Part shown: in pieces, positions 1-64,000 of the stretch | Position numbering within the stretch: position 1 is the first letter of the stretch | How the letters are laid out: each line of letters starts with the position of its first letter | Source of the DNA: Leucoraja erinacea | Lineage: Eukaryota | Length of the DNA stretch: 64,000 bases | Reading direction: 5' to 3' | Assembly (NCBI RefSeq): GCF_028641065.1 | Contig: NC_073395.1 | Coordinates: 34,038,001 to 34,102,000 of the forward strand | Position numbers and translations under genes: made by a program | Notes under the pieces: model-generated | The model's database searches: none | What the model was told of the DNA's origin: nothing | What the model saw: only the letters and a program-made list of their open reading frames with translations

Positions 1-144
1 TATTTGAAAACAGATGGCAAGAATGATCTATAAATAAATTGATCAACCCAGGTAGTTTAGGGCAACACCATAAAAATACATACCCATCTTTCAGAAATGA
101 TTACTAAAATGAGGTACACATTAGTTATGCATAGCTATTCAAAG
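1..144. repeat. Direct repeat, copy A of the sequence at 63857-64000 (putative segmental duplication unit)
   Basis: Ungapped alignment of 1-144 with 63857-64000 shows 6 mismatches in 144 bp. Both copies run to the window edges. Confidence 0.95.
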
Positions 145-399
145 TGTTCTTTGTGGGTTTCAGATTGACCTGGTAAACAATTAATTGCAATAACAAGTTA
201 AATTAAATATCAAGTTTTCTTTTAAAAGGTATAATAGTTTGAAAAAGTTAAATAGATTTACTGAAATGAAATCTAATACAGTAAGTAATCCCTCGTAGTC
301 ACGGGCCATGATGCCCAATATTGCTGATTGTCCTGTTATAAAGGAGTGAGATATTATCATTGTATGCAGTGAAAATTGCAGACAGGTTAATACACAAAC

Positions 400-510
400 G
401 GACACAAAGTGCTGGAGTAACTCAGTGGGTCAGGCAGCATCTCTGGAGAACATGAGTTGGACCCTTCACACCGAGTCAGTTTTCTGAGTTACTCCAGCAC
501 CCCGTGTCGT
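400..510. mobile_element. Degenerate short palindromic Penelope-derived repeat
   Basis: gtgctggagtaactcag...ctgagttactccagcac arms; same family as the copies at 2810 and 3790. Confidence 0.7.
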
Positions 511-939
511 TTCACCTTAAAACTTGGTGCTGGTCTGCACCAGTGAGCGTTTCTTCACTGGTTCATGCGGCTTATGTTTCAGCCCCTGGAGACAATTTGT
601 TGCAATTCTGTTGCAATAATTAGCAGTCCCACTTTCAAATAATGTATACTGTAGCTTAGTGTTAGGAGAAGCAATACTGCTGCATGCAAGAATTGGTTGG
701 ACAGCAGTTCTTCCTGCTATCCATTAAACTGCTTTGCAACATGCCTTGTGCTACAAACATTACAATAATTCCTCTCACCCTTAAAATAAATGGAAGCTAA
801 TGACTACGTCAGAACATTTATATCAACTAATATATTCTCACAATAATTGAATACATTGGGCGCTGCACGATGGCAGCCTCGCCAACGGTGTCTGCTTTTT
901 TTGTTCTTTTTAATGTGTTTTAAAAATGTGTTAATGTCT

Positions 940-1382
940 CCACTCCTTCTCCCCCCACCTCCTTTAAAAGATTTACCGTACACTGGGCCAGCCATCTTTA
1001 ACCTTCCTGAACATCGCGGCTATCACCTTGGCTTTGCACCGTCTGAATTTCAGACAGAGCTCCCCCGCTTTCCCTGGCCCTCGCCTTTTAGTGTGTGTGT
1101 GTGTGTGTGTGTGTGCGCGTGTGTGTGTCTCTCGCTCTTTCTGTGTCTCTCTCTGTCTCCGTCTGTGTGTCTCTCTCTGTCTGTGTCTCTCTCTCTGTCT
1201 GTGTCTCTCTCTCTCTGTCTCTCCCTCTGTCTCTCTGTGTGCCTCTCTGTGTCTCTCCGTCCCTCGCCTTTTAGGTAGGTGGTGGGGTGTCTGTACGTGC
1301 GCGTATCTGACGGTCCATCCATCTCGTGGTTTGTCAGGTCGCAGACAGTTTGCTGAAAAGTCGCGTAAGTGGGACAGGCCCT
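940..1382 (+). mobile_element. Non-autonomous Harbinger/PIF-like DNA element, right part
   Basis: Ends in AAGTGGGACAGGCCCT followed by TAA. Its internal sequence matches the opposite-orientation copy starting at 17898. Confidence 0.6.
1091..1262. repeat. (GT)n/(CT)n compound microsatellite
   Basis: Directly visible dinucleotide runs. Confidence 0.95.
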
Positions 1383-1942
1383 TAAAACTGCACTTGTCTC
1401 AACGTAATTTGAACATTGTAGATATACCCAGCATCCTGAGCTCTTGGGGAAAAACACCCCAGCCCATGCAATATTTCCTTACAACTTAATCCCTCCAGTT
1501 CTAGTAACCCTCCAGTGTGAAACTTTTCCCAACCCTTTCCAGCTTAATGACATCCTTTTAGCTCAGTGACTGGAATTGCACATACTTTTCAATGTGCTAA
1601 TTCAAGCATCTGACCGTGCTGTTGTGTGACTGTTTGAAAACCATTAAAATAGCCTCCATTAAGAATTAAGAGTAAATAGCCCCCATTAAGAGTCCCTATT
1701 CTTTTACGGATATTTACAGAAATTGAATAGCTACTTAGTCAACAATTGGATAGGAGCACATTCTGTTAACTTGAGAAAGCTTCCAAATCAAGCACTAAGT
1801 GGCTACAGAAAGAAAATGTTCATAAAAATATGTTTTTGGTACTGAACCACACTTCTAATGAAAAAAAGTCATTATCAACAGTCCTTATAAAGTTAAAAAG
1901 TCTTTATGTAACCCCAATAAAATGATTTAGTCGAGTACTTAC

Positions 1943-2048
1943 AAACCCGAACAGAAGATACAAATTAAGAGGATGCTGATGTCTGTAGATTGCCAGAGCA
2001 ATTATGAGACCCAGAGATCCTAAAGCCGTTACCAACACCAAGGCAGGA
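1943..2048 (-). pseudogene. TMBIM4: TMBIM4 (GAAP/LFG4) exon 3; intact 106-bp exon of a disrupted copy
   Basis: Reads (S)[35 protein letters not shown], like vertebrate TMBIM4 ([34 protein letters not shown]). AG acceptor and GTAAGT donor are present. Confidence 0.9.
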
Positions 2049-2138
2049 CTAGAATCGAGACAAGACAATAGATTAGCAAGTAATACAAAATATACTTTCA
2101 AATTAAATTTGATATTATTTTAGTGAATGATTAAAAAA

Positions 2139-2173
2139 CTGCCGCGTGAGAACATGCGAACTTTCTCTGATAG
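2139..2173 (-). pseudogene. TMBIM4: Probable 3' remnant of TMBIM4 exon 2
   Basis: Reads LSEKVRMFSRG+AG, colinear with human FESVRTFVHE-S, and ends in the phase 2 needed for exon 3. The GT donor is missing at that position. Confidence 0.5.
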
Positions 2174-2809
2174 TTGATTAGGATTAAGCGAGTTCAGTAT
2201 TCCGACTGGTCATAGGTCACTCGAGATAAATATTCTCGGCATATGAGATGCTGCATGTACACAGACCTGTGTTTCATCCGTAGTCAGGGTCTCTGGCGCT
2301 GCAAGTGCTGTTGAATTGCTATTGGAGTTAGCGACACGAGTTCTCCCTTCTCCACTGGTCCATCAGAAATCTCAGCAGTGACAATCTAATGAACCACGGT
2401 CCGGTCCCCTTCAGCCTAGGTGTCTGGGTTCCATTCTCACTCAGGCTGTCCTCCCGGGTCATACAGGGTTATTTTACAGGGGTGAACCACACACCCCTCT
2501 GCTGCATAACCACAGGAGGCAGATTTGTGAGTCTCACTACTGTCCCCGTCCCCTCCCGAGTGTCCCATCCCTATCAGGGGCGGTCGGAGATGTCTGGGGT
2601 GACCCTGGACTGACGGGACACCGGCCCAGAGCAGTGGCGGCCCCAGCGCGGAGAAGAAGCGCTAACTCCGGCTCAACTCTGCCCCAACTCCCGAGGAACC
2701 CGTTCCCCGATCGGCCGGGGACTGTCAGCTGCATCTCTCGCTTTATCCAGTGACTGTCAGTTAACCCCCTCGGTGCCGGCGAAAGCCGAGCACCAGTCAT
2801 CAACGGGGA

Positions 2810-2960
2810 TACACGCAAAATGCTGCAGTAACTCAGCGGGTCAGGCAACATCTCTGGAGAAGGGTCTCGACACGAAGCGTCACCTATTCCTTTTCTCCAA
2901 CTATGCTGCCTGTCCCGCTGAGTTACTGCAGCACGTTGTGTCTACCTCTGGTGTAAACCA
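2810..2960. mobile_element. Palindromic Penelope-derived repeat with a degenerate hammerhead core in the loop
   Basis: Arms tgctgcagtaactcagcggg(t)caggca and tgcctg(t)cccgctgagttactgcagca flank ctggagaagggtctcgacacgaagcgtc. Confidence 0.75.
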
Positions 2961-3532
2961 TCCTACACAGCAACGCCTGTCTGTGGGTAAAGGCGAGGCG
3001 GCGGGGAGAGAGAAACTCGCCACCCCGTTTCCGCAAGAACTCCCCGGCGCTGGGACAATTCCCCCTTCTCCCCCCCATCCCACACCCCGGACTGGAGAGG
3101 GGGACTGGGGGACATTGCCCGCCTCTGCAACAAAATGTGCAAACCCCGGCACTCCCCGCGGAAGGTGATACTAAACACATCTGCGAGCAAAACACAAACA
3201 CGCACGTCTATCCTCCCCGCCCCACATCCGGTCCAGTCTCCCCACTGTCTCCCACTCGCATCTGCCCCCTCTATCTCTCACTGTTGCACCCCGCTTTCCT
3301 GGCACCCCCGTTTGCTTCCCCCCCCCCCCCCCCCCCCCCCCCAAATGACCTTCGACAAATGCCATGATTCCTTGCATTTTCGGAATACTGAACTCGCTTA
3401 CTCAATTAACTTTATTTACTGCAGTGTGAATGGTAACATCAAATCTCACATTAAGTGAAAATAAAAAAGGCAAGGAGAGGTAAATCAGAAATTGTAAAAG
3501 GAGAACTGAGTGGTGCATATTAGCAATAACAG

Positions 3533-3567
3533 AACAGATTAGATGCTGTAAACCTTGCGCAGAAATC
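3533..3567 (-). pseudogene. TMBIM4: TMBIM4 exon 2, 5' part, with a premature stop
   Basis: ttttcttctgatag|GA TTT CTG CGC AAG GTT TAC AGC ATC TAA = (G)FLRKVYSI*, matching the conserved FLRKVYSIL. Confidence 0.85.
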
Positions 3568-3789
3568 CTATCAGAAGAAAAGAACGTATAAATTCCTTGT
3601 AACGTGTAAATTACTTTGTATAACAAAAAACATACAATCTGAGTGGTGCATACTAGCAATGACAGAACTATCGGGTGGTTTCACTTTCTGTTTATAATTG
3701 GCGAGTTAAACTTTTCCATATCATTCCCATTTTCTCCAGATGACAGATTAATTTATCACCACGTCGGCCAGAATGCTTAGAGAAAGATA

Positions 3790-3880
3790 GACACAAAAAG
3801 CTGGAGGAACTCTGCGGGTCAGACAGCATCTCTGGAGAAAAGGAATAGGTGACGTTTCGGGTCGAGACCCTTCTTCAGAC
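3790..3880 (-). ncRNA. Minimal hammerhead-ribozyme-like motif in a Penelope-derived short repeat
   Basis: Minus strand 3851-3878 reads CUGAAGA-A-GGGU(CUCG)ACCC-GAAA-CG-UC, with conserved core, stem II and palindromic ACGU helix III. Helix I is weak. Confidence 0.6.
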
Positions 3881-4045
3881 TTGAGAATCTGATATTTAGA
3901 GAAATGTCCCCGGGTTGACGGCTGGGGCCGGGATGAGCCCCGGCCCTTGTCCCCGGGCTCCAGCTCCACCGCCGCCTCGGCCCTTCCCTTTACAATGAAC
4001 CGAGACGACGCCATCGGGCCCCGGCGCCCCCGCCTCTGCTCTTAC

Positions 4046-4116
4046 CCAAGCGGATGTCCACGCTGGTGCCGTAGTTGAAGTCATATTCGATGGAGGAAGC
4101 AACGGTACGGTTCCAT
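4046..4116 (-). pseudogene. TMBIM4: TMBIM4 exon 1, frameshifted and internally deleted
   Basis: The ATG at 4116 is 19 nt before SSIEYDFNYGTSVDIRL(G), so it is out of frame and gives MEPYRCFLHRI*. The ASAxV segment of NYGSSVASATVHIR is missing. GTAAGA donor present. Confidence 0.88.
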
Positions 4117-4124
4117 GTCCGGCT

Positions 4125-4145
4125 CCTTCCTCCACTTCCGCGTAA
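4125..4145 (-). promoter_or_regulatory. ETS/GABP-like motif (CGGAAGTG) in the CpG-rich 5' region of TMBIM4
   Basis: ccacttccg at 4132-4140, just upstream of the ATG in GC-rich sequence. Confidence 0.4.
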
Positions 4146-4709
4146 CCCCCCTGACCAGCCTAAACCAGCAACCCCCGTCAATGTCCTCCACAGATGTTGT
4201 CTGTCCGTCCTCCACAGATGCTGCCTGATCCACATCTGAGTTGCGCCAGCACACTTTGTCTTTTACATGTAAACCAGAATCTGCAGTTCCTTGTGCCAAC
4301 AAGCAGGCAAGTCCTCTCTGCTAGTGTAGCAGAACAAAGCCGACCGCATAAGAAGATCTGGTTTAGTACAAGGGCTGTTCATAAAAGCAAGAAAATAGGT
4401 TAAAAGGACAAAGAAAGGGGATTTTTTAAAACTTCTGTTTTATTTTTTCCGTAGTTGTTGAATGCCAAGGTTGGACCCAGTCGGCTGAACCCAACTGAAG
4501 AATGTTCAATGGCCACATGCACCAAGATAATGAAAATCTTACTTGCTGCAGTTTTACAGGCACATTAAATCAAACGAAACAACAAATAAAGATACAACAA
4601 GATAATACATTTTCTAGATAAACCAGATCATGAGTGTGCAAGGTAAAGTGTAGCCTTACCTGTACAGCAATCTTAGAGAGTTGCTATCAGATTGGGGCAT
4701 AGAGGAGGG

Positions 4710-5330
4710 TTCATAAAACATACAACACAGAAACTGACCCTTTCAGCCCATCTTAATCCATATCAAACATGATGCCCATTTATGCAAATTGAATTTACCT
4801 GCATTAATGCCTTTCCTATGCCAAATGCCTTTAAAATATTGTGACTGTATCTGCCACTTCCTTTGGCAGCTCATTCCAGATAACCAACACTCTGCATGAA
4901 AATAACCCGCAAATTTCCTTAATATTTCTCTCCTCTCACCTTAACCCTATTGCCTCTTGTTTTAGACTGCCCTGCCTCGGGGGAAACTATCTATCTATGC
5001 TTATCATAACTTTATAAACCCAGAGAGTTTTTCACACAGAGAATTGTGAGTGTGGAATTCTCTGCCTCTGGATACTTGCAAGTGTCCTAAATCTGGTGCA
5101 CACAGAACCTTTTTATCAGGATGGAAATGTCACAGAGATTATAGCTTTAAGGTGAGAGGAGCAAAGTTTAAAGGAAATGTGCAGGGCAAGTTTTTTTTAC
5201 AGAGAGTGGTGAGTACCTGGAATATACTGCTAAATGTTGGTGGTGAAAGCAGATACATAATGATATGTACGGGGCTTTTAGATAGGTACAGATATTAAGG
5301 GATATGAATCACGTGCAGACAGAGTAGATT
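4710..5330. mobile_element. Degraded CR1 3' fragments in both orientations
   Basis: RVV..WN.LP-type CR1 C-terminal remnants and 3' UTR motifs. Confidence 0.6.
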
Positions 5331-5570
5331 TGCCGAACACCTCCGCTCAGTTCGCCTGATGTCCCGGTAGCCAAACACTTTCCCCATTCCCACAATGATT
5401 TTCTGTCCTGGGCCTCCTCCATTATCGGAGTGAGGCCCCGCGCAAATTGGAGGAGCCGCACCTCATATTTCGCTTGGTCAACTGACACCCCTCTAACACT
5501 TCATTATCTCTGTAACTCCGTCTTCCCTGACGCGCAGTCTGAAGAAGGATTTCGACCAAAAATATTACCC
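5330..5570 (+). mobile_element. Penelope-like element 3' fragment
   Basis: Matches the 3' part of the element at 7255-8222 (gccgaacacctccgctcag...ggcctcctccat) and ends in a degenerate ctgaagaagg core. Confidence 0.75.
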
Positions 5571-5983
5571 ATTCTTATGTACAGTGTGAACGCACACATA
5601 AAAAAATAGCAGTGCAATAATAACAATAATAATCTACAGTATGGAGTTCAGAGCTTATTTGATGTTCGCATCATTCCCAAGAAAGACTTGTTTTCAGGCT
5701 GCCGCGCTAGTCTGTACAACCAGTGAAATGCCAACAATTGTGATTTACAAAATAAAACGCTATTTCCTGTGTCCGTGATGCGAATGAGGCGGAACGGGAG
5801 GTGGAGCAACAGTATTAAGCTGTAAGATCTTTGATTAAGCATTGGAAGAGAGTGGAAGGGAGGAAGCTGAAGCTGCAGAGGAGTGAGTGGCTCTATGCTC
5901 TGGCTACGTCAGAGTCAGTTCAGGATCCTACGTTAGCTGGCACCCAACGATACTTGGGTTGAGTTCATTGGCAGCGGCGAGTC

Positions 5984-6182
5984 ATGGCTGCTCAAGCTCG
6001 CTCATGTATCACAGTTGAGGGTTACATCGAACCACGAAAAGACAAAGAGTCGGAGGAAGATTCGGACAGCGAGGAGAACCAGGAACCCGAGGAAGATTTG
6101 CAGTTCCTCGACCTCAACGACATGATAAATGTTTCCCTCGGTGCCAACTCTGTCAACGCCTCTTCTGTGGTCGGGCGGTTCG
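5984..6182 (+). CDS. HELB: DNA helicase B, exon 1
   Basis: ATG with an acidic N-terminus (EEDSDSEENQEPEEDLQFLD) like HELB, and a phase-1 GT donor that fits exon 2. Confidence 0.8.
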
Positions 6183-7057
6183 GTAAAATATTGATACTTA
6201 ACTTACATTTAGTTTACTGCTGAAGTGCATTTTTCAAGAGCAGGAGCTTTTTAATTTGCAATTGTTAGTATTTCCACTGATAATAGTAGTTGTTGGATCG
6301 GCCCGGCAATTGGAGGCTTTGCCCAACGGCTCCGCGTTTAGTCATGTTTGTGTGGAGTTTGGATGTTCTCAAGAGTCCAGGGTGAAGAGTGTCTAATTGT
6401 CCTGCAATGGAGCAATGAAATTCTTACTTGCAGCAGGACACTAAAACATTAAATATAGTACTCTGTAAAAACCATCATGAACAACAAGAGTTCAGTGTAT
6501 ATAGTGCCAACGCACTATTATATATTTATATATATATATAATAGTGCTTTGGCGGATGAGACAATAGTCGATTTTCCAAACGAGTTTTATTAACAAAACG
6601 ATGAAATCAACGAAGTGACTCAACACAGCCAACACACACATTTAGCACAACGGTGATCCAGAACGACTGAAGGGGCATCGCCCAGAAAGCGCGCGAAAAA
6701 CAAACCTTCCCCAGATCTGGTCACATGTCTGAGGCACCCGTTCGATTACCTTCAGGCACCAGCAGGTGCCGCTGCAGTGCAAAGATAAAAACTGCCCACT
6801 AGTCTGTGTAGTTCTGAGCAAAGATCTTATAGCAGAGCAAGATGCGCCACTCTGCGAAAAAAGCGTAGTATGACATGACGCCATTTTATTGAGCTGCAAT
6901 TTACAATAATATTAATAAAATTTACAATAATATTAACTAAATATATGAAGTGATTGATTATATATAACACACTTTTCCCTACAATACTGATTACACCAAA
7001 GATGATAGAGTGGATCAATCTTTGGAACGGATTACACCAAAGATACTAGAGGAGCAT

Positions 7058-7233
7058 TGCCCGCTGCCTCGGGAGTTCATGCCATCAGGACGCAAGCAAC
7101 CCAGGCGGAATATGAGGTGCTGTTCCTCCAATTTCCGGTGTTGCTCACTCTGGCAATGGAGGAGACCCAGGACAGAGAGGTCGGATTGGGAACGGGAGGG
7201 GGAGTTGAAGTGCTGAGCCACCGGGAGTTCAGG
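7058..7233 (-). mobile_element. Inverted partial copy (pLTR) of the adjacent Penelope-like element
   Basis: Reverse complement of ~7960-8110 (AQHFNSPS.SQSDLSVLGLLHCQSEQHRKLEEQHLIF). Confidence 0.9.
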
Positions 7234-7254
7234 TGACTGACTGACTGACTGACA

Positions 7255-8222
7255 GGTGACAAACCAACTGACTCACATGGCTATCTGGACTACACATCTT
7301 CCAACCCTGCCCCTTGTAAAGACTCCATCCCCTACTCCCAATTCCTCCGCCTACGCCACATCTGCTCTGAGGATGAGACGTTGCACACCAGGACATCTGA
7401 AATGTCCTCGTTCTTCAGGGAACGGGGATTCCCCTCCGCCACCATAGATGAGGCTCGCACCAGGGTCTCATCCATACCCCGCAACACTGCTCTCTCTCCC
7501 CATCCCCGCACTCGCAACAAGGGCAGAGTCCCCTTAGTCCTCACCTTTTACCCCACCAGCCGGCAAATACAACAAATAATCCTCCGCCATTTCCGCCACC
7601 TCCAACGTGACCCCACCACTCGCCACATCTTCCCATCTCCCCCTATGCCTGCCTTCCGCAAAGACCGCTCCCTCCGCAACTCCCTTGTCAATTCTTCCCT
7701 TCCCTCCCGTACCACCCCCTCCCCGGGCACTTTCCGTTGCAACCGCAAGAAATGCAACACCTGTCCCTTCACCTCCCCCCTCGACTCCATTCAAGGACCC
7801 AAGCAGTCGTTCCAGGTGCGACAAAGGTTCACCTGTATCTCCTCCAACCTCATCTACTGCATCCGCTGCTCTAGATGTCAGCTGATTTACATCGGTGAGA
7901 CTAAGCGGAGGTTGGGCGATCGTTTCGCCGAACACCTCCGCTCAGTCCGCAATAACCTACCTGAACTCCCGGTGGCTCAGCACTTCAACTCCCCCTCCCA
8001 TTCCCAATCCGACCTCTCTGTCCTGGGTCTCCTCCATTGCCAGAGTGAGCAACACCGGAAATTGGAGGAACAGCACCTCATATTCTGCCTGGGTTGCTTG
8101 CGTCCTGATGGCACGAACGTTGAATTCTCCCAGTTTTGCTAGCCCTTGCTCTCCTCGGGCTCCTCCTCCTCCCTTTTTCCTTCCTTCTCCCCCCCACCCC
8201 CCATCAGTCTGAAGAAGGGTTT
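7255..8222 (+). mobile_element. Penelope-like retroelement, 5'-truncated, with GIY-YIG endonuclease (ORF 7381-8142)
   Basis: Contains CxxxxCxxC, NLIYCIRC..C..IYIGETKRRL..RF.EH and VAQHFN. The 3' end carries ctgaagaaggg. Confidence 0.92.
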
Positions 8223-11200
8223 TAAAAAGACAAAAAAGATAGAAAAAGGAAGAAACAAAATCCCCCTAAACTAAAGATAAAAACAAAGGCAAAAAATAAA
8301 TAAATAAAAACAAATCAAAACAGAATCTGAACTGAGAATTTCAACAATTTTAGTCTGTTTGTCGTCAAGTCTGTTCCACTGTATAGAGGTAAAATAGTTT
8401 TTATAACAGTTAGAGAGGGAGCAATTTATGTTGTGTGAAAGTGTTGAATACATTTTCCCCAAGTCTTATCAAATTTAACCAAGGGTTCAATAATGTCACT
8501 TCTGAATTTTTTTTTCTAAATTTAAACATGATATAGTTTCAGAGTACCACTGGAGTGTTGACGGAGGGTTGGAGTCTTTCCATTTAAATAAAATAGATCT
8601 TCTGGCGATTAGTGTGGTAAAGGCAATCAACCGATGGGCGGAGCAGAACAAATGAATAAAATCTATCATTGGTAGCCCAAAAACTGCAGTAATAGGATGA
8701 GGTTGTAAATCTATACCTAAGACTACAGAAATAGTATCAAATATGTATTTCCAATATTTTTTCAAAAGTGGGCAGGACAAAAACATATGGGTCAGCGAGG
8801 CCACTTCAGAGTTACATCTGTCACAGGTAGAATTTATATGACCATAGAAATGAGCTAACTTATCTTTTGACATATGAACTATGTGAACCACCTTGAATTG
8901 TATCAGAGCGTGTCTTGCACACATTGAAGAGGTATTGACTAATTGTAGAATCCTATCCCATTTCTCTATAGATAAAGACATTTGGAGTTCTATTTCCCAG
9001 TCATTCTTAATTTTATCAATTATATCTATTTGTACTTTCAAAATCAACTCGTAAATAGTCATTATTAATCCTTTCTGATAAGGGTTCAAATGTAAAAATG
9101 TTTCCAAATTTTCAGTTTGATGTGGTAGCGGAAAAAATGGTAGCCTTAAAAAAATGTCTAATTTGTAAATATCTAAAAAAGTGTGAATTAGGTAAATTAT
9201 ATTTATTGGACAGTTCTTCGAAAGACATAAAACAACCCTCCAAAAACAAATCATGAAAAGCTACTAATCCCTTCCTCTTCCATAACAAAGAGACTTGATC
9301 AGTACTAGATGGTTGGAAGAGAAAATTGGATAAGATAGGACTCGATAAGATAAAATCATTTAGTCCAAAAAACTTACAAAATTGAAACCATATTCGAAAC
9401 GTATGTCTTATTATTGGGTTAGTCGTATATTTATTCAATCTCGTAATTGTAAAAGGCAACGAGGTCCCTAGAATAGAAGCCAATGATAGCCCTTGTAAGG
9501 AATCACGTTCAAGGTTTATCTATCCTGGGCATTGGGTATCTTCTGCCATATATATGAAGACATTTTGGAATCTATAATATCAAAGCAAGATTTGGCAATA
9601 AAAATTGGTATCATCTGAAATAAATACAGAAATGTATGTAAAATGAACATTTTAATAGCATTGATTCGGCAAATTAAAGATAAGGACATTGGTGACCATT
9701 TAGTAAACTGTTGCTTAATATGGTCAAATAAAGGCATAAAATTAACTTTAAATAAATCCTTGTGTTTCTTGGTGATCTTAATACCTAGATAAGTAAAACA
9801 TTCAGTTAGATAAGTAAAACAGTCAATCTAAGTGGAAACTGTCCATAATTCGAAACTAGATTATTTAATGGAAAAAGCTCACTCTTACTAAGATTTAGTT
9901 TATAACCAGAAAAACGACAAAATTGATTAAGTATTGCTACTATTGCCGGAATAGGTTTCTCAGGGTTAGAAATGAACAATAACAGATCATCTGTATAAAG
10001 AGATAGCTTATGTATCTTATTCCCGTGGACAATACTAAAAATATTAGGGGATTCCCTAATAGCGGTGGCCAAAGGTTCCAAAGCAATATCAAATAGTAAA
10101 GGACTTAAGGGACAGCCCTGTCTAGTACCTCAAAAGAGCCTGAAAAAAGGGTATCTCTGGTTATTAGTAAGTACAGAAGCCTGAGGTATATGATATATCA
10201 GCTTGATCCAAGAAATACATTTTGGACCAATCTTAAATTTTTCAAGTGTATTGAATAAGTATTCCCAAGCTACTCTATCAAACGCCTTCAAATGAAATGA
10301 CACATTCTGGGGTTTTATTTGACGCTGTATATACAATATTCATTAATCTCCTAACGTTAAAGTATAAGTAACGATTTTTAATAAAACTTGTCTGATCTTC
10401 AGAGATAAATTGCGGTAAAATATTTTCCAATCTCATAGCTAATATTTTGGAAATAATTTTGAAATCTACATTTAACAGTGACATAGATGTCACTTCAGTA
10501 GGGTCTTTATCTTTTTTAAGGATTAAAGAAATAGATGCTTCATAAAAAGATTGTGGTAATCTATTCCTTAAAAAGGCTTCTTTAAATACCTTGCAAAGCC
10601 AGGGAGACAATAAATTTGAATAATACTTTAAAAATTCTACTGTAAACCCATCTAAACCGGGAGCTTTACCAAAATTCATTGAAATAATTGCTTTCTGTAT
10701 TTCTTCTTCCGTGATGGGTTAATTTGATTTGAAAATTTTTGATTTGATTTGATTTGAAAAATTTATTGTCATTCAAACCTAGGTTTGAACGAAATAATCT
10801 AACAACAGATACTCATTATATGGTAAATTTGGTAAGTTCCGTTTCTTTAAAAACTCATGCATTATATTGGGATCAGTAGGAAATTCTGATTGGTATAGGG
10901 AGGTATAAAATTCCTGAAAGGATTTATTAATTTCATCATGGTCTACAGTTAGTGTACCATCCCGTTTACTCACTTTAGTAATCTGACGGTTAGCCGTCAC
11001 CACTTTCAACTGATTAGCGAGTAATTTACCAGATTTTTCGCCGTGTTTATAAAATTAACTTTTGGTTTTAAGTAGCTGGTTCTCAATCGGTGATTCTAAT
11101 AACAAATCATTATCTCAATTGAAGTTCAACTCTATTCTTAAAGAGCTCTAAACTAGGAGCTTTTGAATATTTTTTATCAATTACTCGTCAGCCAATGTAC

Positions 11201-12070
11201 GTATTTCTTTTTGAGTTTGTTTTTTTAATCCCGCGGAGTATGAAATAATTTGTCCATGAATATATGCCTTAAAAGCATCCCGGACTATACCATTGGATAT
11301 GTCTTCAGTAGAGTTTGTCAAGAAGCAAAAAGCAATCTGATCTTTAATATAATTAATAAAATGTAAGTCTTGATGCAAAGTAGCATCAAATCGCCATTGT
11401 TTAGCACTAAGCTTGGAATCAGGAAGTTTGATTGATAGTTTCAATGTTGCATGATCAGAAATAGCAATTGCATCATACTCACATGCAGTGACCGATGAAA
11501 CTAGCCGAGAATCTATTATAAAGTAGTCAATCCTATAAAAAATATGATATACATGAGAGGAAAAAGAAAATTCTTTGTCATTTGGGTGTAAGAATCTCCA
11601 AACTTCTAACATTTCAGAGTCAAGTAAAAAAGAATTAATAAAACTAGCTGATTTATTTGGAAGCACATGATCGGATGTAGATCTGTCAATCAAGGGTTTC
11701 AGACAGTTGAAATCTCCACCCATTATTAAAAAGTGTTCATTTAAATTAGGAAAGGATGCAATTAACTGTTTAAAAAACCTCAGGGTGATCAATATTTGGT
11801 GCGTAAACATTCACCATAGCAACCTTTTGCTTATAAAGAATCACCAAAAATCTGCCATATGGATCAGAAATTGGTTCATAATGAACAAACAGAATTGAGG
11901 AATAAAAATAGAGACTCCTTTCAACTTAGCCTGTGAATTTGAATGAAACTGCTGTCCTCTCCAAAACTTGAAAAATCGTTGATTGTCATCTTACCTTACA
12001 TGAGTTTCCTGAACAAAGATAATCTGAGCATTTAGTCTGCGAAGAACTTTAAACATTTTTTTCCTCTGGG
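8223..12070 (-). mobile_element. L1/Tx1-clade LINE, ORF2 decayed
   Basis: APE endonuclease (IIFVQETH, GGDFN, RIDYF, SDH), RT (KAPGLDGF, KAFD, LYTDD), C-terminal CxxC..H..C, and T-rich 3' UTR. Many stops and frameshifts. Confidence 0.9.
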
Positions 12071-13400
12071 ATTTTTTTGTGTCTTCCCTAATGAAGACAG
12101 ATCCGAAGTACCTGTTCAACTCTTCTGCCATTTCCTTGTTCCCCATAATAATTTCACCCGTGTCTGCCTTCAAGGGACCCACATTTGACTTTGCTACTCT
12201 TTTTCCCTTAACATATCTAAAGAAGCTTTTACTGTCCTTCTTTATATTCCTGGCTAGCTTCCCTTCGTACGTCATCTTTTCAGCCCGTATTGCCCGTTTT
12301 TGTTTCCTTCTGTTGTCCTTTGAAAGTTTCCCAATCCTCCGGCTTCCGGGTACTCTTGGCTGTGTTATACATCTTTTGAATTAGTTTTATTCTATCCGTA
12401 ACTTCTCTTGTCAGCCACTGTTGCCTCCTACTCCCCTTAGAATCTTTCTTCCTTTTTGGAATGAAATGATCCTGTGTCTTCCGGATTATGCCCAGAAATT
12501 CCTGCCATTGCTGTTCCACCGTCATTCCTGCTAGTATCCCTTTCCAGTCTACCTTGGCCAGCTCCTCTCTCATGCCTTCAAAATCCCCTTTGTTCAGCTG
12601 CCTACCTGCCACTTCCGATTTAACCTTCTTCTCAAATTGCAGATTAAAACTAATCATATTATGATCACTACCTCCAAGCGGTTCCTTTACCTCTTATCAA
12701 ATTTGGTTAATTGAACAACACTAAATCCAGAATTGCCTTTGGTCGGCTCCATTACAAGCTGCTCTAAGAATTCATCTCGGAGGCATTCTACAAACTCTCT
12801 TTCTTGGGGGTCCTGAACCAACCTGATTTTCCCAGTCTACCTGCATATTGAAATCCTCCATCACCATAGTGGCATTACCTTTGTTACATGCCAGTTTTAA
12901 CTCCTGCTGCAACTTACACCCTACACCCGGGCTACTATTTGGGCGTCTGTTGATAACACCAATTAGTGTCTTCTTGCCTTTGCAATTCCTCAACTCAACC
13001 ACAGTGACTTTACCTCGTCAGTCCATTCCTCACCAGAAGAGCTAACCCCACCCCCTCCTCTGCCTACCTCCCTGTCCTTTCTATAGGATGTATAGCACTG
13101 AATATTAAGTTCCCTGACCTGATTCTCCTGCAGCCACGTCTCGGAAATCCCCTCAACGTCATATCTACCAACCTCTAACTGAGCCTGAAGCTCATCTACT
13201 TTACTTCTTATACTTCGCGCATTCAAATACAGTACAGTTAATTCCTTACGCATCTCACCATTCACATTGATCCCTACTACACGCGGCCATACTCTCCTAT
13301 CCCCTTGTGAGCTTTATTTCCTGTTATTTCTGGGGTCAATAACTATCCCTTTACTCCCTTTCCCTTTAACTCCGTCCTTGACTATCCCATTTGACACGAT
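12071..13400 (-). mobile_element. CR1 LINE fragment (endonuclease region), 3' half missing
   Basis: LYLNARSIRSK, ISETWL, DFN, SDH; same subfamily as 26878-29985 and 46815-49540. Confidence 0.9.
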
Positions 13401-13511
13401 TGGAGGAGGGATTTGTAGGTCAGAGGCGGAAGTAGGGGGGTGAGACAGAAGATAGAGTGCGGTGATTGGAGGAGGGAGACGTCCTATGGAGCAAAGATCA
13501 TAGAACGGAGC

Positions 13512-13715
13512 TTGAATCGGCCGGTTCGTGGGGCCTTTCATCGCCTGGCGCGGCTTAAAATCGGCTGTGGGATCTTCCACCGCCCCGTGGTCACATTGCT
13601 GCATCACGGCGATCGAGGCTTCCATTGTTGAAGACTCCGCCGGGCGATGGAAAATCCCGCGGCCGGTTTTAAGCCGTGCCAGGCGATGAAAAGCCCTGCG
13701 AACGGGCCGATTGAA
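13512..13715. repeat. GC-rich inverted repeat with ~75-bp arms
   Basis: 13512-13585 is an imperfect reverse complement of 13641-13715. Confidence 0.8.
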
Positions 13716-13824
13716 GCCCCACGATTCGGGGCGGACAAAGTTGCTGTTGCTGGAGTTCAGAGATGGTCACCAACCAGGTCAGTTGCCGATGTGATTGTCC
13801 ACAGGGCCCACGACCGAAGCCGTG

Positions 13825-14950
13825 TTTTAATTTTTATTGGAAGCAATTGTACAAGAATAAAACATTCGGCATTAAAATTATACAATTATTGTACAGCTTC
13901 AATTTTAACATTTTAACCTGAAAATGAGAGAAAAGAACAAGAGAGGGAAAAAGTGAAAAGATAAGACCCCTAGACTACCAAAGTAGTGGCCAAAGAGTGA
14001 CTAAAGATATAAGAGAGAAAAAAAAGAGAAAAAACACAAAAAGGGAAAAAGAAAAAAAAGAAAAAAGTGTAGATATACCTGCCCCTCGTCCCACCCCGTC
14101 CACCTCACCCAACCCAGAATCAGATTTAAATCCAAATTTGTGTTGCACCATACTATCCATGTAAGAATTCAGTAAAGGGTGTCCATGTATTGAAAAAATG
14201 ATTTGGTTTTTCTGCCAAGATAAGCCTAATATTTTCCAAATGTAATGTCTCGGACATGTTTGTAATCCACATCTTCACAGTAGGGACTAATGTGTGTTTC
14301 CAAAATTTAAGTATTCGTTTTTTCGCCGTTATCAGGCCATAGTTGAGGAAACGTCTTTGAAATAATGTTAGCTCAGAACAGGCTTCTGACGTACCTAGAG
14401 TAATCAATTCCGTGTCGGCATCCAATTTTATTTTAAGTATTTTAGAAAAAACTTCAAAAATTCCTGTTAATTTCTCCTTTCAAAGAGGAATTCACCTCCT
14501 CGATTCGAGCTCGTAGAGTATCAATTTTTCCACAAATTTCTGTTTTCCCAGCATTGAGTTGATCATCAAGTTTTGTTTCTAAGTTTCCAAGCTTTTCAGC
14601 CAACAGTTCTCTAATGTCTTTTACCATAGCCATTCTTAGAGCTTGGTCTTGTTCTTGGGCTTCCATAGTAGAAACAAGTATTTCTTCCTCAGATTCTTCC
14701 TCTTGTGGAGTCTGCCTTCGAGTTCTGTGTTTTCTCAGAGGTGGAGTAGGAAGGTCCCTTTTGTGAGCCCGTCTTTTCATTTAAAATGTCGGTATCACGT
14801 CGATTTCTGATGATGTCACTTGCACGTCGTCGAGCATCTGCCAGTAAGTGTTTTTTCTTCAGTCCGTTTTTATTTTTCAGGTGTTTTAATACGTTTTTTC
14901 GGAGCGGAGCTAAATGGTGCACCTCTTTACACTCCATAGCGTCACCGGAT
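13825..14950 (-). mobile_element. Internally deleted L1-like element (5' UTR, ORF1 start, ORF2 end, 3' UTR)
   Basis: The basic/acidic coiled-coil ORF 14454-14780 abuts an ORF2 tail (LITAKKRILKFWK...W.PF), followed by AATAAA near 13830. Confidence 0.65.
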
Positions 14951-15399
14951 GTTTTGCTAGCGATCTCCGCCCTGGCACCACAGGATCTGAACTAGTAAAG
15001 ATTTGATCGACAGATATGTGAAAGAAACATTCCTTTTTGTTTTAGTCTGGGAGTCATTGGGTAGTCCCACTCTCTCAGCCTGAATCATTAATGGTGACTT
15101 TCTTGAATGAAGAGGATAACAGCAACATCTTCACTGCCTTGTTGTGCTTTCTGTGCTCTATAATACTGTATCACCACCATAGCCAATGACTCACTTTAAT
15201 CTCCTCTGCTGATCAGATTGGATTTCTATTGCTGAGGTTTTCTAGAGCGGTATCTGAATGCAACAGCTGTTCATACGCAAGTGTGAGAATCTTTGTAATG
15301 CACATGTTCCGCCTTGCCTGATAACCAATACTGCTACCTTATAAACCAGTAACTGCTTCCTTATAAAGTCTGGTTAACTCACATAAGTTTGGCAGGATC

Positions 15400-16690
15400 A
15401 GATTGATCCTGGATTAGTGGAAGGCAGTGGAGGCCAATTCACTGGATGTTTTCAAGATGGAGTTAGATTTAGGTCTTGGGCCTAAATGAAACAAGGGATA
15501 TGGGGGGAAAAAGCAGGAAATGGGGTACTGATTTTAGATGATCGAAGGGCCGAATGGCATACTCCCGTACCTATTTTTCTATGTTTCATACTGACGTGGA
15601 TAGAGAATTGGTTGGCAGACAGGAAACATAGAGTAGGGATTAACGGGTCCCTTTCAGAATGGCAGGCAGTGACTAGTGGGGTACCGCAAAGCTCGGTGCT
15701 GGGACCGCAGCTATTTACAATATACATCAATGATTTGGATGAAGGGATGCAAAGTAAATTTGCAGATGACACAACGCTGGGTGGCAGTGTGAACTGTGAG
15801 GAGGATGCTATAAGAATGCAGGGTGACTTGGACAGGTTGGGGGAGTGGGCAGATGCATGGCAGATGAAGTTTAATGCGGATATAATGTGAGGTTATCCAC
15901 TTTGGTAGCAAAAACAGGAAGGTAGATTATTATCTAAATGCAGTCAATTTGGGAAAAGGGGAAGTACAACGGGATCTGGGGGTCCTTGTTTATCAGTCTA
16001 TGGAAGTAAGCATGCAGGTACAGCAGGCAGTGAAGAAAGCGAATGGCATGTTGGCCTTTATAACAAGAGGAAATGAATATAGGAGCAATGAGGTCCTTCT
16101 GCAGTTGTACAGAGCCCTAGTGAGACCACACCTGGAGTATTGTGTGCAATTTTGGTCCCCTAATTTGAGTGAGGACATTCTTGCTATTGAGGGAGTGCAG
16201 CGAAAGTTTACAAGGTTAATTCCCGGGATGGCGGGATTGTCATATGCTGAGCGAATGGAGCAGCTGGGTTTGTACACTCTGGAGTTTAGAAGGATGAGAG
16301 GGAATCTTATTGAAACACATAAGATTGTTAAGGGTTTGGACATGCTAGAGGCAGGAAACATGTTCCCGACGTTGGGGGAGTCCAGAACCAGGGGCCACAA
16401 TTTAAGAATAAGGAGTAAGCCATTTAGAACGGAGATGAGGAAACACTTTTTCTCACAGAGAGTGGTGAGTCTGTGGAAATCTCTGCCTCAGAGGGCAGTG
16501 GAGGCAGGTTCTCTGGATGCTTTCAAGAGAGAGCTAGATAGGGCTCTTAAAAATAGCAGAGTCAGGGGATATGGGGGGAAGGCAGGAACGGGGTACTGAT
16601 TGGGGATGATCAGCCATGATCACATTGAATGGCAGTGCTGGCTTGAAGGGCCGAATGGCCTACTCCGCAACCTATTGTCTAATGTCTATT
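15400..16690 (+). mobile_element. Two tandem CR1 3' fragments
   Basis: SGVPQ.SVLGP, KFADDT, LVRPHLEYCVQFWSP, CR1 3' UTR hairpin (gggccgaatggcc) and short tandem tail. Confidence 0.93.
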
Positions 16691-16935
16691 TGTCTATGTA
16701 TCTTGGAAAGAAGCTAATGCTTTACAGAGACAAAACTATTGACAACAAAGCTTTATTTGGACCAAAGTTAAATATGAACATCATAATATGTGATGAGATG
16801 AATTAATGTAGAGTGAACATTTTTTTAAAATGCTTTAATTTCCTTTGAGAAAATAGACATGTACAAGAAACGGTTGTTGAAAGAGGTTAAATAGAAACAT
16901 TTATTCATACAACCCATTTATCATTCTTCTTTTAG

Positions 16936-17298
16936 TTAAAATCAAAGACTTTGGATCTGGTGAAACCTACGAGGTGTTTGGACGGTTTCATTTGACTTCT
17001 CCTTGGTGGAAAGTGACTGCAAAAATCCATTGTCATCAGAAAAAATGGAAGTTACACGGGTATCCTTCTTATGCTCTCGTGCACCCGGGCCAAAATGGAA
17101 CGAGCATCATCAGCCTTTTCTTAACAAAATGCCGCGTTCACTCAGATTACATAACAACACTTTTTTATTATTTCCCTCGCTTCGACAATCTTCAATTTTC
17201 AAAATTATTCAGCATTTTACAACAAACTGCAGACGAGGGGGAGGATGAAAACAAAAAAGATTTTGCAACCTCCATTATTGCCTCCATATCTAGTTCAG
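16936..17298 (+). CDS. HELB: HELB exon 2
   Basis: ETYEVFGRFHLTSPWWKV...GYPSY...IISLFL resembles HELB (KVFGRFPITGAWWRV). AG/GTAAGT, phase 1-1. Confidence 0.92.
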
Positions 17299-17897
17299 GT
17301 AAGTATGGTTCCCTTTAGTGTACCTTTTTGCCAGTTTTAGCAACATTTTCGATATTCTTATTGTCATTAAATTGTATGAAACTGAAGAATAATAAAACGA
17401 GTATTTATATAAAGTTGCAGCTTATAATAGAATGGCACAGTGGTAGCTTAGTCTGTGAAATTCTCTGCCGAATGGCCTACTCCTGCACCTATTGTCTATT
17501 GTCTATAATACTATTCATACACCTCAGTAGGTTTTTTTTTAAAGGTTCAATGGATGTTTGTAAAATGGAACACATTTCAAATTTACTAAACGCTCAAATT
17601 AATACCATTTAATATAGGTTTTCACATTCATAAAGTTTTTTTTAATAATAAGTTACAACAAATACCATTTCCTGATGATAAATTGGCCAACCCTGTTAAA
17701 GAGATGATCAATTACCACATGGGTATTCCTGTGTGTATAACTTTGGCTAAATAATTAGGTGCACAAGGTGAAGTCTTATTAAATGACCTGGAGGATGTTC
17801 AAAAATGCTGTGGCTACTGTGAATGAAGGAACAAACCTGATGGACTAAATAGCCTATTCCTATTACTAGTATTCCTAGTAATTACTAGGTATTCTGA

Positions 17898-18550
17898 AGG
17901 GCCTGTCCCACTTGGGCGATTTTTCAGCAGACTGCCGGCGACAAGTTCTGCTGAAATACCAGGAACTGGNNNNNNNNNNNNNNNNNNNNNNNNNNNNNNN
18001 NNNNNNNNNNNNNNNNNNNNNNNNNNNNNNNNNNNNNNNNNNNNNNNNNNNNNNNNNNNNNNNNNNNNNNNNNNNNNNNNNNNNNNNNNNNNNNNNNNNG
18101 CAAAGCCAAGGTGATAGAGACACACACCGCGATGAACAGGAAGGTTAAGACGGCTAGCACAGTGCACGGTAAGTCCTTTAAAAGATGGGGGGATGGGGGG
18201 GGGGCGGGGGGGGGTGGGTGGGGGAGACGGGGAGAAGTAGTGGAGACAATTTTAAGAAGCCAGACAACTTTTAACACGCCAGAGATACACAGCTGTGAAG
18301 TTTGGCGGGCATTTAACATTACCGGTCGGTTCTCCTTGGTTCTGAAAACTCGTGCTTTTTTCCCCCCAATGAGCCAATGAAAATGCCCGGTCAGCAAATG
18401 CGATTAACTAAAAGAACCTATGATTAGCTTGACTACCCATAACTACATGGCGACCCCACTATAACTGCACCTACGACTACAACTGCATCTATGGCTACAT
18501 CGATTTTCTCCATGGCGACCAATTTTTGGTCGCAGAAAATTTTCCAACAT
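17898..18550 (-). mobile_element. Harbinger-like non-autonomous element spanning an assembly gap
   Basis: AGGGCCTGTCCCACTT terminus; sequence on both sides of the N run matches 940-1382 in reverse. Confidence 0.6.
17970..18099. other. Assembly gap (130 N)
   Basis: Run of N. Confidence 1.
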
Positions 18551-18663
18551 GTTTTAGTAATGTCACAGGACTGAACTTAATGGGTTGTTATGTTAATGTT
18601 AATTTAACTTAAATATGTGTGTAAAATAACATTTGAAATGTAAGATAATTACTGAGAATTTAG

Positions 18664-18830
18664 TTGAAGGTCAGAATGTGCAGAAGGCTGTGAAGTTCCA
18701 AAGTTTGATGAAGTATCTGCCACAACTTCTGCCACGGCACTTTTTGCGTATTTTGAAGATGGACGACAATAAACTCTGGAGCCTGGATCAGATGATTTGT
18801 ACGGAAATGTGGAAGCTTGGATTCAGTTCT
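18664..18830 (+). CDS. HELB: HELB exon 3
   Basis: MKYLPQLLPRHF...WKLGFS is conserved in HELB. Phase 1-0, GTAAGT donor; the acceptor pyrimidine tract is weak. Confidence 0.9.
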
Positions 18831-18959
18831 GTAAGTTCACTCTCCTCACCCACCTCAGGCATAGTTGTAAATATGGACACCTTCAAAATAACCTATTCAT
18901 TCTTGATTCTGTGTCTTGTTTCTCATCAGGAGCTTAGTTATTGGTTTTCTAGGGTAAAT

Positions 18960-19262
18960 GTTGAATTGTGTAAGAAGGAACTGCAGATGCTGGTTTCAAC
19001 TGAAGTTAACTCCCTCTTAAATATAGCCAATGAACTGGCCTCAACTACCTTCTGTGGCAGAGAATTCCAGAGATTTACCACTCTCTGTGTGAAAAATATT
19101 TTTTTCAACTCGGTCCTAAAAGATTTCCCCCTTATCCTTAAACTGTGACCTCTTGTCCTGGCCTTCTCCAACATCGGGAACACTCTTCCTGCATCTAGCC
19201 TGTCCAACCCCTTAAGAATTTTGTAAGTTTCTATAAGATCCCCCCTCAATCTTCTAAACTCT
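18960..19262 (-). mobile_element. CR1 3' fragment
   Basis: LEFRRLRGDLIETYKI...RVVNLWNSLP. Confidence 0.9.
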
Positions 19263-19664
19263 AGTGACAAGACAATGGAGCAGCAAACTCTCATTAACAA
19301 CATTATTTTTTCATGACGATTTAATTTTTACTTTTAATATCCAATCAGTAGCCAGGTATCTCAGTGGTGATATGATAACTGATTCTACTAATTATTTGCA
19401 AATGGAATTTGTGTAAAATGATGCCATTGCTCAAAGGGCAGTAAAATAGGTAGAACGATAAGTCTATGAGAGTGTGGCAAGAATTGTAGATAAAAATACA
19501 AGAATTAGAGACTGCCCTGAAAATTATCAAGGAAGTTTGTTTAGCCATGTACTGAAAACTGTTGCATCTTATTTTGCTTAAATGGAACACTAAATGGCAC
19601 AAATGGTCTAATTGCAAAAGATTGTTTCATGGTTTAGCTAATAAAATAAATTAATTGTTCCTAG

Positions 19665-20477
19665 ATTCTCACGAAGGAAGTTCGACTTGTTGGTTGTGAA
19701 GCAACCTTGTTGGCTTTTGAAGAAGCTAGTCTTCTGACGACAATTCCAGAGTTACAAAGACACTCTCTTGTTATATATGATAAACTGAAACAAACCTGCT
19801 GGGATAAGGGACACACCTATGTGAATGTTGATGATCTGACTGGATTACGGCCATCTGAGGTCAACATTGAAAGTGAATGGGAATCACTGAATTTTTTGAA
19901 GGAATCAGAGATTATTGTGATTGAAAAGAAGCGGGTGTATCTTCAGCGTTTCTACAACTATGAGAAAGAAATTGCTACCTGTATAAAGGAACTTGTGGAT
20001 AAACCCCCAATGCAAATGCCTGTGTCTGTGAAGGAAGTTCTGAGAGATGCTTTTGTTCAAACCCAGAGCGACTACTTATGGAAGGATAATGAGGTGGATG
20101 ATACAGAACACAGTAAAACCATTAATTTGGATGAAGAGCAGGTCAAAGCTGCCACCATGATGTGTAAAAATCCTGTTACAATTATAAGTGGTAAAGGTGG
20201 TTGCGGAAAGACCACAATTGTCAGTCTCGCCTTCAAGGCAGCAGTTGAAAAAATGAAACGTGCTGAGGATGAAGAACTTTTGCAAGCGTGTGAAGATCTT
20301 GAGCAGGATCAATCTGCTCCTGAAAGCTGGGTTATACCAAAAACTCCGACTACACGTACTGATGGTGTTGAACCAAATGACGACAGCAAAGCAGTTGTGT
20401 TGTTCACTGCACCGACTGGAAAGGCAGCATCTCTTTTAAAGAAAAAAACTGGATTTAATGCTTATACGTTACACCAG
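19665..20477 (+). CDS. HELB: HELB exon 4 (Walker A, motif Ia)
   Basis: ISGKGGCGKTT, FTAPTGKAA, AYTLHQ; 813 bp, phase 0-0. Confidence 0.97.
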
Positions 20478-21004
20478 GTAATTGTTGTTGAGGATATTAT
20501 GGCAGGTAGTTCCACATTTTTATGTGCTCAGCAAGATGTAAATAGTTTACCTTTAAGGGGAGCACATCGTCACCAAGCTGAAGGTTGAAATGCTTTATGC
20601 AAAGGTTGAAATATTGGGCTTTATATGTTTTAGAAATACCTGCGTATTTTAATGTGTATTTTAGATTTGGTCACTGGAGAGTCATTTACAGGAGCAACAA
20701 TTTATGATGTGGAGCGCTCTTTAAAAGCTGTGAAAAGTTGTGTAAGGCAACTTATGATGGTTGCTTAAATGACTGTTGGGTGCCAAGGAATTTTCCTGTA
20801 AAACAGAGTAAAAGTCTTGGCTGTAATTGGTCAAGCTAGCATTAGTGATGTTAACATTTAATTTTTGTCATTTAATATTTGACAAAGGCCATTTAAGTAA
20901 GAAACGTGGCCGGCAAATTCCGGTGAGTTACAAATGGTGGAATGTTTAAACCTCTGTTTGATGGTTGAAAAAATGAAAATGGTGAAGGATGAGAAAGACG
21001 ATGA

Positions 21005-24000
21005 AAAATAGTAAGATTAAACGAGCTTACCAGTTTCAAGTTTGATCTTTATTTTATGAGGAGTTACGTCGAGGGATTACATGAAGACCCCGCCAGCACG
21101 CATGCGCGACATTCTTCAATGCAGCAGTGTGAAATCACAGACAGTAGATGAAATAAACATAGTAAGATAAGAGGAACGAGAATACCAGTTGACCTTTATG
21201 ATAGAGGGTGGGCGTATAGGGCACGTAATCCCTCGACGTAACTCCTCATAAAATGAAGATCAAATTTCAAACTGGTAAATTCTCGTTTAATCTTACTATT
21301 TTACTTCGGAGTCACGTGAGTGACTACGCGAAGATTTTAAAGATCTGTGATTTCAGGCCATGGAACGAGTCCATGCTTCACTCACTGCCGTAGTTGACCA
21401 AGGGAGGAAGTATGTTATCGCATTCAAACATGAATCAGAAATTCAAACAATAATGAATTTATTTTAACAAAATAATAATGATCCCCTTCATTTGGGATAA
21501 ATCAAATTACAGAATTTAAAATTGTTTCTGCAAATATCGCAGGTTTGGTAATCGGTTTATTGTAAAAAAAAGTTGGAAGGTCTTCTCCCTAGACCATCCT
21601 GCTGTAGCCAGGATATGGTCGATTGGCACTTCCATATCTCTTGCTGCCGATGTTGCTGCAGCCCTGGTGGAATTAGATTTGAAAGTATCAGTATCCACCC
21701 CAGCAGCTCCCAAAACCTGTCTGAGCCATCTAGAGATGGTCTGCACCGATACCCTGTTATGAGGCTGATCCATAATCCCAATTCTCTGCCTCTAATGTTT
21801 TTAGTGGTCTCTAAATATTGCAAAAGGAGTGTCATAACACACAATCGGGTATCTGTAGGGTATGCCCGAAATTCCAAATTAAGGCCTGATGACCCTGTTT
21901 TGCTTTACCAACTCCAAGATACGAAAATGTATCTTGTTTGTTGAAATTACCATGTTATCCAGTCTCAGTTTGTGTAGGGACTGGACCTTTTGAGCTGAAA
22001 CCAGAGCCATCAGCATGACTGTTTTAAGAGCCAGCTTCTCCAGGGACAGGCACATTGCTGGTGACCAAACCCTGAGCAACGTTAAAACAACATCGACATC
22101 CCAAATCTGGGAATACCAGCAAATAGGGCACTTCTGGCGCAGTTGATAGCACTATAGCTGAGACCTTCATCGAAATGAAGGCTAACCAGGAATTCTAGGA
22201 CATTGTTGACAGTGGCTGAGTTGTACGATATATCAGTCCTTGTGCAATATATCTCCCATTTCCTGATATATGAGAGGTATTGCTTCTTCATTGATTCCCG
22301 GTAACCCGCCGTGAACATGTTCATTGGTCTATCTGCCAACCCCAGATCCAGGAGTGGTCTCTTTAAATTTTGCAAATCTACAGATTGATCCTGTCATGGC
22401 ATGGGTAACTCTCGCCTGTTACAGGATGGACCAACAGATCTGGTCGTTTGGTGATGGACATACATGGTTCCGAGACCATGTCGAGAACCCCAAGGAACCA
22501 TGGCTGAGTAGGCCAATCGGGTACCACCAAAATACCTGACGCAGAGTCTAATTGTATTTTGCGTAGAACCCGACTGATGAGGCAGAAGGGGGGAAAAGCA
22601 TAGAAAAACAATTTTCCCCAGTCCAGCGAGCAAGCGTCCATCGCTGCTGCCCCAGGGTCTGGTTCCCAAGCGACATATGTTGGCAACTGGTGATTTAGTC
22701 TAGATGCAAAGAGATCGATATCTGGTTTTCCACATCACGTTACAATATCAGCAAATACTATGTGGTCCAACATCCATTCAGTGTTGTCATTTTATTTTCG
22801 TGACCTGGTGTCTGCCACTGTATTGAGTTTACCTGGTAGGTAAGTCGCTGATAGCCAAATATTTATTTTGATACACCATTGCCAGATTGTATTAGCCAGA
22901 TTGTCACACGATATCGATTTAATTCCACCCATATGATTAATATATGCCACTACTGTGGTATTATCAATTTGTAGGCGGACATGCAGATGGTGCATTGTTG
23001 AGCAGTATGCTTTTAGCCAATAAAACGCACCCAACATCTCTAAATAGTTTATACCTAGTGTTTGCAGTAGAGATGATTAATGTGTATTCCATCTACCACC
23101 ACTACTGGATATGGTATTTGTAGCACCCCAGCTGTGAGCGCTGGCATCAGTTTGTAATATAAATGATGGGTTACTGATAAGGATGGGGCTCGAGCTATGC
23201 CAAATGTTTTGCCTCCACCATTGTAACTCCAAAATTGCTTTTGCTGGTAATTGCATTGGTCGGTCAAAATGACCAGCATGTTGTTTTAGTGCTTGCACCT
23301 TGGCCCTTTGTAAATTTTGATAATGCAAAGGTCCAAACTGTGGAGCTGGAAATGCAGCTACAAGTTTCCCAATTACCCTTGCTACCTGTTAAATAGATGT
23401 TTGACTGATGACAACCAGGTTGTTGCAGGCCTCCACTAAGTCTGCTGCTTTGTTCTTTGGCAATGTTACAGACATGTGGATAGAGTCAATGGTGAACCCC
23501 AGATAATTCATAGTTGTGGATGGCGTCAACTTAGATTTATCTGGATGGATCATAAAACCCAGTTTTTCAAACACTAGTTTGGTAGCTGAAACAGCTGATT
23601 TAGCTAGTTCCAGGGTTTTCCCCACAATTAATATATCATCAAGATAGGCCATAACAATAAGTTTTTGTTTCCGGAGAAGTGCTGGTTTTAATATCTTGGT
23701 AAATAGTCTTGGGGCTGATGTTAACTCATTAGGCAATGCCATATTCTGCCAGAGCTGCCCCATCCAGTTAAACTTTAGGTATCGGCGATGATCCTTCTAT
23801 ATAGGTACCGAATAGTATGCATCTTTTAGATCGTTGCAAGGCATGAAGTAACCTTCGGAAACCTATTGCTTGGCAGTAACAAATGTTTCCATTTTGAAAA
23901 GAATATACTTTACAAAAGTATTCAGTTTTGTCAAATCAATGATGACACGGCATCCACCATCTTTTTTGGTTTTTGTAAATATGTTGGATACAAATTCTAG

Positions 24001-25757
24001 AGAGTCATGTTCTGATCTCTCTATTACTCCTATAGCATATAGCCTCCCCAGCTCTGCATGACCTTCCAGTTTTTCCTGTTGTGAAAGCACAAACTCTCAG
24101 CTAGGCGCATGTTGAACTGGGGGAATGTCTTTAGGAATGAACAATTTCATATCCCTGAATACTTTGTAGTATATAAGGGTCAGTAGTAATAGACCTCAAT
24201 TCCTTCCAAAACAGGTGTAACCTACCCCCAGTTAGTACAGAACTTACACCCTTTATGATCTGGAAGGAACCAGACCCACCTACCTCCATGGTTACCGGTG
24301 TAGTATTCACTTCTTCTGTTTCTGCCTCTTCTACCGAAGAGGCGCCAGAGTGCGGGGTTGGCGCATCTTCCATGAGGGTCGCTCTGGGTCCTGGCCTAAA
24401 AAAGTCCTCCGTGGTTGTCGTGCGGCCCTCATGCTTTCACTAGCGTCCTGGTGTTGTTGCCTGCTGGTGGATGCATTGGGGTGCTGCCTTTTGGGATATG
24501 TGGTCTTGCTTGTAGATGACGCCTTCATGAGCCTGACGGCTTTAGCCTCTTCGTCGAGCTCTTTGACCTGCTTGGATAAATTACCTCTAAATAGTAGTAT
24601 TTGCGGTTGTGTCGTGGCATCTTGCACAGCCCAGCAAATTTGGGGTTCAACGCAGGTCTAATCGCGCTCTTCCTCAGGCAATTCATTTCAAATTGCATGT
24701 TACAGAGCAGCGCCAGAGTGTCTTGTTGAGTCTCCGTCATCTCCATTCCATCCACGGAACGAGCAAATGCCGTTATACCCGGTTAGAAGTTTTAATATCT
24801 TCTGCATCTTCACCTCCTGGGTTCTGATGCCGGCTCCAATGTACCCCCAGATAGCACTATTCACTGCAGGGACATTTAATGAGACACAGTTCTCAGGAGC
24901 CATGTATTTCGCTGTTGTCTCATTGACTACCTGTTCCTGTAATTGATTAAAGGACAGGTAGTCGATGCTGGCTGCCAGCTTTGGTTGTAACGGCTGTCCC
25001 GTTTGCGCTGGCACCGCAAACTTCGTGACCACCCCAAGCAGCTTCTGTGGATCCTGCACCCCCAGCACACAGCCGGTTTCTTCAGCCATACCACCTTCTT
25101 CGGAGTCAGCCCAGCCCTGGCTCGTAATGCTCCCCTCTGTCGAGGGAGATGCATTATACAGCCCTGGGTAAGGTGCTGTAATGGGTGTCCTAAGACTCCC
25201 ATGATGACCATACGCCATGTCACGGAGCATGTCACGTTGGAGCATTTGCTCCATCAATCGCTGCAAGCGGGAAATGCGGTCACCTCCACTGCTCCCCGGC
25301 AGCGAGTCTTCCTGGCCCGACTCATCCGAGTCAACCGGTCGGACCGACTTCTGCTTTGCTTTTCCACCAGTCCGCTGCACTGGTTTGGGCTGTGCAGCTC
25401 GTGCTGCTGGTCCCAGCTGAGCGGGTGTCATGTCGGTGACTACGGACCGCAATGATTGCGGTCCAGGTGCCGCCGGTCGCTGTTGACTGCTGGAACTTTT
25501 GCGGTCCCCCGCAGCCAGTCGAGACGCAACCCGTTTTGATTTCTTGCCCTTGTCCATAGTTTTCTGAAACAGAGAAACACAAGGGCAAAATACACAACCT
25601 CAGAATAGTAAACTTACCTGCAGGTCCCGTTTTTAATCCTTGCCGCTGCAGGAGAACTCTTCACCTCGCCTGTCACGGCGCAATGCGTTAGACGATATGT
25701 CGTGCATGCATGCTGGCGGGGTCTTCACGTAGTCACTCATGTGACTCCGAAGTAAAA
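21005..25757 (-). mobile_element. DIRS1-type tyrosine-recombinase retrotransposon, full length and decayed
   Basis: gag-like ORF (24331-25557), RT (MAYLDDIL), RNase H (TDAS..WGA, DNTT), methyltransferase-like domain (YAFPPF), tyrosine recombinase (RPLL...STRAAA..W..TF), inverted termini and an internal complementary region. Confidence 0.95.
21222..21334. repeat. DIRS internal complementary region (ICR)
   Basis: First part is the reverse complement of 21005-21082; second part is the reverse complement of 25722-25757. Confidence 0.92.
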
Positions 25758-25797
25758 CAGGCCTTTTTTTGGCTAAGAAACCTAATCCATATGCATG

Positions 25798-25937
25798 GGG
25801 TGGGAGATTGCAACCTTCACATGGTCCGCCCTGTTTCGACTAATGCAAACAACCTGGTGTGCACAATCAAATAAGATCAAATAGAACAAGTTGGCCTATA
25901 ACTTTAGGCTATGCACGCCATATGCAAGAAGAAGAAC
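25798..25937 (+). mobile_element. Short retroposon 3' end with (GAA)n tail
   Basis: A second copy lies in reverse orientation at 54895-54980; family not identified. Confidence 0.6.
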
Positions 25938-27082
25938 CATATGCATGTCGTGGAGAATGCCTGGAAGGAGGGAGAGGCACACCTGACTGATGATGGCTGG
26001 AGCCAGTTCATTGATGTATGTCTCTTTGTAGCAGACAGTATTGCATTCCTAGCACATTGCCAGATCTACAAGTGTTGCCAGACACATGGTTTCTACCAAG
26101 GTATGAGTAAAGTCAGACTTATCTGCCTGGCAAACATTCCTTCCAAAAACATGTAACTAATTTTTACAGGAGAAAACTCATTATTCTAATATTGTTGGCC
26201 TCATTCAAAAGGCTATATTTTGTATCATGCTTCCTAGACAAATGAATGCAGACATGGAAGAAGCATGCAAAATATTTGAAAATAGTTATGTTATCTTAAA
26301 TATTGTTAGTAATATTATTATAAAACCTCTTATACATTGAATGAGGAAGCCCGGTATGTTAACTTGGATATGTACAGCAGATGTAGGAGAAATTATCAGT
26401 GTAAATGACAGGAAATTAGTTAAAAATATAAATAGCATTTGGATCCTGTTTTAATATAATTAATTCAATCCGTGGAAAATCTCATACACATGTTACCTGC
26501 CCAGAAATCTGTACAAATGAATCTTTACTCTTTGTATAGCTTCTGTACTTCACCAGCAAATTCAGCAATAAGGCTTTGCATTTAAAGCAGTAAATATGCC
26601 TTGCTTGGTATTTCTATACCTATTCACATTTTGACCCAACTTTTTTTCCTTTTCTGATTTCTCCTGTTCTCCAATCTTGGTTAAGTCAACTTCCCAAAAG
26701 GCTTGATTATGTGTTGAAACAATTTTTCTCTTTTAGCTCCCTTACTTTCCCAGTAATATTACGTGCCATGTCCACTTGCTTCCCTTCAAGATTTTTTTTT
26801 TCTAGTTCCTGAAGTCTTCCCAATTATTTATCTGCATAATTTTGTACCAACAAGAATTTAACCTTACTTCTGTGTCACATAGAAACATAGAAAATAGGTG
26901 CAGGAGGAGGCCATTTTGCACTTCGAGCCAGCACCGCCATTCATAATGATTATGGCTGATCATCCCCTATCAATAACCAGTGCCTGCCTTCTCCCCATAT
27001 CCCTTGACTCCACTAGCCCCTAGAGCTCTATCTAACTCTCTTAAATCCATCCAGTGATTTGGCCTACACTGCCCTCTGTGGC

Positions 27083-27612
27083 GATGGAGGGGGCAGTTCT
27101 GATGGGAAAGGGGATGCTGTTCCACAGCCTAGGTGCTGCAACCACAAAGGCACGGTCACCCCGGAGCTTATGCCTAGACCGTGGGATATTCAGCAACCCC
27201 AAGTCGGCTGATCTGTGGGGCCTGGAGGTGGAGTGGAGGGTGAGAAGACTTTTTATGTAGGTGGGGGCAAGCCCATTGAGAGCTTTGTAGACATGGAGGA
27301 GTATTTTGAAGTTTATACGGAACCGCACAGGGAGCCAGTAGAGAGAGGCCAGGATCGGGGTGAGGTGGTCCCTTTTTCGGGTGCCCGTCAAGAGTCTTGC
27401 TGCGGCGTTTTGGACCAGTTGCAGGCGGGACAGTGAAGATTGGCTGATGCTAGTGTAAAGGGAGATGCAGTAATCTAGGTGGGAGGAGATGAATGTGTGG
27501 ATGATCTTTTCCAGGTCATCAAACTGGAGAATTTTTTTAATTTTAGCTATCTTCCAAAGCTGAAAGAAGCTAGCTTTTACCACGGCATTGATTTGTTTGT
27601 CAAATTTCAGTG
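27083..27612 (-). mobile_element. L2-clade LINE ORF2 C-terminal segment
   Basis: LDYC.SL...RLQLVQNAAARLL...HLTPILASL.WLPV.FRI.FKIL...RAF..AAPRLWNS. Confidence 0.9.
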
Positions 27613-28610
27613 CTTTTAGTCCTTTTATAATTTTATATGTTTCTATAAGATAACCCCTCATCCTTCTAAACTCTAGTGAATACAAGCCTAGTCTTTTCAA
27701 TCCTTTCCCATATGACAGTCCCGCCATCCCCGGGATCAATCTCGTGAATCTACGCTGCACTGTCTCAATCACAAGGATGTCCTTCCTCAAATTAGGAGAC
27801 CAAAACTGTACACAATACTCCAAATGTGGTTTCATCAGAGCCCTATAGAACTGCAGAAGAACCTCTACTCCTATACTGAAATCCTCTTGTTATGAAGGCC
27901 ACCATTCCATTAGCTTTCTTCACTGCCTGCTGTACGTGCACGCCAACTTTCAGTGACCGGTGTACAAGGACACCCAGGTCTCGCTGCACCTCCCCCTTAC
28001 CTAACCTAACCCCATTGAGATAATAATCTGTCCCCTTGTTTTTGCCGCCAAAGTGGATAACCTCACATTTATCTATTATACTGCATCTGCCACGCATCTG
28101 CCCACTCACTCAACCTGACAAGTCACCCTTCAACCTCCTAACATCCTCTTCACAGTTCACACTGCCACCCAGCTTTGTGTCATATGCAAACTTGCTTATG
28201 TTGCTCCTAATTCCCACTTCCAAATCATTAATATATATGGTAAACAATTGCGGCCCCAACACCAAGCCTTGCGGCACTCCACTCGCCACTGCCTGCCATT
28301 CTGAAAAGGACCCATTCTCTCCTACTCTTTGCTTCTGGTCTGCCAATCAATTTTCTATCCATGTCAACACCCTACCCCCAATACCATGTGCTTTAATTTT
28401 AGTCACCAGTCTCCTGTGCGGGACCTTATCAAAGGCTGTCTGAAAGTCTAGATACACCACATCACTGGCACCCCTTCATCCATTTTACTTGTCGCATCCT
28501 CAAAAAATTCCAGAAGATTAATCAAGCATGATTTCCCTTTCATAAATCCATGTTGACTTGGACTAATCCTTTTACTGCTATCCAAATGCCCCATTATTAC
28601 TTCCGGAGTC

Positions 28611-28840
28611 CCCTGTCCCACTTAGGAAACCTGAATGGAAACCTCTGGAGACTTTGTGCCCCACCCAAGGTTTCTGTGCGGTTCCCTGAGGTTCCCAGAG
28701 GTTTTTGCCAGTCTCCCTACCTGCTTCCACTACCTGCAACCTCCGGCAACCACGTGCAACCTCAGGGAACCGCACGGAAATCTTGGGTGGGGCGCAAAGT
28801 CTCCAGAGGTTTCCGTTCAGGTTTCCTAAGTGGGACAGGG
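28611..28840. mobile_element. Palindromic (fold-back) MITE with CTGTCCCACTT termini
   Basis: ~90-bp near-perfect inverted arms. Confidence 0.85.
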
Positions 28841-29995
28841 AATTAGTGAAGACAGATCCGAAGTACCTATTCAACTCTTCTGCCATTTCCTTGTTGCCCA
28901 TAATAATTTCACCCGTGTCTGCCTTCAAGGGAGCCACATTTGACTTTGCTACTCTTTTCCCCTTAACATATCTAAAGAAGCTTTTACTGTCCTTCTTTAT
29001 ATTGCTGGCAAGCTTCCCTTCATCTTTTCAGCCCGTATTGCCCGTTTTGTTTCCTTCTGTTGTCCGATGAAAGTTTCTCAATCCTCTGGCTTCCGGCTAC
29101 TCTCTGCTGTGTTATACATCTTTTCTTTTAGTTTTATTCTATCCCTAACTTCTCTTGTCAGCCACGGTTGCCTCCTACTCCCCTTAGAATCTTTCTTCCT
29201 TTTTGGAATGAAATGATCCTGCGTCTTCCGGATTATGCCCAGAAATTCCTGCCATTGCTGTTCCACTGTCATTCCTGCTAGTATCCCTTTCCAGTCTACC
29301 TTGGCCAGCTCCCCTCTCATGCCTTCATAGTCCCCTTTGTTCAACTGCATCACTGCCACTTCCGATTTAACTTTCTCCTTCTCAAATTGCAGATTAAAAC
29401 TAATCATATTATGATCACTACCTCCAAGCGGTTCCTTTACCTCTAGTTCGCTTATCATGTCTGGTTCATTGGACAACATTAAATCCAGAATTGCCTTTTC
29501 TCTGGTCGGCTCCATTACTAGCTGCTCTAAGAATCCATCTCGGAGGCATTCTACAAACTCTCTTCCTTGGGGTCCTGAACCAACCTGCATATTGAAATCC
29601 CCCATCACCACATTGGCATTACCTTTGTTACATGCCAGTGTTAACTCCTGCTGCAACTTACACCCTACATCCCGGCTACTATTTGGGGGTCTGTAGATAA
29701 CACCAAATAGTGTCTTCTTGCCTTTACAATTCCTCAACTCAATCCACAGTGAATCTACCTTGTCAGTCCCTATGTCTTCCCTCGCAAGGGACTGAATTCC
29801 ATCCCTCACCAGCAGAGCTACACCCCCCTCCCCTCCTCTGCCCACCTGCCTGTCCTTTCAATAGGATGTATAACCCTGAATATTAAGTTCCCAGGCCCGA
29901 TCCTCCTGCAGCCACGTCTCAGTAATCCCCACAATGTCATATCTACAAACCTGTAACTGAGCCTCAAGCTCATCTACTTTACTTCATGATCTACT

Positions 29996-30075
29996 TTCAG
30001 ATTCAGATTCAGATTCAGATTCAATTTAATTGTCATTGTCAGTGTACAGTACAGAGACAACGAAATGCATTTGGA
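29996..30075 (-). mobile_element. LINE/SINE 3' tip with (CTGAAT)n tail
   Basis: (ttcaga)n followed by tttaattgtcatt...aacgaaat; a similar tip sits at 10720-10795 inside the L1. Confidence 0.55.
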
Positions 30076-30714
30076 GACAACGACAACTTTTTTGATTCTC
30101 TTTCAATAACTAAGTTATACCATTATCCCTGATTCCCTTTTTAAAAAGGCAGGAATGTCTTGAGATATAACATCCTGAATGGTGAAGCCTGGGAAATGAT
30201 GTGAATACAGGTGGTGGAGGGTGGGCGGGGATGGATTTGGCAGGAGGGTGGTCAATCAGCAGAGATGAAATTAAAAAAGGTTTTAAGATAGAGTAGGGAA
30301 AGGGGAGGTAGGGTAGGGGGAGAAAAGGGTGCGCTTTTGGGTGGAGCACAAGGAAGAGATGGGGGAGGGTGGGGAGACTGGTGTGGGGGTGAGAGCTTGG
30401 AATGTTACCGGAAATTGGAGAATTCAATGTTCATTCTGTGTTGGAAAGAACTGCAGATGCTGGTTTAATGGAAGAGGTGGAGACCATTCCATGGCATTAA
30501 TGTTTGGACAGTTTTGCAGTCCATTCTACCCTTGGGAGAGTAAAAGAACGAGCTTCTAAGAGAATCGAAGGTGGAAGGGGGGCACCAGTCCTACCAGGCA
30601 TTAAATTTTGGTTTTAGCCTCATTCTACCCTTTGGGCTTCTACGCTATCCTAACTTAGTTGTGTATGTTAGTTGCCTGTGCGTGATGTGTGTGTGTTAGC
30701 TGTCTGCGCATTAT

Positions 30715-30935
30715 GTGTGTGTGGGAGAGAAGGGAGGGAGGGAGAGAAGGGAGTAAGGAGAGAAGGGAGTGAGGGAAGTAGAGAAAGAAGGGGGGAGGGA
30801 TGGAGAGAAAGAAGGGAGGGAGAGAAGGAGACAAGGGAAAAGAGATAGAGGAAGGAGGGAGGGAAGGAGAGAAGAGAGGGAGTGAAGAAGGGAAGGGAAG
30901 GATAGAAGGGGAGGAGAGAAGGGAGGGAGAGGGCC
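30715..30935. repeat. Polypurine (GA-rich) low-complexity tract
   Basis: Almost pure A/G for ~210 bp. Confidence 0.9.
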
Positions 30936-31039
30936 GGCGGCAGGAGCGGATGCTGACGGACGGGTGTGAGCTGAATCCGAGGTTTGTAACCGAGGTTGAA
31001 AAGGGCCACTTTTCAACATAATTGTATAAGGGGTAAGAG

Positions 31040-33775
31040 TGTTGTAAAAACAAGCCTGAAGGCTTTGTGTCTCAATGCAAGGTGGATGAGTTGAATGTGC
31101 AGATAGCTATTAATGACTATGATATAGTTGGGATCACGGAGACATGGCTCCAGGGTGACCAAGGCTGGGAGCTGAACATCCAGGGATATTCAATATTCAG
31201 GAGGGATAGACAGAAAGGAAAAGGAGGTGGGGAAGCGTTGCTGGTTAGAGAGGAGATTAACACAGTAGAAAGGAAGGACATTAGCTTGGAGGATGTGGAA
31301 TCGATATGGGTAGAGTTGCGAAACACTAAGGGGCAGAAAACGCTAGTGGGAGTTGTGTACAGGCCACCTAACAGTAGTAGTGGAGTTGGGGATGGCATCA
31401 AACAGGAAATTAGAAATGCGTGCAACAAAGGTAAAACAGTTATAATGTGTGACTTCAATCTACATATAGATTGGGTGAATCAAATTGGCAGGGGTGCTGA
31501 GGAAGAGGATTTCTTGGAATGTATGCGGGATAGTTTTCTAAACCAACATGTAGAGGAGCCAACGAGAGAGTAAGCTATTCTAGACTGGGTATTGAGTAAT
31601 GAGGAAGGGTTAGTTAGCAGTCTTGGAGTGACCGTAAAATGGTTGAGTTCTTCATTAGGATGGAGAGCGACATAATTAATTCAGAAACAAGGGTTCTGAA
31701 ATTAAAGGAAGGTAACTTTGAGGGTATGAGACGTGAACTGGCCAAGATAGACTGGTAATTGATTCTTAAAGGGTAGACGGTGGATGTGCAATGGAAGGCA
31801 TTTAAAGACTGCATGGATGAACTACAACAATTGTTCATCCCAGTTTGGCAAAAGAATAAATCAGGGAAAGTAGTGCATCCGTGGATAACAAGGGAAATCA
31901 GGGCTAGTATATAAACAAAAGATGAAGCATACAAATTAGCCAGAAAAAATCAGCCTACCAGAGGACTGGGAGAAATTCAGAGTCCAGCAGAGGAGGACAA
32001 AGGGCTTAAGGGATGGGAAAATAGATTATGAAAGAAAACTGGCAGGGAACATAAAAACTGACGATAAAAGTTTTTATAGATATGTGAAGAGAAAAAGATT
32101 TGTTAAAACAAATGCTGGTCCCTTGCAGTCAGAAACAGGTGAATTGATCATGGGGAACAAGGACATGGCAAACCATTTTAATAACTACTTTGCTTCAGTC
32201 TTCACTAAGGAAGACATAAATAATCTGCCGGAAATAGCAGGGGACCGGGGGTCAAATGAGATGGAGGAACTGAGTGAAATCCAGGTTAGCCGGGAAGTGG
32301 TGTTAGGTAAATTGAATAGATTAAAGGCCGATAAATCCCCAGGGCCTGATAGACTGCATCCGAGAGTACTTAAGAAAGTAGCCCCAGAAATAGTGGATGC
32401 ATTAGTAATAATTTTTCAAAACTCTTTAGATTCTGGAGTAGTTCCTGAGGATTGGAGGGTAGCTAATGTAACCCCACTTTTTAAAAAGGGAGGGAGAGAG
32501 AAAACGGGGAATTACAGACCAGTTAATCTAAAATCGGTAGTGGGGAAACTGCTAGAGTCAGTTATTAAAGATGGGATAGCACCACATTTGGAAAGTGGTG
32601 AAATCATTGGACAAAGTCAGCATGGATTTATGAAAGGTAAATCATGTCTGACGAATCTTATAGAATTTTTCGAGGATGTAACTAGTCGAGTGGATAAGGG
32701 AGAACCAGTGGATGTGTTATATCTGGACTTTTAGAAGACTTTCGACATGGTCCCACATAAGAGATTAGTATACAAACTTAAATTGGGGGTTCAGTATTGA
32801 TGTGGATAGAGACCTGGCTGGCAGACAGGAAGCAAAGAGTAGGAGTAAACGGGTCCTTTTCAGAATGGCAGGCAGTGACTAGTGGGGTACCGCAAGGCTC
32901 AGTGCTGGGACCCCAGCTATTTACAATATATATTAATTATTTGGACGAGGCAATTGAATGCAACATCTCCAGGTTTGTGGATGAAACAAAGCTGGGGGGC
33001 AGTGTTAGCTGTGAGGAGGATGCTAGGAGGCTGCAAGGTGACTTGGATAGGCTGGGTGAGTGGGCAAATGCATGGCAGATGCAGTATAATGTGGATAAAT
33101 GTGAGGCTATCCACTTTGGTGGCAAAAACAGGAAAGTAGACTATTATCTTAATGGTGGCCGATTAGGAAAAGGGGAGATGCAACGAGTCCTGGGTGTCAT
33201 GGTACACCAGTCATTGAAAGGTGCAGCAGGCAGTGAAGAAAGCAAATGGTATGTTTGCATTCATAGCAAAAGGATTTGAGTATAGGAGCAGGGAGGTTCT
33301 ACTGCAGTTGTACAGGGTCTTGGTGAGACCACACCTGGAGTACTGCGTACAGTTTTGGTCTCCTAATCTGAGGAAAGAAATTCTTGCCATAGAGGGAGTA
33401 CAGAGAAGGTTCACCAGATTCCTGGGATGTCAGGACTTTCATATGAAGAAAGACTGGATAGACTCGGCTTGTACTCGCTAGAATTTAAAAGATTGAGGGG
33501 GGATCTTGTAAAAACTTACAAAATTCTTAAGGGTTTGGACAGGCTAGATGCAGGAAGATTGTTCCCGATGTTGGGGAAGTCCAGAACAAGGGGTCACAGT
33601 TTAAGGATAAGGGGGAAATCTTTTAGGACTGAGATGAGAAAAACAATTTTCACACAGAGTGGTGAATCTGTGTAATTCTCTCCCACAGAAGGTAATTGAG
33701 ACCACAGTTCATTGGCTATATCTAAGATGGAGTTAGATGTGGCCCTTATGGCTAAAGGGATCAGGAGAGAGGGCA
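31040..33775 (+). mobile_element. CR1 LINE, near-full ORF2, decayed
   Basis: GITETWL, YRPPN, KSPGPD, NYRPV, QHGF, SGVPQGSVLGP; stops and frameshifts. Confidence 0.94.
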
Positions 33776-33984
33776 GGTGAGGGGAATGAGGGAATTACGC
33801 ACCTCCCCCTTTTCCATTCCCCCTCACACCCCCTCCCCGTCTATCCTTTTCTTCCCCCTCTACTCTCTCTCCAACTCTCTCTCCCCCCTCCAACCGGGGT
33901 AGATCTACCTGAGCCAAGGGTAGATTACTCTGGCGTGGGGCCCAATTGGGAGCAATTTGTCCAATTGGCTTAAGGTCGGCCCTG

Positions 33985-34330
33985 AGATCAGATCAGTGTG
34001 TTCATATACCATGGAATATATATACACACACATAAATAAACAGATAAAATGCAATAGGCTGTTATAGTTCAGCCTCTGAAGTCAGCCTCTGTGACTGTGA
34101 CCGAAATACCATCACGGCGAATGGGGGCTCGGGAAGGCAGATCAGTGTTCATCCTGTCAAAGCGTGCGTAGAACGCATTCTCATCAGGGAGTGATGCTTT
34201 GCTGACATTTGAGCTGCCTCCTGTTTTCGCCTTGTCGGAGGTGATTGCATTCAAGCCCCGGCACAGTTGCCGTACGTCCGTCTCATCCTTCAGCTTGGAG
34301 CAGAAGTCCCTTTTGGCCTTTTTGACATAT
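33985..34330 (-). mobile_element. Rex1/Babar-like LINE fragment
   Basis: KKAKRDF..KL...D.RQL..GL.AIT...LPDE.AFYARFD...VTEAD. Confidence 0.7.
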
Positions 34331-34786
34331 ACCAAATTATTTGTAAGTGGTTACCTTGTTGATAATTGTTGCAATTGTTTATCCGTAGTACTACGCAATG
34401 GACACTCTTCTGTAAATATCACAGATACAAAATTGTCCCTGATATTGAAATTGCTGAATTGATTAAAATTTAAACATTATTCCAGTGCACAGACCTCATC
34501 AAAAATATACTGTAGATCCACATATGAGTATTATTTAATTACACAAATAAAGTTTGTCTGATGCTCGGACCTGTCCAAGGGAATGACAATAGGGACTTGC
34601 AATTATGATGGGTAAGAAGGGAAAAATCGTTAAAAAACTAATTTAAGTTTTTCATAATAGTTTTAAAGGTACAAAATAAGTTCTTAGTTCTCATGTCTTA
34701 TGCCTACTTGAACACTGATTAGAGCGATAAATAGAATGCATGTTTTGAAACCCACCAGTTAAAAGATAATTTTGTTGCAAAAACAG

Positions 34787-34967
34787 GTAATGTGGAGTTT
34801 CAGCTTTGCCAAATATTCCAAGGAAAAACCAAAAGTATTCGATTGGATGTTTTCTGAAGTTCAGGTTTTGATTGTTGATGAGGGAAGTTTGGTCTCGGTG
34901 AAGACTTTAAGTACTGTTTTAAAATCGCTTATGAAATATGCCAATCTCAAAAAGCTTATAATCCTTG
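34787..34967 (+). CDS. HELB: HELB exon 5 (Walker B)
   Basis: VQVLIVDEGSLVSV...KLIILG; phase 0-1, GTGAGT donor. Confidence 0.96.
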
Positions 34968-35094
34968 GTGAGTATCTGCTTGACTTGGGAATGAATTACT
35001 CACAAATTTGCATCCGAGGTTATGAAATTTGCTTCAGTTTTGCTTTGTAAGAACTATCGAAGAGAGAGAGACATAACATGAAATTAATGAGTAA

Positions 35095-35270
35095 AGGGAC
35101 TGTCCCACTTCGGCGTCATTTGCGCATAATTTAAGCGACATCATTTACGCGTCATGATGCATGTCGTGTGCGTGGTGACGTAGGCAGTGAAGCGCACACG
35201 CGCGACGCCCCAGGATTTTGGGATGTACAAAACCTTCACACGCAAATGGCACCCAAGTGGGACAGGCCGT
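35095..35270. mobile_element. Harbinger/PIF-like MITE
   Basis: AGGGACTGTCCCACTT...AAGTGGGACAGGCCGT with a TAA target-site duplication. Confidence 0.8.
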
Positions 35271-35589
35271 TAAGGCTGTTAAGCAGGATTACATTAAATT
35301 GTATGATTATGATTTTAATATTCAATGGCTATTGATTAGATTGATAATTAATTGCCTGTGATTTAATAAGAAATTATCAGAGTTTGGCCATGAACACTGC
35401 ATTGTTAAATATGACTTTAATGATGATTGAGGTTAAATCTATGTTACGTTTGTATTGAATGCAAGTAATATAGACACACAGTTGAGAACTCATCTTAATA
35501 TCTCCCCCCTTGTCCCGTCCCTTCAGACCTATGTCCGCAAGTCCTTCAAGACTTCAATAACTTTCAATTGCTAGGCCCCCATTGACTCA

Positions 35590-37265
35590 TCGCTACCTTG
35601 GACGTCCAGTGTCTTTACACCTCATTATCCCACCAAGAAGGTGTGAAGGCAGGTTCTTCTTTGAACAGAGATCCGATCTGATCAGTTCTCGTCTACTAAC
35701 ACTCTCCTCCATCTGGTGAAACTTGTCTCACCCTCAACATCTCTTTTTTGTCTTTTCTCACTTTCTTCAAGTTAAAGGTGTAGCTATGGGCACTCACATG
35801 GGACCTAGGTATCCCTGCCTTTGTGTTGGTCATGTCGAACAGTCCGTGATACAAACGTACACTGGTACCATCCCCCAACTCTTTCACCACTACATCTGCA
35901 TAGCGCTGCTTCCTGCACCTGTGCAGAACTTGCTGATTTCATAAACTTTACCACTAACTTCCACACAGTCCTGACATTCACTCTCTCCCCTTTCTTGCTC
36001 TCACTGTCTCCAGCACACGGGACAGACTATCGACTGATGTCTACCATAAACCCATTGACTCCCCCAGTTATCTGTATTACAACTCCTCCCACCCTGCCTC
36101 CTGCCATGATGCCATCCCCTACTCTTAATGTCTCTGTTTCTACTGTATCTGCTCCCAATGTGAAGCTTTCAAGTCTGGAACTTCTAGGATGCCTCGCCCA
36201 CGTCTCCTCTGTGTCTGGTACTTCTGTTCTCACCCCCTCTCCTTTAGTGGAATAAGAATAGAGTCCCCCCCCACCCTCAGCATCCAACGTATTATTCTCC
36301 GCCACTTCCACCACCTTCAATGTGATCCCACCACCAGTAGTATCTTATCATCCACATCCCTATCTGCTTCCCTCCGCAACCTCTGAAGAAAAGTCTCGAC
36401 CCAAGACCTATTTGGTCAGGTATTCATTTTCTCCAGAGATGCTGTCTGACCCACTGAGTTACTCCATCTTATTGTGTCTATCTTCGGTTTATAGCAGCAT
36501 TCGCAGTTCCTTCCCATACTCTTGGTTCACTCATCCATCCCTTCCACCCTCTCCCAGGTACTTTCACCTGAACCGGAGATGTAGCACCTGTTCCTATACC
36601 GTCTCTTGCCCATCCATCTCGAGACTCCAGTAATCCTCCCAGGTGAGGCAGAGATTCACTTGCACCCCCTGTAACCTCATCTATACATTCAGTGCTCTCG
36701 ATGTGGCCACCTTTACTTCGGAGAGACCAAGCAAAGTCTAGTCTAACATTTCACCAAATACTTGCGCTCAGTCCGCTAAGGCCTGTTGGATCTCCTGGTT
36801 ATTAACTATTTTCCCATTCCCATTCTCATACTGACTTTTCTGTCCCTGGTCTCCTCCATCGCCAGAGAGAGGCCACATCTGTAGAACATCACCTCATGCT
36901 CTGCTTGGGTAGTTTTCAATCTAATGGCATGAATATTGAATTATTCAGTTTTTGGTAACTTACCTACAAACACTGCCCACCGCCTCCGTCATCTCATTTT
37001 GCCCTGTCTGTTTCCTGTGCCCCATCTGTACACGCATTTCTTCCATTTCCCTTCCCACTTCTTCTCCCCTTGTCTATTATCTCACAATTTTGTCTTTTCA
37101 TCTCTGGCCTTTCTCCAACCATCTGCCAATCGACACGCCCCCTTACATCAACCTTTCATGCCAGAGTATGTTCCACCCCACCTCTTCCTGCTTTCGCCTC
37201 CCCAGTACAATCAGTCTGAAAAAGAGTCCCTACTAAAAGCGTCACCGATCCACGTTCTCCAGAAG
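35590..37265 (+). mobile_element. Old Penelope-like element (RT C-terminus and GIY-YIG remnant)
   Basis: QVKGVAMGTHMGP RT motif, colinear similarity to 7255-8222, and a nested short repeat at ~36382-36515. Confidence 0.8.
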
Positions 37266-37357
37266 GTACACAAAAAAGTTGGAGAAGCTCAGCGGGTGCA
37301 GCAGCATCGATGGAGCGAAGGAAATAGGCAACGTTTCCGGCCTAAACCCTTCTTCAG
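37265..37357 (-). mobile_element. Penelope-derived short repeat with hammerhead-like core
   Basis: CUGAAGA-AGGGUUUAGGCCG-GAAA-CGUU on the minus strand; sister copy at 39590-39712. Confidence 0.65.
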
Positions 37358-37564
37358 ATTCCATGTTCTCTAGAGTTGCTTGCTGATTTACACCTGTGCT
37401 TTGTGTCTGCCTCTGATCTCATTACTGGTAGCTTTGTCTGTATCAGAGGAAATAAATTATGAAACGAAATAATAAGAGGTTCCTGTTAAATTGCCTCACA
37501 GTTGCATGTCCAATCCCATCCTACATATATTTCCACGGTATTTTACATTTTATATTTCTTCTAG

Positions 37565-37706
37565 GTGATATTAGACAGTTGCCCAGTATAGAGCCCGGCA
37601 ACATGTTTAAGGACATATACTTTAGTTTATACAACATTGGATGGGCCATTGACCTATCGATTAATCACCGTGCAGAGAGTCAACTGATAGTAGAAAATGC
37701 TGCCAG
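37565..37706 (+). CDS. HELB: HELB exon 6 (motifs III and IV)
   Basis: [13 protein letters not shown]...[13 protein letters not shown]; phase 1-2. Confidence 0.97.
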
Positions 37707-38368
37707 GTATATTTTATTTCTTATTCTCATGTATCATATCCACTTCCATTTGTTTAACTTAAGAAGTTTTATCTTAATTTTACATATATAAAAAATCATC
37801 AGATATTCTTCATTACTGTTTGATGGAGTTAGACAGGCTCACAAATAGAATTAGATTTCATTTTACAAAAATGTATTTTTGCCACTTGCAGCAATAGATT
37901 TCCTTTTCATTAGAAACGTTTCTCATTTATTTGCTTTACTTTTGGTGCTGTATTGGCAGCTTCTTTGGGTTTCTTTTGCATTGTTGGTCATTTTTTTAAT
38001 AGCTGATTAGTGCAATATGTTTTGCAAAGAATTGAAAAGGATGAACTACTGGCCCATGTTCCAGCGATAATGAAACTAATGCAAGTACTTGTGTATTTCA
38101 AAATGAGGGTCCTGTTATCACACTGACAAGATATTCTTTAAGCAGTTTTCCTATGTGATTGCATCTGCCCTGTTCGCACAATGAATCGAGCAAGTCTGGG
38201 TGAAACACTCAGTTGCTACTTTTGAATCATTTATTAAAGAGAAGTTGAAAAAACAATGGGGGTTGAGGATGTTGAGAGGAAGTTTGTTTTTGAAATAATG
38301 TGCAAAAGATTTGTCTTGATGTCTGAATTTTCTTGCAAAAACTGAAATCGTTATATCCTTATTTCTAG

Positions 38369-38508
38369 GATTGCTGAGATAGGACTTAAGTCAACTTATA
38401 AAAAGTTGGAATATGATGCAGTGTTGCCTATATCGAGCGGGATAGGAATCTCAATCCCAGCATCTGATAAAAAATTCATTCTGGTTTTGATCGATTCTGG
38501 CCAATCTC
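38369..38508 (+). CDS. HELB: HELB exon 7
   Basis: Open frame IAEIG..EYDAVLPI..SDKKFILV; AG/GTGAG, phase 2-1, fits both neighbours. Confidence 0.82.
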
Positions 38509-39353
38509 GTGAGCATGGACTTTGTTCATTTACATTTATTATTTTCAGTTTATTCAGAAAATGAATATTTTATGTCAAATATTTGTTGATAATATTGAAC
38601 TTGTAATGGCTTTGTCAGAACCTTGACGTTGGCTTCCGCTGGTGTATTGCTGTGAGAAATCGGCAGTTGTCCTAGAATTATATCTTGGCATGATCGATTG
38701 ATTCTATGTTCCCTCGTTGCAATTATACCCTGCCACTAATCGTGTTTTACCCATCCCCCCAAAAAAAACTTAATTGCACATGCATAATTGTGCATGTAAA
38801 TATATCGTTTTCACATTCACATTCAGAAACAGGCAGTTAAAAACTAAAACTATACATATCAGACATGATAATAATACTGACTTAAGCTTCATGGCACCTA
38901 CAGAAGTATTAATAAAAATAACATCCAATAGTTTGGAAAGTCTGCTAGACCAGCACCACCAAAGCCCCAATTGGATTAATACAGTTGAATATTGTTTACA
39001 AGTGGTTGGGTGATTACAACTGTGAAGGCAAGGCTCTCAACCCGAAATGTCGTCCATTCCTTGTCTCCACAGATGCTGCCTGTCCCACTGAGTTACTCCA
39101 GCATTTTGCATCTACGCTCTAAAACTTGAAATGTGTTTGGAATTAGGCATAATTGTACGTTCAAAGGCAGGCTTTGGTTCAATAATGTAATGAGAAGAAT
39201 GTAGGATGCCATTCAGCCAAATTAAAAGCATTTGCTTGCTTCTCTTCGACCAGAAATAAATTGAAAATATACAACAATTTTTTCAATGCATTATATCTGG
39301 ATCTGGCTATGTTGTATTGGTGTGTGATAACAGCCTATTTCTTCTTTCTTTAG

Positions 39354-39453
39354 TAGTTCTTCAAGATTCTATCAATGTTTTGTTAGGACTTGACAATGTG
39401 ATTGCCCCAGGACTTGAGAATCATGTGACATCGCAGTTCATTGCATTTAGACG
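39354..39453 (+). CDS. HELB: HELB exon 8
   Basis: APGLENHVTSQFIAFRR; TAGTAG acceptor, phase 1-2. Confidence 0.9.
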
Positions 39454-39734
39454 GTAACTATATTTTTGGAAAGTTTGGGATTGAAATGCTTTATGTTTTC
39501 CCTTAAAGATGCCACTACAAAAACAAAGAAAGAGATGTTAAAAAAGTGAAATGCTGAATACGTACCAAGTAGAACTAAATAGTATTTAAGAAGGAACTGC
39601 AGATGCTGGAAAATCGAAGGTACACAAAAAAGCTGGAGAAACTTAGCAGGTGCAGCAGCATCTATGGAGCGAAGGAAATAGGCAATGTTTCAGGCCAAAA
39701 CCCTTCTTCAGATCTAACTAAATAGTATGTAGCC

Positions 39735-41770
39735 CGAACCATATAACCATATAACAATTACAGCACGGAAACAGGCCATCTCGACCCTTCTAGTCCGTGC
39801 CGAACACATAATCTCCCCTAGTCCCATATACCTGCGCTCAGACCATAACCCTCCATTCCCTTCCCATCCATATAACTATCCAATTTATTTTTAAATGATA
39901 AAAAACGAACCTGCCTCCACCACCTTCACTGGAAGCTCATTCCACACAGCTACCACTCTCTGAGTAAAGAAGTTCCCCCTCATGTTACCCCTAAACTTAG
40001 TCCCTTAATTCTCATGTCATGTCCCCTTGTTTGAATCTTCCCTACTCTCAGTGGGAAAAGCTTTTCCACGTCAACTCTGTCTATCCCTCTCATCAATTTA
40101 AAAAACCTCTATCAAGTCCCCCCTTAACCTTCTGCGCTCCAAAGAATAAAGCCCTAACTTGTTCAACCTTTCTCTGTAACTTAGTTGCTGAAACCCAGGC
40201 AACATTCTAGTAAATCTCCTCTGTACTCTCTCTATTTTGTTGACATCCTTCCTATAATTAGGCGACCAAAATTGTACACCATACTCCAGAATTGGCCTCA
40301 CCAATGCCTTGTACAATTTTAACATTACATCCCAACTTCTATACTCAATGCTCTGATTTATAAAGGCCAGCACACCAAAAGCTTTCTTTACCACCCTATC
40401 TACATGAGATTTCCACTTTCAGGGACTGTGCACAGTTATTCCCAGATCCCTCTGTTTACCTACATTCTTCAATTCCCTACCATTTACCATGTACGTCCTA
40501 TTTTGATTTGTCCTGCCAAGATGTAGCACCTCACACTTATCAGCATTAAACTCCATCTGCCATCTTTCAGCCCACTCTTCCAACTGGCATAAATCTCTCT
40601 GTAGACTTTGAAACTCTACTTCATTACCCGCAACCCCACCTATCTTAGTATCATCTGCATACTTACTAATCCAATTTACCACACCATCATCCAGATCATT
40701 GATGTACATGACAAACAACAGTGGACCCAACACAGATCCCTGTGGCACCCCACTCGTCACTGGCCTCCAACCTGACAAACAACCATCCACCATTACTCTC
40801 TGGCATCTCCCATTCAGCCACTGTTGAATCCATCTTGCTACTCCACCATTAATACCCAACCATTGCACCTTCTTAACCAACCTTCCATGAGGAACCTTGT
40901 CAAAGGCCTTACTGAAGTCCATATACACAACATCCACTGCTTTACCCTCATCAATTTCCCGAGTAACATCTTCAAAAAATTCAAGAAGATTAGTTAAACA
41001 TGACCTTCCAGGCACAAATCCATGTTGACTGTTCCTAATGAGATGTTTATATATATATTATCTCTAAGTATTCTTTCCATTAATTTTCCCACCACTGACA
41101 TCAAACTAACAGGTCTATAATTGCTAGGTTTACTCTTAGACCCCTTTTTAAACAATGGAACAACATGCGCAGTACGCCAATCCTCCGGCACTATTCCCGT
41201 TTCTAATGACATTTGAAATATTTCTGCCATAGCCCCTGCTATTTCTACACTAACTTCCCTCAATGTCCTAGGGAATATCCTGTCCGGACCTGGAGACTTA
41301 TCCACTTTTATATTTCTCAAAAGTGTCAGTACTTCCTCTTCTTTGATCCTCATAGTTCCCATAGCTACTCTACTTGTTTCCCTTACCTCACATAATTCAA
41401 TATCCTTCTCCTTGGTGAATACCGAAGAAAAGAAACTGTTCAATATCTCCCCCATCTCTTTTGGCTCTGCAGATAGTTGTCCACTCTGACTCTCTAATGG
41501 ACCAATTTTATCCCTCGTTATCCTTTTGCTATTAATATAGCGGTAGAAACCCTTCGGATTTACTTTTACCTTACTTGCCAAAGCAACCTCATATCTTCTT
41601 TTAGCTTTTCTAATTTCTTTCTTAAGATTCTTTTTACATTTTTTATACTCCTCAAGCACCTCATTTACTCCATGCTGCCTATAATTATTGTAGATCTCCC
41701 TCTTTTTCCGAACCAAGTGTCCAATTTCCCTTGAAAACCAGGGCTCTTTATAATTTTTACGATTTCCTTT
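39735..41770 (-). mobile_element. CR1 LINE, second subfamily, little decayed
   Basis: DFSKAFDKVPH, SGVPQGSVLGP, KYADDT; (ATATGGTT)n tail. Another 3' piece is at 52282-52578. Confidence 0.94.
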
Positions 41771-42458
41771 CACCCAAAGTTTAAAGTTTTCTAGTCATAC
41801 TGCCTAGAAACAGGCCTGTTGGCCCAACATGTCCACGCCGACCCAACATGGCCCATCTAGATTAGTCTCATCTGCCTGCATTTGGCCCATATCCGTCTAA
41901 ACCTGCCCTGTCCATGTACCTGTCTAAATGTTTCTTAAATATTGTGATAATACTTGCCTCGACCACCTCCTCTGGCAGCTCGTTCCATACGCCCACCATC
42001 CTTTGTGTAACAAAATTCTGTTGAGATATATCGTAAAGTACTTGATGAATAGAATTTAATCTCTTATTGGGGTAAGTGAAAAGAGGGGGAAAGAAGCATT
42101 TTTATTGTTTATCTATTTGGAAGGAAGATTGTTTATGAGAGCATTTTTAACAAAATAACACGTATGCATTTCATGATTAATCTCTCTTTAAAAATCACTC
42201 TTTATGACTTCAGCATCAATTGTCTATCTTTTTTTAACCTGTATAATGTAATGAACGCTATACAATTTGCACTACTGTGTTGTTTGGGAAATGGCGTGCC
42301 TGAGCATCTCTGATTTCATTGCATTCACGTGAGGTCATAGCAGCTGAGATGTGATATCTTCTCTATGTGTCTTATCACAGATCTAGTATGTACGTACGTT
42401 TAATATTTCCACACTTGGATGCACAAATGCTCATTTCAACTTTTGACTTTTTATATAG

Positions 42459-42518
42459 GAAAGATTGTGAATTAATTAATGAACTCTGCTGCAAGAAATA
42501 TTCGGGTCATCCTACTAA
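42459..42518 (+). CDS. HELB: HELB exon 9
   Basis: KDCELINELCCKKYSGH; 60 bp, phase 2-2, GTAAGT donor. Confidence 0.93.
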
Positions 42519-42765
42519 GTAAGTGCTGTATTAGGTGTATAACAGTTTGATGTGGTTTCTACTTTATTGTGCCTGACGTGCTCAGCTTTTGCAGTCTGTA
42601 TGGTTTGGGTGTTGTCTAAATTTCAGTGAATATTAAAATTACTGCATTTTGACAAGACACGAGTAACACACAATTGCCAAAAGCTATAACAAGACCTATG
42701 AATGGCTTATGTTGTACTAGCAATTGCTGACATTGTTTGGTTGGATATATAGTAACAGCAGCCCA

Positions 42766-44293
42766 TCTATACATAACTAAAGCTCTGAGCTTGTTATCTT
42801 CCGGTTCGCGGTCATTATATTTGCGCAAAAATGGTACGCGATAGCGCTATGATTTTTAGCCAGCTTACTCGCTGTTCTCCTGTGCTGCAATTGCACCAAG
42901 TTTCATTTCGATCAGTGGTCTAATGTAACAGTTAGTGAGGTTTAAAGAATCTTAAAAATCGCGCGTGTGCAGATCGATCTCTTCTCCTGCCATTCAGCGC
43001 TGCGTGGATCGGTTTTTCTCATGTCACTCCGCGGGACGGTCCGCCCCTTCCTGCGCCATCGTGTCTTTACTGGAGCTGAAGATGGCCGGCGGAGGTTTCC
43101 AACCAGACACAATTTTTGGAGGGACCGGAAAACGGCCCAGCCCAGCGCGGAGTCGGAGATGTCGCCAAATGGAAAGCAGAGACTGATACTGGCATATGAG
43201 AACAACCATCGACCAGCAACTGCTGTAAGTTCCCATCGCACCGTTAACTCCAGCCCCTTCCCCTCTGGTTCCCCTCGCTGGCTCCTGCCCCCCCCTCCCC
43301 CGTGATACCCTCCTCTTCCCCACAACCCCATCTTTTCTTCGAGCTCTCACAACCCCCTTGCCCACACACCCCCTCCCCCCCGCCCACACTTTCCTCTGCC
43401 CAAACACCCTCCTCCCACTCACACCTCCCACTGGCACCCGAAGCCATCCCGCTCCCCCGGATGTAGGAAGCTTCTTTCCCCCCCCCCCCCCCCCCCCCCC
43501 CAACCCCGGCCTCCGACAGCCCCCTCCTAAAGCCGTCTCCCTTCCCCCCGCTGCAAGACGCTCCCCCCCCACCGGCCTCCGCCTGAAGCTGTCCCGTCCC
43601 CAGCTGCAGGATGCTCCCCACCAGTCTCCGCCTGAAGCCGGTTGGGAGTGGCAGCAGCAGGCCATGGCAACAATGTAGGTCGCGGTAGACCAAGGCAGCG
43701 ATAGGCCATGGCAGCACACCCCAACCTGTCCCCACCGGCCCCGTTTGAAGCCGTCCCCCTCCCCCGGCTGCAGAACGCAACAAGAGACGCAGCAAGAAAG
43801 AATGGACTGAATAAATCTCATCTTAAACTTTTAAATTGTTATATCTTAAGAATTATTCACATACTAAGCTTTTATGACCCCTTTTCCACTTGCCGTGCCC
43901 ATAGGCTGCACCTGCGCAGTAATACCTGCGTGTTCTGCGTCACGATGGGAACCCAAGGGGTAGGAATGGCTGCGCAAGCAGAGGGCCGCTAAGAGTGGAT
44001 GTGGGGGATTTGGGGGGGGATGGAGTGAGTGCTTGGGGGTTGGGGGGAAGGGAAAGAGGCGGAGTTGGGTGGGGGTGAGGGGAGGAGGGGGGGATACGGT
44101 GATGTCACAACGGGAACCCGTCAGCCGCGCCTGCGCAGTTAGGGGCTATGGGTGAGTGGTGAAATATTGCATTGGGGGATCGGGTTGCGTTGGGGGAACG
44201 GGTGAGTGGTGGAATATTACGTTGGGGAATGGGTTGCGTTAAGGGACCAGGCCTCCCATGTGACTTTGACCCAATGGGCCGTACTTAGTCCAG
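42766..44293 (+). mobile_element. Non-autonomous Helitron-like element
   Basis: A|TCTATA 5' end, degenerate subterminal hairpin then CCAG|T (a CTAG variant), no TSD, CpG-rich interior, short tandem repeats near 44150-44240. Confidence 0.6.
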
Positions 44294-46100
44294 TTCATCA
44301 TTTAAACTAGCTCTTCTACTTATTGAGAGCATACAAACCTGGATGCATCTTCGGAGCATAAGTAAACTACTCGACCAACTGAGCCTGCTCCTCAATAAAT
44401 TATTGACTGATCTGACGATGAACTCCACTTTGTATTCCCATGTATCTGGGCAAAATTTCCACCCCTTTAATTTTCAATAATTTGTCTTCCTTGCCTTAAA
44501 ACTTTTCAAAGAATCTGCTTCTGCAGGAAGCGAGTGTCAGAGACTCAATACTCAGAGAGACTCAGAGAGAAATAAAATTCACCTTGTTATCTTTTAGGGG
44601 TTTCTTACTGGTTCTACATTCTGCAGCAAAAGTGATAGTTGTCGTGTATAAAACAAGCCCTTCAACCCACCTTGACCAGGCTGACCATCATGCTTATCTA
44701 TGTTAATCCCACTTGTCTGCATTAATTTGAATTTCCTCTGTCTTGTTCATTCAAGTACCTGTCCAGGTGCAGCTCCTTTTCCCTGCAGTTCTTTCCTACA
44801 CATTTAATATCCCTTGTCAACCAAGGTTCCTTAACCTTGTTAGCCTTGCCCTTTGTTCCAACAGGAAGATGACCTGAACTCTTAAAATTTTACTTTTAAA
44901 AGCCTCCTATGTTCTGAATGTCTCTTTACCTGCAAATGCCCTCTCCAAGACAATTATTATGAGTCCCAATTTGATGCCATCAAAATGAGCCTCTCCATAT
45001 TTATGACTTTGACTTGAGGGCTGGTTTTATCTTTTTCCATCATCCACTTGAATCTGTTAAAACCATGGTAGAATTATAGAAGAAAGAACAAACACTCCCT
45101 TCACATCCACACTGTCAAGTCTCCATGGGATCTTCTGTATTTTAATCCTCCTATGTCTCTCTTTTAAACTTCAACAGACACAAGGCTAGTCTATCCAACC
45201 TTCCTCATAAGATAAAGTCCCATTCCAGGTGTTAGTCTAGCAAACGTCAGAAAATGCTGGACACACCCAAGTTAAGTAGCAACTATGGAAGACGAAGTAA
45301 AGATGACATTTCAGGTTCAATATCTTTCATTTAAGGCTCCCAAGATCTGCAGTTTTTATTTTATTTTTTTTCTATTAGTTGAGGCCAATTAACCTATAAA
45401 CCTGCATGTCTGCAGGATGTGGTAGGAAGCTGGAGCACCTGGAGGCTGTTGGAAAGAGTAAGAGTGGCAAAATGTCTCTTGCAGGGATTTCCCAGCAGTA
45501 CACCAGGGAATCTTTACCTCCTTAACTGGCGTTAGTCTGACCTGGTGTAGGATCAGCATCCACATTCCTTTCTCCAGACTGGAGATTAGGATATAAAAAG
45601 TGTTATTTTTACATAAATGTTTTAATTGTAGTTTGCATTACAATTTTTAAATTGTAGTTAGTGTTTAAGATATCTATAAACTATTTTTAAGATGTCAATA
45701 AATGACGGAAATATTAAAACACCTTTAAAATAGAGTGCAGCTTTGACAGGAGACAAAATTCAGTCTCTACATTTACCCTTTCTCATCAGGTGGCCAGTGC
45801 ATTGAAGGGGTGGAGGCTCCACGCTACATTGCCTTCAGGCACATTTGTTATTTGAGCATTTCTGTGTTTTGCTGTGTGCCTTCCAAAAGCTGAGGGACAA
45901 CTGAATTGATTATTTTGATGAGAAGTTCAGGCAGGCAAGGGGTGAGTCCAGCTGATCTTTAAATTAGTCTCTTTAAATTAGATGATAGGATATTATAGAC
46001 TTGTGAGCCTCATATCAGAGGTAGTGAGAGGCATATCACCTGAACATTTTAGAACTGAGATAAATTTGTAGATCTCGGAATTTAATGCGACATTTGCTTA

Positions 46101-46247
46101 AGGGCCTGTCCCACTTTCCCGAGAAAAATGTTCACGAGTTTAAAAAAATAAATAGCCCCGAGTTCCTACGGCTGGCATCTCCGAGTTTGAATCAAGGGGA
46201 AAACTCGGGAGAAATCGTCAGTAACTCGGGGAAGTGGGACAGGCCCT
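46101..46247. mobile_element. Harbinger/PIF-like MITE
   Basis: Perfect 16-bp TIR AGGGCCTGTCCCACTT and a TTA target-site duplication. Confidence 0.88.
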
Positions 46248-46814
46248 TTAGTCTTTTAGGATTTAAGATGAAGTACAAAAAGAAGCAATCAGTAAATTAT
46301 TAACGCTGCACTTTTGTAAGTTATGGGGGCCATTGGGAATACCCATGGTAGCTCTTGCTGTATGTAGTTGTTGAATTATTTTCTGACTGTGCTGAAGGCG
46401 CCGTCCTGTCAACATTATTAATACATTTTTTAATTTTAATAATTATTTATTAATAATTAAAAATGACATTGCAGACAGGGGGTCTTCACAGTGGGACATA
46501 TTAGGCATGGTTGGGGAAAGCTCTCCAGTCTTCGCCTGACTTTGAGAAGAAACACTTCAATATGTTAAAAATATTCTGAACACTGCACTACGTCTATTCT
46601 CAGAATAGAACATTTTGAAACTTGGTTCTACAAAATCTGATATTATTTGCAAGTTATGTTGCAACTGATAGGACACTTTTTTAAATATTGAGATATGGGT
46701 AGAGGTTCCCCAAATTTCCAAATGAGGGACACTGAAAATCGATTTCTTATTCACACAAGCATCCCATGCAAGGTTATGTGTAAGGCTAAAGGTGGCTAAT
46801 GGTTAAAGAATTAA

Positions 46815-49540
46815 CATAGAAACATTGAAAATGGGTGCAGGAGGAGACCATTCGGCCCTTCGAGCCAGCACCGCCATTCATTGTGATCATGGATGATCGT
46901 CCGCTATCAATAACCTGTGCCTGCATTCTCCCCATATCCCTTGACTCCACTAGCCCCTAGAGCTCTATCTAACTATCTCTTAAATGCATCCAGTGATTTG
47001 GCCTCCACTACCCTCTGTGGCAGGGAATTCCATAAATTCACAACTCCCTGGGTGAAAAAGCTTTTTCCCACCTCAGTCTTAAATGACCTTCCTCTTTATT
47101 CTAAGACTGTGGGCCCAGGACTCACCCAACATTGGGGACATTTTTCCTGCATCTAGCTTGTTCAGTCCTTTTATAACTTTATATGCTTCTATAAGATACC
47201 CCCTCATCCTTCTAAACTCCAGTGAATACAAGCCTAGTCTTTTCAATCTTTCTTCATATGACAGTCCTGCCATCCCAGGGATCAATCTCGTGAACCACCG
47301 CTGCACTGCCTCAATCACAAATTCTTCAAATTAGACCAAAACTGTACACAATACTCCAAATGTGGTCTCACCAGAACCCTATATAACTGCAGAAAAACCT
47401 CTTTGCCCCTATACTGAAATCCTCTTGTTATGAAGGCCAACATTCCATTAACTTTCTTCACTGCCTGCTGTACCTGTAAGCCAACTTTCCGTGTGTACAA
47501 GAACACCCAGGTCTCGCTGTACTTCCCCCTTACCTAACCTAACCCCATTGAGATAATGATCTGTCCCCTTGTTTTTGTCGCCAAAGTGGATAACCTCACA
47601 TTTATCTATATTATACTGCATCTGCCACGCATCTGCTCACTCATTCAACCTGTCTAGGTCACACTTCAACCTCCTAACATCCTTATCATAGTTCACACTG
47701 CCACTCAGCTTTGTGTCATCCGCAAACTTGCTAGTGTTGCTCCTAATTCCCTCTTCCAAATCATTAATATATTTGGTAAACAGTTGCGGCACCAACACCG
47801 AGCCTTGCCATGAGCCTTTCATAAATCCATGTTGACTTGGACTAATCATTTTACTGCTATCCAAATGCCCCATTATTACCTCTTTAATAATTGACTCCAG
47901 CATCTTTCCCACCACCGAAGTCAGGCTAATTGGTCTGTTAATCCCCGTTTTCTCTCGCTCCTTTCTTGAAAAGTGGGATAACATTAGCTATCCTCCAATC
48001 CACAGGAACTGATCCTGAATCTATTGAACATTGGAAAATGATCACCAATGCGTCCACTATTTCTAGAGCCACCTCCCTGAGGACCCTGGGATACAGACCA
48101 TCAGGCCCAGGGGATTTATCATCCTTCAGTCCCATTAGCCTACCCAATACTATTTCTCGCCTAATGAAAATTTCTTTCAGTTCCTCTACCCCCTTAGATC
48201 CTCTGTCCTCCAGTACATCTGGGAGATTGTTTGTGTCTTCCTTAGTGAAGACAGATCCAAAGTACCTATTCAACTCTTCTGCCATTTCCTTGTTGCCCAT
48301 AATAATTTCTCCCATTTCTGCCTTAAAGGGACCCACATTTGACTTTGCTACTCTTTTTCCCTTAACATATCTAAAGATGCTTTTACTGTCCTTCTTTATG
48401 TTCGTGGCCAGCTTCCCTTCGTACTTCATCTTTTCAGCCCGTATTGCCCGTTTTGTTTCCTTCTGTTGTCCGATGAAAGTTTCCCAATCGTCTGGCTTCC
48501 AGCTACTCTTTGCTGTGTTATACATCTTTTCTTTTAGTTTTATTCTATCCCTAACTTCTCTTGTAATTCCTGCTAGGATCCCTTTCCAGTCTACCTTGGC
48601 CAGCTCCCCTCTCATGCCTTCATAGTCCCCTATGTTCAACTGCATCACTGCCACTTCCGATTTAACTTTCTCCTTCTCAAATTGCAGATTAAAACGAATC
48701 ATATTATGATCATTACCTCCAATCGGTTCCTTTACCTCGAGATCTCTTATCATATCTGGTTCATTGGACAACACTAAATCCAGAATTGCCTTTTCTCTGG
48801 TTGGCTCCATTACAAGCTGCTCTAAGAATCCATCTCGGAGGCATTCTACAAACTCTCTATCTTGGGGTCCTGAACCAACCTGATTTTCCCAGTCTGCCTG
48901 CATATTGAAATCCCCCATCACCACAGTGGCATTACCTTTGTTACATGCCAGTTTTAACTCCTGCTGCAACTTACACCCTACATCCGGGCTACTATTTGGG
49001 GGTCTGTAAATAACACCAATTAGTGTCTTCTTGCCTTTACAATTCCTCAACTCAATCCACAGTGAATCTATCTCGTCAGTCCCTATGTCTTCCCTCGTAA
49101 GGGACTGAATTCCATCCGTCACCAGCAGAGCTACCCCCCCTCCTCTGCCCACCTGCCTGTCCTTTCTATAGGATGTATAATCCTGAATATTTAGTTCCCA
49201 GGCCCGTTCCTCCTGCAGCCACGTCTCAGTAATCCCCACAGTCATATCTACCAACTTGTAACTGAGCCTCAAGCTTATCCACTTTACTTCTTATACTTCG
49301 CATTCATATACAATACTTTTAATTCCTTACGCATCTCACCTTTCACATAGATCCCTATTACACTTGGCCATACTCTCTTATCCCTTTGTGAGTTTCCTTT
49401 CACGTTAATTCTGGGGGGTCATTAACCATCCCTTTACTCTCTCTCCCTTTAACTCCGTCCTCGACTATCCCATTTGACACCCAACTCCCCTTATTCAGTT
49501 TAAAACCACCCGTGTAGCAGTGGCAAACCTGCCTGCCAGA
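46815..49540 (-). mobile_element. CR1 LINE, near-full ORF2 with internal deletions
   Basis: 444-aa EN/linker ORF 47938-49272, RT remnants and 3' UTR. Confidence 0.94.
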
Positions 49541-50479
49541 ATTAATGCATGAAAGATGTATATTGTGTATATTGTAAAAAAAAAAAAAGTGCAGATCCAC
49601 AGCAGGAAAAATGGCTCAATCGTGGCTAATGGCAGAAGGTAAAAGTTGTATCAAAATAGATGTCCAGCTGAATGTTGTCATAAAGAACAGTATGGCCAAA
49701 GATTGGGACATTTAAGAATTCAGTGTAAGACATTGATATAGAACGAGAAAGTGGCCCCCTTCATGAAGGACGGATATATTTGCAATGGAATAGTGTGGTG
49801 AAGGTTTGTAGTAGTAATACTTGTGAGGTGGGAATTATTATATGAGGAGGCATTGAGGTGACTGGGCTAGGCCTATAGTGCATAGTTTAGAAGATTATGA
49901 TGCGTGGGCCCCACAGTGACAGAGGGTTGTGGAGGATAGGTGTTATTCTTTTTTTCTTCTTTTTAAAAAGAAATTTAGCTATAGAAAGAATTTACGCTTG
50001 CAAATGGTACTAAAATTGATGGTGTTGCAAACTGTAGAGAAGGCTCTCACTATACAGCGGGATAGAGATCAGCTACAGAAATGGTGGATGCAGTTTAATT
50101 CAGCCGTGAGGCGTTGGTTTCAGGCGGTCGAATATAAGGGGAAAGTATACCGTTAATGGCAAGACCCTTAACAACATTGAAGTACAGAAGGATCTTGGGA
50201 TTCATGTCCATAGCTCCCTGAAAGTGGCACCACAAATAGAAAGCATGATGAAGAAGATGTATAGTATGCTTTCCTTTATTGGTAAAGGGCATTGAGTATC
50301 AGAGTCAGGAACTCATGTTGCTGGTGTATAGTACTTCAGGAAGCAGGTAGAGGCTTTGTAGAGAAGAGCTTAATCAGAATGCTCAAATCCTCCATCTCTG
50401 CTGCATTTGGTCCCAAGGTGAGGCTTTCCATTCTACGACATCCAAGATGTCCTCTTTCTTTCATATTCTTTGCGTTTGA

Positions 50480-51040
50480 TCCATCATGGCCCGTTGCTAA
50501 CTATTTTAACTCCCCTTCACCTTCCCATTCCCATACTGACCTTTCTGTTCCAGGCCCCCTTCATTGCCAATGTGAGGCCACACACAAACTGGAGGTACAC
50601 TGATATGAACATTGACCTCCAATTTTAGGTGACCTCTAACAACCCCCTCCCCTTTATGCCCAACACCCCCTGTCTCCTCTCCACCTGGACTTACACCTAT
50701 TTCTGCCCTCCTCCCACCCCTCGCCTCCACCTGCATTCCTTCCTCTGACTTCACAATTCTCAACACTTAAATCATTTTGTCCAACCATGTGCCTATCAGA
50801 ACCCTCACCTATTATCTGCCATGCTTTGTCCTATCGCTTCTAGTTTTCTTCCCCTCCCCTCCCCTCCCCCCTCCCCTCCCCCCCCCCCCCCCCCCCCCCC
50901 ACTACAATCAGTCTGAAGAATGTTCCCGACCCGAAACATGACCTATCCATGTTTTCCAGAGATGCTGCCTGACCCGCTGAATTATTCCTGCACGTTGTGT
51001 CTTTTTTTGTAAACCAGCATCTGCAGTTCCTTGTTTCTAC
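50480..51040 (+). mobile_element. Penelope-like 3' fragment with hammerhead-like core, nested in an old CR1
   Basis: PVANYFNSPS.SHTDLSV; ctgaagaa..cccgaaac at 50913-50937; CR1 remnants on both sides. Confidence 0.75.
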
Positions 51041-52028
51041 ATTATCAGAATGCTGCTTGGATTAAAGGGTATTTGCTATGAGGAGAGATTGGACAAACAT
51101 CGAGTGTTTTCTCTGGAGTGTCAGAGGTTGACAGGAGAACTGGCAGAAGCATATGAAATAATCAGCCATAGAAAGGGTGGACAGTTGGAAGCATTTTCCC
51201 CCATCGTACCCTCTACTCTTGAGGGTATAAGTTTAAGGTGAAAGGGGCAAAGTTTAAAGCAGTGCAGGTTACGTTTTTTTTATTCATACAGAGCATGGTG
51301 GGTGCCTGGAACTCGCTACCATGGAGGATGATGGAGACAGATATGATAGAGCATTTAAGAGGCTTTTAGATAGGCACATGGATATTAATCACTGGAAGGA
51401 CATGTATCACATGCATGTAGAGGAGATTAGTATAACTTGATATCGTGTTTGATAGGACATTGTGGGTTTAAGGGCCTGGTCCTGTGCTGTACTATTCTAA
51501 GTGAGATATCCCTGGCATGTCCATATGTAATAGCATTAAAATAAGGAGTTGGCCTTCAACCAAATTGTGAAGATTTATTTGGTATCGTAAACCTTTGAAA
51601 TTTTATACCCAAGAATGCTGCGATTACTTAATTGCAGGATATATTCCAAAATTTGACAGCATTTTGGTGTCAAGGAATATGGGATTAGTAACTGCCTTAA
51701 GTTTTACATGTATAGAGTTCCTACCACCTCTTACCACTCACATGGTTCTATTCTGATTATGAGAATTTGGGTGTTACTGCATTTTTTTTCAAGTTTGCAT
51801 CACATATAAATCACATAGTACCTTGTCATCACCCTGTATATTATCATGACAGCATCTGTGTTGTGCTTAAAAACAAAAGTTCTCTGGTGTCGTACTTTAT
51901 GCTGTCAATGGTGATCCTGATGCAGCAATATCTTACTAAGATATGTTGTGCACTATTGTTACATTATTCTGTTCAAAATGGGAAACACTATACTGATTAA
52001 AGTCGTACAAATTTAATTTGTTTTTCAG

Positions 52029-52198
52029 AGATCATAAAAAAAGGCTTGATTTCCGGGTTGGTGACAAAGTGTGCTGCACTAGGAATGCTTATGTCGAGGA
52101 TTTTACTGAAATGTCAAAAACAGAGTCTGAGACTGATTCAAAGGGGATGAAGGAAAACTATCGCTTATGTAATGGAGAAATCTTTTTTTATCACGGAG
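52029..52198 (+). CDS. HELB: HELB exon 10, containing a +1 frameshift
   Basis: FRVGDKVCCTRNAY...RLCNGEIFF. The T7 run at 52183-52189 shifts the expected IFFITE| out of phase with exon 11. Confidence 0.93.
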
Positions 52199-54527
52199 GT
52201 AAAACTTTGATCTTTTTGTAAAAAATAAAAGGTATCTTAACATCAACATTCTTTATTGGAACAAAGTCAAATGCCTAAAATAACCATATAACATATAACA
52301 ATTACAGCACGGAAACAGGCCATCTCGGCGCTACAAGTCCGTGCCGAACAATTATTTTCCCTTAGTCCCACCTGCCTGCACTCATACCATAACCCTCCAT
52401 TCCCTTCTCATCCATATGCCTATCTAATTTATTTTTAAATGATACCAACGAACCCGCCTCCACCACTTCCACTGGAAGCTCATTTCACACCGCTACCACT
52501 CTCTGAGTAAAGAAGTTCCCCCTCATGTTACCCCTAAACATCTGTCCCTTAATTCTGAAGTCGTGTCCTCTTGTTTGAGATGAATTGGAATCAAACATTC
52601 CCTTTGGTGTGTAGACTTAACTACTTGAAATTATACTTACAATTAGTCAGATCTGAATTATCAACATGTTCTAAATTAACAGTACTTACTGCATATCCTC
52701 AGTTGCCCTTGCTGGGCTATTCCCATAATTATATGAACTCTTGCAACAGTAAACTTTCAAGTGAGTGCTGGAAGCTCTAGGATTTTGTCATTTTTTTCAT
52801 TCTTTTTTAGTAAAAAATATGGCATCTGCTCTCAATGTGGAGGATAGCCCAGGTGTCTCTTTTTCACAAACTGCGAAATAAATCCAATCTGACTCATTAC
52901 AGCTTCATCAGTCAACTCTTTATCGGCAGCATTGACAATACTATTGAGTCGCACTATACTGAGCCCTGCACCTGATCATTAATGCACAGTTTAGGTTTTA
53001 GTGCTTATCATGTCCATGGTTCAAACAATTGAATTCCAGAAGTGAGAGTGAGTCCCCTTGATAGCAGCACTCTCACTCAACTTGCACTAAGTTGCACTCA
53101 ACTTATTTAATTGAGTGCAGCATCAAGAAGACATATGGACTTCAACAGAAAAACACTCCGCTGCTTGGAGTCACATGTGGCACAAAGGAAGATGGTTGTG
53201 ATTTTCGTAGACAATGCAAGAGTTTCTCATGCCCTGCACACAAGAATTGTCAACTATTTCATAAATTATCTTATTTTCATCATAAAACCAGATATAGGGA
53301 CATTCACATGACGTTCAATTACATTCTAAATTGAGCAGAGGGTGAAACAGTGTACGCCGAGTTCAGCAAGATCTAAACAACATTCAGGCATGGTGTGATA
53401 AATGAGGAAAATAACATTCATGCCATGAGTGAGAAAGTTCAAAGATTTAAAAGTTACAAAATGGATTCAGCTGTAGAATTAGCAATAAAGAAATGCCTTC
53501 ACCTTTCTTCTATTACACTAGCAAGGCTAACAAAGATGTTTTCGCCATTCTTCCTAACACGAGCGAGATAACAGCACAACTTCATGGGTGTTTTCCTTTA
53601 TTTATAAACATCAGAAGAATGTTCAGACAACGGTTCTTTCCCTCTGCTCTACTGATTACAATGTCCAAACAATCAATAAACAAGGTCAAAAAATCAAATG
53701 CTTGATCTGCAGAAAAATAGCTTCTGTAGCATAACCATATATGGGCTAACCTTTCCTCTCTCGGAAGAACCTGTCAATCTTAACAAGCAAGAGGCTGTAC
53801 AATGCTCTGTAGATAAAATATTGCTGAATCTCTGATTATTGGGTTATAAATATATCTGATTGAACATTACCAATTTGTGTGGGGATAGAGTGACACTGTA
53901 TAGTCTGTATCTACATACTGTCAGAGTGACAGACACACGTGCCTGGCAAAATAAAGAAGTTACTATTTAATTACTAATTTCATTGCGTTTGTGTTTGTTT
54001 AAAATGAAACAAACTTTAACATGAGTAGCAGGCAATGATCACCTCCAACAAAACATTATCTAACCACTTATCCTAAAAATTCAATATCATTACCATCATT
54101 CAGTTCTCTACCACCGTACTCTAGGAGAGGGTCATGATTGATCAGAAACTCAACTGATGCAGCTAGTTATATGCAGTGACTATGAAAGCTTGTGGGAAAC
54201 TTGGTTTCCTGCTGTGAATGGCTCATTTCTCAACACTTAGAAGCCTTGCAATGATCTACAAGGCACATCTCCTGCCTGGATGAGTGCAGATCTATAATGA
54301 TACAAGCAGGTATCGAGGATTTGGATCAATGATGAAGTAACATTTCAAGTGTACAAAGAAACTAAATTTATTAAAGTATAGTGAATTGAACTAAAAGAAT
54401 TAGTAAAAGATTAAATGTCACATGCCGCTGTCTGTGTGCTCCATGGGTCCTCGCCAATATGAGCGGCGTCTGGTAGCAACACGTCGTATGCCTTTCTTCT
54501 GTACGCTGGAGGCTTTTTAACAGCGGC

Positions 54528-54612
54528 CTGAAGAGGGTTCTAACCTGAAACGTCACCTATCCATGCCTTTCTGATTTCCTGCCTGACCTGCTGAGTTACA
54601 TCAGCACTTTGA
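54528..54612 (+). ncRNA. Hammerhead-like core in a Penelope-derived repeat
   Basis: CUGAAGA-GGGU(UCUA)ACCU-GAAA-CG-UC at 54528-54554; no convincing helix I. Confidence 0.45.
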
Positions 54613-55490
54613 TTTTAAATTAAATGGTTCTTTGGATTTTGACAACATTGCCTTAGCATATTGCCATAAAAATGTCTTTTGTGAAGAAATAATTGACCAA
54701 TGCTAGATTTACCATTCATTAATTTGAGTTCTGTCTCACAAAACAGTCCCCTTTTCCCCAACTTGTCCATGCTGACCAAGATCTGTGCTAACCCCATTGC
54801 CTGTGTTTGTCCCAAATCCCTCTAAAGCTGTTCTATCCATTCCAAGAGGGTTTAAAAAAATGCTGTTGTTGTATCAACCTCTATCCCTGCCTCCTTCTTC
54901 TTCATCTTTCGCATGGACGTCGAGTTGATTGCATTAGTCGAAACAGGGCGGACCACGTGAAGGTTGCAATCTTCCACCCTACCTGCCTCTAACAGCTTGT
55001 TTCATTTACACAGCACTCTCCATATAAAACCATGCCCCTCAATTTGGCCTTAAATCTTTTCCCTCTCACCTTAAAACTCTGCCCATCAGTTTTAGACTCC
55101 TGGGTGGACTGTGACTATTTACTCTATTGATGCCCCTCTAAATTTTATAATTATCTGTGAGGTCATCTCTCGGCATCCTTTTGCACTAGGAAACCAGTCC
55201 TAGCTATGGGGTGTTTCCTTAAAACTCAAGCCCTCCAATCCAGGCAACATACCTGTGAATCTTTTCTGCACCCTCTATAGCTGTATCTTATTATTTCTGT
55301 GGCGATCAGATGTGTACAATACTCCAAGTGTGGACTCACTAATGTTTCATACAATTGTAACATGATGTCCGGACTCCGATAGTCAATCCCATGTGGATGA
55401 AGACAAGCATACGGTACGCCACCTTCACCAAATATTTTTGTGCTTGTGTGGATTGAAGGTCTTGTAAAGCTTTTTTTGTTTGGCTTGCAG

Positions 55491-55637
55491 GATAAAATTA
55501 TACGAACCAATACATCTACTACACGTTACTTGTTACTGGATGACAAGGAAAATAAGCAGATTTTGGTGAATTTTGAAGAATTAAGGAAGAAATGCAAGTT
55601 GGCACATGCATGGGCCAGAACAATACACACCTTTCAG
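55491..55637 (+). CDS. HELB: HELB exon 11 (motif V)
   Basis: CKLAHAWARTIHTFQ; phase 0-0. Confidence 0.96.
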
Positions 55638-55735
55638 GTATGAGACGTAGTACTGAATAACTTAATAAATGAAATTGAACAATGAACTGCACGTAGCCTC
55701 TGAAGAGTTGTATGGAACCGATTGGCTATTGAAGG

Positions 55736-57476
55736 TGTAGCGGCACCAAACGTTGTCAGGAAAAGGCCAGACGTAAGGCAGGTTCAAACAGTAGTTTTAT
55801 TCAGGTGTTACATGTTTGTTTGGTCCGCTAACGTAATTCAATTTTGTCATTGCTGCTGTAGCTGAGCGAGGGGGTTCCCTCAAGCTCAGCTACCTGTTGA
55901 CTGGGGTGATCTCAAGGTGAGATAAGCTTATGTAGCAGGACACTACCCCTAACCCATGATGTCACGTGCCAGCCTGCGTAGCTACTGACGAGGGTTCGAC
56001 CATCAGTGGTCTGTGTATCAGCTGACGTCACAGGACCCCCCCCCCCCCGCCCGCCGGAACTAAAAGGAGGAATAGAATGGTCGAGGGCGGCTCCTGCATG
56101 TGAGTCGGGGACACCCCGGGCGTGGGTCGGGATGGAGGCCCACGGGTTCAGTCGACGCTCCAGCTGTGGGCGATCCCGAGGTATGCCGAGGGGTGCGAGG
56201 AGACCGATGCAAAAGCCACCGGACGGCAGATACACAGTCGCATCTCCTCGACCACCAAAGGGATCGTGTCCTGAGAAATACGGCCCCCAGCAATGGCTGG
56301 GAAACGTCGGCAACAATGAAGAAAAAACAAAGTGAAAAGAAACAAAACAAACTAAAGTGAGCAATCACGTGCAAAATGGTAGGTAAGTTCAAATTGTCCA
56401 GTGTCCATGGTGCAGGATGGGAAGCTGTGCTGGAAAACCAAAGGTTGAAGTGACATCCTCCGACCTGAATGAGGCGCTGTTGCCGGTGGTCAGGCTGCAG
56501 GGACGGCATCCTGCAGGATGGTGGCGCTGTGGACAGCGATCAGGGAAGGTCGAGCATCTCTTCCGGCCGGCCGCGGCAGCCATTTTTGTAGTCGGGCAGC
56601 CACTTGTTTAAGGAGGCCACTTGTTTCAGGAGGCCATTTTGCCGACCGGCTGAGGCGGCCTTCAACAGCGATTCAATACCCTGTTGCTGGGCCGGACACG
56701 CAGCCAGTGCCATCTCTGGGGTCCGCGCAGGTGAGGAGCAGAAGGGAGTCTTCGGCAGTCGCCCCAGGTAAGCCCGCCCTATTGGGTGGCTAGGCCCTGG
56801 GCAGCAGCCGGCGGGGAAATGGGCGGGCCCACTCTCTCCTCGCTCCGGGGGCGGTCAGGCGTGCGTCAGTGATGCTGGGGGCAGAAGATTGCTACACTCG
56901 CAGCTCCTGTAACGGCTGGTGGGGAAGCGGCGGCAGCCACAACCTCTCTGCTCCGATGGTCGGATCCACGCAGATCATGTGGGAGAGCTTGGCGGCCGTA
57001 ACACAAGGACTGTCACTGGACCGCGCCACTTGACCTAGGCGGCCTGCGGCATACCTCACTGTAGGGCCGGGTTGGCGGCAGCGTCGTTCTGCAGGGCTGG
57101 GCAGTCGGCTTCAGACATCGGGTCTCCCAAGGCTGCGTGCATCGGGAGAAATCCAAATTTCCAATTTGGATAGTCGAGATCACCAATGTAGCGGCAACAA
57201 ACGTGGTCAGGAAAAGGCCAGACGTCAGGCAGGTTCAAACAGTAGTTTTATTCAGGTGTTACATGTAGGTTTGGTCCACTAACTTAATTGTCATTGCTGC
57301 TGTAGCAGAGCGAGGTTGTTCTCTTGAGCTCAGCTACCTGTTGACTGGGGTGATCTCAAGGTGAGATAAGCTAATGTAGCAGGGCACTCCCCCTAGCCCA
57401 TGACAACATGTGCCAGCCTTCGTAGCTACTGACGAGGGTTCGACCATCAGTGATCTGTGTATCAGCTGATGCCACA
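55736..57476 (-). mobile_element. Internally deleted Gypsy-like LTR retrotransposon
   Basis: TG...CA LTRs at 55736-56032 and 57187-57476, AAGG TSD, PBS TGGTGATCTCGAC, poly-G PPT, and a protease-like remnant FIVADVSQPLLGAVFL. Confidence 0.9.
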
Positions 57477-58082
57477 AAGGCTATGTTTTTGGATACTACT
57501 GTTTGGTCTAATAAGTGTACCTCATCGTTGCATAATGCACCTCCAGAGTACTACCTCATGCTGTGAATTGTTGGAAGATTACGTGTCGCATTAATGGTGA
57601 CGTTAATACAAAATTTTGCCATTGGGAAATGATGCGATTTCTCTATGGAATGCTGAGCAGAAAAAGCTAATGCAGTTCTAAGGATAATTTAACAATCAAA
57701 CATAATTTTCATTGAGGGAATTAAAATATACAATGATAGGAATTTGAGATAAAGAACAATTGCATGAAATGAGAATTGCATTTAATTTGTTTCTTTTTCT
57801 CTCTTGTTTCACAGAGCTGGTAGCTCCCTCTATTCCTCAGTGATCATTCATACATTGAGTGTAGGTTATCAAAGCTGGTGACATTTACAGTTGTGTTTAA
57901 TGGAGAGTGATCAGGAATGGAAGATTACCAGGTTACTATCCCAATTTTTTGAGGGTTCACATTAGTTACAGCCCGAGACTGACGCTTTGGCTGTGCTGCA
58001 CTAACTAAGCATAACTTGGGACCTTAAAGTCTGCCGAATGGGTTTGAAACACTAATGGAAATACAATCCTTTTCTACTTTAG

Positions 58083-58568
58083 GGCTCTGAAGCCGACACG
58101 GTTGTGTATGTTGTGGGACCGGCTGGAAGACAGAACTGGCAGCACATCTATACCGCAGTCACACGAGGGCGCAAACGTGTATATGTTGTTACATCCGAGG
58201 CTCATTTTATTAAAGCAATGAAAGCCCGAGTCACCCCGAGAAACACACGCCTGCGTGAATTCCTGCAGGAGAAACTAGCAAAACCAGGAGCTGCATCATG
58301 CTCTGAAGGATCACAGTTCCAGCAACAGGCAAGTTATTGCTGGTCTTCTAGTGTGGAGCTGGACAACAGAGAATGCAATGGAGCCTGCGTAAGGCCAGAT
58401 GAAGCAGTCAACTCCTTGCCTCATAGTGATGATACATCAACAAGAGAGAGTTTGGTGATGACTACTGATGAAACTGACTCTAAAACAATTGAAGCAAACT
58501 GGTCTCCTGGATGTAAGAGAAGTGATAATACTTCAGCTGGTGAGGGATCGACTGCAAAGTATTCAAAG
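58083..58568 (+). CDS. HELB: HELB exon 12 (motif VI)
   Basis: [35 protein letters not shown]...RNTRL; phase 0-0. Confidence 0.96.
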
Positions 58569-59407
58569 GTAAATAAATTAGCTGTTGGGTGGTCTAAATT
58601 ACTGAAGTATTAACACCAGATCATGTTAACATTTAGTAAGAAACAGCAGTTTGTTGTTCATCCATCACAACAGCACTGCTGATTGCAGCTTTTGGAGAAC
58701 ACAAGTTCATAGGAGTGTGGGTTCTGAGCTTATAACATCCCTGCTTTATATTCCAACTTCTGAGTAGCTGTCATTTATGTTGGTTGGTCCTTCAGAAACA
58801 ATGAGAATGATTTTTTTATCCTATTTAAAAACATCTATTTTTTGTGCCAATCGTGCCACGGGTTATTATTTTAAGGTTGCTTGCTGACCATAACTTTGCT
58901 AAAAACTCATTTCATGAACTTGTGAATGTGCTACCAGTGTTTTATTTTTCCGCCTATTTACATCAATATAACTGAAATGATTCTACATTGGCTACGGTTG
59001 CGCAAGACCTGACAAAATGTGTCATTCGTCTACCCTCCATTTCTATATCCCTTCTTGAATTGAACACCAATCTGCTGCTAAGTATTAATGGGTTAATTCT
59101 GTTTTCTCAGGACTTATTACTGCCATCGATGCCTTTCTAAATTGTGTTTGGTAACCTAAGAAAAAAATGTTCACTGACATATCCTAAAGAAAGTAGAACT
59201 TGAGGATTACTGAAATTCTTGATCTTTACTTCAGTGATACAAGCAACTATTGATTGGAGTTAATAAATGTAGCAAAGTAAATATCTGAGATTGTAATTGG
59301 TGTCCACTGAAAACGGTTGAAACATGACTAGATTTATTTTATGGCATGGTAATTAAAAAATGATAACTTCTTTAAATAAACCACATGTATGTTATTTTAC
59401 TTTGCAG

Positions 59408-59518
59408 ATATTAATGGAATCACCTCTGGGCTGTACAAAGTTTGAAATGACGGTACTTGATAACTCATCACCACCAGTAAATGCGGGTAAAAGGTTGTTT
59501 ACAGAAGAGAACAAATAA
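59408..59518 (+). CDS. HELB: HELB exon 13 (terminal)
   Basis: tttactttgcag acceptor; ILMESPLGCTKFEMTVL...KRLFTEENK*, resembling the SP..F...R/KxLF tail of HELB. Confidence 0.78.
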   Translation: MLMESPLGCTKFEMTVLDNSSPPVNAGKRLFTEENK

Positions 59519-59614
59519 GGCTGTAGATTTTACTCAAAAATGACAAGTTGGCAAATAGACTGCTATTGTGGAATTGCAGATATGTCTAGATGAAACTGAA
59601 AGGTATGTTTATTG

Positions 59615-59742
59615 AAACATAGAAAATAGGTGCAAGAGGAGGCCATTCGAGCCAGCACCGCTATTTATTGAGATCATGGCTGATCGTCCCCAATCAATAA
59701 CCCGTGCCTGCCTTTTCCCCATATCCCTTGATTCCACTAGCT
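59615..59742 (-). mobile_element. CR1 3' tip in the HELB 3' region
   Basis: Matches 26878-27020. Confidence 0.85.
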
Positions 59743-62009
59743 TTATGGTTTAAAACCAGTGATAGGACTTTTAATGCATGTACCAGTCAATGTAATAACG
59801 GGTTACAGAGATATGCCAGATAAGTATTCTCATGTTAATTTGTGGCAACCAGTTTTTTTTAATTAAAAAAATATTTTGTGGAATGTAAGTACTGTTTTTA
59901 AATTTTACATGAATGGCAGTAAATAGTTTTCTATGATATATAAATTCAATTGTACAACATTCAATTGTACAACAATAGTGATTTTGTCTCACATGGTTTT
60001 ATTTCATCTTGCATATCTCATACAAATTAGCAGTGAAGATTCCCAAAACCTTAGACGATAAATATCATGCTACCAAAGTAGGAAATTTGTACAAAAATAC
60101 TTTACAGTTTATAATACTTGTTTGTTACAAATAAAAATACATTGTCCAAAGGACATGAATCAAATCTCATATCTAGGTTGTAGCTGTCTGTATTCGTGTT
60201 GCTGGCAGTGGTTTTCTTTTCAAATATGCATCATGGATTTAGGCTGGGAAATGTAACATTACAAGTGTGGTAGTTGTACAGTTAATGGCTCAAAGGAGGG
60301 TGGAGATATTTCCTTGATTTTCAAATAAGAGAGTAGGTTTTAACATTCATCGAGGCAGAATATGACCAGAAGCAGATATAGTATAAATAAACAGATATAT
60401 AAAGTAAAACTCCATTAATCTGACATACTCAGGGATATTGAATGGCCCTGATCTAGCAAATTTTACAGATTAGATATTAATTTGTTTACTCTAACGTGTC
60501 AGTATGGAGAAGGGTTACAAGCTGAAACGGAATCCATGTTCTCTAGAGATGCTCCCTGACCCGCTCAGTTACTCCAGCACTTTGTCTTAGGTTTCAAACC
60601 AGCACCTGCAGTTCCTTTGTTTTTAAAGATGTTACACAATATCATCTCAGTGAGCCTGGAATGTTTTAAAAGGAGTGTGGTAAACAGAACTTGGGTGAAC
60701 TTAAAGGGATTACAGAAACCAAGGCCCTAGTGAGTCCACAAGGAATGAGACAAACATCACCTTGTTAGATAGTTGCCAAACAAATGAATTTTCCGAAAGG
60801 CTGTGTAGCAAGTGGATTATTGGAGCTTTACTGAATACACTAATATCTTTTTTTCTGTTAGTCACTCCACTATCGTCAGAATGTTAGAATCTACCACCCC
60901 TATGTTTCAATCCATTATTAGGAGTGAGGCACAAGCAACAATAATACTAAGATATTTAACCAGCCTTAAGTTCATACACATCAAAGTAAAATTCAAATTT
61001 CAGTTATACTGATTTATAAAGTCAATCATTTACAAATACAAATGCGTTCCTTAACTAGTTACCAAACCCAATAATGGGCTATAAAATGTGAAGACGGAAT
61101 ACACAAAGGAGCAGGTTCAGGATGACGTGTGTAAATGGAATGGGATTTAAGACTAAGGAATCCACATGGCAGATACATCTCATCAGTTACAATCTCTATG
61201 GCAATATCAGAATCTTCATGGCAAAAGGTGAGGTTGTAAATTCCCAGCACAGAGAACACCTGTGGTGTTTGGATTCGGGTGGTATTTTACTTTAACATTG
61301 AAGAATTATTTAGCAGATCAGTAGTTTTGATAATAGAAGTATAACTAAGATTTAGTCCCTAATATCCTGTGCTACAGAAGAGGGTCCCTCTGATTATGTC
61401 AGATCACTGTCGTAAGGAAATGCTATAAATAAAGGCCAAGAATTGCTTCAAAGCTCTCCTACAGAATACCATCTTAAAGGCTAATAGCAATAGGAACATA
61501 ACTTTGGCCAGAAACTAGTTCAAGACTAGCTTAATAGTAATTGTGCAGTTTTTTAATTTTCATTCAAACATTTTTAAACTTACTCTGGATAAAGACTATG
61601 CTGCACTAGATTTTACCGTTGTTTCTGTATATGATTTTTAAATGGTCAATCTGTGTTTTTAAACATGCTAATTTTTTTATTGCCCAGGAACCAGCTGGCA
61701 GCATCGTAGTTTATCATTTAAAAAATTAGAATTTGGACAGTAAGCACCATGGGTAGGTTAAAACACTCTTGGCAATGAGTTTTTGTTTCATGGCTGTGCC
61801 CTGCATAGACTGTCAAACCTGTTAACCTTTTGTCATTTGCAATGTGAGAAGGGAACAAGTTTCCATTCATTCATGAAATGTGTGCACTTGGTATCTGTGA
61901 AAAATGCGAATAGTTGATAAGGAGGGTTTTCCCACGAATGAACATTGTTCAAAATGAGTTAGCACCATTGGGGAACAAAACGTCTGTCCATTGGATTGAA
62001 TAGCTGGCA

Positions 62010-62249
62010 CTACAACGTGTTGGTATTTTCTTGGATCTCTGTACTACCAAGCCTTCCTTTCTGTTGCCTATAAGTATGAGCTTCATTCTGCTCATTCCAT
62101 TCTTCTGGTTGTGACGTCTGATCTTCAGAGAGCACCTCCTGGAAGGCTAATGGGTTTCTGCTGATGACCAATTCGAGTTTATTGCCAGAATCTGCAATTA
62201 GTGGCACTACCAGGCAGCAGTCAAAATCTCTGGTACGAATATGATTTAC
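62010..62249 (-). CDS. GRIP1: GRIP1 last coding exon (end of PDZ7)
   Basis: [35 protein letters not shown]...NTL*. Confidence 0.95.
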
Positions 62250-62370
62250 CTGTCACAAGGAAACAAAATAGCCATCAATCCGATTGGAGTCTACTTCCAG
62301 GAAGTATGCTACTGGGTTTGTAGTGATCTTTGATGCAAGAATAAATATACAAGTGTTGATCTCTCTGTAC

Positions 62371-62517
62371 CTGTAATAACCTGTCATAGGGCTGAACACC
62401 ACCAAGGGCAGCTGGTCCATTTGACCGAATGTTGTTGACATACACACCTTTCTCCAGCAGGCCATCTGAAACACTGAATCCAAAATCCTGAATGTCTGAA
62501 TCTTTATATAGTGTTAC
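62371..62517 (-). CDS. GRIP1: GRIP1 penultimate exon (PDZ7)
   Basis: [31 protein letters not shown]...PYDRLLQ; 147 bp, AG/GT. Confidence 0.96.
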
Positions 62518-62899
62518 CTGTGAAATTATGGAGATATTTATTAAAAACATTCGAAGTTGGTCCACCATCACTGTCCTCAAGCAGACAACTGCAGTACCTA
62601 GTGCATTGTTACCATATGCCACATGTGTAATGGAAAAATCCAACAACATGTAATTTTACTCTTTTTGGGCCATATCTGATAATCACACATTCGCGATTAA
62701 AAATAAATTACAACACCATTGTAAAGCTTGTGGACTGTAAGCTGGAGGACAAAAAACCACAGAATTTTGCTAATCTAATCACTTCCTGAAATTCATCAAA
62801 GGGAAAATTACATTTGCAACAAATCCAGTTTCTATCCTAAAACAAATCAGAATTGGGAAGGAAACATGACCAGAATAAATATTTTATGGAATCTGAAAC

Positions 62900-63136
62900 C
62901 TTGTGCAACTCCACTGGTGTTGGTGACATAATCTCTTTCATTTCCTGCTTGATCTTCCTAATAGCAAATGACTTTGATCTCACGCCATCTGACGGTAAAG
63001 TATTACTACGGGCAGCTTGGGTGTAATGTGCCCTGACAGCATTCTTCTCTTGGAAGCTTGATTGCCTTCCCAGTGGCCTATGTGCCGGGCTGCTTTCATC
63101 ATTCAGACACAAGGTGCTTCCCGACATGATTGTTGC
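62900..63136 (-). CDS. GRIP1: GRIP1 third-from-last exon
   Basis: ATIMSGST...LGRQSSFQE...RSNTLPSD...[17 protein letters not shown]; phase 0-0. Confidence 0.95.
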
Positions 63137-63856
63137 CTGTTGGATGAGATAACAAAAGCTGTAAAATGTTGTGCTCCAGAAAATAGTGGAAAGGCAATTC
63201 TGTTAGTGAAGATGGATAAGACTCGCAAACACTAAAATGTTAGTAGTTGACAACTAATGTTTGCCATTAAAATTAGTTAAATAATACACATGTAGATTTG
63301 TTAGTATGGTTTAACTCAGATTGTATTTCCTGTTAAATATCAAACAGCTAATTGTCTGGTTTTAACAGGAAGTCTTTAATGTATCAGACTGTTAGATCTT
63401 GAATTATTGCTTCACACCAACTCTAAAATTAAAAAAATACCAATATAGCCAAGTTTTGCAAATTCAGATCCGTTTGGTTGGCGGCCTTCATTAACGAGGA
63501 GCTAGGTTCCTGTAATTATTAAGACCAAATGATGCAGGTGAAAGATCAACAGCTGTGTGTGAAATTGTTCTTTTACAACTTTGAAAACCTCTGCTGCAAA
63601 GAGTGAAAACTTCCTACCTCCAATTCCCTCAGGATTCCTGATTGACCACAGGTTTCCAAATCTTCCAAGGCTTGAGACCAAAAATTTTCTTCATGATCTG
63701 TTTCTAGTGCATCGTGTCCACCTGCATAACTGATTTTTTTTTTCAAAAAGGGTATAATTTTAAAGTGTGAATACCTACTATCCCCAAAGCTTTATCAATA
63801 GAAATGGCATTCACCTTTGCCTTAACTATTATAAGTACTGGTTTTGATCTCTGGAC

Positions 63857-64000
63857 TGTTTCAAAACAGTTGGCAAGAATGATCTATAAATAAATTGATC
63901 AACCCAGGTAGTTTAGAGCAACACCATAAAAATACATACCCAACTTTCAGAAATGATTACTAAAATGAGGTACACATTAGTTATGCATAACTATTCAAAG
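63857..64000. repeat. Direct repeat, copy B of 1-144
   Basis: 138/144 identity to the window start. Confidence 0.95.

Follow-up and report, generated by a model that had tools for sequence, protein, structure and literature searches.

Vertebrate HELB, an SF1B, RecD-like 5′–3′ translocase found in a TMBIM4–HELB–GRIP1 neighborhood, is usually a single gene. Tandem segmental duplications are a familiar class of rearrangement in which one gene is copied whole and two neighbors are copied partly, the fragments decay, and mixed sites resembling the outcome of gene conversion appear. According to Hazeslip 2020 (PMC7290933) and PMC9169624, HELB restrains the long-range resection of DNA ends and removes RPA from single-stranded DNA, and its C-terminal domain mediates its exit from the nucleus in S phase. 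Two HELB copies of the thorny skate (Amblyraja radiata) are already present in the NCBI automatic annotation, and our literature search found no paper on a skate HELB duplication. Here we analyzed a window of 64,000 nucleotides from the little skate (Leucoraja erinacea), which contains a decayed 5′ fragment of TMBIM4, a 13-exon HELB and the true 3′ end of GRIP1. We regard an old direct tandem duplication as the likely best explanation of this arrangement. Tandem segmental duplication confined to one lineage, with the flanking genes truncated, is an ordinary mechanism, and nothing in it differs here; the unusual part is the cargo, most likely an extra, shortened copy of a DNA-repair helicase gene.

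Gene content of the window

All three genes were located where a prior sequence-only reading had implied, with TMBIM4 exons 1–3 and the 3′ exons of GRIP1 on the minus strand and HELB on the plus strand (Table 1). That reading had also called the TMBIM4 copy broken, and we found three disabling lesions in it. The 3′ half of exon 2 (residues 42–64 of P0241) scored no better than shuffled sequences within positions 1–3600. A CpG-rich segment that separates exons 2 and 3, and has probably been inserted there, is bounded by arms at 2182–2205 and 3380–3403 that are 96% complementary; its CpG observed/expected ratio is 0.65–0.73, and none of its six ORFs (6/6 scanned) matched Pfam. Disabling lesions amount to 3 per ~296 nt in TMBIM4 vs 1 per 3,078 nt in HELB (p = 0.0025). 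There is a full-length TMBIM4 of 234 aa, P0241, whose exon 3 is identical to this one, and Marletaz 2023 lists an expressed Tmbim4 (baseMean 1497) with a Bax1-I domain (PF01027) on Leri_19C, little skate chromosome 19. A truncated and decaying TMBIM4 copy is therefore accompanied by an expressed gene; the corresponding GRIP1 fragment would be located beyond the window. An in-frame TMBIM4–GRIP1 fusion protein would be excluded by splice phase (phase 0 donor, phase 2 acceptor) together with the upstream lesions.

Table 1. Features located in the 64,000-nt window of Leucoraja erinacea.
Feature	Position	Strand	Remarks
Out-of-place GRIP1 intron sequence	1..144	.	138/144 identical to 63857-64000
Expected GRIP1-intron / TMBIM4-intron-3 junction interval	145..1942	.	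Gap-free (no N before 17970)
SINE-like piece	374-512	.	Inside junction interval
Small repeat element	about 950-1383	.	Inside junction interval
TMBIM4 exon 3, intact	1943..2048	-	106 nt, AG/GT; 36/36 aa identical to P0241
CpG-rich ~1.2 kb segment	2182..3403	.	Between TMBIM4 exons 2 and 3; bounded by 24-nt inverted arms
TMBIM4 exon 2 remnant	3521..3567	-	Stop codon at 3541-3539
TMBIM4 exon 1	4046..4116	-	71 nt, not 85; carries a 15-nt deletion and a +1 frameshift
Head-to-head spacer, TMBIM4 to HELB start codons	4117..5983	.	1,868 bp
HELB copy, 13 exons	5984..59518	+	Matches 'LOW QUALITY' NCBI HELB-like model P0001 (L. erinacea)
HELB exons 1-5	5984-6182, 16936-17298, 18664-18830, 19665-20477, 34787-34967	+	
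HELB exons 6-9	37565-37706, 38369-38508, 39354-39453, 42459-42518	+	
HELB exons 10-13	52029-52198, 55491-55637, 58083-58568, 59408-59518	+	
Assembly gap, HELB intron 2	17970..18099	.	130 N; both flanks match one repeat element in order
T7 run, HELB exon 10	52183..52189	+	Shifts frame
58-codon in-frame deletion site, HELB exon 12	58323..58343	+	ORF continuous in window
Last five GRIP1 coding exons, intact	62010..63729	-	Match full-length L. erinacea GRIP1 P0128
Presumed native 144-bp copy, GRIP1 intron	63857..64000	.	About 130-270 bp from exon starting 63729

The window HELB was identified by sequence and tree as an orthologue of vertebrate HELB. All 12 introns are GT-AG, and the domain set (AAA_30, AAA_19 and UvrD_C_2 in Pfam; RecD matches in PDB) is that of vertebrate HELB. 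Walker A and B are present in P0001, whose motif strings at aa 419, 492, 544, 575, 609, 822 and 850 we take to be helicase motifs I to VI. A putative acidic RPA-binding patch, another feature of vertebrate HELB, lies between Walker A and B where the sequence aligns to primate P0056. The copy differs from vertebrate HELB in being a second one, in lacking 58 aa of the C-terminal localization region, in evolving faster, and in carrying a frameshift as assembled. It had been described as a whole HELB gene; this holds for its 13-exon content, but the assembled reading frame ends at codon 780. The frameshift, the 58-aa deletion and a 130-N gap were all overlooked in that description. A mis-join at the gap was rejected, as the sequences flanking it are co-linear and this HELB copy has diagnostic residues on both sides. 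The spacer between TMBIM4 and HELB is too short for IRAK3.

At the other end, the GRIP1 exons agree with P0128 even at residues that differ in the thorny skate, and they are the end of the working gene. The window is therefore probably the last unit of the duplication, with the junction inside it.

HELB copies in two skates and the origin of the probable duplication

The thorny skate has two HELB-like proteins that are 92% identical (906/984) and are assigned to its GRIP1 chromosome, their contig being equal in length to that which carries GRIP1. The five other same-species pairs that we checked are 97.7–100% identical, i.e., isoforms, and among the matches listed each of 14 other named chondrichthyan species has one HELB cluster. 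Of the 432 matches, the 120 listed include no further HELB protein named as coming from L. erinacea. The window HELB is sister to P0003, one of the thorny skate proteins (935/1020 identical; support 96/96 in one tree and 95/97 in another), and an Amblyraja-only clade was rejected, marginally (AU p = 0.042). The two also have the junction of the 58-aa deletion in common. P0003, annotated by NCBI as 'DNA helicase B-like', is full length, with an unbroken reading frame, and is not flagged as low quality; a 4-aa insertion in exon 8 distinguishes the window copy, as does the T7 run. On these sequence comparisons, the duplication predates the Leucoraja–Amblyraja split. We found no absolute age for it in the consulted passages of PMC8303890 and PMC10115646. 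The duplication accounts for the 'HELB-like' naming of the models in both skates.

The proposal that duplication of a TMBIM4(5′)–HELB–GRIP1(3′) block yielded two HELB genes or more gains support, independently of the 144-bp match, from the two divergent thorny skate proteins, the tree, the shared deletion and the Bax1-I-bearing Tmbim4 on chromosome 19. What changes is the placement of the window, probably the last unit. In the common ancestor of Leucoraja and Amblyraja, a direct tandem duplication whose breaks fell in the third intron of TMBIM4 and in one of the late introns of GRIP1 would have produced an intact TMBIM4, HELB(A) and a GRIP1 3′ fragment, followed by a TMBIM4 5′ fragment, HELB(B) and an intact GRIP1. 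The window would be almost exactly the second of these units, so that its ends overlap by 144 bp. HELB would have been copied whole along with the head-to-head promoter region common to it and TMBIM4, making its expression possible from the start. The TMBIM4 fragment, which bears the promoter, could have spliced into the orphan GRIP1 exon only out of frame, and would then have decayed. HELB(B) would have been retained under purifying selection, evolving about twice as fast and losing 58 aa of its regulatory tail. The gene anatomy, the lesions, the two divergent thorny skate HELBs, the tree and the shared deletion are observed directly; adjacency of the units in tandem is inferred, and so are the position of the breakpoint, the choice of the native 144-bp copy, the common promoter, the argument from fusion phase and the status of the frameshift. 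In a second little skate assembly, three gene IDs lie between tmbim4 (G0010632) and grip1 (G0010636), with irak3 at G0010647; this annotation was lifted from the thorny skate and is therefore not fully independent.

An array of three HELB genes, one of ancestral type and two derived, that arose in two rounds of duplication, so that the unit to the left of the window is not the original gene, is compatible with this duplication and is a possibility that we hold only tentatively. P0004 branches outside (P0002,(window,P0003)) with 100/100 support and keeps 17 ancestral states, yet has five derived states in common with the window HELB; it may, however, be the single gene of another skate. Site patterns are mixed (window with P0003, 11; with P0004, 9; with P0002, 4), which requires gene conversion or further HELB copies. 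The three IDs that separate tmbim4 from grip1 point the same way, as does the name of one model, Helb-3, in the annotation tables consulted, but the '-n' suffix is also given there to apparent fragments (Grip1-2, -3, -4), and only two A. radiata HELB clusters occur among the matches listed. The three IDs had no match in the supplements searched.

Reading frame and tail of the window HELB

The T7 run places a stop at codon 780, ahead of the motif V/VI region (aa 817–863), so that a single open frame through all helicase motifs is absent in HELB as assembled. The coding sequence is 3079 nt; the 775 aa before the frameshift are identical to P0001, and the 250 aa downstream equal its tail. The window copy has evolved faster than P0004 (62:20, p = 4e-6) and Rhinoraja (67:32, p = 6e-4). 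Its 28 specific changes avoid every invariant column (0/28, p = 8e-6; 296 of 863 columns invariant over 14 outgroups), and we therefore read the frameshift either as an error in the assembly or as a loss that happened very recently. The same test was not significant for P0003 (3/19), P0002 (3/9), the window+P0003 stem (2/6) or the three-sequence stem (3/17).

Between the two, we lean toward a homopolymer error in the assembly, which was built as a hybrid from noisy PacBio CLR reads. It was also polished with Illumina reads, by which many such errors should already have been fixed, and this counts against the reading. The same duplication could instead have left a true pseudogene whose real T7 frameshift removes the last helicase motifs, a variant concerning function and not origin, which we consider rather improbable. 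Besides the early stop, NCBI marks P0001 as low quality, the copy evolves at a raised rate and lacks a conserved tail motif, and the consulted part of the Marletaz data gives Helb-3 only UvrD_C_2, consistent with a model split at the T7 point. Against this, the T7 run is the sole HELB lesion and lies inside a homopolymer, there is no nonsense codon in 3 kb, all introns keep their splice sites, invariant sites are spared, and P0003, its orthologue in the thorny skate, is complete and bears no flag. For skate genomics, the analysis points to a probable error of one base in the assembly of little skate HELB.

A complete C-terminal localization domain is absent from the window HELB. The 58-aa deletion takes most of a motif, DLxFAQxYSWSP, that all 16 other named chondrichthyan HELB proteins keep and that is otherwise retained in sharks, rays and chimaera as well as in sturgeon, gar and carp. 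The deletion spares the invariant KR, along with SP and LF at the distal positions. The motif is not pan-vertebrate: its strict pattern occurs in 19 of 92 HELB tails, nearly all from fishes. We found no description of it in the sections of PMC7290933 and PMC9169624 consulted. In a low-confidence alignment, the deleted stretch corresponds to primate residues from the S967-equivalent SPRK onward, but the idea that the deletion removes the human CDK2 export site was dropped, since neither Rhinoraja nor Pristis conserves that site. A paralogue that is retained but naturally lacks part of its tail draws attention to this short motif, and the skate paralogues are a ready protein pair for testing the role of the tail. 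It is conceivable, though doubtful, that a second HELB, perhaps a third, still works in little and thorny skates, escapes part of the normal cell-cycle or degradation control of HELB and serves as a specialized resection brake or RPA-clearing motor; if so, it would be a natural split of HELB functions.

The terminal match and the putative junction interval

The reported identity of the window ends was reproduced by blastn: bases 1–144 equal 63857–64000 in direct orientation at unit distance (offset 63,856), with 6/144 mismatches (at positions 2, 6, 14, 61, 87 and 134), no gaps and an E value of 1.6e-61. This offset ranks first of 990 terminal-overlap offsets (identity 0.958; runner-up 0.48), and the homology within the window comprises 144 bp only, with a GC content of 31%. 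About 130 bp separate the right-hand copy from a GRIP1 exon; its counterpart at base 1 is therefore probably the tail of the preceding unit. This GRIP1-intron-like sequence and TMBIM4 exon 3 share one gap-free stretch. We scanned for the breakpoint by comparing TMBIM4 exons 4–7, the missing half of exon 2 and two upstream GRIP1 segments with positions 1–2060 and 2061–3600. In 16 tests with 100 shuffles each, only the exon 3 control clearly beat all shuffles; one further test reached 2/100, which we treated as chance. Neither TMBIM4 exons 4–7 nor upstream GRIP1 exons rose above the shuffled background in 145–1942, but the absence of exons 4–7 from 1.9 kb proves little, as they could sit just left of the window.

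It is improbable that the 144-bp sequence is a dispersed low- or mid-copy repeat standing at both ends by chance, with HELB duplicated in another unit with other boundaries. About 64% of the skate genome is repeats according to the consulted part of Yoo 2022, and 16.8 kb of the window is covered by self-matches. Within the 64 kb, however, no third copy was found at word size 7 (nothing better than E 0.007), one copy adjoins a GRIP1 splice acceptor, the other has the truncated TMBIM4 beside it, and the match extends to each edge of the window, which is what a long duplication would give. The E 0.007 match is a 16-nt self-palindrome. No Rfam family matched anywhere in the window.

Very unlikely is a false duplication, in which the assembly would have placed both alleles of a single locus next to each other: heterozygosity is 1.6% in this CLR hybrid assembly, so that a 6/144 difference (4.2%) is just weakly above the allelic level (p = 0.029), the window contains a 130-N gap, and false duplications are common in vertebrate assemblies according to Rhie 2021, but there is no N in 1–17969, the gap flanks are co-linear, and a false duplicate would not be decayed as this TMBIM4 fragment is. 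In the separately assembled thorny skate, moreover, the HELB copies are 92% identical while GRIP1 differs by just 0.6% between the two species, both of which carry the 58-aa deletion.

Terminal match and probable junction

The sequence-only reading took the window to be one unit of a tandemly duplicated TMBIM4(5')-HELB-GRIP1(3') block, starting from an AT-rich match between its two ends. The match is real: the 144-mers align without gaps and show 6 mismatches in 144 positions (E = 1.6e-61), exactly as claimed, and have a GC content of 31%. It was the best of 990 end-overlap offsets, with an identity of 0.958 vs 0.48 for the next best. No third copy occurred within the 64-kb window, and no Rfam family matched the 144-mer.

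Features of the window, from left to right
Feature	Position	Strand	Remarks
First 144-mer	1-144
Intron-like DNA, probable junction interval	145-1942		1.8 kb
TMBIM4 exons 3, 2, 1		minus
CpG-rich segment in TMBIM4 fragment	2182-3403		1.2 kb; 24-nt inverted ends; no Pfam match; possibly a non-autonomous DNA element or inversion
Direct repeat where TMBIM4 exon 2 similarity ends	3506-3535 / 3639-3668		30 bp (93%); possible insertion templated by intron 1
Stop in TMBIM4 exon 2	3541-3539	minus
Head-to-head TMBIM4/HELB spacer	4117-5983		1,868 bp; no IRAK3 found
HELB exons 1-13	5984-59518	plus
Penelope-like piece	7075-8139		297-aa GIY-YIG ORF; 160-bp inverted repeat (98% identity)
Long LINE, HELB intron 1	8300-15000	minus
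Second LINE family, within the former	12065-13397
DIRS-like retroelement, HELB intron 4	20999-25853		reverse transcriptase fragments; split inverted ends; broken by stops
HELB exon 8	39354-39453		4-aa insertion unique to this copy; tandem AG acceptor explains 1-aa difference among models
GC- and CpG-rich island, HELB intron 9	42945-43830		several open frames; no Pfam match
T7 run in HELB	52183-52189
LTR-like direct repeats, HELB intron 11	55736-56032 / 57187-57476		297 bp (89%); GC-rich 1.2-kb core between; no Pfam match in 5 ORFs scanned
GRIP1, last five coding exons	right of HELB	minus
Alternatively spliced GRIP1 exon	63441-63509		23 aa; in models P0128 and P0127, skipped in P0121
Second 144-mer	63857-64000		within 270 bp of GRIP1 intron at the right end

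The last GRIP1 exon in the window is 100% identical to the GRIP1 models of L. erinacea and Amblyraja radiata (thorny skate), and across five exons the window shows L. erinacea residues where both species differ. These five exons match the full-length GRIP1 model, so that the window most likely continues, at its right end, into the working gene. The right-hand 144-mer would then be native and the one at base 1 would be where an adjacent unit ends, which would place the junction between the first 144-mer and the TMBIM4 fragment; a search of that interval placed no breakpoint. One 144-mer does thus appear out of context, as proposed, and it would be the one at base 1; the unit geometry was amended, with the junction inside the window and the window as probably the last unit, its GRIP1 end most likely being that of the working gene. 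If TMBIM4 exon 3 were spliced to GRIP1 over the junction, the reading frame would be lost (phase 0 joined to phase 2).

Against P0241, a full-length TMBIM4 of 234 aa, exon 3 is perfect (36/36 aa), exon 1 measures 71 nt vs 85 expected through a 15-nt deletion plus a +1 shift, and exon 2 carries a stop. The 3' half of exon 2 was not found in the window, and exons 4-7 are absent from it, only 1.9 kb being there to hold them. TMBIM4 is thus broken, as had been noted, and the simplest reading is an extra, dead copy. In the human gene order IRAK3 lies between TMBIM4 and HELB, unlike in the window. In the annotation of Yoo 2022 (PMC9605692), lifted for little skate from thorny skate, tmbim4 and grip1 lie four IDs apart and irak3 elsewhere, the 'irak3' ID being beyond dyrk2 and grouping with Irak4 in the orthologue table; the three genes between tmbim4 and grip1 are without names in eight of its supplementary files. 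Entries in Marletaz 2023 (PMC10115646) include a Tmbim4 with a Bax1-I domain (baseMean 1497) anchored at 33.98-33.99 Mb of Leri_19C, which also carries Llph and a Cand1, and a 'Helb-3', such suffixes also marking apparent fragments.

Allelic pair or old duplication

False duplications are a common assembly error (Rhie 2021, PMC8081667), and this assembly was built with PacBio CLR reads, polished with Illumina data and purged of haplotigs. Two alleles assembled side by side would be only mildly unlikely from the 144-mer alone, as 6/144 mismatches give p = 0.029 at the 1.6% heterozygosity of little skate. However, the junction interval is gap-free, the flanks of the window's single gap are co-linear, lesions are concentrated in TMBIM4 (3 in ~296 nt vs 1 in 3,078 nt of HELB, p = 0.0025), and another species, the thorny skate, has an orthologous HELB duplicate.

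The HELB survey listed 120 of 432 matches, grouped into clusters at 90% identity, a cutoff that might conceal recent copies. Among the matches listed, A. radiata has two HELB-like entries, P0002 and P0003 (906/984 identical), both on a contig of 47.69 Mb, as is its GRIP1; five other same-species pairs are isoforms (97.7-100% identical), and 14 other named chondrichthyan species have one cluster each. The window HELB is sister to P0003 (96/96 in a tree of 16 rows, 95/97 in one of 9), and forcing the thorny skate proteins together was rejected only marginally (AU p = 0.042). The two sisters also have in common a 58-aa deletion with an identical junction, inside one exon in the window. Sister placement and deletion together indicate that the copies split before the two genera, which belong to one tribe, Amblyrajini (PMC8303890), and the split was probably later than the divergence from Rhinoraja. 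Site patterns conflict: the three pairings among the window, P0003, P0002 and P0004 (a further HELB protein) are favoured by 11, 9 and 4 sites, so that gene conversion or a third copy is needed.

Judged from sequence, the proposed duplication appears largely right, given the decayed TMBIM4 and the orthologous thorny skate duplicate, and likewise its being old and common to both skate lineages; its mechanism would be textbook. The literature searched gave no date for it and, with subscription literature thinly covered, no paper on HELB duplication in sharks or on HELB in skates. Among the matches listed, none dealt with fish HELB paralogues as judged from its title or the opening of its abstract, none retrieved with cartilaginous-fish terms mentioned HELB, and HELB paralogue and positive-selection searches gave nothing relevant. 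The duplication seems undescribed, though visible in automatic annotation.

HELB reading frame, tail and introns

A whole HELB had been claimed; exons 1-13 are indeed present, but the frame is broken as assembled and the tail lacks 58 aa. The largest exon is 100% identical to P0001, the NCBI model 'LOW QUALITY PROTEIN: DNA helicase B-like [Leucoraja erinacea]', which is placed on a contig of 41.58 Mb, as are the L. erinacea GRIP1 models; 12/12 introns are GT-AG. The T7 run brings the coding sequence to 3,079 nt, and a stop at codon 780 closes the frame upstream of the UvrD_C_2 region (aa 817-863). No other frameshift or stop was found in the window's HELB, and we consider the run more likely to be an error than to mark a genuine loss of recent date.

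Of 28 substitutions specific to the window, none hits a column invariant in 14 outgroups (34% of columns; p = 8e-6), and the same test was not significant on other skate HELB branches. This lineage evolved about twice as fast as that of Rhinoraja (67:32) and three times as fast as P0004 (62:20), and little and thorny skate diverge by 0.6% in GRIP1 and 8.3% in the window HELB/P0003 pair. We read these substitution patterns as suggesting that the copy has stayed functional while the constraint on it relaxed or shifted.

The deletion takes out most of a tail motif present in 16/16 other named chondrichthyan HELB proteins, which also occurs in sturgeon, gar and carp relatives and not clearly in tetrapods. 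It falls where localisation of human HELB is controlled (PMC7290933); the human CDK2 site is not conserved in rays, so altered HELB regulation is a guess. The C-terminus of thorny skate P0002 is divergent and in part reads the last exon in a different frame, owing either to a faulty model or to a second lesion in the tail.

HELB introns are crowded with pieces that resemble LINE, Penelope and DIRS elements. The second LINE family that interrupts the long intron 1 LINE recurs elsewhere in the window.

Follow-up and report, generated by a model that had tools for sequence, protein, structure and literature searches.

The Sdic gene of Drosophila is a functional chimeric new gene, and GRIP1tau of testis is a short GRIP1 isoform, made from the intact gene, that holds the C-terminal PDZ domains only; in GRIP1, PDZ4-5 bind receptors. 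A tandem duplication has one novel junction, and break points of this kind can form chimeric gene structures, as stated in the excerpt available of a report on Drosophila chimeras (PMC2839345). Functional chimeric new genes have also been surveyed in rice (PMC3673630, excerpt). A human 12q14 microduplication covers GRIP1, HELB and TMBIM4, and the excerpt of that report discusses the clinical gain with respect to HMGA2 (PMC6942376).

The same three neighbours are involved in a locus of the little skate, Leucoraja erinacea. The window, the whole stretch of 64,000 nucleotides that was analysed, was compared along with 160 kb of flank on its left side and 140 kb on its right. Coordinates are given in window numbering, negative values lie to the left of the window, and the position on the contig (C19) is 34038000 plus the coordinate. 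The window contains the seam of an old head-to-tail tandem duplication in which HELB was copied whole, and we consider it highly probable that the resulting hybrid of TMBIM4 exons 1-3 and the last GRIP1 exons is a silent, neutrally decaying pseudogene. Like the chimeras described in the excerpt of PMC2839345, the skate seam has one junction, intact parents, a middle gene duplicated whole and a 5' part joined to a 3' part, but those chimeras are population polymorphisms of Drosophila, whereas the skate seam appears old, extending to two genera by the HELB phylogeny, and is decayed on both sides. As in functional chimeric genes (Sdic and, in the excerpt, those of PMC3673630), a promoter and first exons stand ahead of the last exons of another gene; unlike them, the skate hybrid has no intact fused frame and no sign of purifying selection, and no transcript of it was found in the RNA runs described below. 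The human 12q14 microduplication, as far as the excerpt of PMC6942376 goes, is a clinical copy-number gain and not an evolutionary seam inside TMBIM4 and GRIP1.

Self-comparison of the skate sequence gave 42 colinear blocks with 31,157 aligned bases and a mean identity of 90.7%, which pair -54373..939 with 1591..70505. The two copies are adjacent, colinear and in the same orientation, with a single novel junction, as expected of a tandem segmental duplication, and in the whole genome TMBIM4 exon 3 and GRIP1 exon C have exactly two matches each. A complete native TMBIM4 lies to the left of the seam, and a complete native GRIP1, extending rightward from 62010 to at least 175521, lies to the right. 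The duplication that the earlier note had suspected is therefore borne out, both by the colinear blocks and by the two genome matches for each exon tested.

Could the second copy be an assembly artefact, such as an uncollapsed haplotype? In each of the two HELB copies a run of T is longer by one base, which puts the reading frame out (at about 52183 and about -42340), and NCBI flags both models as low quality, so that small indel errors are possible; these insertions may be assembly slips rather than real lesions. However, the copies have diverged by about 9% and carry many private insertions, contigs from run X10 show the copy letter as well as the native one at window 1949 and fit stretches specific to the copy with few mismatches, and one of three Amblyraja HELB proteins groups with the window copy. 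The shared paralogue refutes an artefact, to which we assign next to no probability. Taken together, these results demonstrate that a tandem duplication centred on HELB is real at the DNA level. The identity is not uniform along it: blocks at the GRIP1 3' end are mostly 96-98% identical between the units (-5400..280 against 59700..64140), while most of the duplication is at 85-95%. Conserved non-coding sequence or gene conversion could account for this high identity.

Table 1. Positions of the duplication seam and of the native and copied gene parts, in window numbering.
Feature	Position	Strand	Description
Duplication breakpoint	1590/1591 boundary (1585..1596)		few ambiguous bases fit either side; no long shared repeat
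TMBIM4 intron 3 copy, first 350 nt	1591..1942	-	native -54373..-54034; 5% substitutions
TMBIM4 exon 3 copy	1943..2048	-	106 nt; phase-0 end; GTAAGT donor
TMBIM4 exon 2 copy remnant	3534..3567	-	acceptor kept
TMBIM4 exon 1 copy, coding part	4046..4116	-	71 nt against 85 in native; donor GTAAGA kept
Native TMBIM4 coding exons, complete gene	-50417..-63136		exon 3 at -53928..-54033; exon 4 from -56735
GRIP1 intron copy	958..1590	-	native 79068-79447, upstream of VPSG exon; repeat element and microsatellite inside
GRIP1 intron copy	420..939	-	native 69974-70505
GRIP1 intron copy directly upstream of exon A	1..427	-	native up to 64193
GRIP1 copy exon A	-130..-241	-	112 nt; phase 2 to 0; Gly>Asp; first acceptor past exon 3
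GRIP1 copy exon B (ATIMSG exon)	-1633..-1867	-	2-bp deletion; stop 8 codons past Met
GRIP1 copy exon C	-2400..-2546	-	Leu>Pro in PDZ7
GRIP1 copy exon D	from -2668	-	nonsense codon after PDZ7; 3-nt deletion; 3' UTR copy beyond
Native GRIP1, last four exons	62010..63729	-	63618-63729, 62900-63136, 62371-62517, 62010-62249
HELB (DNA helicase B), window copy	5984..59515	+	13 exons matched
HELB, second copy, left of window	-47804..-5522	+	

At the seam, 1590|1591, TMBIM4 intron 3 meets a GRIP1 intron (Table 1); both the join and its two donor regions were observed directly, and the join falls in the first of the two intervals (145-1942) that the earlier note had proposed to search. GRIP1 was broken upstream of the VPSG exon. 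Native GRIP1 70506-79067 is absent from the copy, and the 151-nt VPSG exon (74669-74819) was lost with it; native 64194-69973 is missing as well. Window 1336-1590 has a single full-length match in the genome, at 91% identity. That this stretch is a mere common repeat was ruled out, as the other 38 scored matches cover at most its first 72 bases. The few ambiguous bases at the seam suggest that the join was made by end joining and not by recombination between repeats. We infer that the original unit had its ends in TMBIM4 intron 3 and at GRIP1 native 79447 and was closed by end joining, using no more than a few bases of microhomology; later deletions would have removed the VPSG exon and the donor of exon 2.

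On the TMBIM4 side, exon 3 had been read correctly from the letters, with its phase-0 end and GTAAGT donor, and the failure to find exon 4 in 1-1942 was also right, since across 364 kb no TMBIM4 exons 4-7 were found outside the native gene. The exon 3 copy differs from the native exon at one base, a synonymous change at window 1949. Over the 106 bases of the exon this is a single difference, whereas its introns differ by 5-7%. Under a model in which the copy alone was free to change, the low divergence has a P of 0.13-0.25, and at the full rate 0.006-0.03; we rejected the likeness as a signal of selection because it is not significant at half rate. The other copied TMBIM4 exons are damaged. 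Exon 1 carries a 1-nt insertion, a 15-nt deletion and a stop at codon 12, and in exon 2 about 87 native bases, including the donor, have been swapped for about 24 nt matching intron 1. The filler at window 3508-3535 is 93% identical to 28 nt of intron 1 (native -51514..-51487) and looks like a templated insertion. The CpG-rich promoter postulated for the hybrid did not hold up: most of the CpG-rich stretch in the copy belongs to intron 1, and the stretch has decayed (GC 0.51 with 29 CpG, against 0.73 with 49 CpG in native), and likeness to the native promoter ends about 80 nt upstream of the ATG.

On the GRIP1 side, a copy of the 3' part of the gene does lie to the left of the window, where the earlier note had advised looking for it, and it shares the minus strand with exon 3, as that note had assumed for both genes. 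The ATIMSG exon is not the first GRIP1 exon met, as had been supposed; the phase-2 exon A precedes it, and the native counterpart of exon A is also visible within the window at 63618-63729. Nor does the ATIMSG exon begin about 2.7 kb from the exon 3 donor; the distance is 3.6 kb. The Met of MSGST had been put forward as the start of a PDZ7-only protein. Copy exon B, owing to its 2-bp deletion, translates as ATTMSGSIESE-stop, and MSGST can be read in the native exon alone. Compared with three outgroup proteins, exons A-D have 8 amino-acid changes in the copy, one of them nonsense, and 2 in native; 5 further changes are silent and not assigned to a lineage. The Leu>Pro change of the copy in PDZ7 hits a residue kept in the three outgroups. 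Changes thus number 8 at 573 nonsynonymous sites. Set against the 5 changes at 159 synonymous sites in the two lineages together, and with these divided equally between copy and native, the ratio comes to near 0.9, which on such small numbers would suggest that the GRIP1 copy changes at about the neutral rate.

Two minor features of GRIP1 were seen along the way. In native exon C, window 62424 encodes Ser in PDZ7, whereas Pro occupies this position in the dead copy and in the three outgroup batoids; in RNA, Ser was found in 11 of 11 reads of X14, and the other letter in one of two reads of X18. A GC-rich repeat element of about 900 bp is inserted between exons A and B of the GRIP1 copy (L003 8800-9710; window about -1200..-290), and the native intron lacks it.

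We then considered which reading frames the hybrid could offer. With intact exons, splicing of exon 3 to the ATIMSG exon is in frame and gives a fusion of 307 aa, but requires skipping to the ATIMSG exon. Splicing of exon 3 to the VPSG exon or to exon A is out of frame and gives 121 aa or 112 aa, respectively, so that exon 3 and the nearest GRIP1 exon would have been out of frame from the outset. In the present copy, the splice sites of TMBIM4 exons 1 and 3 (T1 and T3) and of exons A, B, C and D are all preserved, but lesions were observed in copy exons T1, T2, B and D, and the first ATG of the hybrid yields 11 aa. The hybrid therefore holds no intact fused frame, and no internal frame open to ready translation, of the kind expected of a functional chimeric gene. 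It has instead the features of a duplicated (unprocessed) pseudogene, namely retained introns, an intact parent elsewhere and disabling lesions of the frame. Any stray transcript would run into the stop at codon 12, and degradation or a lack of translation would be its likely fate.

A chimeric mRNA giving a PDZ7-only GRIP1 protein has one candidate frame, of 115 codons, which is the longest in four splice models and runs through exons B-C-D from a later Met of exon B, not from that of MSGST. It is open in all four models, and the nonsense codon of copy exon D lies past the PDZ domain. The putative product would resemble GRIP1tau-type isoforms in having PDZ7 without PDZ4-5, but, unlike GRIP1tau, the skate exons are a mutated duplicate with a frameshift, a Leu>Pro change and a nonsense codon. 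Seven to ten upstream ATGs precede the frame in the four splice models, PDZ7 has lost a conserved residue, the GRIP1 copy appears to change at about the neutral rate, and copy-type coverage of exon B is lacking in four RNA runs (see below). We judge such a protein very improbable.

Expression was analysed in seven raw RNA runs from one organism (X13, X14, X15, X18, X19, X21 and X22; 10,242 million letters, 3-32% of each run) that carry no tissue labels; the small-share RNA runs X1-X9 and X24 stood outside the comparison. For X14, X18 and X21, letters were counted over 10 kb at 95% likeness, at 25 of 40 listed sites (10 almost without RNA cover and 5 in repeats were dropped; 495 more sites were unlisted). 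Since the 95% filter favours copy-type reads, the native shares are conservative. The tables of joints and loose ends for these three runs were filled by SINE reads (1,312 joints and 2,823 loose ends went unlisted), and the evidence on joints comes from X13, X15, X19 and X22, compared at 99% likeness from exon B to exon 3 with a threshold of three reads at two starts.

At each of the 25 sites, the alternative letter in the reads was that of the native copy, which fits an origin of the runs from Leucoraja erinacea or a very close species. In X14, X18 and X21, the native letter was found in 112/112 reads at exon 1 (window 4085), in 94/94 at exon 2 (window 3560) and in 186/187 at exon 3 (window 1949), the copy letter occurring there in a single read. 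The copy share of TMBIM4 reads is thus below about 3% (95% upper bounds 2.5-3.1%). In the same three runs GRIP1 reads were native in 19/19 and 14/14 cases in exon B, in 16/16 at the Leu/Pro site and in 21/21 at one site of exon D.

The chimeric junction that the earlier note had proposed to look for did not appear: no joint of exon 3 to exon A or B reached three reads in X13, X15, X19 or X22, in which the only two joints listed both lie within a SINE, and the half of exon B that is specific to the copy reached a mean depth of no more than 0.06 in each of these runs. Among the rows listed for X15, the one run in which reads at the exon 3 donor were seen (any such rows of the other three runs would fall among 113 unlisted ones), 40 of 40 reads leaving that donor continued into native TMBIM4 exon 4 with full agreement, and 106 reads entered exon 3 from native exon 2. 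A spliced transcript of both parents, as a functional chimeric gene would have, was accordingly not found at the three-read threshold in these four runs, at the shares sampled, and the letters counted for TMBIM4 in the other three were almost all native. As each half is disrupted and fused RNA did not turn up in this sample, the hybrid is likely an ordinary silent pseudogene remnant.

Some reads did not follow the native pattern. X19 has about 180 bases of read depth at window 1714-1852, in intron 3, where the longest run shared with native is below 50 nt, probably reflecting one or two copy-derived reads. Read depth on GRIP1 was low, and at its 3' end mixed sites were seen in X14 (native in 7/16 reads at L023 1235/1237 and 6/12 at 1994), X18 (4/7 at 2270, 4/5 at 2021, 3/4 at 1994 and 1/2 at 2507) and X21 (2/4 at 2139). 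Three of the mixed sites have neighbours no more than 27 nt away at which every read is native, and resemble allelic variants of the native gene. For L023 1235/1237 there is no such nearby control, and in X18 one or two reads may be of the copy type.

There may thus be trace transcription of the hybrid, and nonsense-mediated decay could mask an unstable hybrid RNA. We also weighed a copied TMBIM4/HELB divergent promoter that fires weakly or in one tissue, giving a spliced non-coding TMBIM4(1,3)-GRIP1(A-D) RNA that uses the copied GRIP1 polyadenylation site. The intact splice sites, the one copy-type exon 3 read with the trace of intron reads in X19 and the few non-native letters at the GRIP1 3' end, and the good conservation of the first HELB exon and its flank in the window copy are all compatible with such an RNA. 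However, the low ceiling on the copy's share of TMBIM4 reads, the lack of any listed joint in four runs, the loss of promoter likeness beyond about 80 nt, and the lack of any transcript-assembly member in the window HELB cluster, against 16 unnamed members of 18 in the left-type cluster, make it unlikely. It has very little probability, in our view, that in another tissue (gonad or brain, for example) the copied promoter makes a chimeric RNA from which a PDZ7-only variant of 115 residues arises as a skate-specific competitor of full-length GRIP1. A chimera that proved to be expressed and translated would represent a new gene specific to this lineage of cartilaginous fish and born by promoter capture.

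The silent pseudogene thus remains our preferred reading. The TMBIM4::GRIP1 unit predicted in the earlier note stands as far as the duplication, the order of 5' TMBIM4 and 3' GRIP1 parts and the in-frame fit of intact exon 3 to the ATIMSG exon are concerned. Its chimeric transcription and its PDZ7-only protein are not supported, given the out-of-frame exon in between, the frameshift past the Met, the other lesions and RNA that is almost only from the native copy. The locus is a clean case of a duplication seam with a dead hybrid gene, in which the breakpoint is placed at base level and later deletions can be traced; otherwise the hybrid matters little. It also calls for caution, because reads from skate GRIP1 3' sequence and TMBIM4 exon 3 can each align at two loci.

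Of more use is a by-product, the expansion of HELB in Leucoraja and Amblyraja, which is a better lead than the hybrid. The two Leucoraja HELB copies are 89% identical in amino acids, with a dN/dS of 0.64 over nine exons, and the window copy is without about 60 residues in the second-last exon. NCBI holds two HELB-like proteins of Leucoraja, three of Amblyraja and, in Rhinoraja, two isoforms in one cluster; each of the other cartilaginous fish listed has one HELB cluster, against the two and three diverged models of Leucoraja and Amblyraja. In a FastTree tree, window HELB and one Amblyraja HELB cluster together with 95/95 support; between the left Leucoraja copy and the third Amblyraja protein, identity is 96.7%. 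The grouping of the window copy with an Amblyraja copy suggests that the duplication is older than the split of Leucoraja and Amblyraja, a dating based on HELB proteins and not on an Amblyraja seam. The hybrid may have been kept as a passenger of the retained second HELB gene. Neither a skate HELB duplication nor the TMBIM4/GRIP1 seam was reported in the literature searched, which lay mostly outside subscription journals. TMBIM4 and HELB stand head to head in both units, 1.9 kb apart in the window unit (4116-5984) and 2.6 kb apart in the left one (-50417..-47804); in human, IRAK3 lies between the two genes.
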